Shown here: piece after piece, positions 1 to 64,000 of the stretch
Position numbering within the stretch: position 1 is the stretch's first letter
Layout: every line of letters begins with the position of its first letter
Virus record (IMG/VR): IMGVR_UViG_3300047160_007578
Coordinates: 32,001-96,000 of that record
Reading direction: 5' to 3' (one strand)
DNA from: a virus
Length of the DNA: 64,000 nt
Position numbers and translations under genes: made by a program
The notes under the pieces: model-generated
What the model saw: the letters and a program-made list of their open reading frames with translations, nothing else
Database searches by the model: none
Told to the model about the DNA's origin: nothing

Positions 1-825
1 GACGACCAATACGATATCATGATCGTGGAAGGTTCCGCGGGCACAGGCAAATCTCAGATCGCCCGCGAGTCGATTAAAAATCTTGACCCGAAAGATTACT
101 GCTTTCTGGAAGGTCGGATTTCCGCGGTCTGCCTGTACGAGAAATTGTACAAGCACCGCGATCAACCCATCTACATCGACGACGTTGACGGTCTATACGC
201 TGACCGTCAGTGCGTGAACCTGTTGAAGTGCGTCTGCCAGACCAACGCGGACAAGACCGTCATGTGGAACACGCGCGGCATCAAGAACATGCCCGCGGAT
301 TTCACAACACGTTCCAAAGTCTGCATCATCACCAACAACTGGCGAGCACTCAACAAACACGTCGGCGCAGTGGAAGATCGGGGTATCCTTATCCCGTTCC
401 ATCCAACGCCATACGCGGTGCATGATTACGTCGGCAACAATCTGATCGACTGCGATTGGTTCGACGATGAGATTTTCATCTTCATCGGCGAGTTGCTGCC
501 CGTGATCAATAATCCGTCCATTCGCCACTACCGGAACTGCAAGCAAATCAAGAACGCAGGCCGGAACTGGCGAGCGGTCATGGCGGAATCGTGCGGACTG
601 AACGAAACCGAAGCTCTCGTGCTCAAGCTCCTTGTCGGCGGCGTGGAAGGTCAGCGGGTCAGTTTCAACGAACTGGCTCACATCTTCGCGCAGATTGCCG
701 ACCGATCAACGCGGACGTTCTGGCGAATCAAGGCGGAATTCGCCAAGAAGGGACTCACGTGTGCAGGGGAAGCGGAAATCCCAGCAGATCAGGAAGATTC
801 GGTCAACGGTCAGATCGATCATTAA
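1..825 (+). CDS. P-loop (AAA+-like) ATPase, probably 5'-truncated by the window edge
   Basis: Walker A GSAGTGKS, Walker B-like IYIDD; the frame is open back to base 1; only convincing + strand gene. Confidence 0.75.
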   Translation, partial: DDQYDIMIVEGSAGTGKSQIARESIKNLDPKDYCFLEGRISAVCLYEKLYKHRDQPIYIDDVDGLYADRQCVNLLKCVCQTNADKTVMWNTRGIKNMPADFTTRSKVCIITNNWRALNKHVGAVEDRGILIPFHPTPYAVHDYVGNNLIDCDWFDDEIFIFIGELLPVINNPSIRHYRNCKQIKNAGRNWRAVMAESCGLNETEALVLKLLVGGVEGQRVSFNELAHIFAQIADRSTRTFWRIKAEFAKKGLTCAGEAEIPADQEDSVNGQIDH

Positions 826-878
826 TCAACACCGGAATCCTCCGGTTCTCACTCGCTGTTCTTTTTCGATAAAATTCC

Positions 879-907
879 TTGACTCAAGCGGAGTTTCGGC
901 GTAAAAT
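879..907 (+). promoter_or_regulatory. sigma70-type promoter candidate
   Basis: TTGACT-17 bp-TAAAAT, preceded by AAAATTCC as in the minus-strand promoter cassettes. Confidence 0.5.
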
Positions 908-1282
908 GATTAATGATCAGAAACAGCGAAACGGGGTTCACGGCACACTCCGTTCGCAAGCCGAATTAATCAAATCATTCCCGCAAAGTCTGAAAATGGC
1001 GGTTTTTGTCATAAGGATTTTTCCTTATGACAAAAGTGGGCCATTTTCGACGCGCAAACGGCAGCGCTGGCCAGCGCTGCCGGTGTGGGAAGGGCGAACA
1101 CTGAACAAAGATTCAGTTTTTGTTCGGTGCAAATGGGATTCACGCCACATTGCGCGCGGCGCTATGATTATTAATCGGGGCGGCCATTGCATAGAGCGCT
1201 GGCGAATGGAACAGGAAATCGAAATTCATAATTCAGTTTCACAATCGGCCCGACCCTGGAGGGTCAATTGATCAATGATCTT

Positions 1283-1570
1283 TCAACGGTCGTCAGAAGT
1301 TATCTCCACCGCTCGGATATCTTTTGCGACCGAGCAAAGAACATTGTGCAGATTGGTCAACGGCACCACGATGCCCTTGGTCGCATTGAACATGCTGGCG
1401 ACATTCGATCCCTGTCCCGGCAGTGCGACCAGAATATCTCCCATATCGCAGCCGACCGGAATCTCACCCGGTTTCGCGCAGACTTTCTCGACGCGGAGCG
1501 GCACCAACATCGGACAATTGTGAGCAGGGATCGCTTCCTTCACTGGCTGACGAACGATTTTAATAGACAT
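1283..1570 (-). CDS. hypothetical protein
   Basis: ORF with AGGAG Shine-Dalgarno upstream. Confidence 0.6.
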   Translation of the reverse strand: MSIKIVRQPVKEAIPAHNCPMLVPLRVEKVCAKPGEIPVGCDMGDILVALPGQGSNVASMFNATKGIVVPLTNLHNVLCSVAKDIRAVEITSDDR

Positions 1571-1599
1571 TGCGAGACTCCTTTTCCTGAGGGTGATGA

Positions 1600-1854
1600 T
1601 TAATAATCATTTACTTTTGGCTCGCTGAAAATCAGACTCCCCATTATCGACGCAACCAACATCAAACCGGTAGAAACTGCACCGAAATTGCGAACCAAAT
1701 CAAAAGCAACCAGAAATCGTGATACGTAAATGTAACCACCCATACCAACTTCATCAGCCCACTGTGTCTTGAGAACATCCAAGACACAAATCAAAAGACA
1801 CAGCAAGAGCGATACCGCTCCCCAACCAAGTAGAATAACCTTCGCTGCCTTCAT
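1600..1854 (-). CDS. small membrane protein
   Basis: two hydrophobic segments; AGGAG RBS. Confidence 0.65.
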   Translation of the reverse strand: MKAAKVILLGWGAVSLLLCLLICVLDVLKTQWADEVGMGGYIYVSRFLVAFDLVRNFGAVSTGLMLVASIMGSLIFSEPKVNDY

Positions 1855-1899
1855 GCCGAAAACTCCTGATCAATGATCAATTCCAATTTCCAACGCTCT

Positions 1900-2724
1900 T
1901 CAATCTCGGCCCTCTATCTTGACGTAATCATCAGAATCAACCAATTGATAGCCGAGATTCTTGGCAAAATCATGCAGCGACTCAAGAGCCGCCTTCAAGA
2001 ACAATGGATCGTTACCAGCAACACGTACTCTCACTTTCCTTTCCTTACGCTTGGCGAATAGCAACGACGCTTTCAAGCCAATCAACACGCAGTAATCGCG
2101 CTCGAGACCAATCGTTATCGTTCCTTTGATTTTGAAGTGCCAACCAATATCGAACCAGAAAGCTTTCTCGCACGTATCCGAATCGACTCGTAGATAAAGG
2201 TAATTGATTATTGATCGGCTTCCAGCGGCAATAACTTCTTCATCAATTGATCGGTGATTGATTTTCACCACCTTCTCAGTTTCAAAAACCTCTTCTTCAA
2301 CTTCTTCCCTATCTCTTATCGCCTCAATCTTTGGCTTATTGTCAACACCTTCATTTGTGAGCCGATCATCAAATCTTGCACTTGCCAGTTTCCGCAACGC
2401 TTCAAGATCGCCCTCGAAAGGTTCATCGCCCCGCGGGTCAATTATCTTATGTCGATATTTCCTCATGATCGTAGTCAACTTATTCAACAAGTATTGATCC
2501 CACTCTTCTTTCGCCCCGACAATTGTCACTTTATAAACGCCGCGACTACCTTTCCAAATGAATCGCATCAAACCATGAAAACAACGAACGTCAAAAGACT
2601 CTATTCCAAGCTTCACAATATTAATTCGCCAACGACCACCTTGCGACCAGCTACGAAATTGTGACCGAAACAGTTCTTTCATATCATCAACACGCTCAAA
2701 AGGTTCCACTAATTTCAACAACAC
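1900..2724 (-). CDS. hypothetical protein
   Basis: 274-aa ORF, AGGAGG RBS. Confidence 0.7.
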   Translation of the reverse strand: MLLKLVEPFERVDDMKELFRSQFRSWSQGGRWRINIVKLGIESFDVRCFHGLMRFIWKGSRGVYKVTIVGAKEEWDQYLLNKLTTIMRKYRHKIIDPRGDEPFEGDLEALRKLASARFDDRLTNEGVDNKPKIEAIRDREEVEEEVFETEKVVKINHRSIDEEVIAAGSRSIINYLYLRVDSDTCEKAFWFDIGWHFKIKGTITIGLERDYCVLIGLKASLLFAKRKERKVRVRVAGNDPLFLKAALESLHDFAKNLGYQLVDSDDYVKIEGRD

Positions 2725-2873
2725 GCGAAAACCTCCTTTTCTAGATGATTATTAATCAGTTTCCAAAATCATTTTGCGCACAAATCTGCGACAGAATAAA
2801 TTTAGAGCGACTAAAGGAATTCCCTAATTATACGTTAAGTGCCATTTACGCACCTGGCTCGCGCCTTTACTAT

Positions 2874-2911
<38 letters not shown>

Positions 2912-3129
2912 TAAATAAAACAGTATACGTAGCTCTTGACATTTGTACAGTATCACCCTGGCCGTGCCGTGCTCCTTGCCGACCGCGCCGGTTGCCTCTG
3001 TTACGTTTGTTTACGTTTGTTTATACGTTATCTTGTCATCAAGCTATAATCGTCTCTTGACATAGGACGATTTCCCTAGTATGGCCAAAATGGACTAGGA
3101 TAATTGTGTCACAAATTTGTGCCGGATCA

Positions 3130-3534
3130 TTAATCACGATAGCCACGATTTTCAGGAGCTAAATCATCTATTCTTTTTAAGTAAGGTCTTTTCAATTTTG
3201 CTTTTGAACATTTATAACACATCAATTCTCCCTCATTTTCTGTGTTGAATTTTAGTATAATTAATTGACTATTTTCCTCACTGCTACCATCTTCGCCTCT
3301 GAACCAAATTAAAAATCTTTTACATTTTGGACAACAGAAACCTGTCCTATTAGAGAGATCATTAATCAGCCACTCCAACTCTTCCTCAGTTATTTCATGC
3401 CCTGCACGTTTCGCGGTAATGATCATCTGTGATATTTTCCGATGCGGTATACATCTCTTATTTTTTGGGCCCAATCCCGCCCGCTCCAGATGACACAGAT
3501 CACATCGCTCGTGTTCAAACTCTTCAAAGACCAT
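3130..3534 (-). CDS. Cys-rich hypothetical protein
   Basis: CxxC pairs; tiles with neighbours. Confidence 0.65.
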   Translation of the reverse strand: MVFEEFEHERCDLCHLERAGLGPKNKRCIPHRKISQMIITAKRAGHEITEEELEWLINDLSNRTGFCCPKCKRFLIWFRGEDGSSEENSQLIILKFNTENEGELMCYKCSKAKLKRPYLKRIDDLAPENRGYRD

Positions 3535-3766
3535 ATTCTTTCACTGAGTACTTTCCTACTTTGATCTCTTCCAGAATCTCTTCCATGCGTTTCCTGTGAA
3601 TCGCCCGATGTTCTTCGGTCGCGGCCTGATCAATATCTATCTTGATCTGCCGCAGGTCACGTTCCAGTTCCAGGCGTCGCACTTCTCGCGTATGCTCAGG
3701 GCTACCGAGCACCCACTGTTTTTCTTCAGCCAAGCCACACCTTCCCTTTCGGCCAGTAGAAATCAC
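3524..3766 (-). CDS. hypothetical protein
   Basis: tiles minus-strand operon; start uncertain. Confidence 0.55.
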   Translation of the reverse strand: MISTGRKGRCGLAEEKQWVLGSPEHTREVRRLELERDLRQIKIDIDQAATEEHRAIHRKRMEEILEEIKVGKYSVKEYGL

Positions 3767-4151
3767 TTATGCCAGAATCTTCTTCCCATCCCCACCTTCT
3801 AAGTGCATCCGCTAATATCTCATTTCCTACGCCTTCCACCACGATCATTCCCAATTCGCTTTTATGTAAATTTGGGTCCAAATGATTCCTAATCAATTCG
3901 TTAATGAAACTCTTGAAATGCCCCTTATTTTGTTCCGTTTCCGGATCAACTGTGACGGATTCAATCACCAGCGAATATGTTGTCGGACCCGGAGCCGAGG
4001 CCGCGGTAGGGTAAGACTTGCGTCGGTTGCTATCTAGGACATAGCACATCCGATACATCACATGCAAATACCTTTTCTCGTCCCGATATATTTGCGATTC
4101 CATTCCCATGCAAGGGAAGTCCTGTCCCTCCCGGTTCACCAGTTTAAGCAA
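3726..4151 (-). CDS. hypothetical protein
   Basis: tiles minus-strand operon; GGAGG RBS. Confidence 0.65.
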   Translation of the reverse strand: MLKLVNREGQDFPCMGMESQIYRDEKRYLHVMYRMCYVLDSNRRKSYPTAASAPGPTTYSLVIESVTVDPETEQNKGHFKSFINELIRNHLDPNLHKSELGMIVVEGVGNEILADALRRWGWEEDSGISDFYWPKGKVWLG

Positions 4152-4152
4152 A

Positions 4153-4605
4153 TTATCCCTCCTCCGATGGGCCCATCCAAGGCTCTGGCTTTTTCATTTT
4201 CCCATATTGAAACTGACAAAAAGCCTGGAACCGATGGAAACCGATATCAACATCGCCAATATCCTTTTCAGGCTCCAGTTGATTAATAATCGCGACTTCC
4301 AATTTGGCTATTAAGAGCCCACCATTGAGAACGTGATCTTGCATCGACGGCTCAAGCTTATCGAATTCCTCCCGTTTCGGACGATAGTGCCCGTATGTCA
4401 CTTCTACTTTCCCCGTTATTTGTAGCTTGTAACAGTCCGAAGCACACTCGACCATGCCCCGGTCTTTGCTCTGCCCCGGCATTTCAAAGAAATGCAGAAA
4501 CGGAGTCGTACCGTGTGCCAGATTGATCGTAAAAACAGGCTGATACCGTACCCGATCAGTCCGATGGTACGGCACGTACCGATTGATCGCGCCACGCTTT
4601 TCCAT
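4153..4605 (-). CDS. hypothetical protein
   Basis: stop/start coupling with upstream ORF. Confidence 0.65.
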   Translation of the reverse strand: MEKRGAINRYVPYHRTDRVRYQPVFTINLAHGTTPFLHFFEMPGQSKDRGMVECASDCYKLQITGKVEVTYGHYRPKREEFDKLEPSMQDHVLNGGLLIAKLEVAIINQLEPEKDIGDVDIGFHRFQAFCQFQYGKMKKPEPWMGPSEEG

Positions 4606-5075
4606 TAAACTCTTCCTTTCCTGAGCAGTTCCGCTATCTCTTCAAAATCGTAGACCTTGAACGGTACTTCGATATTTTGGTACACTATCAACGAATCACC
4701 GCAAATCATGTGATACATCTGATCAAAATTAGATCGCCTCAGTACCATCCCGGAATTATCAAGTAACACGCACTGATCGACCCTTATCGCTTTGACGACA
4801 TGCAATGGGCACGTCTTGATACAAGCTGATCCGCGACCGGTTTCGCTATTAACAATCCCAATCGAATCAATCGGCGGTGCCTGTATCGTATAACCGCTAA
4901 GGCTATCCCGAAATAACATCCGATACGGAACATGATTATTAATCACATCCACTATTTCTTTCTGAACGGGTTCGTGATACAGCCTTGCGTAGAAAGGCCA
5001 CAACGCCACCGAGCCGAGCAGCGATCCCAGAAATCCCCTTCGATCTATCTCCAATTTCCTTTCCTCCCAGCACAA
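4605..5075 (-). CDS. hypothetical protein with twin-arginine-like N-terminus
   Basis: DRRGFLGSLLG followed by a hydrophobic stretch. Confidence 0.6.
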   Translation of the reverse strand: MCWEERKLEIDRRGFLGSLLGSVALWPFYARLYHEPVQKEIVDVINNHVPYRMLFRDSLSGYTIQAPPIDSIGIVNSETGRGSACIKTCPLHVVKAIRVDQCVLLDNSGMVLRRSNFDQMYHMICGDSLIVYQNIEVPFKVYDFEEIAELLRKGRV

Positions 5076-5230
5076 GCCGTCCGTTGATTATTTTCGCCCA
5101 CTCTACCCGGTAATCTTCCTTGCCTGCGAACACCACATCGCAATCGCAGTTATCAGCATCAGTCGTAACAAAACGATCAACCAATTCTCGCAGATTGTGC
5201 ACCTTCATTTGACCCTCCTGTGATTTTTAA

Positions 5231-5761
5231 TCAGTATGCCCTCACTTCCCACCAGACAGTTTTCCTATTTGGTAACACACCAACATTTGTCTGGTACGTA
5301 GAGAACTCTATCACCCACGCATCCCTATACATTTCCAGTAACAACATCAAATCCTCCCAATCATTACCTTCCATGTGTACTTTCAACAGCGACCACGCCA
5401 GTAGTCCAGTAGCACATATCCCATTTGGATAGGTAACAGCTTCCCGGTGCCTCAATCCAGCTTCGGTACTATAAGTCAATTTCAATTCGGTATCAGTCAA
5501 GTAAATATTCCCCTGTATCGTTAACAAATCATCAGGCATCGATTCATTGAAATGACACCTGTCGCAATCTGCCCAAACAATATCCTTTACGTGTACACCA
5601 TACCTAGCCTTACCACCGATATCTAACGGTCTTAGTGTAACATATCCACTATAATCAGAGTCCCTCAATTCCTTCCAGTTTGCCCAAATCCTGGGCCTAT
5701 TACCAAACTCCCCCTTATCAAAACGCTCAACAAACTCTCGTTTGCTTCGCGGAGCGGCCAA
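5231..5761 (-). CDS. hypothetical phage protein
   Basis: 176-aa ORF in the operon. Confidence 0.7.
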   Translation of the reverse strand: MAAPRSKREFVERFDKGEFGNRPRIWANWKELRDSDYSGYVTLRPLDIGGKARYGVHVKDIVWADCDRCHFNESMPDDLLTIQGNIYLTDTELKLTYSTEAGLRHREAVTYPNGICATGLLAWSLLKVHMEGNDWEDLMLLLEMYRDAWVIEFSTYQTNVGVLPNRKTVWWEVRAY

Positions 5762-6058
5762 TCATCCACCTTCACTTTCGCGTTTATTGTCCAGTTCCAC
5801 CAGACACACTTCCAGAGTAGACGTGAACATCAGCTTCATCAACTCCAGCGACGGTTTCGCGTCATCAGATATCTTGGCCAGGTCCAATTTCTCCCGTATA
5901 TCTAACATCATCTGCGTAATCAGAGCCTTTACTTTCTCAATGTCTTTCCCGTGAATCAACAGAGCCGTCGTCGTTATCAACTCGTTCTGCAATTGCATTT
6001 GCTGTCTATTGAAATTCTCAGGCGTCAGGTTCAGGTCCGGCGAATCGAATCCAGGCAT
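5762..6058 (-). CDS. hypothetical protein
   Basis: GGAGG RBS; helical. Confidence 0.65.
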   Translation of the reverse strand: MPGFDSPDLNLTPENFNRQQMQLQNELITTTALLIHGKDIEKVKALITQMMLDIREKLDLAKISDDAKPSLELMKLMFTSTLEVCLVELDNKRESEGG

Positions 6059-6090
6059 ACATTCCTCCGTTTGTGATTATAAATCATTTC

Positions 6091-6981
6091 CTATAGCCAA
6101 CCCCACTCATCCCCTCTAAGTCTGCTCCAATCAAAGTCGCCAACTTCAATCACTTCCCCTAATTGTTTCTCTACCATCAGAGCACAATATTGTTTGCTTA
6201 TCTCCACTCCAAAAACGTATCTCTGTTCACCACCAGGACCGAGCCCCAGCTTATTAGCCCGTAAAGAACTCCCTGATCCCGCAAAAAGATCAACGAAACA
6301 TTCCCCAGGAAACGTAGAAAACAGAATGATCCTTTCCATCAACTTGATCGGATGCTGCGTAGGAATCTCCGGAACTCTTTCCCAGGAATTACCCACAATC
6401 CGCGGAAACGCCCAAACATTGGCTGGAACCCTTGGACCAGCGGCTCTACCGTCCCCTAAAAGCATCCGCCCTGATACCTCTCTTATAGAATCAACATTCA
6501 ATCTACCCAATCTATTATCCGAGTATGTTCCCGGCCGCTTCCCACCGTCTCGGGGCTTATTCCCGGTCCACCGAAACCGCAAAATTGGCCGATACCCGCT
6601 GGTGCAATCGCTGTCGTTGTACTGACCGAAAGTATAATTCCAAATGAACTTATCAACTTCAACCGTCGGAAAGATTGCACCGTATTTCTTTCCTTCGTAC
6701 CCCTCCACTTTCCGACCTTTAATCAATTCCAGAACAAGACTGCAAATCTCTAGGTCATGTATCTGATTGTAAGACAACCAAAAGATTTCACATCGACTGA
6801 CAGCTTCGATTATCAACAGTTTCAACCAGAGATAGTATGTCTCAGGGTCCAATCTATCTCGATAAATATTTTCTTCACCGTAATCAAAACCAATATTATC
6901 AGGCACGTCTGCAAACATAGCCTTGACTTTCCCTGGCGGAGTCTTCCGTAGGAATTCAAGGCAGTCTCCGTGAATGATCAA
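6091..6981 (-). CDS. beta-class (N4-C/N6-A) DNA methyltransferase-like protein
   Basis: IIHGDC start, PTQHP, SAM-binding DLFAGSGS, GVEIS; motif IV reads DVPD instead of DPPY. Confidence 0.8.
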   Translation of the reverse strand: MIIHGDCLEFLRKTPPGKVKAMFADVPDNIGFDYGEENIYRDRLDPETYYLWLKLLIIEAVSRCEIFWLSYNQIHDLEICSLVLELIKGRKVEGYEGKKYGAIFPTVEVDKFIWNYTFGQYNDSDCTSGYRPILRFRWTGNKPRDGGKRPGTYSDNRLGRLNVDSIREVSGRMLLGDGRAAGPRVPANVWAFPRIVGNSWERVPEIPTQHPIKLMERIILFSTFPGECFVDLFAGSGSSLRANKLGLGPGGEQRYVFGVEISKQYCALMVEKQLGEVIEVGDFDWSRLRGDEWGWL

Positions 6982-7003
6982 TAATCATTCCTCCTTTCTC
7001 TGA

Positions 7004-7192
7004 CTAGTCCAGGTGTATCGCATCACCGGAATGACCGTTGGGGCATTGAATCTCCCAGCCACGGGGCTTATCGGTACCAGGTTCCTTTACCAGCGCCATG
7101 CTACCACCATCAGCGTTTACTTTCATCGCTATTTGTTCACAGGAATCAAAGTCCCCACTATCATATTTACAGATATCACATTTGACAAACAT
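7004..7192 (-). CDS. small Zn-ribbon protein
   Basis: CDIC...CPNGH; AGGAG RBS. Confidence 0.6.
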   Translation of the reverse strand: MFVKCDICKYDSGDFDSCEQIAMKVNADGGSMALVKEPGTDKPRGWEIQCPNGHSGDAIHLD

Positions 7193-7215
7193 ACCACTCT
7201 CCTTTCAGAATTCGC

Positions 7216-7518
7216 TTACTTAACCAGAATCCGTTGTCCTTCGGGCCGTTTGGGCGGTTCAGTTTTCATCTGCGATTCTTCTGACGGAGCCTCTGGAATG
7301 AACGCTCCAGTGGGCGTAGTCTTTTCGATTTCGTTCTCCGCCCTAGGATCAACCACTTGCGGGTTCTCCCAGCCGCTGTTGTGTGCTCCGAAACACCCGA
7401 TGGAGCAGTAACTATCTGATCCTGTCTGCCCCTTGTAGTACAGAGTCGATCCGTTGATCGCGGAACCGCAAACAATGCAATTCCGGTTTTCTTCAGCCAT
7501 TGGTTTCTCGTTTGCCAT
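7216..7518 (-). CDS. treble-clef (FCS/TRASH-like) Zn-finger protein
   Basis: CIVC...YCSIGC; same pattern as the 45.5-47.8 kb cluster. Confidence 0.65.
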   Translation of the reverse strand: MANEKPMAEENRNCIVCGSAINGSTLYYKGQTGSDSYCSIGCFGAHNSGWENPQVVDPRAENEIEKTTPTGAFIPEAPSEESQMKTEPPKRPEGQRILVK

Positions 7519-7801
7519 GGCCCAAATCCTCCACTGTCATGATCATGCCCTCGATCATATCCACGAATATCTGTAGTGGTACCTTTATCCCCTTAGTCTT
7601 TCCTTTTCTATTCGTTATCGAAACCCAAATGTTATCAGCGTCAGTACGACTCTCCAGAATCACTGCAGAACCATCATCAAAAATCAAATCCAACGCCTTC
7701 GCTTGTATCTCAGCTTCTATTATGCGGCGTCCGTAATTTTTGATTTTTAATCCGTTTCCTTTCCTAGCCATCAAATACTCCTTTCGATCAGTACATGTCA
7801 T
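7493..7801 (-). CDS. hypothetical protein
   Basis: tiles operon. Confidence 0.6.
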   Translation of the reverse strand: MTCTDRKEYLMARKGNGLKIKNYGRRIIEAEIQAKALDLIFDDGSAVILESRTDADNIWVSITNRKGKTKGIKVPLQIFVDMIEGMIMTVEDLGHGKRETNG

Positions 7802-7944
7802 CCGGTAAATTCCTGGCCTGAAACTCTTGATTAATAATCAAAATCATTTCCTTACCCAGCGGCGTATTGTCCCCGATTATCCTACGCACTTCAGTTAATT
7901 GTTCCACAGGTATCAATCGGACAATCCTTTCTAGTGCGGCGACC

Positions 7945-8346
7945 CTAACCCTCAGTTCGTTGTATTTCATCTTTCCCTCGGGATTGGATACAAGGCATAC
8001 ACCAGAACTGTTCACCTATTGTCCCCATATTCACAATCTCATACCCTTTCGCCAAATCATTCTTCTTGCAATTTTCACAGATATCGATACCCTTGAACCA
8101 GCGAGCTTCCGATATAGGATCATGTTGTATTTTGACTCGTACTTCTATCTCCCTAGGTCTCTCAAACAACATCTTGAACCAGTCCCAGAAATTCCAACCC
8201 ACTGTAACCGTAGTCGTAATGAACGGGTCTTCTATTGCTTCGACCTTATTAAGTTTCCCATTTATTTCCGTTCGTAGAAACAAATGGCGTTTCATGTCTC
8301 TGACCAGTTTCTTGGCCATCCAGCCCTCCTTTTGATTAAAAATCAT
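7945..8346 (-). CDS. hypothetical protein
   Basis: tiles operon; C-terminal CxxC pairs. Confidence 0.6.
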   Translation of the reverse strand: MIFNQKEGWMAKKLVRDMKRHLFLRTEINGKLNKVEAIEDPFITTTVTVGWNFWDWFKMLFERPREIEVRVKIQHDPISEARWFKGIDICENCKKNDLAKGYEIVNMGTIGEQFWCMPCIQSRGKDEIQRTEG

Positions 8347-8638
8347 AGAAAAATATCACTTTGTCCAACAGCAGCATTACCTCATCAAACGTATGATGAT
8401 CATTGAATGAACTGATATTATCAACATAAGGTGCAAACGCGCCCAGAATCTCATCAGGTAGCCAACCGTTTGGCCGAATATTTAGAACTTTCCTTATCGC
8501 TCCCCCTAGACACCAACAAATAGCCTCAGGACTTGTAGGCTCACAAGGCTCCTTCCTATTATTGAAAGCGTATCCATTCTTCGTCCAGCAACTTTGATCC
8601 TTATAGAGTGCCCTTACCGCGATCAGAGTTTCAATCAT
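8336..8638 (-). CDS. DUF6197-like phage protein
   Basis: WTK...CWCLGGAI...FND pattern recognised by eye. Confidence 0.55.
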   Translation of the reverse strand: MIETLIAVRALYKDQSCWTKNGYAFNNRKEPCEPTSPEAICWCLGGAIRKVLNIRPNGWLPDEILGAFAPYVDNISSFNDHHTFDEVMLLLDKVIFFYDF

Positions 8639-8656
8639 TAATCATTCCTTTCTTTA

Positions 8657-9160
8657 TTATCCGATCCTAAGCATATTATTTTCAACCTTCGGAACAAATT
8701 GGAAAACATCAGGGCTGAAATGTCGCATTCCCCTGTACTTACAGAATTCGATCGCGGCATAGATCATCGTATTATTAGGGTCTCCTCTCCAAACATCGAT
8801 CAGAATGGAACTGAAATTGAAAATCTTCAGAGTATTTTCTGCGATATGATCAAATTCTTGTGGACCCCAATTCTGATATCGCCCCACTATTTCTGTGATA
8901 TCGATTCGCCAACATTCCAGGCTATGCAAGTGACCAATAATCGTATCCTTCTTTACCACATACGCTGTATAAAGCCATTTATCGTTGTTCAAATCAGAAG
9001 ACCGGAATATCAAACCCCTAGGGAACACCAATCTTGGTTGTCCCTTCTTCTCACACTCGACAGCCTTCGTCTGCGAGTTGTATGCCTCCTCACAAATCTC
9101 GCAACGAAACTGGTGATGCGTCATCACCATCAGACACACTTCCTTCCGATTAAAAATCAT
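8657..9160 (-). CDS. hypothetical protein
   Basis: N-terminal CEIC...CE. Confidence 0.6.
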   Translation of the reverse strand: MIFNRKEVCLMVMTHHQFRCEICEEAYNSQTKAVECEKKGQPRLVFPRGLIFRSSDLNNDKWLYTAYVVKKDTIIGHLHSLECWRIDITEIVGRYQNWGPQEFDHIAENTLKIFNFSSILIDVWRGDPNNTMIYAAIEFCKYRGMRHFSPDVFQFVPKVENNMLRIG

Positions 9161-9268
9161 TTCAATGTAACAGTTTCAAAAATAACACACAACCCATTAA
9201 AAGAACAATAATCAAAATCGCCCTGATTATATCAAACAGTCTCCAAATAAACCGTCTTGTTCTATCGT

Positions 9269-9706
9269 TCACTCGTTTTCCCCGTTAGAATACTTCGGAT
9301 CATCCGGATCGTCACCATTCCCATTATCAGTTTCCGGAACGACCAGATAAGATTCTTCGCACAGATTGCATAGAACAAAGAATCCCGGCAGCGATCGAAC
9401 GCCCTGACTCTCAGGCAAGCCAAACCAGGTGGCTTGTAAAAGCCCCGCAAATTCTACTCCATCCTTATCAGCCAGCGCCTTATCAAAAGCCGCAACTGGA
9501 TCACCAACCCCGGATTCTTTCCGAATATCATCCCGTATCTTGTCGCAGATATCTTCAGTGGTAGGAGCAGTGATCGCGAACTCACCATCAGTCCGCTTTT
9601 GACCGGCCCCGCGACTTTGAGGATGCCAGTCTGCTACCAGTTTCCTTAGTGCATCCTTATTCTTTTCAGCAACCTGCCAGTATTGCTCTTCCGTTTTTGG
9701 GACCAT
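9269..9706 (-). CDS. hypothetical protein
   Basis: AAAGGAG RBS. Confidence 0.7.
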   Translation of the reverse strand: MVPKTEEQYWQVAEKNKDALRKLVADWHPQSRGAGQKRTDGEFAITAPTTEDICDKIRDDIRKESGVGDPVAAFDKALADKDGVEFAGLLQATWFGLPESQGVRSLPGFFVLCNLCEESYLVVPETDNGNGDDPDDPKYSNGENE

Positions 9707-9767
9707 CAGGCACTCCTTTCACTTAGATTGGTTACGTCCTGATCATTAATCAATAGCCTTAAATCAT

Positions 9768-10331
9768 TCACATCCCCAAACGATGCTTGTACCTTTTATC
9801 AGTCTTTTTATCACTTCGGATACCAGCTTCTACTACTCGCACGTTCGCTACCATTTGCGCCATTTCTTGCTCGTTGCAAACCTCAATCAATCCACTTGAT
9901 CTTCCAGCCGATTCTTCTATCTTGCCCCTCTCCGAATCGTATCCCTCTTTCATCACTCTCTCAATTTCAGACTTTATCGCGACCAGAGCTTTCTCTTTAG
10001 ATTCCACGTTATCTTCACAAAGAAGAAAGCCCTGCAATATTCCACCGAGATTAATCAACTCCAATGCCTCAGTCATCGTCAGGCCCAACCTACCATATGG
10101 ACCAATACCACCCTGAACATTACCCCACATAGAAACAACTGTCGAGCCACCGTTAACGCAAACTAGCTCCGCCAATCGTTCCAGTAATTTCACCTTGTAT
10201 TTACAGAGCAAACCGTCAGAACTGCTTTTCGTAATAACTCCTTCTTCTTGGAGCCACGTCAGCACGCTTTTCATTTCTTTTCCCTGGTCGCCATGAGTTT
10301 GAGATGCTTCTCGAATTTGGTCGCCAACCAA
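9768..10331 (-). CDS. hypothetical protein
   Basis: tiles operon; start probably internal. Confidence 0.6.
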   Translation of the reverse strand: MVGDQIREASQTHGDQGKEMKSVLTWLQEEGVITKSSSDGLLCKYKVKLLERLAELVCVNGGSTVVSMWGNVQGGIGPYGRLGLTMTEALELINLGGILQGFLLCEDNVESKEKALVAIKSEIERVMKEGYDSERGKIEESAGRSSGLIEVCNEQEMAQMVANVRVVEAGIRSDKKTDKRYKHRLGM

Positions 10332-10945
10332 TCGAAAAGATTAATGATCACTCGACTATCGCTTCCATTATGAGCACGACCATTGGATAATATGGTTTCC
10401 TTCTCCAGCTTAGACAATTCAAATAACCTACTCTCTAGTGATTGCAATTTGGAAACGACTGTGCTCCCATCCTTGGGGACCTCGATCAATGTCATATAAT
10501 CAGTAAAGGTTATTTCCTCTTTCCTTGATCCCTCGAATTTATTATACACGTCACTCTCAGTCACTCGGATAATGAAATGATCCAAAGTCTTAGGAAGCGT
10601 ATTACTGCCAGACAATGGCACTGTGGCGCTAGCGCTAGGCGCTGTGGCAGGCCCGGACTCAACTGCATTGGCCTTGACCAAAGAACGTCCACTGTTGGTG
10701 ACTCGATATTTCTTCCTACCGGTTCGCTTCAATAATCCTCTCTGTACCAGACCCTTGACTCCCATCAAGTTGGACAGCACCTTATTTTCGGCGGGGTGCT
10801 CGTTCTCATACCCTTCCAATCCGAACACATTCCGATTGAATTCCCACGCCGCCACGACCAGTTCCGATTCAGTGAATTCGTCGCCCAGCTTGGACGCAGC
10901 TGTCAAGATGATTTCCGGCCTGGTTATTTCAGATCGCATTGTCAC
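10271..10945 (-). CDS. putative winged-helix DNA-binding protein
   Basis: wHTH-like N-terminus ending GLVQRGLLKRTGRKKYRVT. Confidence 0.55.
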   Translation of the reverse strand: MTMRSEITRPEIILTAASKLGDEFTESELVVAAWEFNRNVFGLEGYENEHPAENKVLSNLMGVKGLVQRGLLKRTGRKKYRVTNSGRSLVKANAVESGPATAPSASATVPLSGSNTLPKTLDHFIIRVTESDVYNKFEGSRKEEITFTDYMTLIEVPKDGSTVVSKLQSLESRLFELSKLEKETILSNGRAHNGSDSRVIINLFDWLATKFEKHLKLMATREKK

Positions 10946-10982
10946 TCCTTTCGATTAATAATCCTTTCAAACAAACACTGTA

Positions 10983-11225
10983 TTACACAAACACGATATC
11001 TTTGTGCGGATTGCTTGGAGCGTTCCTTACCAGCTCAGTCAACGCTTCGCCATTACCGAGAGCCGCATCCAATTGTTCCGGACTGATTTCGTTCCTGCGT
11101 ATCGGATAATAAAGTGCCTCGTAGTGCTGTTGAGTATCCAAACCGAAATCAACGATCGCGGCTGTACGAGGCCACATGTCCAGGTTGATACTGTCGATGA
11201 GATTCTGCGTAGTCGGTCTAACCAT
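10983..11225 (-). CDS. hypothetical protein
   Basis: tiles operon. Confidence 0.6.
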   Translation of the reverse strand: MVRPTTQNLIDSINLDMWPRTAAIVDFGLDTQQHYEALYYPIRRNEISPEQLDAALGNGEALTELVRNAPSNPHKDIVFV

Positions 11226-11251
11226 TCGTCCCTCTGATTACTAATCACTGG

Positions 11252-11845
11252 TCAGTTCTTCTCAATCAAGTGTAATCTCGAATTGATCGCAAGACCTTCA
11301 ACGTATTGGTTATGCTTCATCAAACCGGAATCAATCAATTGGTACGCATTCTCTGCTTCCAATTCAGCCACATTCTTATCACTTGGAAGTTCTATTTCAG
11401 CCCCCATCTTATCCAGCATATCTTGTAACGCTCGACCTTCAGGCGTATCAGTCACATGGTGCGGCTTGAGCCGCGGCAACAATTCTCCGTTCTTTGCCCA
11501 TAGCTCACACAATATTTCTCTGTTGGTTATCCCGTCGGTTCCAGTCAAGAGCCATTGAGTTGCCCAAGGCTTTTCACCATTAGGTATCATAAGGCCCGTT
11601 ATCGGCAAGTCAACGTTGACGTTACAATAGAAGTTCACTACACCGATTATTTTGTCTCCAACTACCAGAGTATACTTTTCATCCGGTAATTGAGATATCT
11701 TTCCTTTCAATTTCGCCGCAGGTATCTCAACCGTATCACCGATATGGAAACGATCATTAATCACACCGATCAATTTCTTCCAATCTTCCATAGCGGCAGT
11801 TTGCCTAAAGGGCGGTCGTGGTAGGATCATCGCGGCACTCTCCAA
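11252..11845 (-). CDS. hypothetical protein
   Basis: 197-aa ORF. Confidence 0.65.
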   Translation of the reverse strand: MESAAMILPRPPFRQTAAMEDWKKLIGVINDRFHIGDTVEIPAAKLKGKISQLPDEKYTLVVGDKIIGVVNFYCNVNVDLPITGLMIPNGEKPWATQWLLTGTDGITNREILCELWAKNGELLPRLKPHHVTDTPEGRALQDMLDKMGAEIELPSDKNVAELEAENAYQLIDSGLMKHNQYVEGLAINSRLHLIEKN

Positions 11846-12096
11846 CCTCTCATATTATACTCCCGAATCGTGTGCTCGAAATCTTTGGACGGTACGTTCC
11901 GCGTTTCGCAGACAACGACAGCACAGGGACCGACACCGACCAAAATGTATCTGGTGTGCTTGACTATTTCTTGGTACCCATCAAAGGCCAAAACATCGCC
12001 GGCATGGGGAGCAATGACCATATCTGCTGGAAGGTTCTTTGTTAAGAACACACTATTCCTCATTTCGACACTATGGATTTCGATTTCTAAGATCAT
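11827..12096 (-). CDS. hypothetical protein
   Basis: ATGA overlap with upstream ORF. Confidence 0.6.
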   Translation of the reverse strand: MILEIEIHSVEMRNSVFLTKNLPADMVIAPHAGDVLAFDGYQEIVKHTRYILVGVGPCAVVVCETRNVPSKDFEHTIREYNMRGWRVPR

Positions 12097-12659
12097 TCTC
12101 CCTTCCTTCCGGTTCTCAATTTTTTGACTCTCAGAACACCCACATCACCATTAATATCAGCGGGGAATCGCATCGACTCGTTGATGTATTTCCAGATCGG
12201 GCGTGTTCCATATCTTGGAACCGACCGTTTGTGTTCAACACACAAAACAATCGGTGTGATGATTGGCTCAAGTTCATCATCCAAGAACAGAACGACAACG
12301 TATGCCGCTTGATTCTTACAATCGGAATAAGTACAAATGCCCCATGAACACCGTTCACAAGCAACGCCACAGAAAAGATACCCGAACTTTGGCAAATAAA
12401 TCGACGGTGATTCAACGGGAATCTTTCCACAGAATGTGCAACCTTGATTAAAAGTCAAATTCAATAGCTTATCTTCTTGTTCGCAATTCATTACCTCACA
12501 ATTGGGTGTCCTACAATATCTTTTATTAGCGTCGTTGTATTCTTCCATACTCACAAAGAATAAACCGTGCTCAGGGCAGTATAATCCGAACGGAGTTGAC
12601 GCGGTGATAATCACGACAGCCTCCTTTGATCGAATTAATTGTTTCAGATCATTAATCAA
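12093..12659 (-). CDS. Cys-rich multi-Zn-finger hypothetical protein
   Basis: many CxxC/CxxH motifs. Confidence 0.6.
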   Translation of the reverse strand: MINDLKQLIRSKEAVVIITASTPFGLYCPEHGLFFVSMEEYNDANKRYCRTPNCEVMNCEQEDKLLNLTFNQGCTFCGKIPVESPSIYLPKFGYLFCGVACERCSWGICTYSDCKNQAAYVVVLFLDDELEPIITPIVLCVEHKRSVPRYGTRPIWKYINESMRFPADINGDVGVLRVKKLRTGRKGE

Positions 12660-13163
12660 TCACCGATGAAACAACGTATCTACCATCGAATCTAGGTCTT
12701 TACGGAGATTCTCTATTGCCGCATCAATTGATGGGCCGATGCCTCTTACGATATTATCGTGGAAATTAGGATCGAAAGGATTAGCATTGATACTGGATTC
12801 AAAATTGGTATTGCCCATGATCGCGATACCAACGCGAGCCTCATATTCTTCGCGGCTCGGCCAGTAAACCACTACCAATTGAGTAACTATAGCCACTCCC
12901 GGACTGGTCCTGAGAGTTATTCCGAAATCCATATTGATTGGTGTCGGTCCAAGCTCGGCTGTAATCGGTATCTCTCGTCCGATCTTGAACACTACCGACC
13001 GACCACACCAGATACATTGACCATATCGTTCCTTTACCCGATCATCGTCCCTGTTGAAAGAGACTTCGGGACTGAGAATCACTTTCCCGCATCCGCTATT
13101 AGGGCACTTGACTTGCTCGAAATGTCTCAAAATCCTGGTGCTTTTTATCCCCATAGTTTCCAC
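12660..13163 (-). CDS. Zn-ribbon hypothetical protein
   Basis: CPNSGC...CIWC. Confidence 0.6.
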   Translation of the reverse strand: METMGIKSTRILRHFEQVKCPNSGCGKVILSPEVSFNRDDDRVKERYGQCIWCGRSVVFKIGREIPITAELGPTPINMDFGITLRTSPGVAIVTQLVVVYWPSREEYEARVGIAIMGNTNFESSINANPFDPNFHDNIVRGIGPSIDAAIENLRKDLDSMVDTLFHR

Positions 13164-13391
13164 CGATGGTTCTTGTTGTTTTCAATCATATCAATACACT
13201 CTATCAAGTCTCTCTCATTCAAAGGCAAATCAAGATGATTATTAATCTCCGTGGCTATTGAATGTATACTTGGGCCCACACCAACATCAGGATTTGCATT
13301 GTCCAAAGCAATTGTAGTCAGAATCAGCACCACCATCAGTTCCTTTTCCCGCTTGGTCATTGGAACTGGATCAGTTACATTACTTCGCATA

Positions 13392-13922
13392 CTATTTCCT
13401 TTCCTTACTTTTCATTTCCATATCAGCTTCACAGATTTGACCGCCCTTTTCCACAAATTTCCGCTTCCATTCCGCCAGCTTCTCGGGTGTCCCGTACATT
13501 TTGCCCTCGAAGAAGAACATCGAAGTCCTTTCCATTTCACGCATAAATCCTTTTGCTCGAGCGCTCAATGTACCCTTTCCGTATCGAAACATGCCAATCA
13601 CACCCTCCAACGGAGGCACAGCCATCACCGTGATTACTAATCCTAATTTATCTGGTCGGTATGCTTGCTTACCGTGCATTATCATGTTCTGTACCCACGC
13701 GCAATAAAAATCCTTGCACTTGGGCGGGCGACTATTGTAGATACCGCAACCGCAGCCACGGCCCTTAGGATTCTTCAACAGGAATTCGCAATCAACGTCC
13801 CGTTTCTTTTCCAGTTCGCTGATTGTGAACACTGTACAGCAAGCCGTACAATCACCACAACCAACGTCCCTCGCTTCCCTTGGTGCCATCGCCAGCGGAA
13901 TCATCCGGCTCCTTTGTTTCAT
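13392..13922 (-). CDS. YkgJ/UPF0153-like cysteine-cluster protein
   Basis: CGDCTACC...CEFL...CGIYNSRPPKC. Confidence 0.8.
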   Translation of the reverse strand: MKQRSRMIPLAMAPREARDVGCGDCTACCTVFTISELEKKRDVDCEFLLKNPKGRGCGCGIYNSRPPKCKDFYCAWVQNMIMHGKQAYRPDKLGLVITVMAVPPLEGVIGMFRYGKGTLSARAKGFMREMERTSMFFFEGKMYGTPEKLAEWKRKFVEKGGQICEADMEMKSKERK

Positions 13923-13936
13923 TTTCCTCCCTCTGG

Positions 13937-14449
13937 TTATTTCCGGATTATTAATCGTTCCTCACCATTTTCCTTCACTATTTCCATTACCGGCGTATGA
14001 TATTGTCGCCCATCAAACAACTGAACTTTCATTTTGCTTCCACAATAACGTTCAATGAACCACTGCAATTGTCCTGCGTTACTGATCAGGTCGATTGGTG
14101 CTCCCACGCCGCGGCTCTCATGGCATTCTTCGTGCCACTGTCCTTCGGGACCGACGACGATTTTGAACAGATTTTCATTCAGTTCAGAGAACGGTACAGC
14201 GTTTTCCAATAATGGACGCTTGCAGATAATACACACGTTCAGACAATTGTAATGCGCGAATTCTTTCCCGTATTTCAACACCACCCGCATAGGCGGTGCA
14301 ACTGATTCTATGAGAATATCACGTTGATTTTCGCGAAACAGTTTGATTGGTTCGCCGCAAATCCGGCAAATACTTTTAGCTTTCGCTTCTTCCAGACTGA
14401 TCATGGTTGTTTTGTCTCCGTAGGGACTTCTTCCTGCCGCTTCCACCAA
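13937..14449 (-). CDS. hypothetical protein with two CxxC...HxxC fingers
   Basis: CRIC..HYNC and CIIC..HEEC. Confidence 0.6.
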   Translation of the reverse strand: MVEAAGRSPYGDKTTMISLEEAKAKSICRICGEPIKLFRENQRDILIESVAPPMRVVLKYGKEFAHYNCLNVCIICKRPLLENAVPFSELNENLFKIVVGPEGQWHEECHESRGVGAPIDLISNAGQLQWFIERYCGSKMKVQLFDGRQYHTPVMEIVKENGEERLIIRK

Positions 14450-14637
14450 TGGACATTATCCATCGCAAAGTCCCGAGTTTCCATCTTCTGCAAATCAAAC
14501 GCTTCACAGTGCCACCCAGCAATCGGATGGAACGCTGTACTGCCGAACCACATCCGAATCGGCCGAATCAGCCGTAAGGCTCGTTTGCCCTTGTGATTCG
14601 TGTAATCGATTTTGACAATCGAAGGATCAAACCCCAT
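14401..14637 (-). CDS. stand-alone WYL-domain protein
   Basis: IDYTNHKG..R.IRP....WHCEAFD....RDFAM pattern. Confidence 0.75.
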   Translation of the reverse strand: MGFDPSIVKIDYTNHKGKRALRLIRPIRMWFGSTAFHPIAGWHCEAFDLQKMETRDFAMDNVHWWKRQEEVPTETKQP

Positions 14638-14662
14638 TGTCCTTTCCTCTCTTGATTATTAA

Positions 14663-15055
14663 TCACTCCGGTTTGGGCACTGGAAGTACACATACTCTTG
14701 ACCAGTGACTATAAAACAGATTGTGAACAAGATCATAAGTCCTACCATTTTCTTCCATCATCATGCCACTCTGATGATCAAACTCGATCATCCGTGGCCG
14801 ATTGATTCTGGTATCCCAAACATTATAGAAACCAGATTGAGTTGGAATCCGATCCTTGAATGGATGCCAGTTCTCCAGTATCTCCCACTGATAGCACCAG
14901 CCCGAAATCGTGAAGATATTCAGTCCGCGTTTGGTATCCCAACAAGCACGCATATAATCGTAAACAGCCGTTACTATGCCAAGCTCAGTATTAACAAATA
15001 CCCGCTCACTCTCGCCCACCACTTCCGGTGGTGCTCCTGTCCGCCAGTTGATCAT
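14663..15055 (-). CDS. hypothetical protein (two DUF551-like repeats)
   Basis: two W..P...W modules. Confidence 0.5.
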   Translation of the reverse strand: MINWRTGAPPEVVGESERVFVNTELGIVTAVYDYMRACWDTKRGLNIFTISGWCYQWEILENWHPFKDRIPTQSGFYNVWDTRINRPRMIEFDHQSGMMMEENGRTYDLVHNLFYSHWSRVCVLPVPKPE

Positions 15056-15102
15056 TCTGCTTTCCTCCCAATCATTCTAGCTCCTTTGTGATTATAAATC
15101 AG

Positions 15103-15130
15103 GCCCCGCGGCAGTCTCCTGCCGCGGGGC
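15103..15130. terminator. GC-rich hairpin, likely terminator or processing site
   Basis: perfect 12-bp stem GCCCCGCGGCAG/CTGCCGCGGGGC, 4-nt loop. Confidence 0.65.
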
Positions 15131-15143
15131 AGGGAACCACCAA

Positions 15144-15926
15144 CTATTCAGCCCAACCGTCTAACATATCGGAATCGATCCACGTTCGGACATGTCCAGA
15201 ATTATAACTGATACTTTCCTTCGTGAATGGGTACCACGAGAACCGACGATCGCTGCCCCTAATGGATACACCGTAGTTCTCGCTGGCTCCAGCTTGCTGG
15301 TGACATTCGATACACTTCTTACCAGCACCCTTGAAGCCGATAGGGCGATCAGCTTCGGGAGCCTTCCATTCGACGCGATCATCCCAGCCGTTTTTCGTTT
15401 TGGTGCTCATCCTAAGCTCGAACGGCCAGCCTGTTTTCCCGTCGGGCGTACAGGCACAGAGTAGATCGACAAACTCTGTGCCTTCAGGAAATTCCCACTT
15501 CAATTGAGGAAGCCAGCGGGATGCCATCGGAACTGGCACCCGCTCCGTCCAATATCGGACAGACTTCCCTTTCGGTATCGTGACGCCGAATACGTTGAAC
15601 CAGAGATTTCGCGGTATGTTGTCCATGCCGCCGGGAAATGCGTAAGGGAATTTTTTGTTCGGATTGAGTTGGGGTCGATCATCGGTGCCGTGGTGCCCCC
15701 ACCAGTGGACACCGTTGTAGTCCTGGCCATTATTGATTACCAGATATTGTGAAGCCCGCGGCATCGAATCGCCGTTATAGAATTTTAATCCTTTCGGGAA
15801 CTCCACATTTTTCGGCCAGAATTGTTTCCAGTATTTTTGATCATTCTCTCCGAGATACTGGTCGCCGTGGACCGTTGGAACCGGAATCAGGAAAACAAAC
15901 AGGACCACGGCATAAAACTGCTTCAT
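15144..15926 (-). CDS. secreted protein with CxxCH (c-type heme) motif
   Basis: signal peptide MKQFYAVVLFVFLIP..VHG; CIECH; GAGGAG RBS. Confidence 0.6.
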   Translation of the reverse strand: MKQFYAVVLFVFLIPVPTVHGDQYLGENDQKYWKQFWPKNVEFPKGLKFYNGDSMPRASQYLVINNGQDYNGVHWWGHHGTDDRPQLNPNKKFPYAFPGGMDNIPRNLWFNVFGVTIPKGKSVRYWTERVPVPMASRWLPQLKWEFPEGTEFVDLLCACTPDGKTGWPFELRMSTKTKNGWDDRVEWKAPEADRPIGFKGAGKKCIECHQQAGASENYGVSIRGSDRRFSWYPFTKESISYNSGHVRTWIDSDMLDGWAE

Positions 15927-16017
15927 GCTGAACTCCTCATGAGATACAGGTTTAGGATCACAGCGTGATAGAATCACACCATAAATCCAATAAACCCCTC
16001 CTCTGCTCCTGTTGTTG

Positions 16018-16293
16018 CTACTCGTCCTTATCCTTGCTGTCGCCCTTGCCCTTATCCTTGGGCTGCCAGTCTGGGCCTTTTCCCTTTTCCTTGTCCCAGC
16101 CGGGCGGGGGCAAAGGTGTCGGTATCGGCCCCTCGAAGATCGGCGGTGGACCCATCCTTGGTTGACAGGGCATCACGATGATGCACTGTGGTGGCGGACC
16201 ACAATGGCTATGACCCCTCCGGTGCCGGCGACACGCATCCGCTGTGCCGACGATCAGCAGTGCCAGTAGCACCGCTCCGATCAATCTGAACAT
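16018..16293 (-). CDS. small secreted Pro-rich protein
   Basis: signal peptide then RRHRRG...PPP; GGAGG RBS. Confidence 0.6.
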   Translation of the reverse strand: MFRLIGAVLLALLIVGTADACRRHRRGHSHCGPPPQCIIVMPCQPRMGPPPIFEGPIPTPLPPPGWDKEKGKGPDWQPKDKGKGDSKDKDE

Positions 16294-16372
16294 AGGAAAT
16301 CCTCCTACGACCACGAAATTGGCGAGTTCATCATCGGCCAACATAGACCGTGAACCCGCCAAAGATCATTAA

Positions 16373-16945
16373 TCAAGTCGCTCGACTCTCAGTCTTGACA
16401 GCCTCGCTCTTGGTCTTGCCAAGGCTCATCGCCGCGACTTGAAGATATTTCAAAGCTTCATCGAATCCACCTACCTTATCAATGTACTCGAGCGCCGCAT
16501 CCAATTTGCCTTTTACTGCCTGCTTTTGCTCATCCGTGACTTTCACAATCTCCGACTTGATCGGGCGGGTTCCCCGGCAATTCGGGTATCTTTCACAGGA
16601 CCAGAACTGCCCGAACTTCCCATCCCGTACCACCATATTCGCTGAACACTGCGGGCATACAGGAGCGTCCGCGACCTGTCCGTCTCGGGCCTTATCAAGT
16701 ACTTCGTTCAATTCAACTTCGCTATTGGCTTTCATATCATAATACTTCTGTTGAGCAACAGCGTATGACAAATGATAATACTTCGCCAAGAATTTGATAT
16801 CGGAAGCTCGCTGCCGACTTCTTTTCTTCGCAAGCTCCCGCTTATCAACCGTTTCCTCTCTGCCAATTGTTTCCGGTGGTGGCCCTGGAAGGATTTCATC
16901 CGGTTCCGGTCCACGTTGCTCGAACGAATTTTCGTCTGGTTTCAT
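16373..16945 (-). CDS. protein with topoisomerase-type C4 zinc ribbon
   Basis: CPQCSANMVVRDGKFGQFWSCERYPNC. Confidence 0.8.
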   Translation of the reverse strand: MKPDENSFEQRGPEPDEILPGPPPETIGREETVDKRELAKKRSRQRASDIKFLAKYYHLSYAVAQQKYYDMKANSEVELNEVLDKARDGQVADAPVCPQCSANMVVRDGKFGQFWSCERYPNCRGTRPIKSEIVKVTDEQKQAVKGKLDAALEYIDKVGGFDEALKYLQVAAMSLGKTKSEAVKTESRAT

Positions 16946-17138
16946 CGACCCCTCCTCCTTTCACTATATTGGTATTTCCAGTGACCCGCGACGAGCTTGT
17001 AGAAGTACCAAGAATTATTAATCAATTTGATCCTGACCTTGGTCGGACCCACCCATTGTAATACAGTGATTTCATCCCGTTTGAACATATTCCGCAATTC
17101 AATCGGAATCGTATTGTACCGCTCTTTAGATATTGCCA

Positions 17139-17354
17139 TTACTTTTTATTCCTTAGTTCTTCTTGTCGTAACGCTTCTTCGATTCCTTCTTCAACTACGT
17201 TTCCATTAAGCTTTTTAAGAACATCGTCAAATTTTTTATTACGAAGTTCGACACTATCATTATACCGTATTATTTCCGCTAGTTGATTATTTAGTCTGTA
17301 AAGATTAAAAATCACAATTAAACACCCAAGAAACACCAAAGTCCGTCGAAGCAT
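17139..17354 (-). CDS. small membrane-anchored protein
   Basis: N-terminal TM segment plus coiled coil. Confidence 0.55.
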   Translation of the reverse strand: MLRRTLVFLGCLIVIFNLYRLNNQLAEIIRYNDSVELRNKKFDDVLKKLNGNVVEEGIEEALRQEELRNKK

Positions 17355-17645
17355 AAATCCTCCCTGGTCTAATCCTCCACAATCATCGAGGACACAAGCA
17401 ACTGATCCTGCATAGGTCCAGGATAGTTGTCCTTGATCGCGTCCTTTGCCTCCATTTCAGTGTCGAACGTCGTCGCGTCCGTCCGCAGACGAGTGAAAAT
17501 CCAACCCTCAATCGGGTCTTCGGTCGCCCAACCTCCCCCGTTCTTGTCCACAACGATGTACTTGAGTGTGGCCATCGGTTTCCTTTCTCTGAAAGCGAAT
17601 ATTGCAAAACCAATTATTGTCAAGGCATAATCAACCCACAACATA

Positions 17646-18209
17646 TCATTCCTCCGATTCTTGTTCTTCGGTGGAAGCCGCTTCCGTGATCTGTTCCTGA
17701 GCATCCGTAGATTCTACTCCCTCAGAACTTCCGAGTCCCTTCTGGCCGCGCTCGGACGGAATCGCGAGTAAATCTTCCATGCTGACCTGAACCCAATTGA
17801 CCGCAGGCAATTCTTGAATCACAATCTGAGCCACTCGCATCCCGTGTCTGATCATGAACGGTTCACGCATGAACGAGTGCAGAATGATTCCCCACTGGCC
17901 ACGGTAGGACCAGTCGATAAGACCGCCGAAAGGAACAACATCGGGTGTATCTTGTGGAGAATTAATAATCATTTCCCGAAAAACGTGAAGTCCCTTGGCT
18001 CCGAAGGAACTCCGATCCCAAACGAACGCGGCATAGCCCGGCGGCAATGCAGCGTGGAATCCCAGGGGAATGATCTTGGTATGACCGGGACTGATGATGT
18101 GTTCACCATAGCTGAAAACATCCCAGCCGATCGAGTCAGGCTGTTGCGACGGGGGCACCGTTTGATCATTAACCGCTGCCCAGGGTAGCTCAATCGCCAT
18201 CGTCGTCAT
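17646..18209 (-). CDS. dut: dUTPase (trimeric)
   Basis: motifs GWDV, DRSSFG, GLIDWSYRG, RVAQIV, RGQKGLGSS. Confidence 0.92.
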   Translation of the reverse strand: MTTMAIELPWAAVNDQTVPPSQQPDSIGWDVFSYGEHIISPGHTKIIPLGFHAALPPGYAAFVWDRSSFGAKGLHVFREMIINSPQDTPDVVPFGGLIDWSYRGQWGIILHSFMREPFMIRHGMRVAQIVIQELPAVNWVQVSMEDLLAIPSERGQKGLGSSEGVESTDAQEQITEAASTEEQESEE

Positions 18210-18213
18210 CCTC

Positions 18214-18471
18214 CTATTCTGGCAGAGTGAATACGGCCAATTTGCTGATCTGATTGAGTTCCGTCGCAGTTGCTGAAAACTCAGGCCGCGGATCGCGGAA
18301 ATAAACGTAGACGTGCCACATTACTTTTTCAGGTATCGATTTGTTCGGTAACAGAAGAATGAATTGACCGAATACTTGGTGCCAACCCATTCGAGGATTA
18401 TTAATCGGAAAGTAATGCTTTACTTCCTCGGGCGTGAACTCATGCTTTGAGTCTGGCATCGGCAGCTTCAC
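18214..18471 (-). CDS. hypothetical protein
   Basis: GTGA overlap with upstream ORF. Confidence 0.55.
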   Translation of the reverse strand: MKLPMPDSKHEFTPEEVKHYFPINNPRMGWHQVFGQFILLLPNKSIPEKVMWHVYVYFRDPRPEFSATATELNQISKLAVFTLPE

Positions 18472-18818
18472 GAATATTCTCCTCTCCGTTCCATCGGTGG
18501 TGGAACTCTGTAGATATCGCGATTGTTGAATACTTTTTCGTGTACTTCTTGCCCGCGATAGGGGCTGCGAGATAGGAGTTCAGTTTCCAAAGTTGTCAGA
18601 CAATGGAACCAAACCGTCGGATTGAACCGTGGACCCTTGTAAGCGATCCACGGATAGCAAGAATCGTCGATTGTGAGCCCGAGATTCTTTGCCGTAGTTG
18701 GCGTCATCGTCTCATGCGTCTCAGAATCGTATTGCCAATCGTGTTCGTTATCACCGTCACCGCAGTATTTTGACTGGTTGGTCTTCGTTGTCTTTCCGCA
18801 CTTCGTGCACTTCGGCAT
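18468..18818 (-). CDS. hypothetical protein
   Basis: tiles operon. Confidence 0.6.
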   Translation of the reverse strand: MPKCTKCGKTTKTNQSKYCGDGDNEHDWQYDSETHETMTPTTAKNLGLTIDDSCYPWIAYKGPRFNPTVWFHCLTTLETELLSRSPYRGQEVHEKVFNNRDIYRVPPPMERRGEYS

Positions 18819-19291
18819 GATTTTTAATCACTCCGAAACGAATCATTCCGCAATTACGGGTTATTCCGTTATTGGGTTATTCCGCAATCAACATGCCCTC
18901 ATCATCGACGGTGACTTCCTCTTTACCTTGCATGAACAAAATCGCGATCTGAAAATCAGCAGCGGTCGCCGTGTATCCAGATGCAAGCAAATCCGGTATC
19001 AGGCTCTCTTCCAAGTGTGCAATAAATTCAGTTCGAGTTAGTGACACAGCCATTATTGTGGTACCTCTGTTTCTGGCGCCGCCGCTTGCACCAAATCCCG
19101 AATCGGGACCGTTCGCACAATCACGTTGGATGTGCTTCTGACTACCGCCGCAATCGCTTGATCTGTGTTGCCTGCGAAGGTATAGCTGATGTTTCCGTCG
19201 ATTTCAACGGAGAACGCCACCTGTCGCGAACTTCCACCACGCTGGCCGAGTAGGAACCCGGCCAGCTTTCCAAGTGAATCAAAAACGTGCC

Positions 19292-19555
19292 TCATGTTTT
19301 CTCTGTTGGTTTGCGAGGTTTGTCGGTATTAATGGACTTTTCGTTCTTCGCGTCCGTCAAGTCTTGATCGTTAAAAACGACTTCGACATGGAACTCGACA
19401 TTATCTTTATCGGCAATCCGCATCGTATATTCGTTGCGGTCGCTATTCCACTCCAATTGTACCCAAATATTATTCACATGAAACGGATTCGGTCCGCCGT
19501 CCTGTCTGAGCCCTGGGCTTACGGGGTTGATATGTGCCCCTGATTTCACTTGCAT
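19292..19555 (-). CDS. hypothetical protein
   Basis: tiles operon. Confidence 0.55.
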   Translation of the reverse strand: MQVKSGAHINPVSPGLRQDGGPNPFHVNNIWVQLEWNSDRNEYTMRIADKDNVEFHVEVVFNDQDLTDAKNEKSINTDKPRKPTEKT

Positions 19556-19752
19556 TGCACTCTCCAGTCACTTCGTAGATTGCGACCCTTTCCTTTTGAT
19601 CAACGTAGATGAGAACGAGATTTTGTCCGAGTATCCCGAAGTGATCGAAGAAATACTTATTCACCACCGAATCGATTTGATCCAGGTCCCTGATGTTATC
19701 CAAAACAGTCAAGGGCATCGGCAGGCGTTGACGATTGTTGTTGGAAAGATCA

Positions 19753-20379
19753 TTAATCATCGGCATCATTCCTTTTCTTCTTCGGTTTGGGTCCAGTCTT
19801 TTTCAAACCGCAGGCATCCAACCAATGAAACCGTGTTGGTAAAGTGGGCGGATTCTTTTCCCAAATACACCAACCGTATGGACACGCGTCGTATTGATTC
19901 CAACCAAAATTAGGACGGCGACACAAGCAGTATATATCAGATGGCCGATGTTCCAATAATTGTTCGGAACGTCTAATACCGGTCAACAGAGACAATCGGA
20001 GCAAGAATACTGCTTTGCCCTGAAAATTGAGAAGTGTTATCGCTTTCCGAAGGAATTCGTAGAATTGATTGTAAGGCGGATTAGTGATTATTAAATCGAA
20101 ACCACATGCTACAGTATCACTCAAAAAATCTTGGTTGTAATAGTGGACCCGCGGATGTTCACTCAAGCTCAGTGGAAATATTGCCGGGTCACGTTCAACT
20201 GCTGTAATAATAAAACTGAAGTCATCCCTATGTAATAGAACTTTTACTATTGCTCCGTTACCAGCCGCCGGCTCCAACACGTTGAGAAGCCGATCATTAA
20301 TCAAATCGGCCCCGTAAAGGATATCGCGAATCGTTTGCGTTGGCGTAACGAAATACGTATCGGCAACCTTGCTGGTCAT
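19753..20379 (-). CDS. N6-adenine DNA methyltransferase (gamma-type motif order)
   Basis: VLEPAAGNG SAM motif followed by NPPY. Confidence 0.88.
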   Translation of the reverse strand: MTSKVADTYFVTPTQTIRDILYGADLINDRLLNVLEPAAGNGAIVKVLLHRDDFSFIITAVERDPAIFPLSLSEHPRVHYYNQDFLSDTVACGFDLIITNPPYNQFYEFLRKAITLLNFQGKAVFLLRLSLLTGIRRSEQLLEHRPSDIYCLCRRPNFGWNQYDACPYGWCIWEKNPPTLPTRFHWLDACGLKKTGPKPKKKRNDADD

Positions 20380-20547
20380 GTTTTTGCCCGGAGTAGAGGT
20401 TCCACTGTGATTATTAATCGCGAATCAAATGTTTTTCCGTATTTTTTGGCTTTTCGCTTACGTTTGAATGGGCCGTAAATGCCTAAGTTGGTGGGCGAGT
20501 ATTTGCTATAGACAACAACCACCCACCTTTTCTTCATCCGATATCTC

Positions 20548-21639
20548 CTACTCTTTCGTTTTGTAGGTCGTTTTCACGTCGTTCATGTTCCCGACGAACA
20601 GATGCTTGTTGACGAAGACCGGCGGAATCCTCCGATATATCTTGATCGTCCGTCCTGGCCCGGTCCAGTAAGCATGGCGATGACCGCGACGCTTGTGCGG
20701 CTTCTTTGTACGTCCAGTGGGTTCGGCCGGCAGGTCTGATTCATTTTCCACTGTCCGATGCAACACGACGTTTTGATCAATAATCGTGTAGTAGATCGGG
20801 AGGCGATCCAGGATCGCTCTTTCCGGCGGCGTAATACGACGCTCTCGCCGTTTCCGATCCAGTTTCTCGTAGTGTTTCGGATTCTTCGGCCCGAGCTTCT
20901 TGAGACCGAGTTCCTCGACCAGCAGGCAGTAATTGATGCACGCCCGCAACAGACCGCCGGAAATCTTTTCTTCTTCCTCGGAAGTCTCCATCGCGCCATT
21001 GAATCGTATCTCAGTCTTTTGCAACTCTGCCTCTATCTCTTCCCCGTCCTTGAAGGTGAGAGAGTATTTGATGCTTTGACCAGAAGAGAAGCAAGCACAG
21101 AACAGCATGCACTTCTGTTTCTCGTCGAAGTGAATGATACAGAACCGCGGATCGTGCGTTTCCGGGAGTATCTCGCCGAAGCTATCTTCCCCGACTTGCG
21201 GAATCATCGCCTTCCGTTGCTGGTAGAAGTCCTTGGGAAGATCAATAATCATTGTCGGGAACGGTTGATGGTAGTCCTCGATGGGCATGTTGAGGATCAT
21301 TTCTTCCATCATCGTTAACTGGTAGGTCGTCGGCTTGAACACCGACACACCTTCCTCGGCGATTTTGGTGTACAGGTAACATTCCGTGTAGTTGGCGGTA
21401 TTGTCGCCCCGGCCCAATTGGGTCAGAGACATCAGCGCATTATTCGACATGAACAGCTTAGCTTCTGCGGACAAATGGAGCATGAACTTGAAGCCATCCG
21501 CGGTTTTGAGCAGTTCGATGCATTTGAACTTGGCGAACTCCGACCAAACGTCGAGCGCTCGTTTGAAGATTCGCTGGAATTGCTCGAAGTTCTCGAACTT
21601 GTCGATCACTTCAATATATTTCGTGACCATGTTAATCAC
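20548..21639 (-). CDS. hypothetical phage protein with C-terminal HxRRGH motif
   Basis: 363 aa; PHKRRGHRHAYWTGPGR. Confidence 0.75.
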   Translation of the reverse strand: MINMVTKYIEVIDKFENFEQFQRIFKRALDVWSEFAKFKCIELLKTADGFKFMLHLSAEAKLFMSNNALMSLTQLGRGDNTANYTECYLYTKIAEEGVSVFKPTTYQLTMMEEMILNMPIEDYHQPFPTMIIDLPKDFYQQRKAMIPQVGEDSFGEILPETHDPRFCIIHFDEKQKCMLFCACFSSGQSIKYSLTFKDGEEIEAELQKTEIRFNGAMETSEEEEKISGGLLRACINYCLLVEELGLKKLGPKNPKHYEKLDRKRRERRITPPERAILDRLPIYYTIIDQNVVLHRTVENESDLPAEPTGRTKKPHKRRGHRHAYWTGPGRTIKIYRRIPPVFVNKHLFVGNMNDVKTTYKTKE

Positions 21640-21848
21640 CCCTTTCTATTGTGTGATGGAGAATGCCAAACGCACCAGGTAACAGTTGCGATATCGACAT
21701 TCCAGAAATCAACTCCGGTCGTCCAATCGAACGGAGATACGTTGGGATATTGTCGCGAACATATTGTATATTTTCTGCCTGTAGGATAATCTCCCACTGG
21801 CCGCTATCAGATGACTCATCCTTTCCAGACACACGAAAGATGCTCATA

Positions 21849-22148
21849 TTACCTCCTGACCACCCGTGGTCTCTCTGGAACCACCCGGTACTTTTGTTCT
21901 GCTTGGAACATCGCCCACTTGTCGTCGCCCATACCGACGATACAGACAACAGTATCTTCACCAAGGCGTTCATGCGCCTCGTCTTCCGCCTGATTCCTGT
22001 CGGTATAGACCAGGATCGAACCGTCAGGATCACGAACCGTCGGCATGAATGTGTCGGGATGGACAGCGAAAAAGTGATGGGTCTGAACACCAGTCACGTT
22101 CACTCGCGCTTGAAAACGCTTCCGTTTCTGCTTGCGTGCTCGGCTCAT
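21849..22148 (-). CDS. hypothetical protein
   Basis: ATGA overlap with the ligase stop. Confidence 0.6.
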   Translation of the reverse strand: MSRARKQKRKRFQARVNVTGVQTHHFFAVHPDTFMPTVRDPDGSILVYTDRNQAEDEAHERLGEDTVVCIVGMGDDKWAMFQAEQKYRVVPERPRVVRR

Positions 22149-23260
22149 AGCGTTGTAGCCTTTCGGTAGTATTGTGCCATCTTCGGCTCACCCTTCGCCG
22201 TCAAGTCGCGATAGCGGAAAGTGATCTTTGATCCGAGCGGAAACTTCGGATTCGTTATCTGCGTCGTATCCACCGGCAGCCCTGAGAGCATCTGCCCGAG
22301 CCGCACGGCCGGGAATCCAGTGGAAATGATGAACATGTCGCGTTCTTCCCAATTGAAGCCGCCGACTTCGATCTTGCGACCGTCCCAATCACAGACGAGA
22401 ACTCCCATCCTTCCCAGCAGCTTGGAGCCTTTGTCCGTTTTCCTGCCCCAAACATAGCCGACGACGGTTGCTTCGGCATCGAACCACTTTTTGATCTTGA
22501 GCAGATTGTGGGAACGTTCTGGTGTCCAATACGATTGATCCTTCCTGACCATGAGTCCTTCGCCGTTCGCGGCGAGAACCTTTTCCATTTCGCGATTAAT
22601 AATCGTTTCGATCGCACCATTCGCGTTGGTCATCGGGAGCCTGGTCTGCTCCAGGATTTTGACGTGGTCATTTTCGATGCCCATCGCTTTGAGCCAGCCA
22701 TAGACGAATTCCATTTCGCGGTACTTCGGCTCTGGCATTGTCCCGGTTTCTCGCGCTCGAGCCATCGCCCAATCCAGAGTACCTTTATCAAAGGTCTTGG
22801 AGTAGATATCGCCCGCATTGCCCAGAATGCCTGGAGCGAAGATCATATCCAGTGGCGGACTATCGAATACGTGGAATTGAACCGCCTTCCACGCATCTTC
22901 GTCCGGAACGATCTTCTTGGTGATCGAGTTGGTTTGCTCGAATTTCTGATACCCCGACCATAACTCCCCGTCCAGAGGAATGTTCGGGAGCATGTCGAGA
23001 AACCACGCCGGTGCTCGTAGAACCTTCCCGTTGCGGGTCCAAAGTCCAGTCGCTTCGTAGTCGCGGTTCACGAACCGATCGTCCCGTTCCCAATTAGAAA
23101 ACGGCACCGATCTTACCGATTCGCCGCGGCTGATACCGCCATCCCAAAACACGCGAAGGCCATCCATTTTCTGAGACAGCATCCAGCCCCGAATCTTGTC
23201 GAAACTGTCTTTTGTCTCATCGAACGTGTGGGCCAGCAGAACGAATTCACGCTTTGCCAT
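22145..23260 (-). CDS. ATP-dependent DNA ligase
   Basis: KMDG adenylation motif, LDGEL, VFD, EGLMVR, LLKIK, C-terminal OB fold. Confidence 0.93.
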   Translation of the reverse strand: MAKREFVLLAHTFDETKDSFDKIRGWMLSQKMDGLRVFWDGGISRGESVRSVPFSNWERDDRFVNRDYEATGLWTRNGKVLRAPAWFLDMLPNIPLDGELWSGYQKFEQTNSITKKIVPDEDAWKAVQFHVFDSPPLDMIFAPGILGNAGDIYSKTFDKGTLDWAMARARETGTMPEPKYREMEFVYGWLKAMGIENDHVKILEQTRLPMTNANGAIETIINREMEKVLAANGEGLMVRKDQSYWTPERSHNLLKIKKWFDAEATVVGYVWGRKTDKGSKLLGRMGVLVCDWDGRKIEVGGFNWEERDMFIISTGFPAVRLGQMLSGLPVDTTQITNPKFPLGSKITFRYRDLTAKGEPKMAQYYRKATTL

Positions 23261-23286
23261 TAATCACCCCTTTCTTTGATCATTGA

Positions 23287-23502
23287 TCATTTCTTTGCCA
23301 TTCGCGCGATCGTCTCATGACTACGCTCGTTCCGCGCGAGCGTCTCAAGATGGTCACGGAGCTTCTGCTTGCTCAGACTGCACCGACTCGGCGGACAGCT
23401 GAATCGCTCGCGCGCAATCGCAACGAGCGTTTGTTTCGCCGTTTTCGGATCATTAATCAGAGTCTCGGCGTCCCGCAAAGTCAACATTGCAAAGTGAGTC
23501 AC
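23287..23502 (-). CDS. small helical protein, first gene after promoter cassette 1
   Basis: GAAAGGGGTGA RBS plus GTG start. Confidence 0.6.
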   Translation of the reverse strand: MTHFAMLTLRDAETLINDPKTAKQTLVAIARERFSCPPSRCSLSKQKLRDHLETLARNERSHETIARMAKK

Positions 23503-23553
23503 GAATCACCCCTTTCTGGATTATTGATCAAATCACAAAATCGAATCGATCAA

Positions 23554-23665
23554 ATTAATCAAATCTTTCCCGCGTGCGCGCGCAGCGCTCCGCTACTAAA
23601 TTATAACATATTATTTTGCCTATGTCAAGAAGAATTTTTCAAATCACCGGAATGATTTGATTAAT
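23554..23665 (-). promoter_or_regulatory. promoter cassette 1 with 17-bp terminal inverted repeats
   Basis: minus-strand TTGACA(23623-28)-17 bp-TATAAT(23600-05) with TG extension; arms ATTAATCAAATCTTTCC / GGAATGATTTGATTAAT. Confidence 0.9.
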
Positions 23666-23679
23666 TTACGCATGTAGTT

Positions 23680-23972
23680 TGGTTCTCACCCGACTAATGG
23701 ATTAAAAATCACCTGATACTTGGTTCTCATCAGGATCACAGCTACATTGGTTCTCACCAGTCGGATGGTTACACCTATCATTTGTTTCTTTCGCGGCCAG
23801 TGGATACTCACTCCTCATCTGGTTCACACGTGGATTATGGATTCGCTAGGATATTGGTTCACACTTCCTCGAAGGATAAACACTATCGGCTTGGTTCTCT
23901 CGCACGAACTGGATACTCACCGGGTTTTTGGTTCTCAACCGAGCTTGGATTCACTTGTGATCTGGTTCTCGT
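23680..23972 (-). ncRNA. TIGR-like dual-repeat guide-RNA array (~8 units)
   Basis: alternating TGGTTCWCAC and TGGWTAC(TC)AC-type repeats with 8-nt variable spacers. Confidence 0.8.
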
Positions 23973-23977
23973 GGATC

Positions 23978-24009
23978 GATCACACCCGGTATTGCTACCG
24001 GGTGTGATC
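23978..24009. terminator. perfect hairpin bordering the array
   Basis: GATCACACCCGGT-ATTGCT-ACCGGGTGTGATC. Confidence 0.6.
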
Positions 24010-24014
24010 ATTAA

Positions 24015-24248
24015 TCACGACTGCTTCGGTCCGGGAGCCGGCGTCGCGGGCGGAGTCGTCGGAGGCTGTTCCGGCGTCGCAGGCGGAGTACCCGGCTGAT
24101 GCGACGGCGCACCAGGTGGGACGTTGGGCTGGTGTCCCGGAGCCGGTGGTGCTCCGGGAGTAGGACGCTGTTCAGGCGTCCCGCCCGGCTTGACCGGCTG
24201 TTGCGACGGTCCACCAGCTTTGGTTTCACTCATGGGTTCTACCTCCAA
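24015..24248 (-). CDS. small Pro/Gly-rich low-complexity protein
   Basis: GGAGG RBS; repeated PPATP motifs. Confidence 0.55.
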   Translation of the reverse strand: MEVEPMSETKAGGPSQQPVKPGGTPEQRPTPGAPPAPGHQPNVPPGAPSHQPGTPPATPEQPPTTPPATPAPGPKQS

Positions 24249-24347
24249 GGGCGACAGGGGATGAGTTGGCGGTGAGCAACGATCTACGGACCAACTACGT
24301 GCACGACCTTATCCGTATCTTTGGTGATTTTTAATCAGGCGAACCAA

Positions 24348-25307
24348 TCAGGCCGATGCTTCGGGCGTTTCCCTCTCGGGATCATCCTGCTCCGCGGGCT
24401 CTTCCGTTGGTGTCTGGTTCATTTCCTCCGGAGTCAGCGGTCGAACCGGAGCAACCACCTTGGTTTCGACTGACACGCCACCGATGGTCAGCTTCGTAGC
24501 CTCTTCCTCGGGCTCAGGCTCGCTGGGCTCGGGCGTGGGCGGAGCGAGCCGCGGATCATTGATCGAAACCCACTGCTCGGTGTCCGGGTCGAACGCCTCG
24601 AAATACTTTGCCGAGTAGTTCTTGTCGTAGGCCGGATGGATCGACTCCGGGAAGCGAGTCCTGAGTTCCTCGATTGACTTGCCCTCCCACAGCGTCTTGA
24701 ACTTCGGCTTCTCGTGCAGCCGCGACGTGGGAATCCGACCGTCCCGCCAGATGAACCGGACCTTCCGGCGGTTCTCGATCGCCTTGAGCGCTTCGTGGTA
24801 TTCGGACTCGAAAGCCCACCAGAGCGCCTTGGCGGTCTTGTCACCCTGCATCTCGACGTACAGGATGCGGTCGTCTTCCTTGGGGATGACGAGATTACTA
24901 ATCGGACCGTCGATGCTGGGCTGGTCGCTGCCGTTGCAGGTGATCGACTTCTGCCGCGACAGGTGGAAATACACGACGGCCTCATCGCCGTCACGCTTGG
25001 CGAACGCGAAGGCACGCTCACCCTGATTGAAAACCTTGGTCACGACCGCGCGCTGCGCACTGCATTCCCAGCAGTGCCAGATCAGGAACCCGTCCCTGGA
25101 AACGGAAGCGATGGGCTTGTTGCACTTCGGGCAGGGGCGACTGACCTGTGCCGCACGCGACCATTCGACCATGAAGAAGGGCTGGAATCGTTCCTGAATC
25201 TTGGCGGCGCACTCAGCGCATTTGCAGCGCTTGTCGTGCGAGCCAGCGACGGATTCGGTGTCGTCATCCGGGGTTTGGACGACGGCCTGGGAAATGTTCT
25301 CGCTCAT
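24348..25307 (-). CDS. Zn-ribbon plus cold-shock-like OB-fold protein
   Basis: CPKC..CWEC then FAFAKR...VYFHLS (RNP1/RNP2-like). Confidence 0.6.
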   Translation of the reverse strand: MSENISQAVVQTPDDDTESVAGSHDKRCKCAECAAKIQERFQPFFMVEWSRAAQVSRPCPKCNKPIASVSRDGFLIWHCWECSAQRAVVTKVFNQGERAFAFAKRDGDEAVVYFHLSRQKSITCNGSDQPSIDGPISNLVIPKEDDRILYVEMQGDKTAKALWWAFESEYHEALKAIENRRKVRFIWRDGRIPTSRLHEKPKFKTLWEGKSIEELRTRFPESIHPAYDKNYSAKYFEAFDPDTEQWVSINDPRLAPPTPEPSEPEPEEEATKLTIGGVSVETKVVAPVRPLTPEEMNQTPTEEPAEQDDPERETPEASA

Positions 25308-25406
25308 ACGAGGCTCCTGAGGGTTAGGGCGAAAGGGATTTCGGACTACGCCAGGAACACCCCAGCGTTTATGGTCCAAACAATACTTTTCGATCATTAA
25401 TCTTTC

Positions 25407-25691
25407 TTACAAATCTGTTCGAGCTTTTTCGATAGCGGCCAATTCTTCCTGGGCCTGGGCGCGACAATCCATTTGGACTGCGAATTCAGACGCACGAGAC
25501 TCGAATGCCGGTAGACTCTCTCCTTCCCTTATTCTGAGGAAACAGACTAATTCACCGTCCTTGGCATCCGGACCAAGGAAAATCGGGATGAAAGCGATTG
25601 AATCCTCCTTTCCGTTTTTCCGAAGAAATTCCACGTCCCCTGAGTAATAAATCACCGCCGGCATAATACACTCCTTAAGTGGTTCCCGCAT
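25407..25691 (-). CDS. hypothetical protein
   Basis: true start probably MPAV, downstream of the array. Confidence 0.55.
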   Translation of the reverse strand: MREPLKECIMPAVIYYSGDVEFLRKNGKEDSIAFIPIFLGPDAKDGELVCFLRIREGESLPAFESRASEFAVQMDCRAQAQEELAAIEKARTDL

Positions 25692-25891
25692 CGGATTTGG
25701 TTACACGAGTACCTTGGTTCACGCGCACGAAATGGTTACGCGACGATTATGGTTCCCACTGTTTGTATGGTTACGCTTCTACGTTTGGTTCTCGTCCATC
25801 TGATGGTTCCATTCGCCGGGCTTGGTTCTCACATCGAGATTGATTAAAAATCACTGCTCCTATGGTTCTCACGTGGTGCGAGGATAATCAC
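25680..25891 (-). ncRNA. TIGR-like array immediately downstream of the Tas gene (~6 units)
   Basis: TGGTTCCCGC-ATCGGATT-TGGTTACAC-GAGTACCT-TGGTTCACGC-GCACGAAA-TGGTTACGC...; 35-nt period. Confidence 0.85.
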
Positions 25892-26958
25892 GCTCCCATT
25901 TCGGCGAGCTTCTTCCCGGTGCTCTCTCGCCAGACCGTCAGGTTCGGCGGAGCGATGTAGTGTCGATGATCCGTTCCAAGCGCCTGATTGAGAGTCTCAG
26001 ACAGAGCGAAGGGTTTCGGTGGCTCACGCCCGAAAAAGTCCTGGTAGAAGATTTCGTGCATGTGACTCATAAAGAGTTTTGTTACCCATCGCCGGGATCG
26101 AGCCAGCATGTGCCCATCCGGCAATCGTCCAGTGATGTAGACCTTGTAGGCATCCGTGGTCTTGCGAACTCGCTTGGCACCGGCCGCTGCTTGATCCTGA
26201 TAGTCGCCGCGGTCATTCTTAGCGTCCTCGTAGGCCCGTCGCTGGGCGTACAATGCGCCGTAGAAGTCCTTGGCGTTTCCTTGAACCTTGATGAAACAGC
26301 TGCCCGCATGGAAACACAACTGTTTCACACTGGCTGCCCACGGGCGCTTGGCCAGCAGTGCGATGACATCTTCGCGAGTGTTCGCTTCGCGTTCTTCGCG
26401 TTCGCCCAGGCGCTGGATTTTGCCGAGTAGCTCCGTCAGAGTCCACTTGGCCTTTCCTGCGATAGCGGTCAGATCATCAATCGGAACCGCGCCTTTGGGC
26501 TTGACCCGGTCTTCCAGGACTTCCTTGACCAGTGCCTCGGACTTGGCCTTGCCGAGCCATTCCCTTGTGGGGTCGAGTCCCGCGAACCGCCACCAGTGAC
26601 CGACGGTTTCAGGAATCGGTGTGCTCAGGTTGGCCAAGAATCCGGCGCTGATTACTGGTCCGATGCCGCAGATGCTCTGGAGCCATTCGCCGGCACGGAA
26701 ACTGGCAGCGAATGCGCCAAGAGCGGACTTGATGTTGCTTTCCAGGGTATTGAGATTGTCGAAGGTCCATTCTAATAGTTTGGACGGCTCGCCGGCTTCG
26801 GTGGAAGTCCGGTGACGGTTTCCAGAACTCACACGGAAGTCCTGGATTTGATAATAGATATCGACCAGGAATCGGGCTTCATTCCGGCCGATCAGACGAG
26901 CCGCGGCCCGCAGGTCGCGATTGAGTTTGTCCAGAGCCTCGTATTGTTCTTCTGGCAT
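25888..26958 (-). CDS. tasA: TasA-like Nop-domain RNA-guided protein (IS110-related, no nuclease domain)
   Basis: N-terminal coiled coil, then LQSICGIGPVISAGFLA, WWRFAGLDP and C-terminal HMLARSRRWVTKLF; no N-terminal DEDD RuvC or HNH; arrays on both sides. Confidence 0.8.
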   Translation of the reverse strand: MPEEQYEALDKLNRDLRAAARLIGRNEARFLVDIYYQIQDFRVSSGNRHRTSTEAGEPSKLLEWTFDNLNTLESNIKSALGAFAASFRAGEWLQSICGIGPVISAGFLANLSTPIPETVGHWWRFAGLDPTREWLGKAKSEALVKEVLEDRVKPKGAVPIDDLTAIAGKAKWTLTELLGKIQRLGEREEREANTREDVIALLAKRPWAASVKQLCFHAGSCFIKVQGNAKDFYGALYAQRRAYEDAKNDRGDYQDQAAAGAKRVRKTTDAYKVYITGRLPDGHMLARSRRWVTKLFMSHMHEIFYQDFFGREPPKPFALSETLNQALGTDHRHYIAPPNLTVWRESTGKKLAEMGA

Positions 26959-27018
26959 GGTTCACATCCTTTCTCCGGTCGTTGACCGGAATGCGATTAT
27001 TAATCAACGTCTCTTTTT

Positions 27019-27375
27019 TGGTTCACGCGAGCTTCACGGTTACACTCCTTCTTGGGTTCTCGCGAAGTCAGTGGTTACGCGCCTTGTATGGTTCTCACGG
27101 TATCAATGGTTTGTCCGCTCCTCCTTTCTCGGAGCCAACGGAACAGGCTCCTGTTTGCACATTCCCTCCGTGGTTCTCACAGTCGCGTTGGTTACGCTCC
27201 TTTCGTGGTTCTCTCGGGCAAATTGGTTACACCTGCATTCTGTTTCTAGCAAAGCGGGTGGTTTTACGCAAATCATCTGGTTCACGCGGGTGCGATGGTT
27301 GCACTCCCTGATCGTGGTTCTCGCATTTAGACTGGTTACTCTCAAGCACTGGTTCCCACCAAACTGATGGTTAGC
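27019..27375 (-). ncRNA. TIGR-like array immediately upstream of the Tas gene (~9 units)
   Basis: alternating 10-nt TGGTTCTCRC and 9-nt TGGTTACRC repeats with 8-nt unique spacers; one loop repeat carries a ~45-nt insert. Confidence 0.88.
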
Positions 27376-27739
27376 TGATTTCCTTAAAGCCGGGGAACTT
27401 CATCTGGTTCTCGATGACGGTTTTCCAGACGCCATCGATCTGGATGGACAGCAGCCGCTCCGGATCGAAACAGCGATACTGTTCTTGCGGGTATTCGTAG
27501 ACGCCGATGAGTCCCTTCTTCTTGAAATCGACGCCCTTGTTGTACGGATTCTTCGCCAACAGAATCTCGTCGGCGATCCCGGTGGCACACTCCATGCCGC
27601 GGATCGTGCCGTCAGCCTTGACGAAACGGATATGGAACCGAACACGGGGATGTTCTTCGATCCACTTCTTCGCGTCCGCGAGTGAAATGACCGTGGTATT
27701 GGCCGCTGGATCAGGAGTTACGATTTCAGGGGTATCCAT
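27371..27739 (-). CDS. WYL-like / SH3-fold (DUF2693-type) protein
   Basis: IRFVKADGTIRGM...VYE....YRCF. Confidence 0.65.
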   Translation of the reverse strand: MDTPEIVTPDPAANTTVISLADAKKWIEEHPRVRFHIRFVKADGTIRGMECATGIADEILLAKNPYNKGVDFKKKGLIGVYEYPQEQYRCFDPERLLSIQIDGVWKTVIENQMKFPGFKEIS

Positions 27740-27796
27740 TGTTGCACCTACTTTCTGCCCCATAGGGGCGTTGATTAAAAATCACAGACTGGTTGA

Positions 27797-28027
27797 TTAA
27801 CTGAACTTCTTACCGAAGACTCGTTGCGCTCGGTCCTTTGTCATGACTCCCGGCCCGCTGCGGACAGTCGCGAAGAGTTCTTCAAGCGGCTGGCCATAAT
27901 ATTGGTACGAGTCGAGCAACGCCTCAGCGCCGGCTCGGTTCTCGTCTTTGGGAAAGAAGCCGACTTCGCTCAGGTCGTACTTCTTCATGAACTCGACCAC
28001 TTGGTCCAAATCAGCATTACTTATCAT
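27797..28027 (-). CDS. hypothetical protein
   Basis: shares a duplicated leader with the neighbouring gene. Confidence 0.6.
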   Translation of the reverse strand: MISNADLDQVVEFMKKYDLSEVGFFPKDENRAGAEALLDSYQYYGQPLEELFATVRSGPGVMTKDRAQRVFGKKFS

Positions 28028-28093
28028 ATCACCTACTTTCTGCTCCATTGGAGCGTTTTGATTAAAGATCACCGACAATGTGGTTCTCGTTTG

Positions 28094-28342
28094 TTACTTG
28101 GTTACGAATTCGATCTGCTCCATCGGAACGAATCCGCCGAACGGTCGCGTATGCACGGCAAAGCCACGCCCACCATAGGTGGTATCCTGGGCACTGCCGA
28201 TGATGTTGTCGTTGTCGTCCAGAACGAAACCATAGCGGCGTCCTGGTCCGTTGTCCTGAGTCAATCTGACCCGAAATTTCCCTCCCAAAATTGAGTGCCA
28301 GACAGCAGTGACGCTGTCAGTGTCAGCTTTAATCGTTGCCAT
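28094..28342 (-). CDS. hypothetical protein
   Basis: GAGGT RBS. Confidence 0.65.
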   Translation of the reverse strand: MATIKADTDSVTAVWHSILGGKFRVRLTQDNGPGRRYGFVLDDNDNIIGSAQDTTYGGRGFAVHTRPFGGFVPMEQIEFVTK

Positions 28343-28361
28343 TGTTACCTCACTCGGGTTT

Positions 28362-28434
28362 TGTTTCTCACCAAAATTCTGGATTCACCCGCTCGTCTGG
28401 TTCTCACCACTCTTTTGGATCATTGATCAATCAC
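28362..28434 (-). ncRNA. short TIGR-like array (2 units)
   Basis: TGTTTCTCAC-N8-TGGATTCAC-N9-TGGTTCTCAC-N8-TGGATC.. Confidence 0.6.
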
Positions 28435-28736
28435 TCCGGGCGTTCTTGGCGAGTCGGGATCGGCAGCTGCGCCGCCATGATCGTGAACTCGAACGGGCAG
28501 CCGAACATGTAAATCTTGAACCGCGTTTCCTCCGGCCAGCGATGACGCCACGGCAGGAAATCCTGAGCTTGCTGCGTGCCAGGCGGAGGAAATTCCACAT
28601 CCGGAACGATCAGAAGCGTATCGGTTGCAGTGAGATACACGCCAGGACCGTTGAACTTGAAATCGTTACCCAGGTAGGTTTCGATTTGTTTGCCGGTTCC
28701 TGAGTGTGTCCAGTCAGGCATTACTTGGTACGGCAT
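28431..28736 (-). CDS. hypothetical protein
   Basis: stop/start coupling. Confidence 0.6.
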   Translation of the reverse strand: MPYQVMPDWTHSGTGKQIETYLGNDFKFNGPGVYLTATDTLLIVPDVEFPPPGTQQAQDFLPWRHRWPEETRFKIYMFGCPFEFTIMAAQLPIPTRQERPE

Positions 28737-29002
28737 TATCCACCTTTCGGATAAGAGGGGTGTTTCTCGCGTCCGCGAGTATATCCGTCGCAGAACGCCC
28801 GCAGACGGAGAACAGTGTTTTCGTCGAGTTGGCCCCGCTTTTCAAGATCGTAGTGAAAATCGAGAAAAATATGGCCAGCATCCTTGCGATTAATAGTCAC
28901 ATCCACATCATAGAGGTCAGCAAGTTCCTCTTGTAGCTCTTTTGCCAGCATGGGCAAATGAATGTGGACACTGTAGATTGTTTGCGACACTATCATGATC
29001 AC
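28736..29002 (-). CDS. hypothetical protein
   Basis: tiles operon. Confidence 0.6.
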   Translation of the reverse strand: MIMIVSQTIYSVHIHLPMLAKELQEELADLYDVDVTINRKDAGHIFLDFHYDLEKRGQLDENTVLRLRAFCDGYTRGREKHPSYPKGG

Positions 29003-29060
29003 CTATCCTTTCCGGCCAATAACGGCCACTGCGATTAATAATCACCACTCGGGGTGGGAT

Positions 29061-29567
29061 TTACCACTCGGGGTGGAACTCATTCCAGTCGACGCTCTTG
29101 TTGACGGTCTGGCCGAGGTTGGCACAGAACACTTCAATCGGGTCTTCGGCATCGAGCACGACGACGAACTTCATGTCGCCGCCGATGATGACTTCGTAAT
29201 ATTTCGGATTTTCGATTTCCACGACGATTCCACCTTTCCTGTTTTCGTTGCTGGCGAAAGTCTGTTCTGCACAGTAGAACTCGATCAGCCGCTTCACGAA
29301 CGCGCAGTTGTCCGCTTTCGCTGCGGCGTTGATCGCGGTGCATCCTTGCAGGTACGACAGTGCTTCCCTCACGCCGTACAGGTTGACATCTTGCCAGAAC
29401 TGAATGGCATACGCCTGATCATCCAGACAGGCGTCAACAGCCATTTCCAGTCGGCGGACCCGGCAACCTTGATCGCCGCGGTCCATTTCCTCCAGAATCC
29501 GCTGAGTCAATCGTTGCTTTGCCATGATTTCTCTCTTCTGTATTACATGTCCAAATGTGAAGATCAT
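29061..29567 (-). CDS. hypothetical protein
   Basis: tiles operon. Confidence 0.6.
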   Translation of the reverse strand: MIFTFGHVIQKREIMAKQRLTQRILEEMDRGDQGCRVRRLEMAVDACLDDQAYAIQFWQDVNLYGVREALSYLQGCTAINAAAKADNCAFVKRLIEFYCAEQTFASNENRKGGIVVEIENPKYYEVIIGGDMKFVVVLDAEDPIEVFCANLGQTVNKSVDWNEFHPEW

Positions 29568-29804
29568 TAATCATTCCTTGAGTTGAATCGTTTCGTCCAG
29601 GTCCAATGCAGGTTGCACCACGCGAACCTGAAAGCACAGACCAGGATATTCTTTCCGGAACAGTTCGATAGCCCGCTCTTTGGTGGCACAAACGTATCGT
29701 CCCCATTTCGAGCCGCCGCAACCACTTGTTGTGCCCACGTCGTAGACCCAATTCGCGGATACTATGAACTCGTATTGCATCGTATCATTCCTTTCGATTA
29801 AAAA

Positions 29805-30242
29805 TCAGTACGGGCGTTTCATCTTGATCCCGAGCTTTTCTCGTATCGCTACGATACTCAGTTCTTGTTTCTGTTCCTCAGTCAGCGTCAGGTACTTGGG
29901 CGCGCACTCGTCGCAGATCGCGTTGTTGAATCCTTTCGACTTCGGCTCCGTCAGGATCACACCCTTGCAGAGCACGCACTCTGTCCAGTGGATGTTCGCG
30001 ATGCCGGGTTCCTTTTCCCAGCCATCGGAAATACTGCCTGTCCGACGGAAGTGTTGTACTGCGAGACGCCGATAATGCTCCAGCAGCACCTTCCGCGACA
30101 TTCGCTTCGGCGACACTGGAAAACGATACACTGTAGAGCGGTGATCCTTTTCCACGCCGAAAGCGAGTTTCACGGCCGCATGTTCGGTCGGTGCTTGCTC
30201 GCATCGTATCGCGTTGCCATAAGCTACTGCGAAGTAGGCCAT
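29805..30242 (-). CDS. hypothetical protein with C-terminal Zn finger
   Basis: CVLC..CDEC. Confidence 0.6.
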   Translation of the reverse strand: MAYFAVAYGNAIRCEQAPTEHAAVKLAFGVEKDHRSTVYRFPVSPKRMSRKVLLEHYRRLAVQHFRRTGSISDGWEKEPGIANIHWTECVLCKGVILTEPKSKGFNNAICDECAPKYLTLTEEQKQELSIVAIREKLGIKMKRPY

Positions 30243-30463
30243 TTTAACCCTCGATTGAGAATTTTCCGCTCAGAGCCTTGTTCAGACCCTCTTGCGGAGT
30301 AAGGATACCGTGGACGACTTGCTTGTAAAGCTTTTCGTCCCCGAACTTCTTCACCCACTTGATCGTTGTGCGGCACGTCTCGCAGCAGTGAGCACCAGGC
30401 TCTTCGCAAACCGCACGATTGCAACCGTAGCACAGTTCCATGAATCGTCCTTTCGATTAAAAA

Positions 30464-30667
30464 TCAGTTTCCCAGGCACGCGAGAACCAGGTCCATCGGA
30501 CTGCCAGCCGGCCAGATGATCCGGTTATTAGCCGGAATCCTGACGGCGGGGTAGCTCTTGCCTTCGTAGCAGTAGCTAACCGACTTGTTACCGTTGGCGT
30601 CCTCACAGGGCACCACGGTCGTGCAGCCGCGATTTTCCAACCACAGCTTCATCGTAATGTAGTCCAC
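30464..30667 (-). CDS. hypothetical protein, first gene after promoter cassette 2
   Basis: GAAAGGTGGTGA RBS plus GTG. Confidence 0.6.
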   Translation of the reverse strand: MDYITMKLWLENRGCTTVVPCEDANGNKSVSYCYEGKSYPAVRIPANNRIIWPAGSPMDLVLACLGN

Positions 30668-30746
30668 GAATCACCACCTTTCATTGTTTGATCATTAATC
30701 ATTTCCGAGTCACGATACTCAAATCTGATCAATAATCGCAGGCCAA

Positions 30747-30859
30747 ATTAATCAAATCTTTCCGGCGGACCGCGCGCAGCGCTCCGCTATTAAAGTATAC
30801 CATATTATTTTGCCTATGTCAAGAGGAATTTTTTGACCTATCGAAAAGATTTGATTAAT
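30747..30859 (-). promoter_or_regulatory. promoter cassette 2 with terminal inverted repeats
   Basis: TTGACA(30817-22)-17 bp-TATACT; same arms and GC-rich CGCAGCGCTCCGCTA block as cassette 1. Confidence 0.9.
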
Positions 30860-30874
30860 CTCGCTCTCTCCTTA

Positions 30875-31084
30875 TGGTTCTCACAAAACCATTGGCTGAT
30901 TAATAATCGCGAGTCGCTTGGTTCACACTCGTATAATGGATACGCTACGAGTTTGGTTCTCACGCTGTCCAAGGATACACCTTCGGTCTGGTTCTCACCG
31001 ATCAGATGGTTGCACCGCCCAATGGTTCTCACCATCTTTTTGGCTACACCTTCCAGTTGGTTCTCACAGCCACGACGGTTAAGC
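30875..31084 (-). ncRNA. orphan TIGR-like array (~6 units)
   Basis: TGGTTCWCAC x6 alternating with (T/A)GG(A/T/C)TACRC-type repeats, 7-8-nt spacers. Confidence 0.82.
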
Positions 31085-31329
31085 CAAGTCACTGCAATGT
31101 GGACAAAGTGATCGCGGAGTCGCGTTGTCCGGATTAGAGCAGTTCGGGTGATGAAAAGAAGTCCAGTATTTGACCGTGTGATCTTCACCTTTCTGCCGAA
31201 TCAATTCTTGCGCGTAGTGATTGGCACCGGCCGCACTTTTCATCTGAGCGACGATTCGGCCGTTTTTATGCAGTACCTTCCACGGACGAGCGGGATCAAT
31301 CAGCATTATTGGTCCTTTCACGTACTCAT

Positions 31330-31394
31330 TGGTTCGCACCAGGACATTGGATACAAGAGCTATGGTTCTCACCATCCACCTGATTAATAATCAC
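31330..31394 (-). ncRNA. short TIGR-like array (2 units)
   Basis: TGGTTCGCAC-N8-TGGATAC..-TGGTTCTCAC-N8-TGATTAATAATCAC. Confidence 0.6.
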
Positions 31395-31404
31395 ACTCGT
31401 TGGA

Positions 31405-31872
31405 CTAAGCATGTGGTTTGATGGGCGAAGCCATCTTTTCGTAGACCTTCGGCATTCCGAGGTTGGCGTGTTCGTCCTTGTGAACGAGACTGACCACCTT
31501 GAAGTGCGCCAGCTTGTTGAGTTCGTGGTTGTCGAACATGTGGTCGTAGGTCGGGTTCATGATCGTGGCCATCATCCGCTTGCATTTTTGGCCGGGCTTG
31601 GCCGGATGCGGACCACCACTATCGCGAAAGGCGCTCGCGATACAGTGATGGATCGGATTGGTTGTGCAAAATGCGATTTCGCACAACAACCAATCGTGCC
31701 ATTGGAATTCGATTCCTTCCGACACATACATATGCGGCAGGCCAGATTCCTTGTAGACTTTGATGACCTCGAAAACTGAGATACTCACCAGACCCTCCTT
31801 TCGATTAAAGATCACACGACCTTTTTTGGTTCCCGCTGGATCAATGGTTACACCGTGGACCTTGGTTCTCAC
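31405..31872 (-). CDS. hypothetical protein (true start probably near 31.79 kb)
   Basis: 5' end of the ORF overlaps repeats; AGGAGG RBS at ~31795. Confidence 0.55.
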   Translation of the reverse strand: MRTKVHGVTIDPAGTKKGRVIFNRKEGLVSISVFEVIKVYKESGLPHMYVSEGIEFQWHDWLLCEIAFCTTNPIHHCIASAFRDSGGPHPAKPGQKCKRMMATIMNPTYDHMFDNHELNKLAHFKVVSLVHKDEHANLGMPKVYEKMASPIKPHA

Positions 31873-31889
31873 TTGCCACAGGGTTACTC
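31802..31889 (-). ncRNA. short TIGR-like array (2 units)
   Basis: TGGTTCCCGC-N8-TGGTTACAC-N9-TGGTTCTCAC-N8-GGGTTACTC. Confidence 0.65.
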
Positions 31890-31901
31890 TGATTCGTAGC
31901 C

Positions 31902-32342
31902 CTAGTATTTGCGCAACGGAGTGTTGGGAAGGGACAAGTCTCTGCGGTAGATCGGCTTGATGCCGCAGCCATGCGCAGACCAGTGAACGGTCCAGGGAAT
32001 TTGTTCGTTATTATTTATGGTATAGATTTCGATTCCTTCCTCTGGAATCTCCAGTGAAGCGAGCTTGAGTTCCCAAAACCACGCGTAGTCCCGCTTGAGC
32101 ATTTCCAGAGGAAAATCATGTTTTTGATCGAGATTGAGTACGCGGGCGACGTGAACATATTGAGCCTTCGGGCACAAAACCAGTTCGGCAACTGCTGCTT
32201 CGATCATGGTCGTTGGTTCGCCTGGAACCGCCCGGATCATGACACGATCATTCGGTGCGCCTGGAGTCTCTGTCGATGCGAATGGGAAGCTGATTATTTC
32301 CACGATCCGGCCCTGAAGCGTGGCTTGGTCGTATGGTTTCAC
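31902..32342 (-). CDS. hypothetical protein
   Basis: 146-aa ORF with RBS. Confidence 0.6.
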   Translation of the reverse strand: MKPYDQATLQGRIVEIISFPFASTETPGAPNDRVMIRAVPGEPTTMIEAAVAELVLCPKAQYVHVARVLNLDQKHDFPLEMLKRDYAWFWELKLASLEIPEEGIEIYTINNNEQIPWTVHWSAHGCGIKPIYRRDLSLPNTPLRKY

Positions 32343-32378
32343 GATTATTAATCCTTTCGGACGAATTGTCCTTTTGGT

Positions 32379-32690
32379 TCACGCGTCCGCAAACGCGCAT
32401 TCATTGGTGCAGTAAACGGCGACAGAACTGACAAAAAGTGGCTTGTTGCATTCTTCGTAGGCGCACCGCCGTCCCTTCGGATGGAGCTTGCCTTCGAGCC
32501 ATCCACGACCGTGACACGTCTCACAGTCTTTGGGTTGACTTGTCATAACACCTTCACCGAAACCAGTTCCACCGCAGTCATCACACTGCGAGCAATCTTC
32601 AGGATAGTGCGGGTCACGAGGAATCCTCAAGCCGAAGTGTACACCTTGGCGAGGTTCTTCCTGTTTCGTGTGTTTGTGATGTTTTCGCAC
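32379..32690 (-). CDS. protein with DnaJ-type CxxCxGxG finger and treble-clef finger
   Basis: CDDCGGTG, CETCHGRG, C..EC...YCTNEC. Confidence 0.65.
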   Translation of the reverse strand: MRKHHKHTKQEEPRQGVHFGLRIPRDPHYPEDCSQCDDCGGTGFGEGVMTSQPKDCETCHGRGWLEGKLHPKGRRCAYEECNKPLFVSSVAVYCTNECAFADA

Positions 32691-33198
32691 GGTTGTCCTT
32701 TCGGAACTTATTGCGATATCTGATTTCTTTTGCTACGCGGTACCAATCAAGGTTCTCTGGATAAGCCGGGCACTTGCTCCAGAGAACCTGTAATTGATCA
32801 TCCGACATAGCCTGGAGTTCAGGATCAGTCGGTAGGGACATTATTCAGAAATCTCCACAGAGTCCACATCCTCCATTGCGTCTTTGCGAGTCCTATAGAA
32901 CATCGGGTCGCATCGACTTTTTTCGGCGGCAACCTTGACGCCCTTGCAAAACGCTACCAGTTCGGCCCTGGTTTCAAACCGATGGCAGGAAGGTTCCATG
33001 ACGCCTTCCCAACCGATCCAGATTTCCAGCATGATTTTTAATCCTCCCGATTAGCAGCCACGAAGGAGTCGTACATTTCTTCGCCGTGGAACTTCCTGGC
33101 TGTTTCACGGAGAACCTGATCCCACCCTGGGCGCTGTAGGCTAAGGATAGCCAAAGCAAGCAAGACCAGTTGACGTTGTTCTTCGTCAATGGGTTCCA

Positions 33199-33537
33199 TT
33201 AGGACATGAACCTCTTGTCCCCGGCCATGATCCGGTCCACGGCTTCCCAGGTGAACTCCACCGGTGGAACGTATGAATTCAGCGGGGCGACCAGAGCGAA
33301 TTTGAGCTGACGCCCGATGATTTTGGACGGAAATTCCTGGTCCAGAATCACGAGTGTGCAATTTTCGCCGGTCCAGCGATCGGCGATTCGTTGAATTTCG
33401 GGTGGATGAGTCTCCACGACGGTTCTCCTGTTGATAACGGTTTTCGCCATGATCGAAATTCCTTTCGAGCCGAGGCATCCTCGGTTCCTAAAACAGGTCC
33501 TTGATGCCTTGAATGTCGGTTTCGGACAAGCTACCAA
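33199..33537 (-). CDS. hypothetical protein
   Basis: tiles operon; start probably internal (MAKT). Confidence 0.55.
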   Translation of the reverse strand: MVACPKPTFKASRTCFRNRGCLGSKGISIMAKTVINRRTVVETHPPEIQRIADRWTGENCTLVILDQEFPSKIIGRQLKFALVAPLNSYVPPVEFTWEAVDRIMAGDKRFMS

Positions 33538-33925
33538 AGCCTGCCCGCAGAGCCGAGTAAAAATCGAGAATGAGGGTTTTCTCCGACTCGCGCCATGCGT
33601 ATCGAACAGCCGATTCGCGGTACGGGCCGGCGTTGACGATGATCTTGAGGGACTTGAACGTACCTCCTTCCTGTTGTTTCTTGTCGATCAGTTCTCTGAC
33701 GAATCGCTCGAAGTATCCGTCGTAGTCTTGAGCGACAACGACTTGAGGTCCCGGTATCGAGAATCCCATGATTAAAAATCTTTCTACCCCGTCGGGGCTG
33801 TTAATTGTAACCATCATTGAGAAGGACGAATTCGCCGGTGTGTAGATCAACCACACCCCACGGAATCGTTGTCGCGCCCCACACTTGACATAGCGCCCAG
33901 TTTGCTGCCTTGAAAGCGGTTTCAA
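33488..33925 (-). CDS. hypothetical protein
   Basis: tiles operon. Confidence 0.5.
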   Translation of the reverse strand: MKPLSRQQTGRYVKCGARQRFRGVWLIYTPANSSFSMMVTINSPDGVERFLIMGFSIPGPQVVVAQDYDGYFERFVRELIDKKQQEGGTFKSLKIIVNAGPYRESAVRYAWRESEKTLILDFYSALRAGFGSLSETDIQGIKDLF

Positions 33926-34639
33926 ACCGGTGGGGCAGAAGCTCGTTAATATCCCCTCGTAGGATCACGAACATCAGAGCATCCTTTCTTGATTTACGGG
34001 AAGGTTCTCCGAGAGACTCCGAAAGCGATATCCCCGCCAGATCGCTTGGAAGTGAACTTGATGGTGACGCTTGTAGCGGCATCTTCGTCGTTAAAAATTT
34101 CGACACCGCAGATATCGTCAGGGCTAACGACGAGACGCTTATCGTCGCCCAACATTGTGACCATGAGCATCGGGAAGGGTGTTCCAGCGAACTCAACCCC
34201 ATCGATACGAGCACGCTGATCATTGGGGCGACCAGTAGCTCGGGGCGTGACCCATACCACCACACCAACCGGAGGAATCTCCAGTTTTGATTTTTGATCA
34301 CGTGACACCATTTTCCTTCCTCCTGTTCCGCCAGTACATCCGCGCGAGCGGCTTGCTGGCCCAGCCTGGGTGATGTGGCGCGTTATGTGCTGATACGCAT
34401 TGACGAAGCGTACCGTCATAACCCAGGATACACATGAAATGTCCACGACGCCAGATTCGACCCCCGGCAACGTGAGCCGTTGTGAGCGACCACCCGTGCC
34501 GTATTAGTCTGCCGAGATTTTTCATTCTTCTCTCCTTGACTTCGGCGTTCCTGGCCAAGATGGCGCATTCACACCGATATCGTTTGCACTTGAAACAGAG
34601 CGTTAACATTGAGTGGGTCATCGGTTCCCTCCGTAGTTT

Positions 34640-35179
34640 TCACGGACCAACCGGAGCAGGATTCTCCGGTGTCCCAGGCGCGCTTCCGTACAGCCACTTG
34701 CCGGTACGTGCGTGTACTTTGGCTTCGAGAGATCGCATCCTGGCCAAAGCGACCGCTTCTTCCAGGTGCGGATTCGCTTCCTCGCAGCAGAGACAGTACC
34801 GAACTGCCTCGCTTTCGGTGAAGCCAGTACGCTCACAGCGCAGGATTTCATCGTCGATGGACTTCGCGTACACACCATCCAGAGGCGTATCCGGCATGTC
34901 ACGTCCCGCGATCGCGCGATCAACGCGCCCGCGAACGTTGTCCAGGTACGTTCCTTCCACCGGATTCTTCGAGTCCACCAGCTTGCCGAACACCGTGAGC
35001 ACGTTTGACCCACGTTCGCGGATATAGCGAGTGCCCACCTGCTGGATTTCCGGCGACGGATAGAAGCTGCGGCGTTGGAAAGCCTTAGCCGCATCTTCAA
35101 TCGTATCGGTCTCGCACACCGAAATCACGATCGCAAGATCGTTTTTCGAGTGGAGCACGTCAACGAGTTCAAAGATCAC
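34640..35179 (-). CDS. hypothetical protein
   Basis: AGGTAGGTG RBS. Confidence 0.65.
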   Translation of the reverse strand: MIFELVDVLHSKNDLAIVISVCETDTIEDAAKAFQRRSFYPSPEIQQVGTRYIRERGSNVLTVFGKLVDSKNPVEGTYLDNVRGRVDRAIAGRDMPDTPLDGVYAKSIDDEILRCERTGFTESEAVRYCLCCEEANPHLEEAVALARMRSLEAKVHARTGKWLYGSAPGTPENPAPVGP

Positions 35180-35415
35180 ATTTCACCTACCTTTCTGGCC
35201 CAGAGCCATTGGGATTATTGATCATTCCGGTTCGAGCGAACCGCCGAACCAGCCGAGCACTTCTTCGACGTTCGCTTCGGATGAACAGTTCCGAATTGCG
35301 TCAAGCAATTTCTGCTTGCGCTCTTCCCAGGTGACGACAGGGTCGCCGCCGATCACAGACAGAGCTTCGGCGGCAGTTTCGTACTGATCCATTTTTCTCC
35401 CTTTCACTAACTACT

Positions 35416-35511
35416 TGGTTCCCACTCCTTGGATGGTTACGCTTCTTCGTTTGGTTCCCACTGGCTGGTTGGTTACACCATGGTCTTGGTTCTCTCGGCT
35501 CGATCGGTTTA
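35416..35511 (-). ncRNA. orphan TIGR-like array (3 units)
   Basis: TGGTTCCCAC-N8-TGGTTACGC-N9-TGGTTCCCAC-N8-TGGTTACAC-N8-TGGTTCTCTC. Confidence 0.78.
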
Positions 35512-35865
35512 AGTGTGAAGAGCCGCTTCGATTTCCACCAGGCGATTCTCAGGGAAGCCACAGAGTATCGCGAATGGACGCAGATCGCTGGTGTCCATGC
35601 TCGGATACTTCTTGCCTTCGCTCCTGGAGAACTCGAACCGTTCGCGAAGATTTTTGATCAGCCGAGCCAACTTTGGCTCGACTTCGACTTCCTTGCCGGT
35701 GTCCTCATCCGTCATGACGAAGACGCCTTGATTGTCCGCTGTGACGAAAGCGCAATCTTGTTCGTCAGCCGGTTGCATCCAGATTTGGAAGTAGACCGAC
35801 GTAACATGATCGTAACCGGCGGCGAAGCGGTACTTCTCGCCGTCGAATTCCACCCGAGTGCCCAT
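35509..35865 (-). CDS. hypothetical protein
   Basis: GAAAGGAAGTGA RBS. Confidence 0.65.
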   Translation of the reverse strand: MGTRVEFDGEKYRFAAGYDHVTSVYFQIWMQPADEQDCAFVTADNQGVFVMTDEDTGKEVEVEPKLARLIKNLRERFEFSRSEGKKYPSMDTSDLRPFAILCGFPENRLVEIEAALHT

Positions 35866-36072
35866 GAATCACTTCCTTTCGCCGATTGAGTTGATGGCGT
35901 CATCGAACGCCTTATTGTACTCCCGATTTTCCCGCTGTTGGACCGTTCCTTTGTAGCTCTGAAACAGGCACACTCCGGCGGTCACAAAGACCATGCCGAG
36001 AACGATGCAGACAGCACAAAACAGGTCTCTCACGAATCACCACCTTTCATTGTTAGGATCAATCCAACTTTC

Positions 36073-36134
36073 TGATTATTGATCACGCAACCACAATGGT
36101 TCTCACGCTCGGGGTGGTTATTTGATCATTAATC
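36073..36134 (-). ncRNA. single TIGR-like unit just downstream of promoter cassette 3
   Basis: TGGTTCTCAC-GCTCGGGG-TGGTTA flanked by palindrome-containing repeats. Confidence 0.45.
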
Positions 36135-36143
36135 ATTGGCCAG

Positions 36144-36256
36144 ATTAATCAAATCTTTCCGACGCGCGGCGCGCATCGCTCCGCTACTATAGCTTACCAT
36201 ATTATTTTGCCTATGTCAAGAGGAATTTTTCAGATTGTTGGAAAGATTTGATTAAT
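36144..36256 (-). promoter_or_regulatory. promoter cassette 3 with perfect 17-bp terminal inverted repeats
   Basis: TTGACA(36214-19)-17 bp-TAAGCT; ATTAATCAAATCTTTCC...GGAAAGATTTGATTAAT. Confidence 0.88.
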
Positions 36257-36301
36257 CTCGCCTTTTGTCCACAAAAAGCTACCTTGCTTTTCGATTATTA
36301 A

Positions 36302-36889
36302 TCAATCTCTTCCAAGCTTCTTAAATTGAGCACTAATCGAAGCCAATTGGAAACTGAGATAAGTGACAGGAGCATCAGCATGGCTGTGTAATAAATTCCA
36401 GAGTCGCGGAAAAGTGATCGCAGCACCACCTTCACTAATGAATTCCTTAACATTGTCGTCCGAATCATCGACAAGAATCTTGTTTGGCCCAGCACAGAAA
36501 TGTTTCGCGGGACCGATAAGGAACTGTGGAGCGAGTAACGGATAGTGTTTCTGCAACCAGTCAATTTTACCGGCGACAGATTCACCGACGCGATCCATCG
36601 GGAAATCGCCTTTGGATGTTGGCAGTGACGTACAGATACAGATTTCTTTCGGATCAAAGTAGGCGAGTATCATTTTCACAATATCATCAGCCCAGGGCGT
36701 CTTGTGAGCGTTCGCCCAAAAAGCATAATTGCATGGCTTCCACCACGGTTCAGGGATTTCGAGTCCCACCGAGAATCGCCATTCGCCTTTGACTTTCCAT
36801 TCGTTCGGGACACCAAAGGCTTCCGCGATTCCACGGTGGATATCAGCCAACACGCCGTCTAAATCAAGACAGCATTTGAGCTTAGGCAT
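36302..36889 (-). CDS. HAD-family 5'(3')-deoxyribonucleotidase
   Basis: LDLDGVLAD, ICTS, K..WL, ILVDD. Confidence 0.85.
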   Translation of the reverse strand: MPKLKCCLDLDGVLADIHRGIAEAFGVPNEWKVKGEWRFSVGLEIPEPWWKPCNYAFWANAHKTPWADDIVKMILAYFDPKEICICTSLPTSKGDFPMDRVGESVAGKIDWLQKHYPLLAPQFLIGPAKHFCAGPNKILVDDSDDNVKEFISEGGAAITFPRLWNLLHSHADAPVTYLSFQLASISAQFKKLGRD

Positions 36890-37005
36890 CTTTCCTCCTG
36901 ATCATTAATCATTCTTTCGGTTGATAATCCAATAAGCAAACGCGAATGCAGCCCCGACAATAAGAAATATAATTAAAACAATATCAAAGGGCTCGAATAT
37001 TTCTT

Positions 37006-37536
37006 TCATAATTCCTCACTAGAGAAAAGTAATTGCCTGAGTAATTCTATTTGTTGATGTATCCTGCCGTGCTGCTCGTGCGTGAATCTGTTACAATCTC
37101 CCGATAGCTCGTACACACGATTGATAAACTCCGGACTATCGCCGAAAGTATCATACGCCGCGAAGATCGAAGCACAGTATTGTTCGATATCCATTTCTTC
37201 CGGAACATAGTCTGTGGCATAGACTATCACTTTTACCGCGTCGATACCAGCTTCCTCTAGGAAATGCCTTTTATTTTCTTCGACGTTTTGAACATTAATC
37301 ACCATATTGTATCGCCTGACCAAAGCCTCTGCTATTTCTCTTTCGGTGATTTTCAACTGAACACCATAGATTGTATTACCATTATTTTCCCCTTCTACTT
37401 TCCTGGTATCTTTCAACTGCTCTTTGTGCTTATTTAAGAAATCCTGTAATTCAGCTTCGGAATGTGTTTCGATATTAAAAACAGCATAAGAGCAATGGTA
37501 AGCCGATTGCTCGTAATCACCCGTTACCCTTAGCAT
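37006..37536 (-). CDS. hypothetical protein
   Basis: 176-aa ORF. Confidence 0.65.
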   Translation of the reverse strand: MLRVTGDYEQSAYHCSYAVFNIETHSEAELQDFLNKHKEQLKDTRKVEGENNGNTIYGVQLKITEREIAEALVRRYNMVINVQNVEENKRHFLEEAGIDAVKVIVYATDYVPEEMDIEQYCASIFAAYDTFGDSPEFINRVYELSGDCNRFTHEQHGRIHQQIELLRQLLFSSEEL

Positions 37537-37789
37537 ATCGTTTCCTTTCCTTTCCTCTTTTCTCGTTTACGCCTTTCATATGCAGCCACAAAAAGAGTGC
37601 GTGTATCCACTGAGACGTATTCGCCATATCGCGCCAGATATCATCGACTTCTTTCGATTCAGTATCAGTTAACACATCTAGGGCACAATCGTACCATTTG
37701 ATATTAGTGCCTTCCCCTTTATTCATCTTCGCTTGTGCCGCCTCTTGGCAAAGCTGCCGAATGACTTCTTTTTGTCGCGTCATACCCAT
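37517..37789 (-). CDS. hypothetical protein
   Basis: GGAGG RBS. Confidence 0.6.
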   Translation of the reverse strand: MGMTRQKEVIRQLCQEAAQAKMNKGEGTNIKWYDCALDVLTDTESKEVDDIWRDMANTSQWIHALFLWLHMKGVNEKRGKERKRYAKGNG

Positions 37790-37864
37790 CTTCCTCCAGG
37801 GTTTAGATACTATAGCATAGTATACTATAGTATCCGAAAATTGAAAAAGATTAATAATCCTGAA

Positions 37865-38923
37865 TTAAAATTTCCGCTGAACAGGTCGGGTCATATTGAG
37901 GAACGTATCAGCATCCTTCTGAGTGTCGAAGGCCATCTGCAATTGATTCGTTAACAGACCGCAACGCATATCAGATTCCTCTTTCGACAGGTCACGAAAG
38001 AAATGGTCGCTGTGAGCGGCTTCCCAAATCCCCTGCGCAAACGTGAACGTCTCATGCTGGAAGTCGGCACCGACTCGCATCCGATGTTCCGCGATCCGAA
38101 TATCCGGAAACTCTGACCCGTTGGGCGCGCAGCAGATTTGATCGATGGCCGCGATAAAATCCTCTCCCACGGAACAGCCGAGCAACCACGCGTACACGGA
38201 CAGCTGCGTTGCCCAATCAATGTTGGTCTGTTCCAGAAAACCAGCGCCGTTGATTAATGTTCCGTTGTGCATGAGCAGCCGGCAGTCATCGTGTTTTCCA
38301 GCTTTCTTCCGGTCGCGCCTGAGACGCACATAGCCCGGCATCGGCGAGACGGGTGTGCGTGAGAGATAGCCGTTGACCTTGAAATCGAGAATGACGTGCG
38401 AGCCGAACTTGTTGATGTAGAACACGTCAGGTTTGCCCAGGAAAGTTACACCGCCCCGGACCATCGTTTTCGCTTCGCGCTCGGTTCCCGTTTCGCCCGG
38501 TCGGCCCGGATCACCTTGCTTCGCTCGGTCGCTGTGAACCGCGCCCATGACTTCGATTTCAAACTGTGGAATATTAATCGCTTGATTGAGTTCGAGCATC
38601 AGATCAGCCAGCGCTCCGGATTTCTCGTAGATATCGAAAAGGTACATGCCGTGCAGTCGCGCCCAGTCACGCCATTCCTGGGAAACTTGAGCCTCGAAGA
38701 TATTGTCGAAAGCATACTTCGGGTCGTGGCCCTTGCCGAAGAGTTTCTCGTGAACGTAGTTCTTGACGTATGCATCGAACGAACTTCCGATTGCCATTGG
38801 TTGCGTCTGCGGTTCGCGAACCCTATCGATTGGTGCCAAATAGTCCAGGTAGAATTGTTCCGGATTCTTTCGGTACGTACTGATTCCGGTCGGACTCAGA
38901 TAACGCAGGGTCTTGTTCTTCAA
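37865..38923 (-). CDS. PD-(D/E)XK (RecB-like) exonuclease
   Basis: YLSPT start, GKPD, ILDFK, QLSVY. Confidence 0.82.
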   Translation of the reverse strand: MKNKTLRYLSPTGISTYRKNPEQFYLDYLAPIDRVREPQTQPMAIGSSFDAYVKNYVHEKLFGKGHDPKYAFDNIFEAQVSQEWRDWARLHGMYLFDIYEKSGALADLMLELNQAINIPQFEIEVMGAVHSDRAKQGDPGRPGETGTEREAKTMVRGGVTFLGKPDVFYINKFGSHVILDFKVNGYLSRTPVSPMPGYVRLRRDRKKAGKHDDCRLLMHNGTLINGAGFLEQTNIDWATQLSVYAWLLGCSVGEDFIAAIDQICCAPNGSEFPDIRIAEHRMRVGADFQHETFTFAQGIWEAAHSDHFFRDLSKEESDMRCGLLTNQLQMAFDTQKDADTFLNMTRPVQRKF

Positions 38924-39141
38924 GGCTGGCTCCGTTCATCAACGAACTTTGTAAGGGCTTTTCCCATTTTACTATCAGTTGTTTTAGTTGGATCGATATT
39001 AGCGTTGGCGTATTCTACCCATTCTTTCCAAAGCTGTGGATTTTTGTCGCATATTAACATCGCATGTCCAGCCCACTGCCATCCCAGCAGGCTCAGTTCT
39101 TCTTCAGTCCAGTTTGGCACATACCCTCCAATGATTATTGA

Positions 39142-39939
39142 TCACGGTTGCAATTTCATTCCACTTACTTCGGTGAGCCCATCGACTTCTTCGACCTTCG
39201 CGTCGCAGAAGATTGATGGGAATTTGTTCACGCAGATATTGTAGACCTGACTGTAAACGTATCGAATCTCCCACTCCGAATGTCGCGACGTTCGCATCTG
39301 CATCGTGTGACGGAGCGAACGGAGATTGAGAGAAAAGCCGATTTCATTGCTCTGGCCATTCGGCAGGAATCGACGCAGAGCAGAGGTTATCTTTTTCTTT
39401 TTATTGAAGTCGAGACTCTTATCATTGAGGCCCATCTTGGCGACCATCTTCCGATAATATTCTTCGATGATTCGTAGGAGTTCCTCTCCCTCTTCCCGGA
39501 CAGGTTCGAGAATTGGATCAAAAATCAAATCAATGGTCTCGCCCCGGACGTAGCGGCCGCTGGTCTGAGAGAACGCCGTGCCGACGCGATGCCTGACGAG
39601 TTCGTGCGTAAAGACGCGTGAACAGTTCCGGACAACGAAGTTCAGTTGAGTATGCTCGAAAACCGAACCGTGACCGGAATCAAAGCAACTCTTAAGATTG
39701 GCTGGAATATCTCGGATTTTGGTAACATTGTCATTTTTGCCGAGTGTCAGGCTAGCGTAGCACAGCTTCGCATAGAAGCTGCACAACACTTCACCTGGGT
39801 GTAAGCCCTGCTCGATTGCGGATTCAACCGAGCCTATGAAGTTCATGTTACCGGAATCTTTCAGGTACTCACGAAACGCTTGCCATTCGATTCCGGTGTA
39901 GCCGATGAGATATACCTGCGGTTTGACGAACTGACCCAT
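39142..39939 (-). CDS. thyX: flavin-dependent thymidylate synthase
   Basis: GHGSVFEH, SRVFTHELVRHR..FSQTSGRYV, NLRSLRH, WEIR. Confidence 0.95.
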   Translation of the reverse strand: MGQFVKPQVYLIGYTGIEWQAFREYLKDSGNMNFIGSVESAIEQGLHPGEVLCSFYAKLCYASLTLGKNDNVTKIRDIPANLKSCFDSGHGSVFEHTQLNFVVRNCSRVFTHELVRHRVGTAFSQTSGRYVRGETIDLIFDPILEPVREEGEELLRIIEEYYRKMVAKMGLNDKSLDFNKKKKITSALRRFLPNGQSNEIGFSLNLRSLRHTMQMRTSRHSEWEIRYVYSQVYNICVNKFPSIFCDAKVEEVDGLTEVSGMKLQP

Positions 39940-39959
39940 GATAACCTTCCCTTGTTTGA

Positions 39960-40478
39960 TTAATAATCGTGTTTGACCGGTGTAATAGTATCAAGATCAA
40001 GAACAACATGAAACCTATCATCAGTCCCATCATTACCAACCTGATGATTAATCCAATAAGGCATCGGTCCGTACCAATGTCCTGCGCGCATATTAATCCT
40101 TCCGTTGTGTTCGTCCCACCACCAACATTCGGGATTTGTCCAGACAGGAAGATGCCACCGTTCAACCCTGACAACTTGTTTGGGTGTGCGCTTTTGATAC
40201 GTCGTATCTTTCAGGGTATCCGTGTGAATCGGAACGGTGACGCCGGGAGGAAGATGATTAATAGTCAAATAGATCGCAGCGTCTCCCCGCATCTGTTCAA
40301 GCTCTTTGATAGCGTCGATCAGATTTGGGTAGCGAATTAAGGTTCCCATCATATCTTGAATTCGAGTACTTTGGGGCAGATACATCCTAGCCCCGGAACC
40401 ATCAAGCTGATATTCCAGTTTCGATATTTCGTCCCAAACACCTAGTGTAAAGACGTTTGATTTAACTGTTCGGAGCAT
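39960..40478 (-). CDS. aspartyl/asparaginyl beta-hydroxylase-like 2OG-Fe(II) oxygenase
   Basis: LPPG...PIHTD, RWHLPV, HQVGN....RFHVVLD. Confidence 0.75.
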   Translation of the reverse strand: MLRTVKSNVFTLGVWDEISKLEYQLDGSGARMYLPQSTRIQDMMGTLIRYPNLIDAIKELEQMRGDAAIYLTINHLPPGVTVPIHTDTLKDTTYQKRTPKQVVRVERWHLPVWTNPECWWWDEHNGRINMRAGHWYGPMPYWINHQVGNDGTDDRFHVVLDLDTITPVKHDY

Positions 40479-40513
40479 CCTTCGTCTCCCAGCCGGTTAC
40501 AATTAATAATCAA

Positions 40514-40583
40514 TGGAACTGGCTGGACTCGAACCAGCAACTCGGCGCATGCACTCCGTGTGATACCGTTTCACCACAGCCCC
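40514..40583 (-). tRNA. tRNA-like gene with atypical anticodon arm (GCA or CAT reading)
   Basis: acceptor GGGGCTG/CAGTTCC, D arm GTGA/TCAC, T arm GCTGG-TTCGAGT-CCAGC; anticodon arm CGGAG-TGCATG-CGCCG. Confidence 0.75.
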
Positions 40584-40670
40584 ACCAACTCAGGTTTTCC
40601 TTCTCCTCTTTCTGGCTCCCGCGAACTGACTAAATTCGACATGCCCAGCGGTCGCGGGCGTTTCGGGCCT

Positions 40671-40967
40671 TCATGCGAAACCGCTGAACGCGACGTGACC
40701 CGCGGTCGCCTGCGGCGGCGAAATGTCCACATCGACCGTATCGTCACCAGTAATGGCGACGCCGTTGCTGGTACCCTGCCAGCTGATGGTGGCCGTTCCT
40801 GCTCCGATCGCCGTCACCTTGCAAGTCGTGTCCCCGGTGGGGGCCAAGAGAACAATACCAGGCGTGTCGGAGAGAAACTTGCCACTACCAGGATCGATGG
40901 TTCCGTCAGGCGGAATCGGTGTAATGGTGATAGTGCCAATGTCACCGATGGTCCCGGAGGCATCCAT
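40671..40967 (-). CDS. small Ig-like beta-sandwich protein
   Basis: VTAIGAGTATI pattern of bacterial Ig-like domains. Confidence 0.55.
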   Translation of the reverse strand: MDASGTIGDIGTITITPIPPDGTIDPGSGKFLSDTPGIVLLAPTGDTTCKVTAIGAGTATISWQGTSNGVAITGDDTVDVDISPPQATAGHVAFSGFA

Positions 40968-41008
40968 TTGTTTTCCTTGTGTTGAATTGCTTTTTTAATA
41001 GACCACGA

Positions 41009-41287
41009 TTAAAGATCAAATTCTTCGATTTTAATACGCATAAACGACGCCAATTGTTCGCGATTATATTGTGGATTCAATTGCTCATATTTTCGGAGTC
41101 TTTCGCCCCATATCTTTTTATCCCTCTCTGGCTGATCCTCGCGCATATCTTCATCAAATTGTTCGGGCGTCATCTGTATTCTGCGAATTAATTCTTCCCT
41201 GGGCATCTTGAACTTATTAAGCAACTTACGAACCTGTTCCCTCCATTGGGCGGGATGGATAGGAACGTATCGAAGCGATTCGATCAT
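41009..41287 (-). CDS. small protein resembling the ParB HTH region
   Basis: PAQWREQVRKLL..MPREEL aligns by eye with PVQYAQQIARLL...MTITEL of 62656-63777. Confidence 0.45.
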   Translation of the reverse strand: MIESLRYVPIHPAQWREQVRKLLNKFKMPREELIRRIQMTPEQFDEDMREDQPERDKKIWGERLRKYEQLNPQYNREQLASFMRIKIEEFDL

Positions 41288-41577
41288 GTTGATCCCGGTT
41301 TGGGCATTCGGCCGAACTGGAGAAGTGTCGTCATATCAGAGATTTTCGTTGCCAGGCTCTTGCCGCTGGGATCATCCATAACCTGTTTCAACTTCGCGGC
41401 ATTGGCCGGATTCGCGTGCCACTCGTCGAACTTGGCCAAGTCCCACTGAAGATTCCGAAGGGCTTTTTCGACGATCTGTTGCCACGTCGGAGGCAAACTG
41501 TTGAAGGCAGCTCCCACTTTCACCCCTCCTCTTTCAATGTGGCCAACACCCTGAATTTTGATTTGTCCCAATCCCAT
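41284..41577 (-). CDS. hypothetical protein
   Basis: GAGG RBS. Confidence 0.6.
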   Translation of the reverse strand: MGLGQIKIQGVGHIERGGVKVGAAFNSLPPTWQQIVEKALRNLQWDLAKFDEWHANPANAAKLKQVMDDPSGKSLATKISDMTTLLQFGRMPKPGST

Positions 41578-41589
41578 GTTTTCCTCTGA

Positions 41590-42366
41590 TTATTCAGGTT
41601 CTTGGATCGAGTTCGCGTCGTCTATTAGCTTTTCAAATGGAAGTGTCGATCGTTGCTTGCCCTTGACTTTTGATCTGGAAAAACGACGCGAATGATTAAT
41701 GATCCCTTTATCAGTTTTCTTGTATCGGTCGTAAAGATCACCGAGCAGTTTAATAACATAGTTCGGCTTGATTTCCAATATATCAGCAACCTCATTTGGA
41801 GTATATCCTGCGGACTTCAGACGCACAATCGCTCGCTTGTATTCGCGACGCACAAGATTATCGTCAGCCTTGATACAAGTTTCGATTGTTTCCAAAATCT
41901 CCAATATACTAGATTCGTGATCTTCCAATCGAGCCTGGTAGTCACCGAGAAAATCAAGTAAAGGTGAAATGAAGTCCGGATCATGAGCCTTCTTATGCCG
42001 ATATGTGCGAGCCGGCATAAGATGCTGACTTTCGATGTAATCGATAATTGCACCTTTCATGATCGTTGAAAGGTACGGCGTGATATTGTCATCAACCAGA
42101 ACGGTTGGTGCTCGTTTAATACCCTGTGCAAGAGCTAGCATAGCTTCTTGCACAGCATCTGAAATGATATGTCTAGCTGTGAATCCGATACGACAGGCCA
42201 ACGCGATCGCTAACCGCATATGGCCAAAGAAAATCGTTTCGATATCTTTCCGCGTAGCGGTATTGTTTCTGAGTTTTTGGACGAGTTCGATCAGTTCCGT
42301 TTCCGGCAAAGGATCAGGTATAATGAACGGAGTATAGGGATTATCTACACCGCGTCCTCGTCGCAT
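41590..42366 (-). CDS. sigma70-family-like RNA polymerase sigma factor
   Basis: region 2-like HMRLAIALA..DAVQEAMLAL..GAIIDY; region 4-like GYTPNEVADILEI. Confidence 0.7.
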   Translation of the reverse strand: MRRGRGVDNPYTPFIIPDPLPETELIELVQKLRNNTATRKDIETIFFGHMRLAIALACRIGFTARHIISDAVQEAMLALAQGIKRAPTVLVDDNITPYLSTIMKGAIIDYIESQHLMPARTYRHKKAHDPDFISPLLDFLGDYQARLEDHESSILEILETIETCIKADDNLVRREYKRAIVRLKSAGYTPNEVADILEIKPNYVIKLLGDLYDRYKKTDKGIINHSRRFSRSKVKGKQRSTLPFEKLIDDANSIQEPE

Positions 42367-42378
42367 TTTACCTCCTTG

Positions 42379-42861
42379 TCACGTCGTGACATGATGGCGT
42401 GCTAGCTTTCGGAACTCTTTCTCGATCTGCTCCCATCGAACCTGTTGGCCGTCGAGACCAACATTGTTCATCAACGCCTGCATGTACTTGGAATAGTCAG
42501 CGAGCTGGTTCATAAATCGTTTCCAACCCTTTCGATTAATAATCCTTTGTATCTCCACCACTTCTGGCGTCGGATCAGTCAACGGAATTAGTTTTCTTTC
42601 TACTGGCTCTAGCTGATCTAGGTATCGCTGCACGTATCCGCTCGGACTCTCCTCTTCCTCGCCGTTATCATTGGTGTTGAAAACAGGAGTCAGAACGAAA
42701 TCTGTGAACATATCGTTCAAGACCTTGTTCACCACACTGGCATCGAAGCCGTGCGGTGACAATTGGTACGACCGATCCAAGTACACCTTGGTGAGAATCG
42801 GATCGGTGTTGACCAAACGAAGCATCGTTGCGCGAGAATACTCGATCGAGTGCGGAAGCAT
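42379..42861 (-). CDS. hypothetical protein
   Basis: 160-aa ORF. Confidence 0.65.
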   Translation of the reverse strand: MLPHSIEYSRATMLRLVNTDPILTKVYLDRSYQLSPHGFDASVVNKVLNDMFTDFVLTPVFNTNDNGEEEESPSGYVQRYLDQLEPVERKLIPLTDPTPEVVEIQRIINRKGWKRFMNQLADYSKYMQALMNNVGLDGQQVRWEQIEKEFRKLARHHVTT

Positions 42862-43117
42862 TTTAATATACCTTGCTGGTTTAATAAATTGTGTCTACGG
42901 ATCAATCACTCTTGTATCAGCCCGGACGAAATCGCCGGTTTTAGCGTCGAAGATCAACAGTGGCACTATCCTGATGCCATCTCGTTTGTCGTCCAGAACC
43001 ATTACTCGACGTAAAGGTTCGCTTCCAACCTCGCAGTAGTGGAAGTGCGGTTGTTTCGCACGGTCCAACATCTGCACAGTCTGCTCATAGTCAGTCATTG
43101 CCCCTCCTTCTAAGGAT

Positions 43118-43549
43118 TTATGGCACTGGCCAATACATTGGAATATCGTTGGGATCGTCCCAGCCAAGACCTTTTTGATACCATTCCGGATTCAACCTAA
43201 TCAGATTACTCCGGTGTGACTTGTGTAATAAATCATCACCCAACCAATCAGGCGATACTGCATCCATATATTCAGTAGTGATTATTAATCGTAGGAAGTC
43301 GCTCAAGTGATCATCCTTGACATGGCGGTTTTTGCATTCTTTGCAAATCTGGATAGCGTAACGTAACAGTGACGCACGGAAACCCCTCCACATCTTCGTG
43401 GCCGGATGGTATTTCCAGGTCGTGGTACGACCATCCAGTGTATTGATTATCGACATACAGTTGACCCGCTGCGCTTTCAATCGCGTCAGGTCCAATGAAA
43501 GTGCCGATAGCTCGAAACACGGATACGGGAGATACGTTTGGAGCGACAT
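43118..43549 (-). CDS. pyrimidine-dimer DNA glycosylase-like protein (MSMEG_6728 type)
   Basis: QTYLPY..LD..RL..QRV, HPATKMWRG, WLGD..LHKSHRSNL. Confidence 0.8.
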   Translation of the reverse strand: MSLQTYLPYPCFELSALSLDLTRLKAQRVNCMSIINTLDGRTTTWKYHPATKMWRGFRASLLRYAIQICKECKNRHVKDDHLSDFLRLIITTEYMDAVSPDWLGDDLLHKSHRSNLIRLNPEWYQKGLGWDDPNDIPMYWPVP

Positions 43550-43813
43550 TATTGTTCCTTTGATTAATGATCTATTGGCGAACTTCGCCAATTTTCTGTT
43601 TGCGGCTCCCATAACAAGAAACAATGAGGCGTTCCTTCTTGATTCAACACGCAAGCAATCTCAGAATCCTCTTTCATTGCTTGAACCAAATCAGGTGGTA
43701 TATCTGATTCCCAAGGTATAGTTCTACCTTCAAAATGGTATGGCCTACGAGTATCACCACATTCTATTTGCAACTCTCGAACATTTTCAAGTTCGCTTTT
43801 CGACATGAAATCT

Positions 43814-44299
43814 TTAGGAAGCATTTTCTTCCTCCTTTCTTCGCTTCGCCAATCGCGTCTTGATATCGCGGCGCTTGGCTTCAAAGTAGCCAGCGCTCCC
43901 ATAGATTGATCCGAAGCGTTTGGTGCAGACTTCGTTCCAGGCATCGAGCAGACTGCGAGCCATCAGAACTTTGCCACGGACCTTGATCGCAGTCAAATCG
44001 ATTCCAAGATCAATTGCAGTGGCCGCAACCAATCGCCGGCACGCTTGACGCTCTTTGTGTGGCCGAACTCGCGGTGATCGAAGTCCGGCCAATGTTTGAG
44101 CCAGCCGAATCATGTCTTCGATTTCTTCTTCATATTCCATCCGTTCCGGTTCCAGCTTCTCGTTGGCCAAGAAGCTGGCCCAAAGATCAATATCAGAAAC
44201 AACCTTGACCTTTTGAGTTTGCATCGCTTTATTAAGCTCGCGGCGTTCATCGAACACTCGCTTTAGTTCAGCCAAATCAGCTTCGGGTCCGAGTTCCAT
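43814..44299 (-). CDS. hypothetical protein
   Basis: tiles operon. Confidence 0.6.
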   Translation of the reverse strand: MELGPEADLAELKRVFDERRELNKAMQTQKVKVVSDIDLWASFLANEKLEPERMEYEEEIEDMIRLAQTLAGLRSPRVRPHKERQACRRLVAATAIDLGIDLTAIKVRGKVLMARSLLDAWNEVCTKRFGSIYGSAGYFEAKRRDIKTRLAKRRKEEENAS

Positions 44300-44541
44300 G
44301 ATTAATAATCCTTTCCGCTGGTTCAGGCGTAGGGGCCATCAGCGTGCCAGGTGGCGCCGCACAGCGTGCAACGAACGGCTTGACTTGAGGTACGTCCCTC
44401 TGGGCCGTCGTCGATCTGAAACATCACGCCGCCCCTTTGATGGCATTTACGGCACGGTTCTTCCGGTAATGAACCCCAATCACCAGTGTTGGCGTCATAC
44501 TCTTTCTTTTGTTGTTCAGGCACGATTAATAATCCTTTCGG

Positions 44542-44820
44542 TTAATTGGGCGAATCCGGTGCTTGATAAGCTCGTCCAGTGATCGGATCAATTTCAATAT
44601 CGATTTCATCTGGATCGTACTCAATATATACATCGGGATGCAACTGTAATTGCTCCATTATCATATCCTTTGGATTCTTGTCCCCTGTATATCGAATGTA
44701 TTCGTAGGTTTTATTTTGCGGAAGTTCTGGATCGAGCCACGCTCCTGTGATTTTTAATCCATTCACGAGAATGAAGCCACGAACTTCCTCGTTGAGAATG
44801 ATCGCATAAGCCTTTTCCAT
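44542..44820 (-). CDS. hypothetical protein, first gene after promoter cassette 4
   Basis: GGAGG RBS. Confidence 0.65.
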   Translation of the reverse strand: MEKAYAIILNEEVRGFILVNGLKITGAWLDPELPQNKTYEYIRYTGDKNPKDMIMEQLQLHPDVYIEYDPDEIDIEIDPITGRAYQAPDSPN

Positions 44821-44847
44821 GATTAATAATCCCTCCGATCAGCCCAG

Positions 44848-44961
44848 ATTAATCAAATCTTTCTAGCGGTCGGCGCGCAGCGCTCCGCTACTATAGTGTA
44901 ACATACTTTTTTCGTCATGTCAAGAGGAATTTTTCCCCGCCTCTGGAAAGATTTGATTAAT
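44848..44961 (-). promoter_or_regulatory. promoter cassette 4 with terminal inverted repeats
   Basis: TTGACA(44918-23)-17 bp-TACACT; overlaps the 3' end of the upstream CDS. Confidence 0.85.
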
Positions 44962-45507
44962 CTCACCCTGCCCAAAGGTTTTTAGGACAAAGAACTCTCG
45001 TATTGTGAATCGCGTAATTGGATACGTTGTGCCGTTCGGATCATAAATCATACCGCGTTCCCAAGCAACAGCATGTTCGTTACCGTTCTCAGTCGTGCCG
45101 ACCAAGACACCACGGTTTGCGATTACTAATCTTTCTAGGACTTCATTATCAACAACCGTAGAATATATTCCTTTCTTTATTTTTTCGATTGTATTCATCG
45201 CCTCCATATAATCGCTCTCAACAAGGCCAGCGGTGATCCGCATGAATTCTTCTTCCAGATCAATGATCACACTTTGTGGATTAAGTTCAAAATGAATCGC
45301 AGCCCATCCGCGGACAAACGCGAACATGATTATTTCTTGTGGGTGAAACGCTCGCCGACATTTCGGCTCTGGTAAATCTGGCCATATTATTTCCGAACCA
45401 TCGTGCCCAATGTACGTGAGTATTTCTCCCACTGGTATATTCATCGCCATAGCGAAAGCCGTGGGAAGACATGACCAGCGATTCGGTTGGATTTGACTAT
45501 TAATCAT
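44920..45507 (-). CDS. papain-like (C39-related) cysteine peptidase
   Basis: Q....SC (QPNRWSC), HAVAW, YDP. Confidence 0.65.
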   Translation of the reverse strand: MINSQIQPNRWSCLPTAFAMAMNIPVGEILTYIGHDGSEIIWPDLPEPKCRRAFHPQEIIMFAFVRGWAAIHFELNPQSVIIDLEEEFMRITAGLVESDYMEAMNTIEKIKKGIYSTVVDNEVLERLVIANRGVLVGTTENGNEHAVAWERGMIYDPNGTTYPITRFTIREFFVLKTFGQGEINQIFPEAGKNSS

Positions 45508-45533
45508 TCTGTGCCCTCATTGAATAAATCGTT

Positions 45534-45767
45534 TCAACCAGACACCGCCGGTTTCCACGGCGGCTTGGGCGGTGACGGCGGCGCGTGCGCATGACTCTGC
45601 ATGCAGTCGAACGAACAGAACATATCGTTGAACGTGACGCCATGCAACGGTCCACCGCAATTGGTGCACCTGTGCTGACCGCTCTGCGTCGAGTGCGTAT
45701 ACGCACCCGTGGACAGCTGCGGCGGTGGTGGTTTCTTCTGCTGTTTCTCAGTGAAAAATTCGTTCAT
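45534..45767 (-). CDS. FCS-type Zn-finger protein
   Basis: CTNC...FCSFDC. Confidence 0.65.
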   Translation of the reverse strand: MNEFFTEKQQKKPPPPQLSTGAYTHSTQSGQHRCTNCGGPLHGVTFNDMFCSFDCMQSHAHAPPSPPKPPWKPAVSG

Positions 45768-45782
45768 TGTTCACACCGTCTT

Positions 45783-45879
45783 TGGTTCTCGCAACATGGT
45801 GGATACGCGTAGATGGTGGTTCTCTCTACTCCTTCGGATACACCCACATAATGGTTCTCACGGCGATCAAGGCTATCCG
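45783..45879 (-). ncRNA. orphan TIGR-like array (3 units)
   Basis: TGGTTCTCGC-N7-TGGATACGC-N8-TGGTTCTCTC-N8-CGGATACAC-N8-TGGTTCTCAC. Confidence 0.75.
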
Positions 45880-46220
45880 TTCCGAATCGAACCGCCGGCG
45901 CCAGGACCACCGCCGATCATGCCGCGCGTACCGGTAATCGAATTGTCGATGACAGCGTTGGGCGTGTAATTGGTTCCGATTTTCTTTCCGGTAACTTTTT
46001 TCGAGCACTTGTCGCAGCTGCCGCCACAGGAGCAACCATCATGGTCGTCTTGGATAATCTTATGGTTGCCAGCGCAAGTGATCGAACAGAACGAATCTCC
46101 GAAAATCGGGCCGTTGATCGGACCAGAGCAATACTTGCACGTACCAGAAGCCGGCTGAATACCGGTCGGCGTTTGGATCGCGGGCGGCGGTGATTCCGGT
46201 GGACCGTAGAGGCGGTTCAT
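45873..46220 (-). CDS. FCS-type Zn-finger protein
   Basis: CKYC...FCSITC. Confidence 0.65.
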   Translation of the reverse strand: MNRLYGPPESPPPAIQTPTGIQPASGTCKYCSGPINGPIFGDSFCSITCAGNHKIIQDDHDGCSCGGSCDKCSKKVTGKKIGTNYTPNAVIDNSITGTRGMIGGGPGAGGSIRNG

Positions 46221-46253
46221 GACCTATTTCCTTTCCGAGCGATTAAAAATCTT

Positions 46254-46664
46254 TTAGCCCAGGGTCGGGCCAACGCCACCGATCGAAATGACGTGCAAAG
46301 CACCGCCGGCTGAACCAGTCGTGTCGATATCCTTGTGATTCTTTTTCTTCTTGGTGGTTGCGCCAGTGCCCTGAGCTGTGCTGTCTTGGTGCGGTGCCAA
46401 GATACCCGGAGTTGTCGCACCGGGAATGGTCGCATTGCGTTCGCTAATGCTCTGGCCACCGGGGCGAGCCTTGCCGGGCCGGCCTGAATCGGAACGATAA
46501 TGCACGAACGACTCGGGGCCTTCCGGACCAGGCGGCATCGGTGGTGCTTCGTGTTGAGCTGCGCCGAGACAATCCATTGAACAGTAGGGCTTTTCATCCT
46601 TGCCCAAATAGCGGAGCGTTGTTCCCATCGCATTGTTACAACGGGAACACGTTTGAACTGTCAT
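46254..46664 (-). CDS. FCS-type Zn-finger protein
   Basis: CSRC...YCSMDC. Confidence 0.7.
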   Translation of the reverse strand: MTVQTCSRCNNAMGTTLRYLGKDEKPYCSMDCLGAAQHEAPPMPPGPEGPESFVHYRSDSGRPGKARPGGQSISERNATIPGATTPGILAPHQDSTAQGTGATTKKKKNHKDIDTTGSAGGALHVISIGGVGPTLG

Positions 46665-46686
46665 TAACGTCCCCTTTGATTAAAAA

Positions 46687-46923
46687 TCAGTCCAAGGCAT
46701 TGGGGTAGCCTTTATTGATGAGCTTTTGGCCCGCGGTATTAGGTTCGTGATTGTCAGCAGTCATTAAATTACTTACGGAGCCTGCCAATTCCTTGGCTTC
46801 CACAATTTTATTGACGGGATGTTCCTTTTCTCCGAAACATCCCATCGAACAGTATGATTCCCCACTCTTTGCACGGTAATGCAAAGATGGCAAGTCGCCA
46901 CCGCAATGATTGCAGGTAAGCAT
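46687..46923 (-). CDS. FCS-type Zn-finger protein
   Basis: CNHC...YCSMGC. Confidence 0.7.
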   Translation of the reverse strand: MLTCNHCGGDLPSLHYRAKSGESYCSMGCFGEKEHPVNKIVEAKELAGSVSNLMTADNHEPNTAGQKLINKGYPNALD

Positions 46924-46924
46924 A

Positions 46925-47134
46925 TCAGTTGTGTCCCAACATAGATCGTAGCTCGGTATCGATTCTGACGATGACCGGAGTGAACAATAAAATCAAACCG
47001 ATGATCACCAACACGATTCCAGTGATACGGACGACCTTCGCGAGTATTCCAGGGCCGAGGGCTTTTTCGGCGAAATAGGCCATTGCCAGACCCGCAAGGA
47101 TCAGACCAAGTGCCAAACCAATGATCAGAGCCAT
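46925..47134 (-). CDS. small two-TM membrane protein
   Basis: two hydrophobic helices. Confidence 0.65.
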   Translation of the reverse strand: MALIIGLALGLILAGLAMAYFAEKALGPGILAKVVRITGIVLVIIGLILLFTPVIVRIDTELRSMLGHN

Positions 47135-47145
47135 GACTGTATCCC

Positions 47146-47424
47146 CTAAGACTGGAACTCCTCGTCTTGCTTATTGTCCCGGTCCTCAACCATCAGTTGA
47201 CCGGTCGCTCGTGCGTATTGTGACAGGTCTTGGACTTGCGTTGTTTCCGGACCGAAAATCTTGTCAGGCACTTGTCGACCAGAACCGGTCCCGAGCGGAT
47301 CAGCCTTACCGCTGCCACCGCCCTTTTCCTTCTCGCCCATGCAGGACATGGAGCAGTACGAGCCGCTGTGCCCGTGATACTCCAACGTCTGCATGGTCGT
47401 GCCGCAGTTTGCACAACCTTGCAT
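47146..47424 (-). CDS. FCS-type Zn-finger protein
   Basis: CANC...YCSMSC. Confidence 0.7.
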   Translation of the reverse strand: MQGCANCGTTMQTLEYHGHSGSYCSMSCMGEKEKGGGSGKADPLGTGSGRQVPDKIFGPETTQVQDLSQYARATGQLMVEDRDNKQDEEFQS

Positions 47425-47462
47425 GTTTGTTCCTCCGAATTGATCAGTAATCGAAATTGAGC

Positions 47463-47783
47463 TCAGTCGATGCTGTTGGGATAGCCCTGTGTCGAGTTCG
47501 GCAACAGCATCCCCGTGGGCTGCTTCGACGTGCGCGGATCGAACGTGATCATTCCCATGCCGTCGCCGTGCGGATCGTTACCCACCGGCTTGCCTGCTCC
47601 CTCAGTGCCGGCTTCCGGCGGCAATGCGATCGTTCCCGGTTTGCTGTCCTGACCACCTTCCTTAGCGTTGAGACAATCCATTGAGCAATAACTTCCTTGC
47701 TCGCCCGCGTAGCTGAGTTGAACGTGCTGCATCGACCCGGTACGGTCGATAGTCATTTCCGTCCCACAGTTAGCGCATTTCAT
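47463..47783 (-). CDS. FCS-type Zn-finger protein
   Basis: CANC...YCSMDC. Confidence 0.7.
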   Translation of the reverse strand: MKCANCGTEMTIDRTGSMQHVQLSYAGEQGSYCSMDCLNAKEGGQDSKPGTIALPPEAGTEGAGKPVGNDPHGDGMGMITFDPRTSKQPTGMLLPNSTQGYPNSID

Positions 47784-47803
47784 CAGATTTTCCTCCGAAA
47801 GAA

Positions 47804-48418
47804 TCAGTTCCCATTGGGTTTAGCTTCGAGTAAGTCTTCGTCAATCTCGATGCAGCTATCAGCAACATCGTGCAATTCTCGCGAGATATTACAAGCACAA
47901 ATCACGCATTGAGCTTGTTGCTCTTTGATATACTCCACTAGGGGAGCGAGGTCGCCATCACCAGAACCGAGAACGACGATATCAACTCTGTTGACTACTC
48001 GCACAACGTCGATTGCCAAACCAACATCCCAATCAGCCTTTTTAATATCCTTTTTCGATCGGAGGGCTTTCCTGGTAGCGTCCAGTGCTGAATTAAGACG
48101 ATTAATAATCTTTTCATCCAACTTGGCTAACTCAGGTAATTTGAGGAGTTCCTCGAAGGCTTCGATATCGATTCGGTAATTCGGGTTATCGAATGCTTTG
48201 GGGCGTTTGTATCGCGGTAGGTATCCGAAGGAGCGCAACGCGCCCAGGAATGCGTTCGCTTCGGTGCTGTCCTGCGCACCGTAAGCGTTAGCTCGCACAA
48301 GTTCATGATTCCCAAGGACGTAGTCCTTGTACCTGCGATAGTCGAGCTTCCGGTCGAACTTCTTTTTGATGCAGTAGTACAGGTTGGATACGTCGATGAA
48401 AATGCCCATCCGGGCCAT
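47804..48418 (-). CDS. NYN-domain (LabA/DUF88, PIN-fold) protein
   Basis: IFIDVSNL, KADWDVGLAID, LGSGDGDLAPL. Confidence 0.9.
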   Translation of the reverse strand: MARMGIFIDVSNLYYCIKKKFDRKLDYRRYKDYVLGNHELVRANAYGAQDSTEANAFLGALRSFGYLPRYKRPKAFDNPNYRIDIEAFEELLKLPELAKLDEKIINRLNSALDATRKALRSKKDIKKADWDVGLAIDVVRVVNRVDIVVLGSGDGDLAPLVEYIKEQQAQCVICACNISRELHDVADSCIEIDEDLLEAKPNGN

Positions 48419-48482
48419 ACGAATCCCTCCCGCGGAATTATTGCGACCAGACCGACGATAATAATCAATAACTGATTAATAA

Positions 48483-48854
48483 TCAATGGCCTCGCGTATG
48501 TGACGACTTATTAAGGAAATGGAACCAGTTCGGAGGAAGAAATAGCTTATCATATTCGTGCTGATCAGCGTAACAGAGTATCCAAATACCGACACCCTTA
48601 GATTGCATCATCGGAAATACTTGGAGTTGAGCCGGAGTAAAACTGTATTGCTCAGGATTTTTCACTTCGATCCATCGCGTACCGAAAGAAAAATGAGCGC
48701 AGTATAAATCCGGTAATCCCATCTGGAATTCATTGCCGTGTGTTGGAATCACCAACCATTCGCGATCTTCCAGAAACCGTTTAAGATCAGTCTGTATTTT
48801 GTGTTCCGGTCCGCCTTTCTTGAAACTCTTGACGGTGCCGAATCTTGCTCCCAT
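48483..48854 (-). CDS. VRR-NUC-like nuclease
   Basis: E..IQ, GLPDL, WIEVK, TPAQ. Confidence 0.8.
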   Translation of the reverse strand: MGARFGTVKSFKKGGPEHKIQTDLKRFLEDREWLVIPTHGNEFQMGLPDLYCAHFSFGTRWIEVKNPEQYSFTPAQLQVFPMMQSKGVGIWILCYADQHEYDKLFLPPNWFHFLNKSSHTRGH

Positions 48855-48856
48855 GA

Positions 48857-49222
48857 TTATCCTCCTATATCAAAATGACCGTCAGGTCCGATAGGGAATG
48901 TTGCCGGATCAATAATCCCTTTTGATGTTTTGCGCTCGAGTGCGCGCTGCTCGTGAAACAGAATCGCCAACCGAGCTTGTCGTTGCGACTCGGAAAGCGC
49001 TTTGATTACTCGGTCGTTACCTTCCCAGCGAAGACAACCGTCGCAGTGATTAGTGCGGTCGATTAGGCACTCCAACATATCAACAACGGTACGGAGAACT
49101 TCCTGCGTCTGTGTGCCTGGATGCGGAGTATCTTCGCGATTAACGAATACCAACCGAAGCGGAGAACCATCCCCGTCCAATTGATTCAACTCGTAGATGT
49201 GTCCTGGTTCGATGACTTTCAT
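48857..49222 (-). CDS. hypothetical phage protein
   Basis: tiles operon. Confidence 0.65.
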   Translation of the reverse strand: MKVIEPGHIYELNQLDGDGSPLRLVFVNREDTPHPGTQTQEVLRTVVDMLECLIDRTNHCDGCLRWEGNDRVIKALSESQRQARLAILFHEQRALERKTSKGIIDPATFPIGPDGHFDIGG

Positions 49223-49238
49223 GATTAATAATCCTTTC

Positions 49239-49535
49239 TTACTTCCGGAATTGATCGTTGACCACTTCGGCTATTGCGAGCAACAGAATCGCGTTGTCCA
49301 TCTTGGACTGATAAACGTCGAAACCAGTCATCGGATTATCAGGGCCAGTCATTTCTTGACGAATAGCCAATTGAGCTTCCCGAATCATTTCGATCGCGCG
49401 GCTTTCGAGATACCGCGGATCGTCGATATGTTGTTCGATGATTATTGCGAGCGGTCCACCTTTCTTCGGATCGAATTTACACCTTGCCAACACCTTGCGG
49501 ATTTTGGTCACGGTGACCGTCTGTTTCCTCGCCAT
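49239..49535 (-). CDS. hypothetical protein
   Basis: tiles operon. Confidence 0.6.
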   Translation of the reverse strand: MARKQTVTVTKIRKVLARCKFDPKKGGPLAIIIEQHIDDPRYLESRAIEMIREAQLAIRQEMTGPDNPMTGFDVYQSKMDNAILLLAIAEVVNDQFRK

Positions 49536-49920
49536 TTGATACGTCCTTCGCTTTCTGTTTGATAAGCAGTTCCGAATAGTTCTTCAATATATCAACAAAG
49601 GCTTGCCGGCAAACTTTTGCCTGCTTCCTGAACATACGAACTTCGGGAAATTGATTGGCGCGTTGACCGTACTGGAGCAATCGATCCCACAGTTCGGGAC
49701 CGTTGGGAGAATTGTCCAGAGGCAACCGGAAAATCCGGTACAGTTCCGCGTATTCGTTCGCCCGGAATTGTGACAGATCGTCCCACAGTGCAGATAGCTG
49801 CACAGTATTGAAATTGCCGAGGCTATCAAACAGCCTTAGAAATAAGTCCTCTTTCAACTTCCCGTATTTCACCAGCACCGTTTCCATTTCCGTTTTCAGT
49901 TCCAGCAGTTGGGGTGTCAT
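49477..49920 (-). CDS. hypothetical protein
   Basis: tiles operon. Confidence 0.6.
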   Translation of the reverse strand: MTPQLLELKTEMETVLVKYGKLKEDLFLRLFDSLGNFNTVQLSALWDDLSQFRANEYAELYRIFRLPLDNSPNGPELWDRLLQYGQRANQFPEVRMFRKQAKVCRQAFVDILKNYSELLIKQKAKDVSNGEETDGHRDQNPQGVGKV

Positions 49921-50251
49921 CGTTTTCTTTCCGTGTCGCCTGAATACAACCTATTAGTTCCACGCGACTCATTGAAGAATAGTTGCGAATACTTTTATCC
50001 CGTGCTATTTCGCGCAGACAACGAACATCAAGTAATTCAAAGCTATTAGTTCGCTTTAGTACGCACTTTACCCAAAAAGCAATCGCTTCCCTATCACTGG
50101 ATTCGATATATTGAAGAACTTGCTTTCGCTCTTCCTCGCTGCAAAGGTCATACGCTGTCTGAAATGCCTGTTGCTCAACGAATCGAAAGACGTTGAGCAC
50201 AGACAAATACCTGGAATGCAACGAGCATCGCAAGTCAGCGAACAGCATCAC
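49826..50251 (-). CDS. protein with Rho N-terminal-like helical domain
   Basis: LREIARDKSIRNYSSMSRVELI. Confidence 0.6.
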   Translation of the reverse strand: MMLFADLRCSLHSRYLSVLNVFRFVEQQAFQTAYDLCSEEERKQVLQYIESSDREAIAFWVKCVLKRTNSFELLDVRCLREIARDKSIRNYSSMSRVELIGCIQATRKENDDTPTAGTENGNGNGAGEIREVERGLISKAV

Positions 50252-52917
50252 CTAGCCCTCCAGCCCTTTTTAATTGAATAGTCTATGTGTTCATCTTTGG
50301 ACATTAAACGCCAACTATATCCTTCGTATTTGTCTTGCTGCTTGGTCAAACAACGGTAAATCTGGTTAAAGTCCAATCCAAATTTCTTTACATCGAATCG
50401 GTTCTTGTAAGCATCAACGATTTGGTTTTGATCATTAATCGAAACGATACCATATCCCTTATCACCCCAATTGATTACATAGCTATCCCACGGCATTTTG
50501 ATAAGCGGGACCATCGGTCTAATAGCTTCAACTGCATCTTTTACCACTTTGGCTACCTTTTCAACATATTGTGGTTTGACCGGAGTAATGATCGAATCGT
50601 GGATATTAACAGGTTGAACGATCCATTCGTGTTCGCCCTTTGGTTGCAGATTCCAAACAGCCAATTGAACACGCTTGGTTGCCTCAGCACCAGTTCCTTG
50701 AATCACATGGTTCGCAGCCGCACGCTTATTGTGGCCTTGTACATTGAACGCCGCGGAATATATAGCTGAACAGGCCGCACCACCCGCAGTTTGAACCCTA
50801 TCAGTTCGTGTAACTTTCAGTTTGATATCTTTCATTGCCTTTGGCATTTTATTTGCTAGTTCAAACAATGCTTTGCAAATCATATTTTCTAAAGTAAAAT
50901 ATCGTTTGAAACCAAACAAGGTTTCCATGTAATCAGATGGTTGATGCCATTCTACTTTCGTCCCGCGTCCACCCGGCTGTCGCATGGATTGGAACATATC
51001 GACGACAACTTGCTGTGCCCGACCAACACCCTTGTACTTGCGATCAAATCTTCTATTTGCTTCCTCAGCTGCCTCTAATGGTATTCCAAGGCGATCTTGC
51101 ATTGTTCCAGCATCGCCGCCGTAGATTTTGAGGAAGACAGCTTGCTTTGATTTTGTGTACCTATCATCGTCCGTCTTTTCTGTCGCCTTGATTTCATCGT
51201 AAGTCATACCAGGGAAACAGAACATACCGAACAGAGCGTGAATCTTTTGGCCCTTATTGCTACCACACTTGGAACAGATATAGTCACATTTATTTTGATC
51301 AAAAATCATTTCAGACTTGCAAGACTCACAAGTCAACAAGTCCTTTTTCAATTCCGGATCGTTATAAACAGCTACCGCGATTGTTACCTCGAATGCGTCG
51401 AAGTCACCACCCGCTAGAACTTCATCGCCCCAAGTGAACAAAAATTGCATCTTTACTGCGAAGGTATTTTTGACAGCTTGAATGTTCAAACCGTCCGCAC
51501 CGCTCATGCGACCACTGAGTGTCCCGATCACTTTCAAGGACGCGTGAAGTCTTCCGGCCGCAATAATCTTGTCCCACAGTTCACGTTCCTTATCTGCCTT
51601 TCTTGCTAATACGATCTGCTCGCAGCGCACAGCCGCGGGGTGTTTAATAAATCCAGTCCCTTTACAAACCAGGCACTTATCGTGATCAATCCCGTTACTG
51701 TCTTTTTCCATGCATGGCAATTTCCATTCGCGTGCAATATACTCAAGTGTTACTTTCTTGGTGTTACCATGCTCTGAACTGAAAGCTAATTTCTCATTCT
51801 CATCGCAGACGGCCATGATGTAACGCTTAACATCAGCCGGGGCCGTAGGCAATGGAACTAGATCATTCTGAATTGGATCAAAAATCAATTTCCGCTTGAA
51901 TGATTCGTCGCGATGTTTTATCGCACCCGCTATATCCATCCGGTATCCGCGCCAACGCGAGCAAGCAACCATGATCGCCAACTCGCTATCCATATCCCCC
52001 ATATCAGCTTCAGTTATATTGAAGAACTTACACAAACCGCGAGTATAGACGATATCATCTTCCGCGTATTTCCGGGCCAACTCATTGTAGCCCCAATGTA
52101 TGATATGTTCTTTAATCAACGCGGGCCAAGTGTTCCGATACGGCCCTGCTCGTTTCCGTTCCTTGGATTTATTTTTGAGTTTTAATCGAATCGCCGCTTT
52201 AGCAAACGGAGCATAACCGAATTCGACAGGGAATAGCCGGGGCGATATGTCTCCGTATCGTAGTATCTGCTCATACGTTGCCAATCCAACATCGACAGCC
52301 AAAGCTTTCAAAGCGGAGCTTGGCTTGAACTTCAATACGATATCCTTCCAATCAGGATCAATCTCACCAAATGTATCTTTTCGATCCCGGACGTTCCACT
52401 TCGATTGGTTCTTATCTTTGCGCCTAGCGAAGTAAATGTCCTTTAGAGGAATCCGTTTCTCTAATTCTTCTGCCACCATCCAAGCAAGTGGTGTAGGAAC
52501 GCGTCTTAAGACTACGTCTTTCCTTTCCATTGTGCTCTGATAACTTGTCCTGCGTGCGTGCAGGAACAAGTCACATACTTTTTGTGGGCGTATCGTTGTC
52601 GGACAATCTCTGCCGGCTTCTTCCAGTTCGATTATTGTTTCGATATGATCTTCAGGATATGCGTCAGGATCAATCTCCATCAATTGCTTGATTATCGTGT
52701 ACCACTTAACCAGGTGGAACCAATCGAAAACCGCATTAAAGAATATTAATCCGTCCTTGTGATGAACGAATTTCATTATCAGTTCCCAAGACTCTTTTGC
52801 TGGAGAAGTCCAAGGAGAAAACAGATTGATTGGCCCATCGCCTTCCGCCCACTGGATCAGAACGACAAGCCCATGCAGTCCACACGTTTCTGTGTCAATA
52901 ACTATCGGACTGAACAT
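50248..52917 (-). CDS. polA: family A DNA polymerase with 3'-5' exonuclease
   Basis: Exo I IDTET, Exo II FNAVFD, Exo III YAEDD; GTLSGRMS, motif A GDFDAFEV, motif B RYTKSKQAVFLKIYG, motif C IHDS. Confidence 0.92.
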   Translation of the reverse strand: MFSPIVIDTETCGLHGLVVLIQWAEGDGPINLFSPWTSPAKESWELIMKFVHHKDGLIFFNAVFDWFHLVKWYTIIKQLMEIDPDAYPEDHIETIIELEEAGRDCPTTIRPQKVCDLFLHARRTSYQSTMERKDVVLRRVPTPLAWMVAEELEKRIPLKDIYFARRKDKNQSKWNVRDRKDTFGEIDPDWKDIVLKFKPSSALKALAVDVGLATYEQILRYGDISPRLFPVEFGYAPFAKAAIRLKLKNKSKERKRAGPYRNTWPALIKEHIIHWGYNELARKYAEDDIVYTRGLCKFFNITEADMGDMDSELAIMVACSRWRGYRMDIAGAIKHRDESFKRKLIFDPIQNDLVPLPTAPADVKRYIMAVCDENEKLAFSSEHGNTKKVTLEYIAREWKLPCMEKDSNGIDHDKCLVCKGTGFIKHPAAVRCEQIVLARKADKERELWDKIIAAGRLHASLKVIGTLSGRMSGADGLNIQAVKNTFAVKMQFLFTWGDEVLAGGDFDAFEVTIAVAVYNDPELKKDLLTCESCKSEMIFDQNKCDYICSKCGSNKGQKIHALFGMFCFPGMTYDEIKATEKTDDDRYTKSKQAVFLKIYGGDAGTMQDRLGIPLEAAEEANRRFDRKYKGVGRAQQVVVDMFQSMRQPGGRGTKVEWHQPSDYMETLFGFKRYFTLENMICKALFELANKMPKAMKDIKLKVTRTDRVQTAGGAACSAIYSAAFNVQGHNKRAAANHVIQGTGAEATKRVQLAVWNLQPKGEHEWIVQPVNIHDSIITPVKPQYVEKVAKVVKDAVEAIRPMVPLIKMPWDSYVINWGDKGYGIVSINDQNQIVDAYKNRFDVKKFGLDFNQIYRCLTKQQDKYEGYSWRLMSKDEHIDYSIKKGWRAR

Positions 52918-53092
52918 TTTAATAAATCCCTCCCGTTATGGTTTCTCACTAATCTTGGCATTGGAAATCAAATCTTGAATGTATTCATCCCGATCTATTT
53001 TAACGCCCCATTTAGGTTCGCGATCATCAAGGAATGCTAAGGAATCAATAATCAGTTGCCGATATTTTTCTCCGTAGGCTTGCACGAATTCT

Positions 53093-53389
53093 TCAACGCG
53101 TTGTCCAGACATCAGGTTTTACCTCCTTGACAAGTTTGCACTGTCTCAAGTGCCGGTGTGCGAGCGTTTCGCCTGAGGCTTCCGTTGCTCGCAATATGTG
53201 TTCGCCCCAGGCTTCATCGTCTTTGAAGTGCAGCTTTGCGTGCATCTTCACATATTGTTCCGTAGTGAAACACTGTGTATCGTTCCCGGCTAAAAGATTA
53301 TTAATCGTTTCTTTCTTATGCTCATTTAATAGCATTGGAGCTACTTCATTCCACAACTCATCAGGCGTCATGTCTTTGGCGAGCTTCAT
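53093..53389 (-). CDS. hypothetical protein
   Basis: ATGA overlap. Confidence 0.6.
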   Translation of the reverse strand: MKLAKDMTPDELWNEVAPMLLNEHKKETINNLLAGNDTQCFTTEQYVKMHAKLHFKDDEAWGEHILRATEASGETLAHRHLRQCKLVKEVKPDVWTTR

Positions 53390-53606
53390 TGGCGTAAATC
53401 CACTCGGTGGTTAAGTGACCATCCAAAAATATCATCCCACAAATAATCAGGAGCATTAGTCTTTTTGGGCGTTGCCAGTACCATTTTATTAGCAACTACT
53501 TTGTAAGTGAAATCATTCCATCTATTTGATGGCCAATCGGTTTTGGCTCGATTAATCAACCACTCGTCTGTCACCGTCTGTCCAAGATATTCAGCCATTA
53601 TTTCTC

Positions 53607-54008
53607 CTAATGGTCATGTTCATGCCGTTTTGATGGTGGTGCGTGATGAGGTTCACGATAATGATTACCTTTTATTTTGAACCACTCATTTATTTCATGA
53701 TGCTCAAAATCAACAATCATCACATAGAGTTGGTGCGAAAAAAATTCTTGCCACCTATCATCGACCAATTCCCAAATCGGAATCTTGATATCAGACGTGA
53801 CCTTAGTCGTCACCTTCGGATTATCAGAGTCCGCAGTAATAACCTCCAATCTGATTAATAATACATCCAAATCGGGGCTATCAACAAGCTCGAACTTATA
53901 ATTTGGCTTGTATGTGACATCCTTTAGGAATGCCCTTATCTTCCTCTTTGCTTCAAATAGGTGCATGATTACCTCTACAAACGGAGGCAGCGCGGCATCA
54001 GCGCACAA
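53607..54008 (-). CDS. hypothetical phage protein
   Basis: EHHEINEWFK...PH motif. Confidence 0.6.
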   Translation of the reverse strand: MCADAALPPFVEVIMHLFEAKRKIRAFLKDVTYKPNYKFELVDSPDLDVLLIRLEVITADSDNPKVTTKVTSDIKIPIWELVDDRWQEFFSHQLYVMIVDFEHHEINEWFKIKGNHYREPHHAPPSKRHEHDH

Positions 54009-54072
54009 CGCTGATCCGCGCCTCTTTTTGTCCCATCGTATCAGATCGGCGAATCACAGTGTGTCAGGTCGA

Positions 54073-54945
54073 TCACATCTTGTGAACCGCCATCAAATCA
54101 AGTACCTCAACTGGTGGACTGTATCTCAAGTGATTTTCTTTCGCGTATTCAACCAGATCGCGGTACAGATCAAGGTCACTGATTTCGCCGTTCGCCCATG
54201 CCAGAGCACGGGTTGCCAGATTCCCCTGTCCCATTTCTTCAATGATATGATCGATCATCTGGAAGATTTCTTCCGGATTCCGACGCTTCCGTTGCGTTGG
54301 CTTGGACTTCTTCTTCTTGATCACCGGAAGTCGTGTCTCGTTCCGAAGCTTCGCTTCCTTGATGGCCTTTGCCATCGTCATCTGTTCCGACGGGTCTTTG
54401 ATTTCAGAAAGATCATAAATCTGTCCCTGCGTCAAGAAGCCTGCCGCGGCTGCCTCTTGGATCGGTTCAGCCATCGAGAGCAAACCCATACGGATGACGA
54501 CCCACTTCTTGCCTTGTCCAGTGAGCCTAGCAATTTCGCCGATAGTGGCACCGAGTTTAATAAAACGATCGATACCGTGAGCTTCCTGCAATATATTCAA
54601 ATCCTGTCGTTGGATGTTCTCAACGAAATTGAGACCGAGAGCTTGAATCTCTGTCAAGCCCTCTCGAAGAATCGTGGGGATTGTTTCGCGCTCGAGATAC
54701 TCGTAAGCCGCGTATCGTCTGTGACCTACCACAACCTTGTATTTGTAGCCCGGAATATCGAACGGACGAACCGTGATCGGTTGAAGTAAACCCTGTGCCT
54801 CAATATCTTTTGCAAGCTCAACGATGCTTGCCGGATTAATCTCTCCGCGAATATTGAATTCCGGATCGGAAAAGATATCGGAAAGTAGAAAATGTTCTAC
54901 CTTCATATCCTTTTCATTTTCAGGAATGGCCACTGCGACGTTCAT
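54073..54945 (-). CDS. parB: ParB/Spo0J-like protein
   Basis: ELAKDI...GLLQPITVR, VVGHRRY (GxxR CTP motif), ENIQRQDL, HTH. Confidence 0.9.
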   Translation of the reverse strand: MNVAVAIPENEKDMKVEHFLLSDIFSDPEFNIRGEINPASIVELAKDIEAQGLLQPITVRPFDIPGYKYKVVVGHRRYAAYEYLERETIPTILREGLTEIQALGLNFVENIQRQDLNILQEAHGIDRFIKLGATIGEIARLTGQGKKWVVIRMGLLSMAEPIQEAAAAGFLTQGQIYDLSEIKDPSEQMTMAKAIKEAKLRNETRLPVIKKKKSKPTQRKRRNPEEIFQMIDHIIEEMGQGNLATRALAWANGEISDLDLYRDLVEYAKENHLRYSPPVEVLDLMAVHKM

Positions 54946-55226
54946 TGAAACCTCTGGTTTGATTTTGATTATAAATCTTCTTCGCCACCGAGACGCTCGT
55001 ATGCTTCGTTAATCAAAGCGTTCCAGTAATCGTCGTAGCAAGTAAGTGTTTTCTTGAATTGGTGGAACTCATCGTTCCCAAATAAATCTTGTTGCTCATC
55101 CATCAAGCGTTTCAATTCATCGCTACGCTTGCGGGACACGCAATCTCGAAATTCATCCCAATATTGACGATACAGGCGATGGTGCTCAGGTTCATCCATC
55201 TTGCCCCCCCTTCGCTTTGATTAATA

Positions 55227-55264
55227 GTCTCGGGCAGCCTCTCGTGCCAGCGACTACCCGAGAC
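55227..55264 (-). terminator. intergenic hairpin
   Basis: minus strand GTCTCGGGTAGTC...GGCTGCCCGAGAC 13-bp stem with G-U pairs. Confidence 0.5.
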
Positions 55265-55290
55265 CGGTCCCCATGCGGACCTGTTAATAC

Positions 55291-55554
55291 TTACCGCTCG
55301 AAAGCCTCCTCTTTTAGTTTCCGATAATTAGCAATGTCATCCTTGAATTGATTTTCACGGAGTCCTTCTACCCATTGCTCTGGAGCATCCGGACCACCTT
55401 CGAGCAAGTGGACGATGATGTGGCGATGATGTTTTATCTCATACTCGTATTCAACGTTCTTGAACGCCTCTGCTTTTAATTTACCCAAATAATAACCACC
55501 GACGAATGTCAACATCATACAGAAAAACACTGTGACAAGTTGATTTGATTTCAT
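55291..55554 (-). CDS. small membrane-anchored protein
   Basis: N-terminal TM. Confidence 0.6.
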   Translation of the reverse strand: MKSNQLVTVFFCMMLTFVGGYYLGKLKAEAFKNVEYEYEIKHHRHIIVHLLEGGPDAPEQWVEGLRENQFKDDIANYRKLKEEAFER

Positions 55555-55871
55555 TAGTTTGCCATCCTATCACAGAGAGCTACTATTTTTGGATTGAGTC
55601 GAATCATATCTTCGCGAGTACCAATGTCAATCATATTACCAATTCGCTTGACGAACGCATACATTTCCCCTGTCGGGACATGAATGTGTATTTTGGTCAG
55701 ACCTTCCTTGAAATCATCCTGATGTTGACCTACTAGATTAAGAATCGCATCGTTATCAAGTCCGGACTTTTCTCTCAAATCGCTACCGATACCAACATCG
55801 AGAACATCATTTTGTGCAGCCATCGCTGCCCGGAATTGAAACGCTGCTGAGTCGATTCTTTCCGGTTCCAC
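55554..55871 (-). CDS. hypothetical protein
   Basis: stop/start coupling. Confidence 0.6.
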   Translation of the reverse strand: MEPERIDSAAFQFRAAMAAQNDVLDVGIGSDLREKSGLDNDAILNLVGQHQDDFKEGLTKIHIHVPTGEMYAFVKRIGNMIDIGTREDMIRLNPKIVALCDRMAN

Positions 55872-56125
55872 TATTTTGGCCCTCCGTTCTTTACCATTTC
55901 AATCGTATCAATGCCGAACGCGGCTTTCATGAATCGACTCGCGGCACGATTGGCGGCGACACGCTCCATGCCTTCGTCAACAGAACACATCGCGATATTG
56001 CAGTGCCACGACCACGCATAGGCGGGATCATCGGCGAACACTTTGCTGAGCACCGCAAGAGCTTCTTTCGGAGTGTTCATTTTAATAGATTCCTGATCAA
56101 TAATCATTCCGGAAAATTGAGACAC
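55871..56125 (-). CDS. hypothetical phage protein
   Basis: DPAYAWSWHCNIAM motif. Confidence 0.65.
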   Translation of the reverse strand: MSQFSGMIIDQESIKMNTPKEALAVLSKVFADDPAYAWSWHCNIAMCSVDEGMERVAANRAASRFMKAAFGIDTIEMVKNGGPK

Positions 56126-56592
56126 GCAAACTCGCCAAAATATTTCTTTGCCGCCCTGTCGTAAGCTCTCGCTGCTTCCTCTTCAGTATTAAAGGAACCC
56201 AGATATTTTGACTTACCGTTAAGTCGAATCTGAGCACACCATGTTCCACTTTTCTTGTAGTAATGAACACCTTTATAATCGCTATATTTCTTTCTACTTT
56301 GTGCTCTTCGATTTTGACAAGTATGAGCAGTTGTAGCTTCTCTCAGATTTTCTCGCGTACAGTTAAAAGGCTGTTGATCTTTATGATCAATATCTTTTTC
56401 TTTTGACAATCTCATTCTGTTCGCGATAAATCGGTGCAGATACTGCTTTCGATATTTTCCATCAATTTTTATATCGCGAAAAGCATAACCTTTACCATTA
56501 CTGTGCCAAAGAAAAGCCTTAACAGCTACTTCGTCTTCAACACTAACATAATGAAAATCATCACCTGTTACAGAAATACGAGCAACAGTCAT
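56104..56592 (-). CDS. HNH-AP2 homing endonuclease
   Basis: YLHRFI, IDHKD...NCTRENLR; AP2 YKGV..WCAQI..YLGSFNTEEEAARAYD; AT-rich relative to flanks. Confidence 0.9.
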   Translation of the reverse strand: MTVARISVTGDDFHYVSVEDEVAVKAFLWHSNGKGYAFRDIKIDGKYRKQYLHRFIANRMRLSKEKDIDHKDQQPFNCTRENLREATTAHTCQNRRAQSRKKYSDYKGVHYYKKSGTWCAQIRLNGKSKYLGSFNTEEEAARAYDRAAKKYFGEFACLNFPE

Positions 56593-58652
56593 ATTGCACG
56601 CTCATACTCAATTTCCACTTTATTCATTACTGTTTGAAGTTGTCCGAGACTCATGTTCATCAGATTAATCTTACGAATATGACTTTCCAACACAACTTCA
56701 TCTTGCGGTAAATGCACCAAGTCTATTATTTGACAGCCACGATTGTGATCTGCTCCAGGACGATGTATTCGATCAATTGCTTGCGCTCTATCTTCAGCGC
56801 GAAACGAATTAGAGTAGAATACTTCAGCCGACGAAGCTGTTAAATTTAGCCCCATTCCACCTGCCCCAGGATTACCAACAAAAACTACCTTAGGAAAATC
56901 ATTCGTATTATCAAATAGTTGGAGCATCCGAACTCCAAACTCTTTCGTAATCACTACTTCCATTTTAGTCATAATATCAGGACTTGCCCACCAACCACGA
57001 CCATCCAATCTAATAACAGACCAACCATTTTTAATACACGTATCAACATTACGGTCAACGCTATCGGAAAATGCGGCCCAGATTATAAATCGTCCTTCGT
57101 CTGAAAATTGATCAAGCAAATCAGCAATGACCTGATCCTTCGGGCATTCGACGCGAGTAGCAATGCGAGAGTAATGAACAACCGTGCCCTTCTTTCCGCA
57201 TTGGGGACAGTCGATTTCCTTTTCACCGATATTGAGTGGTTCTTCCTTGTAGCCAGTTACGATGTTCTTTTCTTCGTCCCATATTGCTCGATGACCGCGA
57301 GCCAGCGATTCACCATCCAGAGGATTGGTCGGATCATCCAAATCGACGTTCATTTTGATTATTAATCGTCCCTCACAGGTCGGGCAAGTTTCCTCGCCAT
57401 CGGGGACTTCCTGATATTGGAAACCATCAGATAATTCGCGATTAAGAGTCAGTGCCTTGATTGCGGAACGTGCCGTTTTCGTTATCAGATTGGAAGCCCG
57501 CAACACACTCGGTGTTGGCTTGCACTTGATTATCTTGAATACTTTTTCCGGCAAGTCCAATAGGTCTTTCTTGAACTTGACCAGTACCAGACCCTTCAAT
57601 CGTTCGTACAGATACGCAACTTCGTTTACTGATTTCTGGTATGGATGATACCATGACTCGCACATATTAATGTGATCGTGGTCGGGATCGTCCTGGAACT
57701 TCCCGCATACTTTACATTTATTTTCATCGTCCCACCAGGTAACGAGTTTCGGAAAGCTCCCGCCGGTGGAACTCTCGTATTGTTTGATCAGCGCGAGTCG
57801 ATTTTTGAACTTAACCAGATTCCCTTCCTTTAGAAATCCCGGACAAGCTATCTCACATAACGACCACCAGTCCGATGGGTCTTTCGGTGCTGGCGTGCCA
57901 GTCATCAGAATGATTAATGATTCGCGACCATATAGATGACGCATCCTATCAGCGATGATTTGAATTGCCTGAGTCCGCTGAGCAGTAGGAGTCTTGAGCC
58001 GACTTGCCTCGTCGCACACTAGAACCCGCGGCAGAATGATTTGATCGAGCTTATCTACAAATGACCGTATTGCCTCGTAGGTAAAGAACAGTGGCACTGT
58101 CCCAGCTTGCCACTTGACGAATTCATATTTCACCGAATCCAACGCAGATCGCGGTCCAGCCCACATACATTCTTCGGGCTTGAATCGCAGGACGTTTATT
58201 GCGTACTCAAGCGCTTCAATAGACGCCAGAGTCTTACCAACACCCATTTCCTCAGCAACAATGCAATGTCGCCGAGTTAGCTCGAATGCCGTCGTTTCGA
58301 CTTGATGGTTGTACGGTGGCGGATTAGTTCGGTAGGAATTATATTCGACCAGTGGCGTGTCATATGGGGCATACGGGTTCAACCCCATCAGATACGCTAA
58401 CTGGAAATGATTGCGAGGAGTGTCACTGACTACCCAAACCTTGCGTGGCTTCTCTTCATCGAAACCGAGCCAGCGTGCTCCCTCCATCGCTTTGACTTCA
58501 TCTTTCAATCTGGCGTTGAAACCAAATTGGATTAATAATCGAGAATAGCCGTGAATCTGTTCGCGAACTATCACGGCTGGCATCGTTCGCGTCCGTCCGT
58601 CAGAGACATACTGAAAACGAACATGCCCTGTCGGAATGTTAATAAGTGGCAT
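56589..58652 (-). CDS. SNF2-family (SF2) helicase/ATPase
   Basis: PYNHQ, EMGVGKT, DEAS, MTGTP, GGMGLNL, QAIDRIHR. Confidence 0.92.
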   Translation of the reverse strand: MPLINIPTGHVRFQYVSDGRTRTMPAVIVREQIHGYSRLLIQFGFNARLKDEVKAMEGARWLGFDEEKPRKVWVVSDTPRNHFQLAYLMGLNPYAPYDTPLVEYNSYRTNPPPYNHQVETTAFELTRRHCIVAEEMGVGKTLASIEALEYAINVLRFKPEECMWAGPRSALDSVKYEFVKWQAGTVPLFFTYEAIRSFVDKLDQIILPRVLVCDEASRLKTPTAQRTQAIQIIADRMRHLYGRESLIILMTGTPAPKDPSDWWSLCEIACPGFLKEGNLVKFKNRLALIKQYESSTGGSFPKLVTWWDDENKCKVCGKFQDDPDHDHINMCESWYHPYQKSVNEVAYLYERLKGLVLVKFKKDLLDLPEKVFKIIKCKPTPSVLRASNLITKTARSAIKALTLNRELSDGFQYQEVPDGEETCPTCEGRLIIKMNVDLDDPTNPLDGESLARGHRAIWDEEKNIVTGYKEEPLNIGEKEIDCPQCGKKGTVVHYSRIATRVECPKDQVIADLLDQFSDEGRFIIWAAFSDSVDRNVDTCIKNGWSVIRLDGRGWWASPDIMTKMEVVITKEFGVRMLQLFDNTNDFPKVVFVGNPGAGGMGLNLTASSAEVFYSNSFRAEDRAQAIDRIHRPGADHNRGCQIIDLVHLPQDEVVLESHIRKINLMNMSLGQLQTVMNKVEIEYERAI

Positions 58653-58934
58653 TCACCCTCCGCGTCTGAGCACGGGAATCCCGTGCTCGATAAATTGGAC
58701 TGTCCCAATAAATCAAGCTGCTCCCACAAGATCATTGACTATTGCAACGAATTGATAAATCCGGTATCCATCCTCGCTATATCGTTCCGTTTGCCGATAG
58801 AGGTAATCGACACCATCCACATGAATAAGGATGGTATCACTGTGTCGCCCGAGTGGTAGAAATCGGCGGGTTCCGTCACGCGGGCCGAACCGAAACTCAA
58901 TGTACATGTTCGCCCCTCTCATAAATCGTAATCG

Positions 58935-58993
58935 TAGAATTATGATCTTTAATTGTGATCTAGAATTATGATCTAGAATTATGATCTTTAATC
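58935..58993. repeat. 13-bp tandem repeat x4.5
   Basis: TAGAATTATGATC / TTTAATTGTGATC / TAGAATTATGATC / TAGAATTATGATC / TTTAATC. Confidence 0.85.
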
Positions 58994-59118
58994 AAACAAA
59001 CGCCTCTTCCCTGTCCCTGCTTCGCGGCGTTTTCACTGGCTGTGTAATAGCACGAATACAGTTGCAATACTAAGGCCCACTGCTATGGGTATCGCTACCC
59101 ATAGCAGTGGACCGGCCA

Positions 59119-59331
59119 CTAACGGCAGCGACCGCCGGAACAGCCACCCCCATAGGAGAAGCCACCCGCGTAGGCGAAACCGCCCGCGTAGCCGCCACCG
59201 CACCCGCCACCGTAAACGACGGCGTGTCCACCACCGCGCCGGCCGCCGCCTCGACAGCCCCGAGCGTCCACGGTCTCCACGAAAAGCACAGAGCCAATAA
59301 GTGCAACGAGAGCCAAAGCCAGGAATCGCAT
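59119..59331 (-). CDS. small secreted Gly/Cys-rich peptide
   Basis: signal peptide then GGGCGGGYAGG...GGGCSGGRCR. Confidence 0.55.
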   Translation of the reverse strand: MRFLALALVALIGSVLFVETVDARGCRGGGRRGGGHAVVYGGGCGGGYAGGFAYAGGFSYGGGCSGGRCR

Positions 59332-59375
59332 AGCGTGTTCTCCGCGAGTGACCAGAACGATCAATGATCACGCGA

Positions 59376-59687
59376 TCACATCATCGCCCCGGTATGAATC
59401 AGAATTATGTTACTGTTAATTTCGATCGGTTTGATTTTGCCCTTATTTGCATCCTGCCAATCTTTTTCCGTAGAGAAGATGATATTATCCAGTTTGGTGG
59501 CGAGCCATTCGTAGAGCCAGGTGTCCACCGGATGACCCTGCTCGTTGTTCGCGAGATTGCCGTATTCACCGTGGCACTTCCAGAGATTCTTGAACTCGTC
59601 CGACATGGGATCAAGTTCAAGATCATAAATCGTGGTCGCCTCCGGCACCGCCTCGAAGATAACCAGAGCCCGAGTGAGAGTGTTCAC
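59376..59687 (-). CDS. hypothetical protein
   Basis: GTGA overlap. Confidence 0.6.
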   Translation of the reverse strand: MNTLTRALVIFEAVPEATTIYDLELDPMSDEFKNLWKCHGEYGNLANNEQGHPVDTWLYEWLATKLDNIIFSTEKDWQDANKGKIKPIEINSNIILIHTGAMM

Positions 59688-60217
59688 TGAATCTTCCTTT
59701 TCTCGATCAGTCTAATAGTACGGTCATTCGTGAGAATAAATTCAAGCGCCATGTATTGAGTCATAGCGGCATCTTCCAATCGACCATAGGCCAATGTTCC
59801 AAATTCGCGGACTTCAAATGATTGACCATTGGAGCAGCAATTAAGTAATGCGGATCGCCATTCATGCAACGTGCCCGATACTATTGAGATTCGGAAGTTC
59901 TCCAGACATGACTTCGCTGCCGTGAAGTGAAGTCTGGAACGATTAATAATCTCTAAGAGTGCCGCATCCGTGCAGACCAGAATGAATGAAACATGAACGT
60001 GAACCAACAAATGATTTGCAGCTTCAAACGGTTCACTGCCGGGCGTATCAATTTCTTTCAGAGCGACGATGAAATCAGACAACGATTTCGTGGGCGTGAT
60101 CCAACGCGCATTCAATTGCTCAAGAGGGTTTCGCTTGAGAACGTCAGAGACTTCTCTCAAAAAGGTATCCCAATCAACTTGTGTTTGTGCTATCGGTATT
60201 AGGCGGATCATAGTCAA
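59684..60217 (-). CDS. divergent ThyX-like protein
   Basis: HLLVHVHVSF and IVSGTLHEWR..L...EVR resemble ThyX segments; RHR signature absent. Confidence 0.45.
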   Translation of the reverse strand: MTMIRLIPIAQTQVDWDTFLREVSDVLKRNPLEQLNARWITPTKSLSDFIVALKEIDTPGSEPFEAANHLLVHVHVSFILVCTDAALLEIINRSRLHFTAAKSCLENFRISIVSGTLHEWRSALLNCCSNGQSFEVREFGTLAYGRLEDAAMTQYMALEFILTNDRTIRLIEKRKIQ

Positions 60218-60371
60218 GCCTTATTCTCGGCAATGGGCATTGAAGCGTGTCGCCGTTTCTGACAACGACACCATCCATGTGAACTGTTCCGTTACCGTCA
60301 TCGACAGCCGTGTAAATCTCGCGGTGTCCTTCTCGTCGAGTCACGACTACTTCAACTTCACACTCTTCCAT

Positions 60372-60610
60372 TGGTTCGCACTCACAGCGGGGTTGAACAG
60401 GCTGTTTGGTTCACGCGTGGAATGTGACTTCACACCCGACTGCTGGTTCTCGCAACGGATAAGGCTACGCGCATCGTCATCGGTTCTCACCATGTGCATG
60501 ACTACACGTTTGACTTGGTTCCCGCACACTGCATGGCTGCACACTTCCATTGTTTCTCGCGAAGAAGGTGGCTACGCTCGGTACCTGGTTCTCGCCGCGG
60601 GTCTGTTTAC
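60372..60610 (-). ncRNA. orphan TIGR-like array (~7 units)
   Basis: TGGTTCNCRC repeats alternating with TGRCTRCRC-type repeats, 8-10-nt spacers. Confidence 0.8.
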
Positions 60611-60798
60611 TTCTTTTTCTTCTTGGCCATGCCTTTGAGCGTCTTGGCCAAGTTGCATCGTTTCTGCGTGGTGCCCGACAGGTTGCCCTGGGCACAGAAC
60701 TCGCTGATCGACATTCCGGCTGCAGCTGCTTGTCGCGTGAGTGCTCCCGGATTTTTGATCGCCTTCTGGATGAACTTCTTGGCCTTCTTTTTCGCCAT
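60607..60798 (-). CDS. small basic phage protein
   Basis: MAKKKAKKFIQKAIKNPGAL...LAKTLKGM. Confidence 0.7.
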   Translation of the reverse strand: MAKKKAKKFIQKAIKNPGALTRQAAAAGMSISEFCAQGNLSGTTQKRCNLAKTLKGMAKKKKK

Positions 60799-60862
60799 GA
60801 CAAACCCCTTACCTTTGGTTCGCACGCAGTCATTGGGTTTGATTAAAAATCCAATCAAAGGG

Positions 60863-60888
60863 GTGCCCGGTCATTGCTGACCGGGCAC
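60863..60888. terminator. hairpin, likely terminator
   Basis: perfect 11-bp stem GTGCCCGGTCA/TGACCGGGCAC; short U run follows on the minus strand. Confidence 0.65.
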
Positions 60889-60925
60889 ACACGGGGCTCC
60901 CACCCACACAGGAGGGAGGCTACGA

Positions 60926-61624
60926 CTACCGGGCACGTGCGCCGTCAGCGGGAGCCGCGCCTGCCGCCTGTGCTGGCGGAAAGTCAGCGGCCTCGCGCTC
61001 GGACTCGCCCGGACTCATGAACTTCTCGGCCAACGTTTTCGCGGTATCAACGTCGAACGGTTCGATCGGCGATGCGTACGGGATGCAGACGGGAACGTGC
61101 CACTTGAATTCCTTGCTGGAAACGAGTCGCGACTTCATCGTGCCGGCGGACTTGGCGTCGAGCAGTCGCTTCATATTGCGGCCTTCCGGCCGTGCGGACT
61201 TGGAGCCGAACAGGAAAGTAGCGAAGTCCTTGACCGACGGCACCCAAATCAAGAACTGCGGGCCATAGGCGCACTTCGAGTCCTTTTCCTCGGACTCCGC
61301 CATGACCTCCTTGAACTCGGGGGACTCCGGATTGTAATACGAGTCGATCTGTTCCGTCCCGAAGCGAAGCGCCGCGAAGCGGTACGCGAGGGCATAGAAC
61401 TGATACTCGTTTGATAAGGCGACGAAATCGTCCTTGTTGCGGATGAACGCGAAGTGTCCGACGCTGATCTTGCCCTCCTGCGCGAGTGCGTTGTTGCCGC
61501 CGCAGAGCTGCACGCGGCTGAGGAACGCGGCCCGGACGAGGCCGTCGAACATCTGGTCGGACTGAGCAGTCGCACCGAAAGTCGGCAGATTCGCGTTCGG
61601 ATTCGTGGTCATTTCCTGAGCCAT
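60926..61624 (-). CDS. putative ssDNA-binding / replication accessory protein
   Basis: high-GC3 codon style, beta-rich core, flexible tail; function inferred from context only. Confidence 0.5.
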   Translation of the reverse strand: MAQEMTTNPNANLPTFGATAQSDQMFDGLVRAAFLSRVQLCGGNNALAQEGKISVGHFAFIRNKDDFVALSNEYQFYALAYRFAALRFGTEQIDSYYNPESPEFKEVMAESEEKDSKCAYGPQFLIWVPSVKDFATFLFGSKSARPEGRNMKRLLDAKSAGTMKSRLVSSKEFKWHVPVCIPYASPIEPFDVDTAKTLAEKFMSPGESEREAADFPPAQAAGAAPADGARAR

Positions 61625-61682
61625 GATCTGTACTCTCTTTCGTTGAAAATCGGTAGAGTGAAAGACATCCTGCCAGTTGATC

Positions 61683-62162
61683 CTATAAATCTTGATCATT
61701 AATCAAATCATCTTGATTGGATACTTCTATCCAATTCCCGAAATAAACACCCAACACTCCAAACCTATTCATTTCTACAACTGTACACGGTATTGCGAAT
61801 TTATTCACAGGCTTATTAGAATCATGCCAGATAAGCGTAACCAGAACATGTCGTGTCGTTCCGACTTCAGGCCACGGTATTGTCCGAACATATACTGAGC
61901 ATCTTGCTCTGACCGGTGTATCAGGACGAAGCAATAATGGATCGCCCGATTCAACACACATGAACATCATATTGGTCATATCGACTTCTTCGCCGAACAT
62001 ATTATAGGCGACTATTGTGAATGATGAATCGCAATGATCAATAATCGCAAAATTAACGATATTATTTTTCTGTCCCGGATGTAATAACTTTTGGAGAACA
62101 CGCCGGAACCAGCTGGGGATGTTCCGGCGTGTTTCCACCGACCTGCCAGGGAGACTGCTCAA
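61683..62162 (-). CDS. hypothetical protein
   Basis: tiles operon. Confidence 0.5.
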   Translation of the reverse strand: MSSLPGRSVETRRNIPSWFRRVLQKLLHPGQKNNIVNFAIIDHCDSSFTIVAYNMFGEEVDMTNMMFMCVESGDPLLLRPDTPVRARCSVYVRTIPWPEVGTTRHVLVTLIWHDSNKPVNKFAIPCTVVEMNRFGVLGVYFGNWIEVSNQDDLINDQDL

Positions 62163-62489
62163 TCAATCACCCACGTTGTAGTCGCCCTTGCCCGGTGAAC
62201 CCGGCGCCTTGCGCGGGGTCTGACCGGACTGGCCGACCGTATCGCCGTTGTCCTTGGCCGCGCCCGGGGTCTCGAAATCCTCGTGATACAGTTCGGGATT
62301 CGGGACACCGCTGCCGACCTCGCCAGCGCCCGGAGGCGACGGGGACGCGCCGGCCGACTGAACCGCGGGAACGTTGGAGACCGTGCGATCAAGCGTGCCG
62401 CCGATGTAGTTGCCCGTGTCGGGAGTCATAGTTATCTCGGGAAACGATTCCGGCTGTGGCAACTTCGGGTGGGGAAGAACGCCGTCCAT
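62163..62489 (-). CDS. low-complexity hypothetical protein
   Basis: AAAGGA RBS; Pro/Gly-rich. Confidence 0.6.
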   Translation of the reverse strand: MDGVLPHPKLPQPESFPEITMTPDTGNYIGGTLDRTVSNVPAVQSAGASPSPPGAGEVGSGVPNPELYHEDFETPGAAKDNGDTVGQSGQTPRKAPGSPGKGDYNVGD

Positions 62490-62655
62490 GTTTTGGTCCT
62501 TTCTGTTGAGTTCAATATTATTTCACCGTATTGTGTTTAATCATATCCGATATTGTGATCTTTAATCAATTCTCGCCGTGGCCACCTGCCAACCATTAAC
62601 TACCCAGCCAACAGGTGGCCACGAGCGATTATCAAGGTCAACAGCGGACTTGTCG

Positions 62656-63777
62656 TTACTTGGCCCCGGCGGTCGCAGGGGCGGGAGCGGGCTCCTTGGC
62701 AGCCTGTGCGGCGCGTTCGGCGATCCGCTTTTCGAGTTCCTGCCGCGTCTTCTCGGCTTCGTCCTGCTTCTGCTTCGTGCGCTCGAGCGCCCGCTTGTCG
62801 CTCTCCTCCTTGCGCTTCTTCTCGCGGGCGTCGTGCTCCTGCTTCTGCACCACCTTGCTGTCCGGGTCCATATGCAGAGTCCACGCGACGCCGAGTGCGA
62901 AGGCTTCGGTCGGGTCCGTGATCTTTAATCCCTTGACGAGCAAGGGACCGATGACGGCCTTCTCGAACTCGCCCTTGACCTCGCTGAGCTTGCGGGCGTG
63001 GGCCACCGGCTGGAACTCCGGCGGCGACTCGGCGCGGCCCTTCTTGCGAGCTTCCTTGATCTCCTTGACGCGGGCGGCGACCGCGGCGGAGAACTCACCG
63101 GCGGCTTGCGTCATGGCGCGGTCGACCCAGGCCGGCTGTTCCTCCACGGGGAGCTTGGCCAGTTCGGTCGCGTTGAAGAGCTTGATGCGCGCGTCGTCCA
63201 CGAGGGGCTTGATTTCCTCGTGCAGATGCTTGACCATGCCGAGCATCTTGTGAATCCAGGTAGTGGACTTGGAGAGCTTGCCCGACAACTCGGTGATCGT
63301 CATGAGCGGGTTGCGTTCGAGCAGGCGTGCGATCTGCTGCGCGTACTGGACAGGCCGCGTCTCGATCTTCTGCGCGTTGGCGATGATCTGCATTTCCTCG
63401 ATACGCGCCTGATCCGCGGTCGTGATGTGTGCCGGGATTTCCTTGATGCCCGCGTCGAGCGACGCGTTGTAGCGCTGCAGGCCGTCAATCAGGCCGTAGA
63501 GCTTAGCGCCGGGCTTCTCGGGGTCTTCGACTTCCCGGACAACAATGGGGTTGAGAACGCCGTCCTTGCGAATCGACGCGACGAGTCCGAGATAATCCTC
63601 ATTCTCGCGATCGACCGGCCGAAGCGCGACCGGATTCTCGCGAATGAGTCCGATGGGAATGTACCGCAAGGTATCGCCGTTGGCCGATGTTGCCAATGCG
63701 GGATTTTCCTTTGCCGGCGGATGCGCCGGTTCCTTTGCGGCAGGTGGAGTTTTCGTCGCTTGTTTGGTCTCAGCCAT
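62656..63777 (-). CDS. ParB N-terminal-domain protein with HTH and long charged C-terminus
   Basis: LVASIRKDGVLNPIVVR, LIDGLQRY, HTH MTITELSGKLSKSTTWI. Confidence 0.85.
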   Translation of the reverse strand: MAETKQATKTPPAAKEPAHPPAKENPALATSANGDTLRYIPIGLIRENPVALRPVDRENEDYLGLVASIRKDGVLNPIVVREVEDPEKPGAKLYGLIDGLQRYNASLDAGIKEIPAHITTADQARIEEMQIIANAQKIETRPVQYAQQIARLLERNPLMTITELSGKLSKSTTWIHKMLGMVKHLHEEIKPLVDDARIKLFNATELAKLPVEEQPAWVDRAMTQAAGEFSAAVAARVKEIKEARKKGRAESPPEFQPVAHARKLSEVKGEFEKAVIGPLLVKGLKITDPTEAFALGVAWTLHMDPDSKVVQKQEHDAREKKRKEESDKRALERTKQKQDEAEKTRQELEKRIAERAAQAAKEPAPAPATAGAK

Positions 63778-63878
63778 TGATACGTACTCCCTGATAAATG
63801 ATCCGGTGGACTCGACATAACTACGCCGTCAGGTCGTGTTTCACCATACATGCGCCTCTTTCCGTTCTCAATCATTTC

Positions 63879-63975
63879 GATTATTGATCACGTCTACCAA
63901 TTCGATTATTAATCAGATATTATTGTTCGCCCCACCGAATCATCAACGATTAATAATCCCCAGCGATTAATAATC
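63879..63975. promoter_or_regulatory. cluster of four GATYWNWRATC palindromes upstream of the ParB gene
   Basis: GATTATTGATC 63879, GATTATTAATC 63904, GATTAATAATC 63948 and 63965. Confidence 0.7.
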
Positions 63976-64000
63976 ACGGAACCGACTCAGAACCCAACGT

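Follow-up and report, generated by a model that had tools for sequence, protein, structure and literature searches.

Dispersed 13-bp palindromes in a phage genome: candidate binding sites for a ParB-family protein

Introduction

Why should a phage carry the same short palindrome about once per gene? The DNA considered here is a 64-kb window, meaning the whole stretch analysed, which corresponds to bases 32001–96000 of G000, the genome of an uncultured phage (130,262 bp, a single contig). A reading made from the sequence alone held that the pattern GATYWNWRATC saturates this DNA. It proposed either a parS-like binding site for a dimeric phage protein or a recombination site for shuffling small gene cassettes. 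Of these two options, the binding site is the best supported.

Abundance and shape of the motif

The excess is real. The window contains 123 exact matches where 1.7 are expected: in 100 shuffles that preserve dinucleotides the mean was 1.72 (s.d. 1.30, maximum 5), and none of the 100 reached 123. Positions 817–63975 hold 121 of the 123, and the match list includes each of the 18 coordinates that the sequence-only reading gave as examples. The genome as a whole has 224 copies, with a mean spacing of 580 bp and a median of 498 bp (1.7 per kb, or about one per gene), and Markov models of orders 1–6 predict only 3.8 to 35.1. Enrichment also persists under codon-preserving shuffles. Copies lying wholly within called coding sequences (CDSs) number 87, against 8.24 (s.d. 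2.4, maximum 15) in 200 synonymous-codon shuffles and 1.80 (maximum 6) in 200 codon-order permutations. Genes of G000 were called with our own crude caller, and starts were later re-picked by Shine–Dalgarno sequence.

The full site is a 13-bp palindrome, T-GATYAWTRATC-A, in which T stands at −1 in 57% of copies and A at +11 in 53%. Beyond these flanks the 224 copies show no conservation. Because conservation stops at 13 bp, a mobile element or longer repeat is ruled out. Spacing is more regular than random (coefficient of variation 0.74), and gaps below 100 bp make up 8% of the total versus 16% expected. The two halves of the site vary independently: the classes at position 4 (T/C) and position 8 (A/G) are 124/87/13, against 125.3/84.5/14.3 expected (Fisher p 1.0), so that 87 of the 224 copies are imperfect palindromes (T..G or C..A). 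A quarter of the half-sites are GATC. This independence fits two half-sites that are read independently, and makes a hairpin unlikely.

Table 1. Features discussed in the text. Positions are those of the window unless marked.
Feature	Position	Strand	Remarks
Dispersed GATYWNWRATC copies, n=123	72..63975	.	part of 224 genome-wide, ~1 per 580 bp
Adenine (N6/N4) DNA methyltransferase, RsrI/CcrM class	6091..6981	-	profile matches
Small gene, 121 aa	48857..49222	-	unrelated sequence instead in close strains L027, L029
DNA polymerase A gene	50248..52917	-	marker for finding relatives; motif copies at 50430, 51297, 51876
g153, 290-aa canonical ParB/Noc-type protein	54073..54945	-	ParB_N + HTH_ParB; GHRRYAA, ENIQRQDL motifs; one motif copy within the gene, at 54411
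SNF2-family helicase gene	56589..58652	-	motif copies at 57081, 57357, 58530
g169, 373-aa second ParB-family paralog	62656..63777	-	core gene; faces half-site arrays
Start of densest motif cluster	63879..64000	.	4 copies in window; divergent g169–primase intergenic region
P4-type primase gene	genome 97039-99897 (beyond window)		TIGR01613 match

Position relative to genes

Although non-coding DNA is 15% of the genome, 137 of the 224 copies are not wholly inside a CDS. Stop codons are overlapped often: 22 copies lie on a TGA stop, and TAA stops are supplied by 12. A further group is placed near starts, with eight copies directly 5' of an ATG and about 28 copies 21–29 nt ahead of a start, just 5' of the Shine–Dalgarno sequence. 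No single register holds with respect to starts and stops: the motif is found in several. The earlier claim that copies gather at gene junctions, where they supply stop or start codons or abut the Shine–Dalgarno, is thus partly right. After re-picking, only two starts remain in the ATG–ATT register. For the same reason the open reading frames (ORFs) beginning MIN or MIFNQ, which the motif had been thought to explain, are largely an artefact of ORF calling. Many of these beginnings are not true starts but ATGs that the motif itself creates, in frame and further upstream. Nine motif centres lie 1–30 bp upstream of the −35 boxes of sigma-70-like promoters, versus 2.6 expected. The junction bias is peculiar to this phage when three relatives are compared: in these relatives 74–82% of sites are separated from the nearest ORF boundary by over 40 nt, and near-boundary sites amount to 18–26% versus 13–14% for random positions.

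Conservation and lineage-specific palindromes

Motif bases are under purifying selection. In the comparison with strain L027, which is 85% identical at the nucleotide level, none of 53 motif bases has changed, whereas about 14.5% (14–16%) have done so elsewhere. When L027, L028 and L029 are pooled, 7 of 152 motif bases differ versus 9.9% (one-sided binomial p 0.014). Sites inside genes are also retained at greater distance. Two of the three polymerase A copies occupy near-identical residues in a relative whose polymerase is 58% identical, and one SNF2 helicase copy lies at the same residue (431) in L031. Across relatives, at about 55% protein identity, the in-gene sites of these two genes are kept at residues 346/350, 828/826 and 431/431.

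Relatives were found through DNA polymerase A, and 69 of their sequences of at least 9 kb were scanned besides G000, with a cut at ln P below −18. Twenty-two of the 69 pass, and most of these have a dense palindrome of their own, examples being GATT-N4/N5-AATC, TGAT-N6-ATCA, GGTA-N4-TACC and GTTA-N4-TAAC. Genome-wide counts are 81 versus 1.3 expected for GATT-N4-AATC in G001, 66 versus 3.4 for GATT-N5-AATC in G002, and 79 versus 2.7 for GGTA-N4-TACC in G003. The closest relative, L031, has the same motif as G000 (37 copies in 20.5 kb). Spacers in relatives are 3, 4 and 5 nt, and the outer bases of the palindrome are 13 to 15 bp apart, by lineage. In one strong-class locus, L016, the repeat is a coding tandem instead of a palindrome family. 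Dense genome-wide spread is patchy on the polymerase tree.

In every lineage examined, the lineage's own half-site is arrayed in the region between the ParB-like gene and the primase gene. Such arrays are present also in relatives without genome-wide spread, and the lineages whose control region holds their own half-site range from 33 to 60% GC. The half-sites measure 4–5 bp and are arranged both in direct period-5 tandems (AATCaAATC, CATCaCATC, TAACaTAAC, AACCaAACC) and in inverted pairs with 3–5 bp spacers; the G003 region contains CGTACCAAAAG four times. In G000 this region holds the densest motif cluster (8 copies in genome 95879–96341, 11 in genome 95700–97100), and it is likely to be a control, centromere or origin region. 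Among 34 array regions no conserved small ORF was found: those present are mostly unrelated, and 9 of the 34 regions lack any ORF of at least 40 aa on the primase strand. A Cro-like small ORF adjoins the arrays in two relatives (71 aa in L017), and most have none. Arrays and ParB genes can occur without the spread. In G005, whose completeness is rated at 100%, both ParBs (with four ParB-like matches) and intergenic arrays are present but a genome-wide palindrome is not, so ParB presence does not explain spread. No G000 protein is present in the three motif-rich records and absent from the motif-poor one, three of these records being incomplete.

Candidate readers

Two ParB-family proteins, g153 and g169, are core to the phage clade. 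The first matches Pfam ParB_N (4e-14) and HTH_ParB (2e-9) and scores 84.7 bits against TIGR00180 (cut-off 58.45). Its best structural-sequence match is Noc (PDB 7ol9, E 4e-22), and it also aligns to the KorB structure 8qa8 (E 6.5e-9) and to Spo0J structures. Orthologs of g153 occur in 68 loci. Of the 23 strong-class loci, 22 have one, L016 being the exception; the best cultured-phage match shows 35% identity across 58% of its length. The second protein, g169, matches ParB_N (1e-13) and TIGR00180 (81.1 bits), and has an HTH-like region without a Pfam call and divergent nucleotide-pocket motifs. Homologs of g169 are found in five of five relatives' records, and a consensus was built from 31 orthologs. 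Among 182 bulk-scanned proteins (45–420 aa) and two ten-protein Pfam scans, neither a ParA nor another dimeric palindrome-binder family was found; the sequence-specific DNA-binding families in these scans are HTH_ParB, AP2 and Sigma70_r2 only. No repressor or integrase was detected in G000. Most small phage proteins lack a family assignment, and an undetected HTH or ribbon–helix–helix protein could be the reader.

Covariation between protein and site is weak. The g153 recognition helix, SRGW[VI]Q[VI]RF, is kept in most TGATT lineages and changed where the half-site differs, and three of the five most class-associated columns fall within the HTH. Control proteins reach column scores as high. 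G000 and L031 share a site, yet only 6 of 12 helix residues (counted from the alignment) are common to both. L043 and L013, with N4 and N5 spacers, have an almost identical g153 helix, and the g169 helix varies freely inside one half-site class. Canonical parS spans 16 bp and has no spacer, and a lineage-dependent outer-base distance of 13–15 bp is unusual for one protein family.

We consider it moderately probable that selection maintains the palindromes as sites where a phage-encoded dimer binds double-stranded DNA, and the likeliest reader is predicted to be a ParA-less protein of the ParB/Noc/KorB family. Selection, half-site independence, the lineage versions, the ParB-adjoining arrays and the two core ParB genes argue for a parS-like site of the kind first proposed; the binding and its reader are predictions. 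(i) Each half (5'-TGATY) would be read independently. (ii) The site type would derive from the clade-wide half-site arrays between the ParB-like gene and the primase. (iii) In some lineages, G000 included, inverted half-site pairs would have spread chromosome-wide, to about one per gene where coding permits; in G000 they would be mostly at gene junctions because the motif contains stop codons. (iv) The reader would be g153 or g169, with g153 favoured because its CTP-pocket motifs are kept; the predicted target sequence of g153/g169 is TGATTAWTAATCA. (v) Loading at every site, g153 would coat or mark phage DNA, and coating would serve silencing, organisation or protection.

Alternative explanations

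The reader could instead be another phage protein, such as a small HTH or ribbon–helix–helix stoperator-like repressor or the P4-type primase–helicase acting on iterons, or else a host protein. This is rather unlikely. The 4–5 bp half-sites, in direct tandems and inverted pairs, recall the short boxes read by ribbon–helix–helix centromere proteins; the arrays abut the primase gene and in L017 the Cro-like ORF, and an accessory or host factor would be consistent with the patchiness on the tree. Against such readers stand the 34 array regions without a conserved small ORF and the failure of any G000 protein to track motif-rich versus motif-poor records (three of them incomplete). More than 200 iteron sites would to our knowledge be unprecedented for an initiator, and a host factor leaves unexplained the same half-site in the phage's own conserved control region, in lineages of such different GC. 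That the sites are primarily recombination junctions, at which related phages swap small cassettes via microhomology or a site-specific enzyme, is improbable. Three of four homology breakpoints with L027 and L029 do have a motif no more than 6 bp away in one or more of the genomes. Homology stops exactly at motifs (genome 81222/81223, L029 3161-3171|3172, L027 427|433), and between the breakpoints the 121-aa gene is replaced: one edge is the motif at 49223, and the other falls at a motif in L029 and 41 bp from the motif at 48907 in G000. Two indels in Cluster O mycobacteriophages have likewise been explained by recombination between 17-bp repeats, but the authors consider few if any repeats to be involved in rearrangements (PMC4351075). 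Support for the recombination option of the sequence-only reading is limited. Breakpoints are few (four, one common to two strains), motifs and mosaic joints alike favour gene borders, and a conserved motif next to a swapped segment always ends a BLAST alignment. Cassette shuffling also leaves unexplained the in-gene polymerase and SNF2 sites that stay put at about 55% protein identity, and the 74–82% of relatives' sites deep inside ORFs. The sites may serve also as cassette junctions; the exchange is probably a by-product.

A bias in mutation or repair, linked to a DNA methyltransferase or to modified bases, is a very unlikely source of the excess, as is the alternative that the motif itself becomes modified. 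The phage's genes do include one for an adenine methyltransferase and a nucleotide-metabolism set (ThyX, dCTP-deaminase-like, dUTPase, dNMP kinase), and the GATC half-sites would suit this. A methyltransferase-linked bias has reportedly been proposed for the cyanobacterial HIP1 palindrome, and bipartite palindromes with variable spacers resemble restriction–modification targets. However, a methyltransferase homolog occurs in one of five relatives' records (four are 58–82% complete), namely motif-poor G005, and the enzyme thus finds no support as the cause. Nor does such bias account for the tandem arrays in the control region or the even spacing. Some phage ParB-like proteins are described as activating thymine dioxygenases, but these enzymes favour trinucleotide contexts (PMC13229309), and the genome has no Tet_JBP match even with E values up to 1 allowed. 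It is scarcely credible that the motif acts as a hairpin in RNA or single-stranded DNA, or as a signal for translation or gene junctions comparable to the start-associated sequences of Cluster K mycobacteriophages. Many copies lie just 5' of a Shine–Dalgarno or on stops, and the relatives' spacers of 3, 4 and 5 nt would suit hairpin loops. Positions 4 and 8 nevertheless lack pairing covariation, 87 of 224 palindromes being imperfect; the folding energies of the four sites tested range from 0 to −2.5 kcal/mol; several start and stop registers are used and 87 copies lie within CDSs; and relatives show hardly any junction bias.

Comparison with known systems

The closest published system is that of the Cluster O mycobacteriophages (Corndog and relatives), with 17-bp dyad repeats, 5'-TGTTCGGNNNCCGAACA (PMC4351075). 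As in G000, one exact palindrome with an A/T-rich centre and no meaningful orientation occurs throughout the phage genome, inter- and intragenically, and is described as absent from other phages. Its authors predict a dimeric binder and give the function as unknown; a protein with a ParB-like domain is encoded without a parAB system, and some indels lie between repeats (PMC4351075). Cluster O has its own sequence, of 17 bp versus 13 bp, and Corndog has 34 copies versus 224; in its account of the repeats the paper reports neither lineage-specific variants nor half-site arrays by the ParB gene (PMC4351075). The G000 polymerase had no match in the phage collection, and G000 and the Cluster O phages are unrelated. 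The Corndog genome is reportedly about 70 kb; if so, G000 is several-fold denser in repeats.

The operator OB of KorB, from IncP plasmid RK2, is a 13-bp 6-1-6 palindrome scattered over the replicon, at and far from promoters, with about a dozen (12) sites versus 224 in G000. KorB resembles the proposed reader as a CTP-dependent ParB-family clamp that works outside partition, in long-range silencing (PMC11790492). RK2 is a plasmid whereas G000 is a phage, and its partners KorA/TrbA and IncC (ParA) have no counterparts identified in G000. Noc, the best g153 match, is a paralog of ParB and recognises dispersed palindromic sites with no ParA involved. It has about 70 sites on 4 Mb, a density about 100-fold below that of G000; parS and Noc sites are 16-bp, spacerless and on a cellular chromosome, unlike those of G000. 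HIP1 (GCGATCGC) of cyanobacteria is, like the G000 motif, a short palindrome hugely over-represented within and between genes. It differs in being 8 bp, in host genomes and methyltransferase-linked, and we know of no half-site arrays or lineage-specific spacers for it. Cluster A stoperators number about 20–35 sites. Like the G000 sites, they offer a phage protein many binding positions throughout the phage's genome, with gene junctions often among them, but are asymmetric, oriented with transcription and bound by a monomeric immunity repressor, whereas G000 sites are symmetric (PMC9283540).

Excess, conservation and form of the sites

The excess of the palindrome GATYWNWRATC is real and strongly non-random. 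The window contains 123 copies, whereas dinucleotide-preserving shuffles average 1.72 and never exceed 5. The whole 130,262-bp record (G000), of which the window spans bases 32001–96000, contains 224, or 1.7 sites per kb, with all 10-kb bins occupied. The sequence-only reading had described saturation by more than 100 copies, and this is confirmed: all 18 of its example coordinates are motif matches, and its span of 817–63975 takes in 121 of the 123 copies. The excess is retained under codon-preserving shuffles and Markov backgrounds. Called genes hold 87 copies, compared with 8.2 (maximum 15) when synonymous codons are shuffled and 1.8 when codons are permuted; for the genome as a whole, Markov models of orders 1 to 6 give totals of 3.8 to 35, against 224 observed. 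Alignment of every copy yields a 13-bp palindrome, T-GATYAWTRATC-A, with unconserved flanks. Because conservation stops at 13 bp, the motif is a short site rather than a mobile element. Gaps between sites are more regular than chance would give, with a coefficient of variation of 0.74 and 8% of them shorter than 100 bp versus 16% expected.

Comparison with relatives adds a record of constraint. In L027, a close strain sharing 85% nucleotide identity, all 53 aligned motif bases are identical, whereas 14–16% of other bases differ. For three strain contigs pooled, 7 of 152 motif bases differ, all seven in one lost site, versus 9.9% elsewhere. A more distant relative (L031, polymerase 58% identical) carries 37 copies of the G000 motif within 20.5 kb. 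Inside genes, three sites occupy the same or nearly the same residue in both phages (polymerase 346/350 and 828/826, SNF2 431/431) and the remaining ones differ; the motif is therefore both selected and turning over.

Placement relative to genes and promoters

Copies not wholly within a coding sequence number 137 of 224, though non-coding DNA makes up only 15% of the genome. Sites within 40 nt of an ORF border amount to 39% in G000, versus 19% of random positions; the corresponding values for three relatives with motifs of their own are 18–26% versus 13–14%. The bias in G000 is read here as a cost effect: because one reading frame of the motif on either strand contains stop codons, it is placed most cheaply at gene borders. 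Several registers are used. The flanking T with GA forms a TGA stop in 22 copies, TAA stops arise from 12, eight copies lie immediately 5' of an ATG, and about 28 lie just 5' of a Shine-Dalgarno sequence. The earlier proposal that the motif supplies stop and start codons at junctions is partly borne out, for the stops. Its many starts of the MIN/MIFNQ type largely are not: only two starts in the ATG-ATT register are left once starts are re-picked by Shine-Dalgarno sequence, so that many of these are upstream in-frame ATGs made by the motif itself.

Nine motif centres lie 1–30 bp 5' of the −35 boxes of sigma-70-like promoters, versus 2.6 expected, and two fall inside promoter spacers. Of 50 promoter-like sites, 31 lack a motif between −80 and +60. 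An early-looking region outside the window (see table) is dense in strong promoters of this type, many of them TTGACA-N16/17-TATGAT, on both strands and ahead of very small ORFs. The palindrome is frequently found there just upstream of the −35 box.

Alternative readings of the sites

A hairpin would require the bases at positions 4 (T/C) and 8 (A/G) to pair. They vary independently: 124 T..A, 87 mixed and 13 C..G copies are observed against 125.3, 84.5 and 14.3 expected (Fisher p 1.0). As RNA, the four motif sites tested fold at 0 to −2.5 kcal/mol. A better fit is double-stranded DNA on which each of two half-sites is read independently; the sites are selected, symmetric and built of independent half-sites. 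The several registers relative to starts and stops, the 87 copies inside coding sequences and the lack of a fixed pre-start position speak against an equivalent of the start-associated sequence of Cluster K phages. A DNA methyltransferase, the partner expected of a HIP1-type palindrome, is encoded by G000. As the cause of the excess it is not supported: a homolog occurs in one of five relatives' records, the motif-poor G005, four of the five being incomplete. A thymine dioxygenase route is rejected on the absence of a Tet_JBP match from the genome. According to one report, ParB-like phage proteins that activate such dioxygenases are without a DNA-binding domain, and the enzymes favour trinucleotide contexts (PMC13229309).

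The sequence-only reading also offered a recombination site for shuffling gene cassettes, and the breakpoints fit this idea. Homology of G000 with both close strains, L027 and L029, ends exactly at a motif, and the same comparison shows replacement of a 121-aa gene that lies between two motifs. It also fits the two indels reported for the repeats of Cluster O phages (PMC4351075). The events are few, however, and confounded with gene borders. Cassette exchange is therefore treated as a probable by-product of the identical 13-mers that lie at gene borders, and its breakpoints give hints on the movement of gene cassettes between phages. Binding by a protein remains the preferred reading of the sites themselves.

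The phage clade and its palindromes

A tblastn search of the phage collection with the G000 polymerase gives no match, and a single-protein scan of viral contigs finds no relatives. The polymerase A gene has many metagenomic relatives, and 114 loci from viral, metagenome and genome contigs were gathered through polymerase alignments built from 120 homologs among the matches listed. They include contigs binned with Chloroflexota, Verrucomicrobiota and other MAGs. Two copies of a related polymerase–ParB module, both without a dense palindrome, lie at ~2.16 and ~2.71 Mb on the chromosome of one Thermoguttaceae MAG (L110, L114), suggesting that relatives are integrated in Planctomycetota.

A blind scan for inverted 4-mer pairs with spacers of 0–9 bp shows that many relatives have a dense palindrome of their own. 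The G000 palindrome, TGATTAWTAATCA, has counterparts such as GATT-N4/N5-AATC and TGGTA-N4-TACCA. Among 69 scanned sequences of at least 9 kb, 22 pass the cut, including L016 by way of a tandem coding repeat, and many have no dense palindrome. In the viral contig L016, the GTAC-N8-GTAC excess consists of CCCGTACCCG/CCCGGACCCG repeated in tandem, which is probably coding rather than a dispersed palindrome. Spread over the genome is borne out by whole records for G001 (81 sites versus 1.3 expected), G002 (66 versus 3.4) and G003 (79 versus 2.7). It is weak in G004 (16 versus 2.6) and absent from G005, rated complete, where the dyad scan returns hexamer biases only. On a quick polymerase tree of 57 rows (loci no shorter than 9 kb whose polymerase match covers 600 residues or more) the dense-palindrome state is patchy, and rich and poor lineages occur as sisters. 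The L017 locus has a cluster of its own motif as long inverted repeats, laid out CCGTTTATT-GATTACAGAATC-ACGA-GATTCTGTAATC-AATAAACGG, between the SNF2 and g166 genes and outside the ParB–primase gap.

Features of G000, palindromes of relatives and half-site arrays
Feature	Location or lineages	Remarks
g153	window 54073–54945	canonical ParB: ParB_N + HTH_ParB; TIGR00180 84.7 bits versus 58.45 cut-off
g166	window 60926–61624 (−)	core protein, 232 aa; AlphaFold pLDDT 82.4
GGAAA-GATTTGATTAAT(C/T)	window 23654, 30848, 36245, 44950 (+); 23565, 30758, 36155, 44859 (−); genome 96373–96712	~16 intergenic copies
GTGAGAACCA	window ~23680–31890 and 60361–60609	strongly repeated; 10 copies in a 22-kb slice
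356-aa ORF	25888–26958	within the GTGAGAACCA repeat region
Homology edge, G000	genome 81222/81223	shared with L027 and L029
Homology edge, L029	motif 3161–3171	homology from 3172
Homology edge, L027	motif at 433	homology ends at 427
Promoter-dense region (L143/L144)	genome 13.7–27 kb	early-looking
L144	genome 15–35 kb	20 kb; 40 promoter-like sites versus 14.5 in shuffles
Inverted-repeat cluster	L017 locus 5441–5860 (G001 ~8016–8571)	
GATT-N4-AATC	L017, L043	blind scan
GATT-N5-AATC	L013, L041, L062, L051	blind scan
TGAT-N6-ATCA	L047, L049, L084, L097	blind scan
GGTA-N4-TACC	L014	blind scan
GTTA-N4-TAAC	L096	blind scan
GTTT-N4-AAAC	L036	blind scan
ATTT-N3-AAAT	L075	blind scan
GATG-N4-CATC	L093	blind scan
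GGTT-N5-AACC	L109	blind scan
AATCaAATCa...TGATTtGATT	TGATT lineages, including motif-poor G005, L002, L004, L033, L038	g169–primase region
CATCaCATC	L093	g169–primase region
TAACaTAAC	L096	g169–primase region
AACCaAACC	L109	g169–primase region
ATCAaATCA	L047	g169–primase region
CGTACCAAAAG, four times	G003	g169–primase region

Half-site arrays at the ParB–primase region

The ParB-like gene g169 faces a P4-type primase gene in G000 and in all five relatives' records, across a gap of 0.35–1.3 kb. The edges of this gap carry the lineage's own half-site as period-5 tandems and inverted pairs. The region also holds the densest motif cluster of G000, with 11 copies in 1.4 kb, and the general half-site across the clade is 5'-TGxTx. 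Since every lineage's control region has arrays of its own half-site, the genome-wide palindrome is a dispersed form of a clade-wide cis element. Comparison of the loci places the probable home of this element in a replication and partition control region kept throughout the clade. The sites belong to a lineage-specific system that spans the clade and is linked to the ParB–primase control region.

Candidate readers

In G000, Pfam searches with 182 proteins of 45–420 aa and with some larger ones reveal few DNA-binding families (HTH_ParB, AP2 with HNH, Sigma70_r2 and zinc ribbons) and no ParA, integrase or Tet_JBP. The two ParB-family proteins are the leading candidates. g153 (290 aa) aligns to the structures of Noc, Spo0J, ParB and KorB, and retains GHRRYAA and ENIQRQDL at CTP-pocket positions. 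Its orthologs are found in 68 loci, including all loci with a real strong palindrome. g169 (373 aa) scores 81.1 bits with TIGR00180 and has an HTH-like stretch and divergent pocket motifs.

Most TGATT lineages have SRGW[VI]Q[VI]RF as the g153 recognition helix, which is different where the half-site differs; three of the five most class-associated columns of the protein lie in the HTH. When seven protein families were scanned for covariation with half-site class, no protein was statistically outstanding (columns passing: g153 1 of 274, g172 7 of 881, controls 0–2), and the column scores of control proteins resemble those of g153. G000 and L031 have a common site and share only half of the helix residues, the helix is common to lineages with N4 and N5 spacers, and the g169 helix varies within one half-site class. 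Helix–site covariation therefore argues only weakly for g153 as the reader. A phylogenetic profile contains no G000 protein present in three motif-rich records yet absent from the motif-poor one, three of the records being incomplete, and small ORFs beside the arrays are not conserved. Foldseek searches with the core protein g166 return weak matches only (best E 0.048), to several single-strand-binding proteins of the gp32 type and to the phiC31 recombination directionality factor. Its predicted fold is at best that of a gp32-type single-strand binder, and it is not a likely reader. The palindromes are probably binding sites of a phage-encoded dimeric protein, as the sequence-only reading had suggested. 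The chances are about even that this protein is one of the two ParBs.

Comparison with known systems

ParABS systems share with G000 a ParB with N-terminal CTPase and HTH DNA-binding domains (g153: ParB_N and HTH_ParB). They differ in having a partner ParA ATPase, which was not found among 182 proteins of 45–420 aa or in two further ten-protein Pfam scans, a search covering proteins from 45 aa upward and only part of those above 420 aa. They also have few, clustered parS sites, whereas G000 has 224 copies over 130 kb, with a cluster of 8–11 beside g169. The KorB protein reportedly reads scattered 13-bp palindromes. The 6-1-6 form of its 13-bp operator OB is that of the G000 site, TGATYA-W-TRATCA. 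OB operators occur at and far from promoters, and the same holds for G000, with nine sites upstream of −35 boxes and 31 of 50 promoter-like sites motif-free. KorB of RK2 is the nearest mechanistic model. This plasmid protein is described as a CTP clamp of the ParB family with a long-range silencing action (PMC11790492).

Among published cases the closest is the palindrome of Cluster O mycobacteriophages. Its report describes a 17-bp palindrome, TGTTCGGNNNCCGAACA, with 34 copies between and inside genes of Corndog, leaves its function unexplained, predicts a dimeric protein as its binder, and notes a ParB-like domain protein without a parAB system (PMC4351075). G000 likewise repeats one palindrome more than 30 times genome-wide, at intergenic and intragenic positions. 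Its sequence differs from TGTTCGGNNNCCGAACA, and kinship with Corndog is absent, the polymerase being unmatched in the phage collection. Stoperators are asymmetric and oriented with transcription, whereas the G000 site is symmetric, with A (47%) or T (49%) as the central base. The exact 13-mer is also the yeast Yap8 site, and this is set aside as coincidence. Neither the G000 motif nor a dense phage palindrome linked to ParB is described in the literature searched; a ParB-fold survey, in the passages searched, makes no mention of such sites (PMC12704722). The phenomenon itself is already in print without explanation; the G000 palindromes represent a new form of it that is extreme and, by comparison, informative.

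A possible mechanism and its implications

One possible, if somewhat doubtful, overall reading is a co-evolving 'genome-painting' system in a large clade of uncultured phages, with sites that double as cassette-exchange junctions. (i) An orphan ParB-type clamp and its 5-bp half-site would switch specificity lineage by lineage. (ii) In many lineages the loading site would be written about once per gene across the chromosome, essential genes included. (iii) Loading sites being lineage-specific, each phage would coat its own DNA only. (iv) Coating might serve self-marking, nuclease protection or global silencing; no particular downstream function is given as much as an even chance. (v) Identical sites would double as junctions for cassette exchange.

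To our knowledge, no specific protein-site array on any replicon is denser than 1.7 sites per kb, if the reading is true. A ParB-type clamp reading the sites would imply a whole-chromosome role for partition-family proteins in lytic or plasmid-like phages. The clade would offer natural protein–site pairs with switched specificity, in at least ten half-site and spacer versions, making ParB DNA-recognition rules and the purpose of viral genome coating directly testable. The unexplained Cluster O repeats may gain a function, and such motifs offer strong sequence signatures by which phage contigs can be binned and phage 'specificity groups' defined.

Additional elements and genes of G000

A second repeated element, GGAAA-GATTTGATTAAT(C/T), is preceded by 'GTCAAGAGGAATTTTT...' or 'AGCGGAGCGCTGCGCGC...', contains two tandem palindrome half-sites and often lies beside GTGAGAACCA-type repeats. 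G000 also encodes ThyX, a dCTP-deaminase-like protein, a dUTPase, a dNMP kinase, an NT5C-like nucleotidase, a 2OG-type Asp/Arg hydroxylase-like protein and a sigma-70 region-2 protein. This set hints at altered nucleotide pools or base modification, together with phage-directed transcription.

What the first reader, a model, noticed from the sequence alone, without database searches (positions are those of the whole stretch)
23680..60610. Guide arrays are scattered across 37 kb rather than confined to the tas locus
Seen: besides the two flanking arrays, the same repeat pair recurs at 23680-23972, 28362-28434, 30875-31084, 31330-31394, 31802-31889, 35416-35511, 36073-36134, 45783-45879 and 60372-60610. 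All are in the transcribed orientation and intergenic or at gene ends, roughly 45-50 units in total, with only one tas gene in the window. Two arrays end just before the next promoter cassette. Some spacers recur nearly identically between arrays (GCACGAAA/GCACGAAC; TTCTACGTT/TTCTTCGTT). Inference: guides are cut out of many different mRNAs, like intronic snoRNAs, so the guide pool could change with infection stage, and units can spread to new sites.
Basis: partly seen in the sequence, partly recalled or inferred. Interest (0 to 1): 0.85.

Follow-up and report, generated by a model that had tools for sequence, protein, structure and literature searches.

The report
Phage TIGR guide arrays scattered between genes
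A soil phage with one nuclease-free TIGR-Tas protein keeps about 50 two-part guide RNA units in a dozen small arrays that fill gaps between genes up to 34 kb from that protein's gene, a layout the TIGR papers I could search do not describe.

Summary
A full-unit scan of the whole 130-kb phage contig (CCA-N8/9-GYGNGAACCA-N8/9-GYG, up to 2 mismatches) finds 47 units on the minus strand. It finds 1 on the plus strand and about 1.5 per shuffled genome. All 47 lie at window 23669-60836.

Fourteen units flank the single tas gene (25888-26958, minus strand). The other 33 sit at 11 further sites, 1 to 34 kb away.

The repeats have the published TIGR signature: box D UG at the start and box C CCA at the end. 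The protein folds like TasR and TasH but has no nuclease domain, so it is TasA-type.

Arrays run from the stop codon of one minus-strand ORF to the ribosome-binding site of the next. They sit inside operons driven by near-identical sigma-70 promoter cassettes. Co-transcription with mRNA is therefore strongly implied, but it is not shown: no RNA run was listed.

- Near-identical spacers occur at chance level (3 pairs against 2.06 expected).
- No target exists in the phage's own genome.
- Stage-specific guide pools are not supported.

Two distant relatives (L036, L069) also interleave arrays with genes, whereas most relatives do not.

This scan's earlier notes report the same layout in at least 11 other genomes. 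I found no paper describing it.

The parts
25888..26958 (-). tasA: the single TIGR-associated Nop-domain protein, 356 aa, with no nuclease domain
   Evidence: PHROG 4285 E=1.8e-26. AF2 model pLDDT 86, all-helical. The ten best PDB fold matches are TasR 9mty and TasH 9w04/9vzx/21kl/9w03/9w02. The profile of 32 homologues hits 9mty at E=1.1e-20. It is the only copy in the 130-kb contig.
25669..25883 (-). tas-downstream array, 5 scanned units plus 1 irregular. It begins 4 nt after the tas stop codon and ends at the SD and ATG of ORF 25407-25664.
27008..27370 (-). tas-upstream array, 9 scanned units. It begins at the TAA of ORF 27371-27763, which lies inside the first edge repeat. It is interrupted by a hairpin-bearing insert at about 27100-27160.
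23669..23972 (-). distant array 1.9 kb downstream of tas, 5 scanned units (about 9 by eye, some irregular). It ends 4 nt before the promoter cassette at 23665.
28070..28101 (-). single unit between ORFs 28094-28342 and 27797-28048. The stop codon of the upstream ORF lies in spacer A.
28351..28418 (-). 2-unit array between ORFs 28431-28736 and 28094-28342
   Evidence: An identical contig is present in runs X10 and X2.
30864..31078 (-). 6-unit array. It begins at the TAA of ORF 31079-31306 and ends 5 nt before the promoter cassette at 30859.
   Evidence: Identical contigs in X10, X4 and X9. One X2 contig lacks 30863-31315. The array has no special fold (z = -0.46).
31319..31383 (-). 2-unit array, one unit 33 nt long, between ORFs 31405-31788 and 31079-31306
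   Evidence: A 2-nt insertion variant at 31353 in X2 and X10 gives the usual unit length.
31815..31883 (-). 2-unit array between ORFs 31902-32342 and 31405-31788
35405..35507 (-). 3-unit array 8.4 kb from tas. It begins 1 nt after the TAA of ORF 35509-35865 and ends at the SD and ATG of ORF 35222-35392.
   Evidence: Identical contigs in X2 and X4.
36086..36117 (-). single unit in the leader just downstream of the promoter cassette at 36256-36133
45772..45872 (-). 3-unit array 18.8 kb from tas. It begins at the TAG of ORF 45873-46220 and ends at the ATG of ORF 45534-45767.
60361..60606 (-). 7-unit array 33.4 kb from tas. It begins at the TAA of ORF 60607-60798. Its edge repeats are of the local type GYGUAGCCA.
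60805..60836 (-). lone unit (1 mismatch) whose spacer B doubles as the SD of ORF 60607-60798. It may be degenerate.
23554..23665 (-). promoter cassette: TTGACA-17-TATAAT (12 of 12, with TG) between inverted ATTAATCAAATC ends. Paralogues lie at 30747-30859, 36144-36256 and 44848-44961.

Best explanation
This is a dual-repeat TIGR-TasA system with a fragmented guide repertoire.

What is there:
- One nuclease-free Tas protein.
- About 50 guide units of 35-36 nt. Each has an edge repeat GYG-UA(A/U)-CCA, an 8-nt spacer A, a loop repeat GYG-AGAA-CCA and an 8-nt spacer B.
- The units form 12-13 mini-arrays of 1-9 scanned units. These occupy intergenic gaps of consecutive leftward operons over 37 kb.

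How it most likely works:
- Each array is a whole number of units. [quoted passage not shown] - The arrays are therefore transcribed as parts of polycistronic mRNAs from host-type sigma-70 promoters. Tas-dependent cleavage at the edge repeats then releases the units.
- The resulting pool of guides loads the one TasA, presumably a dimer as in solved Tas complexes. TasA binds, without cutting, 16-18-bp DNA sites read by the two spacers on opposite strands.
- Those sites are probably in the host or in competing elements, because none is in the phage itself.

Shown here: the anatomy, the strand, the statistics, the Tas fold and the absence of self-targets.
Inferred: co-transcription, processing, loading and repression.
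For: Statistics and family signature:
- 47 units on the coding strand, 1 on the other strand, and 1.5 per shuffled genome. All lie in one 37-kb stretch of a 130-kb genome.
- Both repeats start with (G)YG and end with CCA. Faure et al. define box D as UG and box C as CCA (PMC12045711, section on the TasR structure). The consensus is the same in tas-adjacent and distant units.
- The AGAA linker fits the A-rich, tetraloop-like loop repeat described in that paper.
- Every array ends loop repeat, spacer, GYG. [quoted passage not shown]

Gene context:
- Stop codons sit 0-4 nt from the array start at 27371, 31079, 35509, 45873, 60607 and 25888. An SD plus start codon follows the array end at 25664, 28342, 31306, 31788 and 35392.
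- 16 of 17 flanking minus-strand ORFs rank first of six frames for codon usage as typed. The arrays themselves score as non-coding.
- Strong minus-strand promoters head the operons, and no minus-strand terminator-like site abuts an array at 22-41 kb.

The protein:
- It has the Tas fold and is all-helical, without a nuclease domain.
- TasA proteins act as RNA-guided repressors (bioRxiv 10.64898/2026.09.09.750476, discussion read).

Independent copies and relatives:
- Contigs from other soil metagenome runs are identical over six of the distant array sites.
- Relatives L036 and L069 also alternate co-directional ORFs with arrays, out to 5 and 9 kb from tas.
Against: - There is no RNA evidence: no run on record as RNA was listed.
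- The catalytic Tyr of the Y/H processing dyad (SpTasH Y289/H296; PMC13421893, section read) aligns with Phe in this protein. Across the alignment it is F in 7 of 32 sequences, W in 1 and Y in 24. The His column is invariant. Autonomous processing is therefore uncertain.
- Some units are degenerate: 8 of 47 have two mismatches, one unit is 33 nt long, and there are lone units.
- A hairpin with a weak T tail at 60888-60863 stands upstream of the 60.4-60.8-kb units, so their promoter is unclear.
- No target was found. In the phage's own genome, hits at up to 1 mismatch number 0, and hits at 2 mismatches number 3+5 against 3.5+4.5 for mispaired controls.
- Most relatives keep their arrays within 2.5 kb of tas (29 of 34 loci). 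Two whole relatives of 59 and 44 kb have none farther than 4.4 kb.
Confidence: 0.7

Rival explanations
1. Array debris. The distant arrays are remnants of one or a few larger arrays, split up by gene insertions and deletions. They are neutral passengers that contribute little or nothing to the guide pool.
For: - Degenerate and lone units exist.
- Irregular spacing and inserts occur in the 23.7-kb and 27.1-kb arrays.
- Strain variants lose or gain units and a whole gene-plus-array block.
- Most relatives have compact arrays beside tas.
Against: - Boxes C and D are kept as well in the 28 distant units as in the 13 adjacent ones.
- 12 of 33 distant units are perfect matches, against 5 of 14 adjacent ones.
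- Every array keeps whole units with proper truncated ends.
- The interleaved layout recurs in L036 and L069, whose Tas is only 35-38% identical.
Confidence: 0.12
2. Punctuation in cis. The main role of the intergenic units is to let TasA bind or cut the phage's own polycistronic mRNAs at defined joints. This would set the ends, stability or translation of the neighbouring cistrons. DNA targeting would be secondary.
For: - Arrays run exactly from stop codon to ribosome-binding site.
- In several arrays the last spacer B or the truncated edge repeat carries the SD: 25669, 28351, 31319, 35405 and 60805.
Against: - This is inference only; no transcript ends are known.
- Spacers are unique and variable, as expected of guides. 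A cis site would not need that.
- Arrays of 6-9 units are more than punctuation needs.
Confidence: 0.15
3. One reading: different operons deliver different guide sets at different infection stages.
For: The arrays lie in at least four or five separate transcription units.
Against: - Those units are headed by near-identical sigma-70 cassettes, which implies one class.
- No other promoter type was seen next to the arrays.
- No time-course data exist.
Confidence: 0.08
4. An ordinary intergenic repeat (REP-like or attenuator) unrelated to Tas, or a chance pattern.
For: Nothing specific. The genome is rich in other dispersed repeats, including 172 copies of an 11-bp palindrome.
Against: - The unit, boxes, spacing and strand are identical to those of the arrays that touch the tas gene.
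- 47 hits against 1.5 expected.
- No Rfam family is matched.
Confidence: 0.02

Closest known systems
Dual-repeat TIGR-TasA systems, such as FpTIGR of Flavonifractor plautii (Faure et al. 2025, PMC12045711; sections read)
   Same: - A nuclease-free Nop-domain protein.
- Two alternating short repeats that start with UG and end with CCA.
- Two short spacers per unit of about 36 nt.
- Arrays with truncated edge repeats at both ends.
- Arrays touching the tas gene on both sides.
   Different: - Only 14 of 47 units are beside tas. The rest lie in 11 mini-arrays or lone units 1-34 kb away, between other genes.
- No terminator follows the arrays; they run into the next gene's ribosome-binding site.
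- Spacers have 8 variable nucleotides plus a fixed G, not 9.
[quoted passage not shown]
SpTIGR-TasH of Salicola phage CGphi29 (PMC12045711; PMC13421893; PDB 9w03, 9w04)
   Same: - Phage-borne and dual-repeat, with 16 variable nucleotides per guide.
- It is among the best fold matches.
- A C-terminal loop carries a conserved His.
   Different: - TasH carries an HNH nuclease; this protein does not.
- The Tyr of the SpTasH Y289/H296 dyad aligns with Phe here.
Polycistronic and intronic box C/D snoRNAs of eukaryotes and archaea (named as evolutionary kin in the discussion of PMC12045711)
   Same: - Guides with box C/D-like anchors bound by a Nop-domain protein.
- Dispersed through the genome.
- Apparently released from transcripts that also carry other genes.
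   Different: - DNA targets, not RNA targets.
- No K-turn/L7Ae or fibrillarin partner is evident.
- The units are still partly tandem.
- Release from mRNA is inferred here, not shown.
- This is not a member of that family.
Intragenic and flexibly placed stem-loop tigRNAs (Xu et al. 2026, bioRxiv 10.64898/2026.09.09.750476; sections read)
   Same: Both show that tigRNAs need not sit in a clean array beside tas. That paper also raises an 'alternative guide RNA source' for tas genes without arrays.
   Different: - Those cases lie within or directly around tas and are mostly stem-loop units.
- Here dual-repeat units lie tens of kb away between unrelated genes.
Orphan and mini CRISPR arrays of viruses
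   Same: Small guide arrays lie apart from any effector gene in a viral genome.
   Different: - A different system: Cas effectors, a single repeat and long spacers.
- Here the effector is encoded in the same genome.

Membership tests
TIGR-Tas (dual-repeat) | Tas protein with a Nop-domain fold related to the IS110 RNA-binding domain | tested here: met
   Foldseek ranks 1-10 are TasR and TasH structures (prob 1.00, best E=4e-4), followed by IS110-family recombinases. The profile hits 9mty at E=1.1e-20. PHROG 4285 E=1.8e-26.
TIGR-Tas (dual-repeat) | Two alternating 8-12-nt repeats with short spacers of about 9 nt, in units of about 36 nt | tested here: met
   10-nt GYGAGAACCA and 9-nt GYGUA(A/U)CCA repeats. 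41 of 47 units have 8+8 variable positions. The period is 35-37 nt.
TIGR-Tas (dual-repeat) | Both repeats start with box D (UG) and end with box C (CCA) | tested here: met
   Over 41 units the position counts are G 40, Y 37, G 40 at the loop start and C 38, C 41, A 39 at the loop end. The edge repeat shows the same pattern. The definition comes from PMC12045711.
TIGR-Tas (dual-repeat) | [quoted passage not shown] | tested here: inconclusive
   Truncated ends are present at all arrays. No minus-strand terminator-like site follows any array at 22-41 kb; a ribosome-binding site or a promoter cassette follows instead.
TIGR-Tas (dual-repeat) | Arrays lie directly upstream and/or downstream of tas | tested here: not met
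   This is met for 2 arrays (14 units). It is not met for 11 sites (33 units) at 1.1-33.8 kb, and 15 of those units lie more than 8 kb away. This is the point of the finding. It is a matter of layout, not of the parts.
TIGR-Tas (dual-repeat) | Transcripts are processed to about 36-nt tigRNAs bound by Tas | not testable with these tools
   No run on record as RNA was listed.
TIGR-Tas (dual-repeat) | C-terminal Y/H processing dyad (SpTasH Y289/H296) | tested here: inconclusive
   The His column is invariant in 32 of 32 sequences (H331). The Tyr column is F in this protein and in 6 others, W in 1 and Y in 24. The equivalence of columns rests on the Y-x6-H spacing in the short-loop homologues; this is my inference.
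TIGR-Tas (dual-repeat) | Spacer pairs read adjacent halves of a DNA target on opposite strands | tested here: inconclusive
   There is no match in the phage's own 130 kb in either geometry, with gaps of 0-4 and up to 1 mismatch: 0 hits against 2.45 per round for mispaired controls. The host is unknown.
TasA subtype | No HNH or RuvC domain before the coiled coil | tested here: met
   The model is helices only and starts with long helices at residues 3-85. Pfam gives only a weak Transposase_20 hit.
Box C/D snoRNA-like organisation (works like, not a member) | Guides released from transcripts that carry other genes | not testable with these tools
   Only the anatomy speaks for it.

The most novel reading that the evidence does not exclude
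Guide biogenesis and operon architecture are coupled. TasA-dependent excision of units at every gene joint would cut the phage's early polycistronic mRNAs into single cistrons whose 5' ends sit just before their ribosome-binding sites. The same short repeats would serve as recombination joints through which gene-plus-array blocks are lost, gained or swapped between strains. If so, TIGR units are a snoRNA-like, genome-wide layer of a phage, not merely a locus. Tas genes that seem to lack arrays may then draw on guides hidden between distant genes.
Probability: 0.2. Interest if true: 0.8.

Novelty: new variant of a known kind. Interest (0 to 1): 0.6.

Why it matters
TIGR-Tas was described in 2025 as a protein gene with adjacent, regular arrays. 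The array finders search only around tas: 5 kb on each side in PMC12045711, and 'surrounding tas loci' in the 2026 preprint.

In this phage, 33 of 47 units would be partly or wholly missed, and 15 lie beyond 8 kb. This has four consequences:
- Counts of guides per system, and calls of 'arrayless' tas genes, may be biased.
- Guides can evidently live inside ordinary operons, which bears on how tigRNAs are made and on the open question of processing.
- The contrast drawn in print between clustered tigRNAs and dispersed snoRNAs is weaker than stated. This matters for the proposed evolutionary link.
- Strain-level gain and loss of units gives a handle on how arrays grow, which is unknown.

The limits are plain. 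There are no expression data and no targets, and the layout is a minority among the relatives sampled here.

Tried and rejected
- Plus-strand reading of the repeat: rejected, because only the minus strand gives UG...CCA.
- Recurring spacers as evidence of copying: 3 near-identical pairs of 4371 against 2.06 expected. The best whole-unit pair matches 11 of 16 positions, which is within the shuffle range. One pair in the other register (25750 and 35416, 32 of 36 by eye; also cross-laid by a contig) is borderline.
- Self-targets: none.
- Closer relatives of the phage: tblastn of Tas and of the DNA polymerase against the phage collection found nothing. The polymerase found no relative in viral contigs.
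- An exact repeat-pair pattern in viral contigs gave 5 single hits without arrays, which I take as chance.
- RNA evidence: no RNA holder was listed.
- Parts of the stretch without contig cover are not used as evidence.
- Two of the joints (26974>27233 and 27258>27333) have only 26 letters on the shorter side at 85% likeness, so they may be repeat artefacts. The back-joint 36194>30798 may be an assembly path through the paralogous promoter cassettes.
- Tas homodimer prediction: no verdict.
- Rfam: no family.
- The array folds no better than shuffles, as expected for dual-repeat arrays.
- A host or target search in large collections was not attempted, because a 16-mer has hundreds of chance hits there.
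- Supplementary files of the papers (table S1 and fig. S4 of PMC12045711) were not open to me and may show dispersed arrays.
- 'Not in print' rests only.

Full report
**What the DNA is.** The window is bases 32001-96000 of a single 130,262-bp viral contig. CheckV puts it at 88% complete. It occurs in soil metagenomes: 24 DNA runs of 19 coded studies hold at least part of it. The stretch in question is a replication and early region read on the minus strand. It encodes a DNA polymerase, a helicase, a ParB-like protein, a thymidylate synthase and a ligase.

**The observation.**
- TGGTTC[TA]C occurs 41 times on the plus strand and 5 times on the minus strand of the whole contig. 39 of the 41 lie between window 23680 and 60586.
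- Cutting the sites at this word shows a 35-37-nt unit with two alternating repeats and two 8-nt variable stretches.
- Read on the minus strand, the repeats are G-Y-G-A-G-A-A-C-C-A and G-Y-G-U-A-(A/U)-C-C-A.
- Faure et al. report that both repeats of a TIGR unit start with UG (box D) and end with CCA (box C) (PMC12045711, structure section). Only the minus strand gives this. It is also the strand of the tas gene and of the flanking ORFs.

A scan of the whole genome for the core of a unit (CCA-N8/9-GYGNGAACCA-N8/9-GYG) gives 17 perfect, 22 one-mismatch and 8 two-mismatch hits on the minus strand. It gives 0, 1 and 0 on the plus strand, and means of 0, 0.05 and 1.45 in 20 shuffles. All 47 hits lie at 23669-60836. 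An independent chain scan of CCA-spacer-YG intervals gives 11 chains of 3 or more intervals on the minus strand and none on the plus strand.

Fourteen units flank tas. Distances from tas range from 1.1 to 33.8 kb. Fifteen units are more than 8 kb away.

**The protein.** ORF 25888-26958 (356 aa) is the only Tas-like gene in the contig.
- Its AlphaFold model, built from an alignment of 32 homologues, has pLDDT 86 and is all-helical. It starts with long helices.
- The ten best PDB matches are the TasR and TasH complexes, followed by IS110-family recombinases.
- The family profile hits TasR 9mty at E=1.1e-20, including the C-terminal loop.
- No nuclease domain is present, so it is TasA-type.
- In the C-terminal loop the His column is invariant. 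The column that I equate with the catalytic Tyr of SpTasH (Y289/H296; PMC13421893) is Phe here, and Phe in 7 of 32 sequences overall. Whether this TasA cuts its own precursor is therefore open.

**Anatomy of the arrays.**
- In every array the first and last full repeats are of the GAGAACCA type. The array opens with only the ...AACCA end of the other repeat and closes with only its GYG start. This matches the published rule of truncated edge repeats at both ends. It makes GYGUAACCA the edge repeat and GYGAGAACCA, with its AGAA linker, the loop repeat. Each array is thus a whole number of units.
- Six arrays begin 0-4 nt after the stop codon of the upstream ORF: 27371, 31079, 35509, 45873, 60607 and tas at 25888. 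In several, the UAA lies inside the first edge repeat.
- Most arrays end at a Shine-Dalgarno sequence and start codon: 25664, 28342, 31306, 31788 and 35392 (SD flagged by the script). At 45767 an ATG follows the array end, but no SD was flagged.
- 16 of the 17 flanking minus-strand ORFs scored rank first of six frames in a codon-usage score trained on ten annotated genes. The 17th was typed off frame, and its in-frame offset was the top score. The arrays score as non-coding. Only 2 of 10 flanking ORFs have a PHROG family.
- The array RNA has no special fold.

**Transcription units.** Near-identical cassettes lie at about 23.6, 30.8, 36.2 and 44.9 kb. Each has TTGACA, 17 nt and TAnnnT between inverted ATTAATCAAATC ends, and fires on the minus strand. 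Further copies of the ATTAATCAAATC word, without an evident TTGACA-17-TAnnnT promoter, lie at 64.4-64.7 kb. The simple promoter scan ranks the first two at the top (12/12 and 11/12). It also finds the 44.9-kb one (10/12) and another site at 55630.

No minus-strand terminator-like site stands next to an array at 22-41 kb. One single unit (36086-36117) is the first element behind a cassette. A hairpin with a weak T tail at 60888-60863 precedes the 60.4-60.8-kb units, so their promoter is unclear.

Co-transcription with the neighbouring genes is thus the simplest reading for the arrays at 25-36 kb. It is less sure at 60 kb. Because the cassettes are alike, I see no basis for stage-specific guide pools.

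**Spacers.**
- Spacers are unique. Pairs differing by at most one letter number 3 of 4371, against 2.06 expected. The best whole-unit resemblance is within the shuffle range.
- Composite targets in both geometries have no match in the phage genome at up to 1 mismatch. Hits at 2 mismatches number 3+5, against 3.5+4.5 for mispaired controls. With gaps of 0-4 there are 0 hits, against 2.45 per control round.
- Edge-repeat linkers differ by array: UAA beside tas and at 35.4 kb, UAU at 23.8 and 45.8 kb, UAG at 60.4 kb. This suggests local growth of each array.

**Other samples.** Contigs of four other runs, laid at 85% likeness on 26900-36300, include pieces identical to the window across the arrays at 28.4, 31.0, 31.3, 31.8 and 35.4 kb and over most of the single unit at 28.07 kb (table 8). 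The runs may belong to one campaign.

Variants also appear:
- One contig lacks 30863-31315, which removes the 6-unit array and the small gene before it (65 letters on the shorter side).
- A 2-nt insertion at 31353 restores the usual unit length.
- Loose ends carry other repeat units next to 30726 and 31378.
- Two joints within the tas-upstream array skip 74 and 258 nt. These have only 26 letters on the shorter side and may be artefacts.

The arrays therefore look like sites of structural change.

**Relatives.**
- Tas has 606 database relatives at E<=0.001 among the 8000 candidates scored. The closest is 94% identical.
- Of the 83 loci fetched with the Tas protein or its alignment (3 viral; 80 metagenome), I examined the 35 longer ones. 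34 of them had a repeat signature beside tas. In 29 of the 34, all clusters lie within 2.5 kb of tas. In 5 there is a cluster farther out, limited by the 10-kb flanks.
- L036 (arrays at +0.2, +3.0 and +5.0 kb) and L069 (six mini-arrays over 12 kb) alternate co-directional ORFs and arrays as this phage does.
- Two whole viral contigs of 59 and 44 kb have large arrays beside tas and nothing beyond 4.4 kb.
- The dispersed layout is therefore recurrent but a minority among the relatives sampled.

**Literature.** I read sections of PMC12045711, bioRxiv 10.64898/2026.09.09.750476 and PMC13421893, and passages of bioRxiv 10.64898/2026.10.21.760802.
- The first two contain none of the words orphan, scattered or dispersed.
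- No paper in the library holds tigRNA together with dispersed or scattered.
- TIGR-Tas together with orphan gives two unrelated reviews, seen in the search listing only.
- Faure et al. contrast clustered tigRNAs with sparsely distributed snoRNAs.
- Xu et al. note tas genes without arrays and ask about another guide source.
- Supplements were not available to me.

**Earlier notes of this scan.** They report the same layout in at least 11 other phage genomes, and on this genome from overlapping windows. I did not test the claims about other genomes.

**Verdict.** This is a genuine TIGR-TasA system whose parts are ordinary and whose layout is not. It is a new variant of a known kind. It is confirmed at the sequence level, with expression, processing and targets still to be shown.

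Noticed in passing
whole genome; e.g. window 31382-31392, 44300-44310, 63948-63975: An 11-bp palindrome GATYWWWAATC occurs 172 times in 130 kb, evenly spread. It is often wedged between the SD and the start codon, but also occurs inside genes. In 7 arrays it sits in or right after the last edge repeat (e.g. GUG-AUUUUUAAU-CCA at 23700-23714).
   Followed up: partly
window 23554-23665, 30747-30859, 36144-36256, 44848-44961: Four paralogous cassettes of about 112 bp, bounded by inverted ATTAATCAAATC. Each has a near-consensus sigma-70 promoter and a GC-rich segment. They head successive leftward operons. Further copies of the end word lie at 64.4-64.7 kb.
   Followed up: partly
window 30242-30746: A stretch of about 505 bp without a convincing ORF lies behind the 30.8-kb promoter. 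It is absent from contigs of runs X2 and X9 (joint 30241>30747, 68 letters on the shorter side).
   Followed up: no
window 27371-27763 (minus): The ORF whose stop codon opens the tas-upstream array has weak hits to WYL_2, an Sm-like SH3 barrel (E=0.0018, below the Pfam cut-off), and to PHROGs 2267 and 1086. It is a possible RNA- or ligand-binding partner, untested.
   Followed up: no
window 23978-24009: A perfect 12-bp-stem hairpin lies immediately upstream of the 23.9-kb array on the RNA strand, with no U tail. Its role is unknown.
   Followed up: no
window 58935-58987 and 59074-59113: Four tandem copies of a 13-nt unit (TAGAATTATGATC) lie next to an 18-bp-stem hairpin on the minus strand.
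   Followed up: no
window 50248-52917 (minus): The 889-aa DNA polymerase has no tblastn match at E<=1e-5 in the 50,697-record phage collection and no relative in viral contigs by the pattern search. The phage lineage is poorly sampled.
   Followed up: partly
window 2877-2909: A run of 16.5 AG dinucleotides.
   Followed up: no

Follow-up and report, generated by a model that had tools for sequence, protein, structure and literature searches.

A genome-wide palindrome lies in the probable edge repeats of dispersed TIGR arrays in a soil phage

Introduction

Known dual-repeat TIGR-Tas systems pair a Tas protein with arrays of two short repeats, and the Tas proteins bind processed tigRNAs of about 36 nt. 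In stem-loop TIGR arrays, palindromic stems of at least 5 bp flank each spacer pair and replace the edge repeats, as described by Faure et al. (2025, PMC12045711) and in the preprint by Xu et al. (2026, 10.64898/2026.09.09.750476). According to another preprint (10.64898/2026.08.11.744272), this class includes PlTasA. How TIGR arrays originate and gain spacers is named as an open question in the discussion of the preprint by Xu et al.

Here we describe TIGR arrays in a soil phage that share gene junctions with an abundant palindromic DNA element. The window, meaning the whole stretch of 64,000 nt that was analysed, belongs to a phage genome of 130,262 bp. A sequence-only reading of the window had proposed that the palindrome is built into the loop repeats of the arrays, being either gained wherever it is tolerated or linked to the making of new units.

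Results and Discussion

A TasA-like protein and fourteen dispersed arrays

The tas gene encodes a 355-residue protein with a Nop domain. A profile of 38 homologues matches TaTasR (9MTY, E = 3e-20), with query residues 46-140 aligned to chain residues 123-214; because the alignment begins at chain residue 123, the N-terminal RuvC part appears to be absent from the phage protein. The same profile matches IS621 (1.3e-5) and TasH (1.4e-4), and Pfam Transposase_20 is found in 25 of the 38 homologues. The AlphaFold model (pLDDT 89.4) contains helices only, and its best folds are TasR 9MTY and TasH 9W04, both at a probability of 1.00. Pfam detected no nuclease family (RuvC or HNH) in Tas. By sequence, the effector is predicted to be a nuclease-free, TasA-like protein, lacking RuvC and HNH as the TasA subtype does. 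The putative system as a whole has the features of dual-repeat TIGR-Tas, namely a Nop-like Tas, alternating repeats of 8-12 nt in a unit of about 36 nt, and UG/CCA ends.

The 51 guide units that we found form 14 small arrays, each in its own gene junction; the arrays span 37 kb and run on the same strand as the genes (Table 1). A2 and A3 adjoin tas and the 12 other arrays lie up to 34 kb away; four of the 14 (A4, A5, A10 and A13) have a single unit. A conserved GNGNGAACCA repeat alternates with GNG..CCA repeats, separated by spacers of 8 nt (9 nt by the CCA-N9-UG convention). In the listed set of regular units, spacing is 33-37 nt, or 40-44 nt where the edge is palindromic. G3 and the final (A)CCA of the repeats are conserved; U, C or A can precede the G, so that a U at this position is not obligatory. 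No guide unit is duplicated, the nearest pair differing at 5 of 16 positions. We searched the phage genome for targets of the 50 units outside A13, using spacer A plus 0-2 nt plus the reverse complement of spacer B as the query, and obtained no match with one mismatch or fewer. The 14 matches at two mismatches resemble the controls (43 in three shuffled-pair runs and 12 with reverse-complemented spacers). A search of the window against Rfam gave no family at or above its gathering score.

Table 1. Features of the phage TIGR locus. "Edge" denotes the variable repeat, which is probably the edge repeat, and "loop" the conserved one; palindromes are given with their coordinates.
Feature	Position	Strand	Size	Palindrome	Remarks
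A1	23655..23983	-	9 loop repeats	internal edge 23698-23712, TGGATTAAAAATCAC, one unit from 3' end	promoter-module arm (23655-23671) forms the 3' terminal edge; 5' end irregular, GTGATCGATCCA abutting the first loop repeat directly
A2	25665..25891	-	6 units	internal edge 25841-25854, TGATTAAAAATCAC, one unit from 5' end	begins within tas stop codon; 5' terminal edge GTGATTATCCT (25881-25891) is half a palindrome
tas	25888..26955	-	355 aa		all-helical, TasA-like Nop-domain protein (profile and AlphaFold model)
A3	26993..27116	-	3 units	26993-27010 (core 26995-27005), replaces 3' terminal edge	upstream of tas
A31	27152..27375	-	6 units	none	two units absent in sister strains
A4	28059..28107	-	1 unit	3' edge 28059-28072	5' edge TCGTAACCA contains stop codon of upstream gene
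A5	28380..28434	-	1 unit	5' edge 28416-28434	palindrome contains TGA stop of upstream gene
A6	30852..31084	-	6 units	internal edge 30893-30910, TGGCTGATTAATAATCGC, one unit from 3' end	promoter-module arm (30852-30866) forms the 3' terminal edge
A7	31310..31394	-	2 units	5' terminal edge 31381-31394, TGATTAATAATCAC	internal edge 2 nt shorter than in other strains (2 nt missing)
A8	31802..31889	-	2 units	31802-31815, 11 nt past last loop repeat	palindrome right before ribosome-binding site of next gene
A9	35398..35513	-	3 units	none in array or junction
A10	36073..36135	-	1 unit	between 36073-36088 and 36115-36135	in leader behind a promoter module
A11	45766..45878	-	3 units	none in array or junction
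ParB/Noc-type protein	54073..54942	-			HTH domain; Pfam ParB_N and HTH_ParB
A12	60352..60613	-	7 units	none in array or junction
A13	60799..60853	-	1 unit	5' edge 60834-60853, palindrome plus AAACCCA	absent from the sequence-only reading

The variable repeat is probably the edge

Read in the RNA sense (minus strand), 13 of the 14 arrays start with the variable repeat (GUGUAACCA type), which ends 8 nt before the first conserved repeat. All 14 close with the variable repeat or its 5' part; in 10 of the 14 the register is exact, with GNG 8 nt past the last conserved repeat. The conserved repeat is central in all four one-unit arrays. The bases at the two ends of the repeat middle complement each other in 23 of the 35 variable repeats versus 7 of the 51 conserved repeats, and TIGRFinder assigns the edge phase by this rule, according to Xu et al. 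(10.64898/2026.09.09.750476). The relative L001 has the homologous GUGAGAACCG repeat in an internal position, and it is the other repeat that opens and closes its array downstream of tas. These results suggest that the variable repeat is the edge, and that the palindrome therefore probably resides in edge repeats rather than in loop repeats, where it had been placed. Edges are much more variable than loops in the phage arrays. The case cautions against assigning edge and loop labels solely by the length or conservation of a repeat.

A dense palindrome at gene junctions

The 13-bp palindrome TGATYAWTRATCA is a genome-wide DNA element of the phage, with the core GATYWWWRATC, mostly in the form TGAT..ATCA. 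The core occurs 216 times in the genome and 118 times in the window, against 1.15 expected (100 shuffles, maximum 4). It is found in 107 of 207 gene junctions and in about two thirds (102 of 158) of those of at least 10 nt; a further 100 or so copies lie in coding sequence. The palindrome is an element of gene junctions, and in 18 of them it includes the stop codon of the upstream gene. Its centre most commonly lies about 20 nt (19-24 nt) before the next start codon. A fixed translation signal is unlikely, because the palindrome may precede the ribosome-binding site, follow it, or stand between the site and the ATG. We also rejected a sigma-70 promoter, since the two best promoter matches in 23200-37000 (TTGACA-17-TATAAT and TTGACA-17-TATACT) are sites distinct from the palindrome. 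The window encodes a ParB/Noc-type protein (Table 1) that matches Noc (7OL9, E = 4e-22), Spo0J and KorB (6.5e-9) in the PDB. By inference, our best guess is that the palindrome is bound by a dimeric DNA-binding protein, for which this ParB/Noc-like protein is a candidate.

Array palindromes keep the register and carry box bases

Palindromes had been reported at 23698, 25841, 28416, 30893, 31381, 31802 and 36073, and all seven strings are present there; we found four further array copies, in A3, A4, A10 and A13. Only three of the seven (23698, 25841 and 30893) are internal to an array, and the other four are terminal elements of small arrays. The near-normal spacer register was confirmed for the internal copies, which lie exactly 8 nt from the adjoining conserved repeat on both sides. 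Overall, a box triplet or CA stands exactly 8 nt from the adjoining conserved repeat in 10 of the 11 array copies, the copy at 31802 being off by 3. All 11 belong to the variable repeat class; spacers and conserved repeats contain none (about 3e-7 under random placement). Palindromic edges make up 11 of 65 edges, and eight of the 11 are terminal.

The bases around the array copies are biased as well. Among the ten copies outside A13, GT precedes the core in six, compared to 28 of the 206 copies elsewhere (p = 0.0013), and CCA follows it in two, compared to 4 of 206. GNG lies exactly 8 nt past the previous conserved repeat in five of seven cases (p = 2e-5). Box bases GUG and CCA are therefore enriched around array palindromes, and these copies are fitted to the edge role. 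The copies at 25841, 28059, 31381 and 36073 end in UCA rather than CCA, an ending also present in two normal A12 edges.

We favour the explanation, to which we assign a probability of about 0.6, that two separate systems share the same intergenic space, and that the TG...CA ends of the palindrome imitate the bases of boxes D and C, pre-existing copies being for this reason tolerated and reused as edges. A TIGR repeat would need its outer bases only, namely the (U)G of box D at its 5' end and the C(C)A of box C at its 3' end. Because the palindrome starts with TG and ends with CA, it could replace the free middle of the edge repeat and leave the 8-nt spacers unmoved. The edge is the repeat at which maturation cuts, and its two halves pair. 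Palindromes at array ends may serve as the terminal edge, of which half is needed, and a few lie one unit inside the array; the flanks of array copies appear trimmed to fit, with the G two bases before the core completing GNG and an added CCA. We infer that chimeric edges are processed and that the neighbouring guides are loaded. If such guides are indeed loaded, an edge needs box bases only, which would bear on array-finding software and on the design of a minimal guide cassette.

The palindrome is present with or without an array

Arrays hold 11 palindromes per 2,301 bp and other intergenic sequence holds 106 per 19,061 bp; the intergenic background predicts 12.8 array copies (P(>=11) = 0.73). 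The sequence-only reading had agreed to abandon a link between palindrome and arrays if the motif were as frequent in repeats as in the background and lacking from empty sites. The first holds, but array-free sites do carry the motif. In the sister strain L030, array 2 has collapsed and the palindrome is kept with its adjoining 8 nt; joints of this type are present in sequencing runs X2 and X5. Among the listed runs that contain the phage, none was an RNA run. At a place where the palindrome itself forms the edge in the window, strains L029 and L030 carry a normal edge and, 3 nt behind it, a separate palindrome. A leader paralogous to that of A10 (30690-30737) has both palindromes without the unit. 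What stands as the terminal "edge" in A1 and A6 is an arm belonging to the promoter module itself, and two array-free modules have this arm too.

Conversely, four of the 14 arrays (A9, A11, A12 and A31; 19 of 51 units) lack a palindrome, and two units differ between strains in A31. Tas relatives in viral contigs (four loci, 32-41% identity) all lack the palindrome, and in the relatives L003 and L004 the arrays lie 4-9 kb from tas without it. No close relative was recovered as a DNA match in public phage records, as a PolA protein match, or by PolA in viral contigs. An array-pattern scan of viral contigs gave 23 loci, which we regard as chance hits because none has arrays or the motif. Judged by its distribution, the palindrome appears to be independent of the arrays, and it seems to be a junction element that was there first and that arrays came to adjoin and incorporate. 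The proposal that it is gained wherever tolerated comes close, given the background density and the confinement to the one repeat class able to hold it, but the copies would be pre-existing rather than added.

The sequence-only reading also suggested that new units are seeded at palindromes, which would explain the dispersal of the arrays. Junction palindromes would then be proto-edges at which guide units are made or inserted, and any copy that starts with GUG or ends in (C)CA could nucleate a unit, so that TIGR arrays are born there. The youngest stage would be the palindrome-bracketed one-unit arrays (A10, and the end units of A1, A2 and A6). Several observations speak for such seeding, the first two being patterns that it would also produce. 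Palindromic edges account for 5 of 8 edges in one-unit arrays versus 6 of 57 others (p = 0.002), with one in each of the four one-unit arrays and two in A10. Each of the three internal palindromic edges cuts off exactly one end unit, a pattern that alone is not significant (p = 0.12). The window has two units more than L029 and L030 on the palindrome side of array 3, the motif is present at array-free orthologous and paralogous sites, and 28 non-array copies already begin with GUGAU. We nonetheless consider seeding, including nucleation at any suitable copy, unlikely. Array density equals the background, flanks of array palindromes match those of other copies no better than background, no unit is duplicated, and the strain comparison gives no direction of change. 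The palindrome-free arrays, three of them in junctions without any copy and including the two most distal multi-unit arrays (A11 and A12), the unit turnover in A31, and the dispersed arrays of L003 and L004 lend the proposal no positive support. If nucleation did occur, it would offer a first natural indication of how TIGR arrays originate and acquire spacers. The phage offers a natural test bed, with 14 arrays, four of them single guides, edges made of a foreign palindrome, and sister strains that differ by whole units.

Guide biogenesis and the loop label

Palindromic edges might instead punctuate the arrays, either by forming hairpins or by marking sites for protein binding (for example additional processing sites, internal starts or roadblocks), representing a step towards a stem-loop TIGR array. 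Palindromic sequences hold the edge position in such arrays, and edge halves pair in mature tigRNAs, according to Faure et al. (PMC12045711) and Xu et al. Here the palindrome extends the pairing of edge halves from 1-2 to 4-5 bp, and any two copies are complementary, the right half of one to the left half of the other. This role is improbable, however. Palindromic edges fold weakly as free RNA (dG 0 to -1.3 kcal/mol), which does not support a stem-like role and is silent on loading. Most edges are not palindromic; A10 alone has a palindrome on both sides of its unit, and on its 5' side it does not adjoin the box. The approximately 200 copies outside arrays, variably placed around ribosome-binding sites, fit a DNA-level element, and sister strains retain the palindrome where the array is gone.

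It is equally doubtful that the original labels hold, with the palindrome occupying the protein-free tetraloop of a loop repeat. The middle of the TasR loop repeat has no base-specific protein contact according to Faure et al. (PMC12045711), and GNGNGAACCA, the better conserved repeat here, better matches the "conserved edge repeat" mentioned in the 2026 preprint, but all 14 arrays would then start and end with loops, none of the four one-unit arrays would specify a complete guide, the complementarity rule and the layout of L001 point the other way, and the A-rich AGAA middle of GNGNGAACCA matches the published loop description.

Comparison with known systems

Noc-binding sites, the KorB operators of RK2, the conserved inverted repeats of phiC31 and the stoperators of mycobacteriophages are dispersed palindromic protein-binding sites. 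Like the phage palindrome, they are short (13-17 bp), present in many copies on one replicon and located mostly in short intergenic spaces. The ParB/Noc-type HTH protein encoded here adds to the likeness with Noc and KorB systems, its binding to the palindrome being putative. To our knowledge, none of these sets of sites comes near a density of 216 copies in 130 kb, and the phage palindrome differs from them in having about 100 copies within coding sequence.

The phage arrays differ from stem-loop TIGR arrays in that the palindromic arms have a single fixed, A/U-rich sequence of 4-5 pairs rather than forming variable stems of at least 5 bp, are confined to 11 of the 65 edges, and fold weakly; the loop repeat is conserved, and the palindrome occurs about 200 times outside the arrays. 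The closest described systems are dual-repeat TIGR-Tas with TasA. As described by Faure et al. (2025, PMC12045711) and Xu et al. (2026, 10.64898/2026.09.09.750476), these share with the phage a Nop-domain Tas, two alternating short repeats that start with (N)G and end with CCA, 8-9-nt spacer pairs, units of 35-37 nt, and arrays that directly flank tas. Dual-repeat arrays end in a terminator, whereas we found no terminator-like site after the arrays on the minus strand of 23200-37000. Unlike the described systems, the phage has edges more variable than its loops, splits its guide units over many arrays, four of them with one unit, and forms part of its edges as chimeras with a genome-wide palindrome that is not of TIGR origin.

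The phage genome and its Tas protein

The virus contig is a single piece of 130,262 bp (GC 0.486), of which the window covers bases 32001-96000, and near-identical DNA is present in soil metagenome runs from 19 coded studies. Comparison of DNA and protein with public phage records found no similar entry. A rough gene call gave 208 genes, nearly all on the minus strand within the window; its start codons are approximate and at least one (28072) is wrong.

A profile of 38 Tas homologues matches TaTasR (9MTY, E = 3e-20), with the match beginning at chain residue 123, and also matches IS621 and TasH. Pfam Transposase_20 was found in 25 of the 38 homologues. The Tas model (pLDDT 89.4) is helical throughout, and its closest folds are TasR and TasH. 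Together, the start of the profile match, the Pfam family, the all-helical model and the related folds indicate that phage Tas is a nuclease-free, TasA-like protein.

Coordinates of tas, the promoter modules and selected TIGR arrays (A numbers)
Feature	Position	Strand	Description
tas	25888-26955	-	355-aa protein, Tas family
Promoter module	23554-23665	-	strong, sigma-70-type, TTGACA-17-TATAAT or close variant; four near-identical modules
Promoter module	30747-30860	-	as above
Promoter module	36144-36257	-	as above
Promoter module	44848-44962	-	as above
A1	23655-23983	-	
A2	25665-25891	-	flanks tas
A3	26993-27116	-	flanks tas
A31	27152-27375	-	
A6	30852-31084	-	
A7	31310-31394	-	
A10	36073-36135	-	one unit

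The palindrome occurs in gene junctions throughout the genome

GATN5ATC is present in 265 copies genome-wide, compared to 15-74 for other spacings. Its core, GAT[TC]WWW[AG]ATC, accounts for 216 genome copies, most of them preceded by T and followed by A (TGATYAWTRATCA), and the window contains 118 core copies where 1.15 are expected from 100 shuffles. Of the core copies, 116 fall in the 21,154 bp of intergenic DNA and about 100 within called genes. At least one copy is found in 107 of 207 gene junctions, and in 102 of the 158 that are at least 10 nt long. The motif's own TGA is the stop codon of the upstream gene in 18 junctions. Most commonly, the centre of the motif lies 19-24 nt upstream of the next start; a position between ribosome-binding site and ATG also occurs, and orientation in the transcript sense is mildly biased.

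At 63879-63975, in an extended intergenic region close to where the minus-strand gene block ends, four copies fall within 100 bp. At the minus-strand junctions 27773, 28060, 29033, 35213 and 26995, the palindrome is followed by a short GC-rich hairpin, a AGAAAGTAGGTG-type ribosome-binding site and ATG. Tandem AGATCATAATTCT-like units adjoin a palindrome copy at 58930-58995; these resemble iterons and could mark an origin of replication.

Assignment of edge and loop repeats

The conserved repeat GNGNGAACCA is present in 51 copies, which form 14 clusters between 23655 and 60853, every one in gene junctions. Read on the minus strand, the repeats start with (U)G and end with CCA, the polarity described in Faure 2025 (PMC12045711). 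The 9-nt variable repeat (GUGUAACCA type) had been labeled the loop in the sequence-only reading, but array ends, one-unit arrays and base complementarity all oppose that label. Thirteen of 14 arrays open with a variable-type repeat that ends in CC[A/G/T/C], ACA or UCA and is separated from the first conserved repeat by exactly 8 nt. This opening repeat often lacks its 5' GNG; the 5' end of A1 is irregular. GNG is found exactly 8 nt past the last conserved repeat in 10 of 14 arrays (binomial 7e-10), where the variable repeat is often present as its 5' part alone. These truncated repeats match the edge pattern described in Faure 2025 (PMC12045711), in which the first edge of TIGR arrays is 5'-truncated and the last is 3'-truncated.

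The conserved repeat is central in the one-unit arrays (A4, A5, A10 and A13), which encode a complete guide only if this repeat is the loop. Complementarity between the two outermost bases of the repeat middle is found in 23 of 35 internal variable repeats, compared to 7 of 51 conserved repeats, and it is by this rule that the Methods of a preprint (10.64898/2026.09.09.750476) assign the edge phase. In the relative L001, the homologous GUGAGAACCG repeat is internal, and the array downstream of tas starts and ends with the other repeat. The opposite assignment, with the conserved repeat as edge, draws on the phrase "conserved edge repeat" in the same preprint (10.64898/2026.09.09.750476), which suits the conserved repeat better than the variable one. 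Weighing this phrase against the array evidence, we consider it very probable that the variable repeat is the edge.

Several units are irregular. The internal edge of A7 (31348-31362) is 2 nt short in the window genome, and in contigs from two runs a CG insertion behind 31353 brings back an edge of 9 nt and a spacer of 8 nt. The spacers on either side of edge 30937-30945 (30927-30953) share 7-nt complementarity. The unit at 23721 (23721-23747) is short, the next loop repeat being 27 nt away, and its two spacers share about 6 nt of complementarity. Loop-repeat-like decamers also occur outside regular units (26958-26967, 27405-27414 and 32375-32384): one shares bases with the start codon of tas, another is within the coding sequence upstream of A31, and the third is an orphan in junction 32343-32613.

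Palindromes within arrays occupy the variable, probable edge repeats

All 11 strict palindrome copies within arrays are in the variable, probable edge class. Three are internal (23698, 25841 and 30893), each one unit from an array end with 8-nt spacers on both sides, and eight are terminal (3' in A3, A4 and A8; 5' in A5, A7 and A13; both ends of A10). The strict palindrome is found at 8 of 28 terminal versus 3 of 37 internal edges (p = 0.045), and at 5 of 8 edges of one-unit arrays versus 6 of 57 others (p = 0.002). The earlier observation that palindromic units keep near-normal spacer register holds for 10 of the 11 copies, which are in 8-nt register; the copy at 31802 is off by three. Array copies are more often provided with box bases than copies elsewhere: GT stands before the core in 6 of 10 array copies versus 28 of 206 others (p = 0.0013), CCA follows it in 2 of 10 versus 4 of 206, and AGCCA and AAATAACCA follow two further array copies. 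Comparison of the flanks of array palindromes with those of other copies revealed no resemblance. Palindromic edges folded as free RNA at 0 to -1.3 kcal/mol.

There are 11 copies in the 2,301 bp of arrays (1 per 209 bp) and 106 in the 19,061 bp of other intergenic DNA (1 per 180 bp). With 12.8 copies expected, there is neither excess nor lack in arrays. The sequence-only reading held that a palindrome-array link would fall if palindrome frequency in loop repeats equaled the intergenic background and empty sites lacked the motif; the frequency in arrays equals the background, and array-free sites keep the motif. Four arrays (A31, A9, A11 and A12; 19 units) are palindrome-free, and the junctions of A9, A11 and A12 contain zero copies across their whole length. 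We found no duplicated guide units, no match of guides to the phage's own genome and no family in an Rfam search.

Promoter modules and paralogous leaders

Inverted GGAAAGATTTGATTAATC copies with the look of operator arms flank each promoter module. Further GGAAAGATTTGATTAATC-type arms lie near 965 and at 64362-64725. A1 and A6 end directly at modules, and their 3' "edges" are formed by the upstream arm of the module itself (G.GAG-ATTAATC), which is also present in the two array-free modules. A10, in the leader of the module at 36144, consists of one guide unit between two palindromes, and in the paralogous leader at 30690-30737 the two palindromes are separated by 26 unrelated nt. Loose contig ends after 23667 (soil run X5) and 30859 (run X12) lead into one array-free sequence, as judged from 30 letters of each, in which palindrome and arm are about 10 nt apart.

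Arrays in sister strains and distant relatives

Three short metagenome contigs (L028-L030) encode Tas at 100, 95 and 94% identity. Array 2 is unchanged in L029, palindromic edge included; L030 retains only remnants, together with the palindrome and the same neighboring 8 nt, and runs X2 and X5 also contain contigs with matching joints. Upstream of tas, a single unit in L029 and L030 corresponds to three in the window. The last edge of these two contigs there is a normal GCGAAACCA with a separate palindrome 3 nt later, whereas in the window the palindrome occupies the place of that edge. Two units of palindrome-free A31 are absent from L029 and L030 and from contigs of runs X2, X7 and X12. The more distant Tas relatives examined have no such palindrome, and in two of them arrays lie 4-9 kb from tas.

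Spacers of homologous units differ between L029/L030 and the window (27019-27376) at about half of positions, far above the level expected from Tas proteins that differ by 5-6%; such divergence suggests rapid turnover of the guides or diversifying selection on them. Compensatory changes in L029 and L030 preserve the pairing of the hairpin between A31 and A3 (about 27125-27170).

Two systems proposed to share intergenic space

We favor, with a probability of about 0.58, two separate systems that share intergenic space: the palindrome would be an independent junction element, and arrays would occupy the same junctions. The palindrome's ends, TG...CA, are identical to the box bases, which would let a copy replace the middle of an edge. 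The edge would be the sole array position that is cut in maturation with little sequence constraint, and selection may have purged copies from spacers and loops and adjusted the flanks of those in edges. Because a terminal edge requires one half only, a junction palindrome or a GNG-starting promoter arm can serve. Such reuse accounts for the preserved register, the bias in the flanks, the excess at terminal edges, a density no different from background and the motif kept at array-free sites. Alone, it leaves unexplained the palindromic edge of every one-unit array, for which short junctions holding a single motif may be reason enough. The same edges would also fit seeding, in which new guide units arise at palindromes; we regard this as unlikely.

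Comparison with known systems

Our literature search found no report of palindromes in dual-repeat edges, although the preprint supplements, Faure 2025 figures S4/S5 and TIGRSafari may list such cases. Nor did the full-text search yield a report of arrays scattered through a phage genome.

As for the palindrome's own role, our guess is that it is a candidate binding site for a dimeric DNA-binding protein. The phage encodes a ParB/Noc-type HTH protein (54073-54942), and the half-site TGATTAAT is common to the genome-wide palindrome and the operator-like promoter arms. As a short site repeated many times, the palindrome resembles Noc, KorB, phiC31 and stoperator sites.
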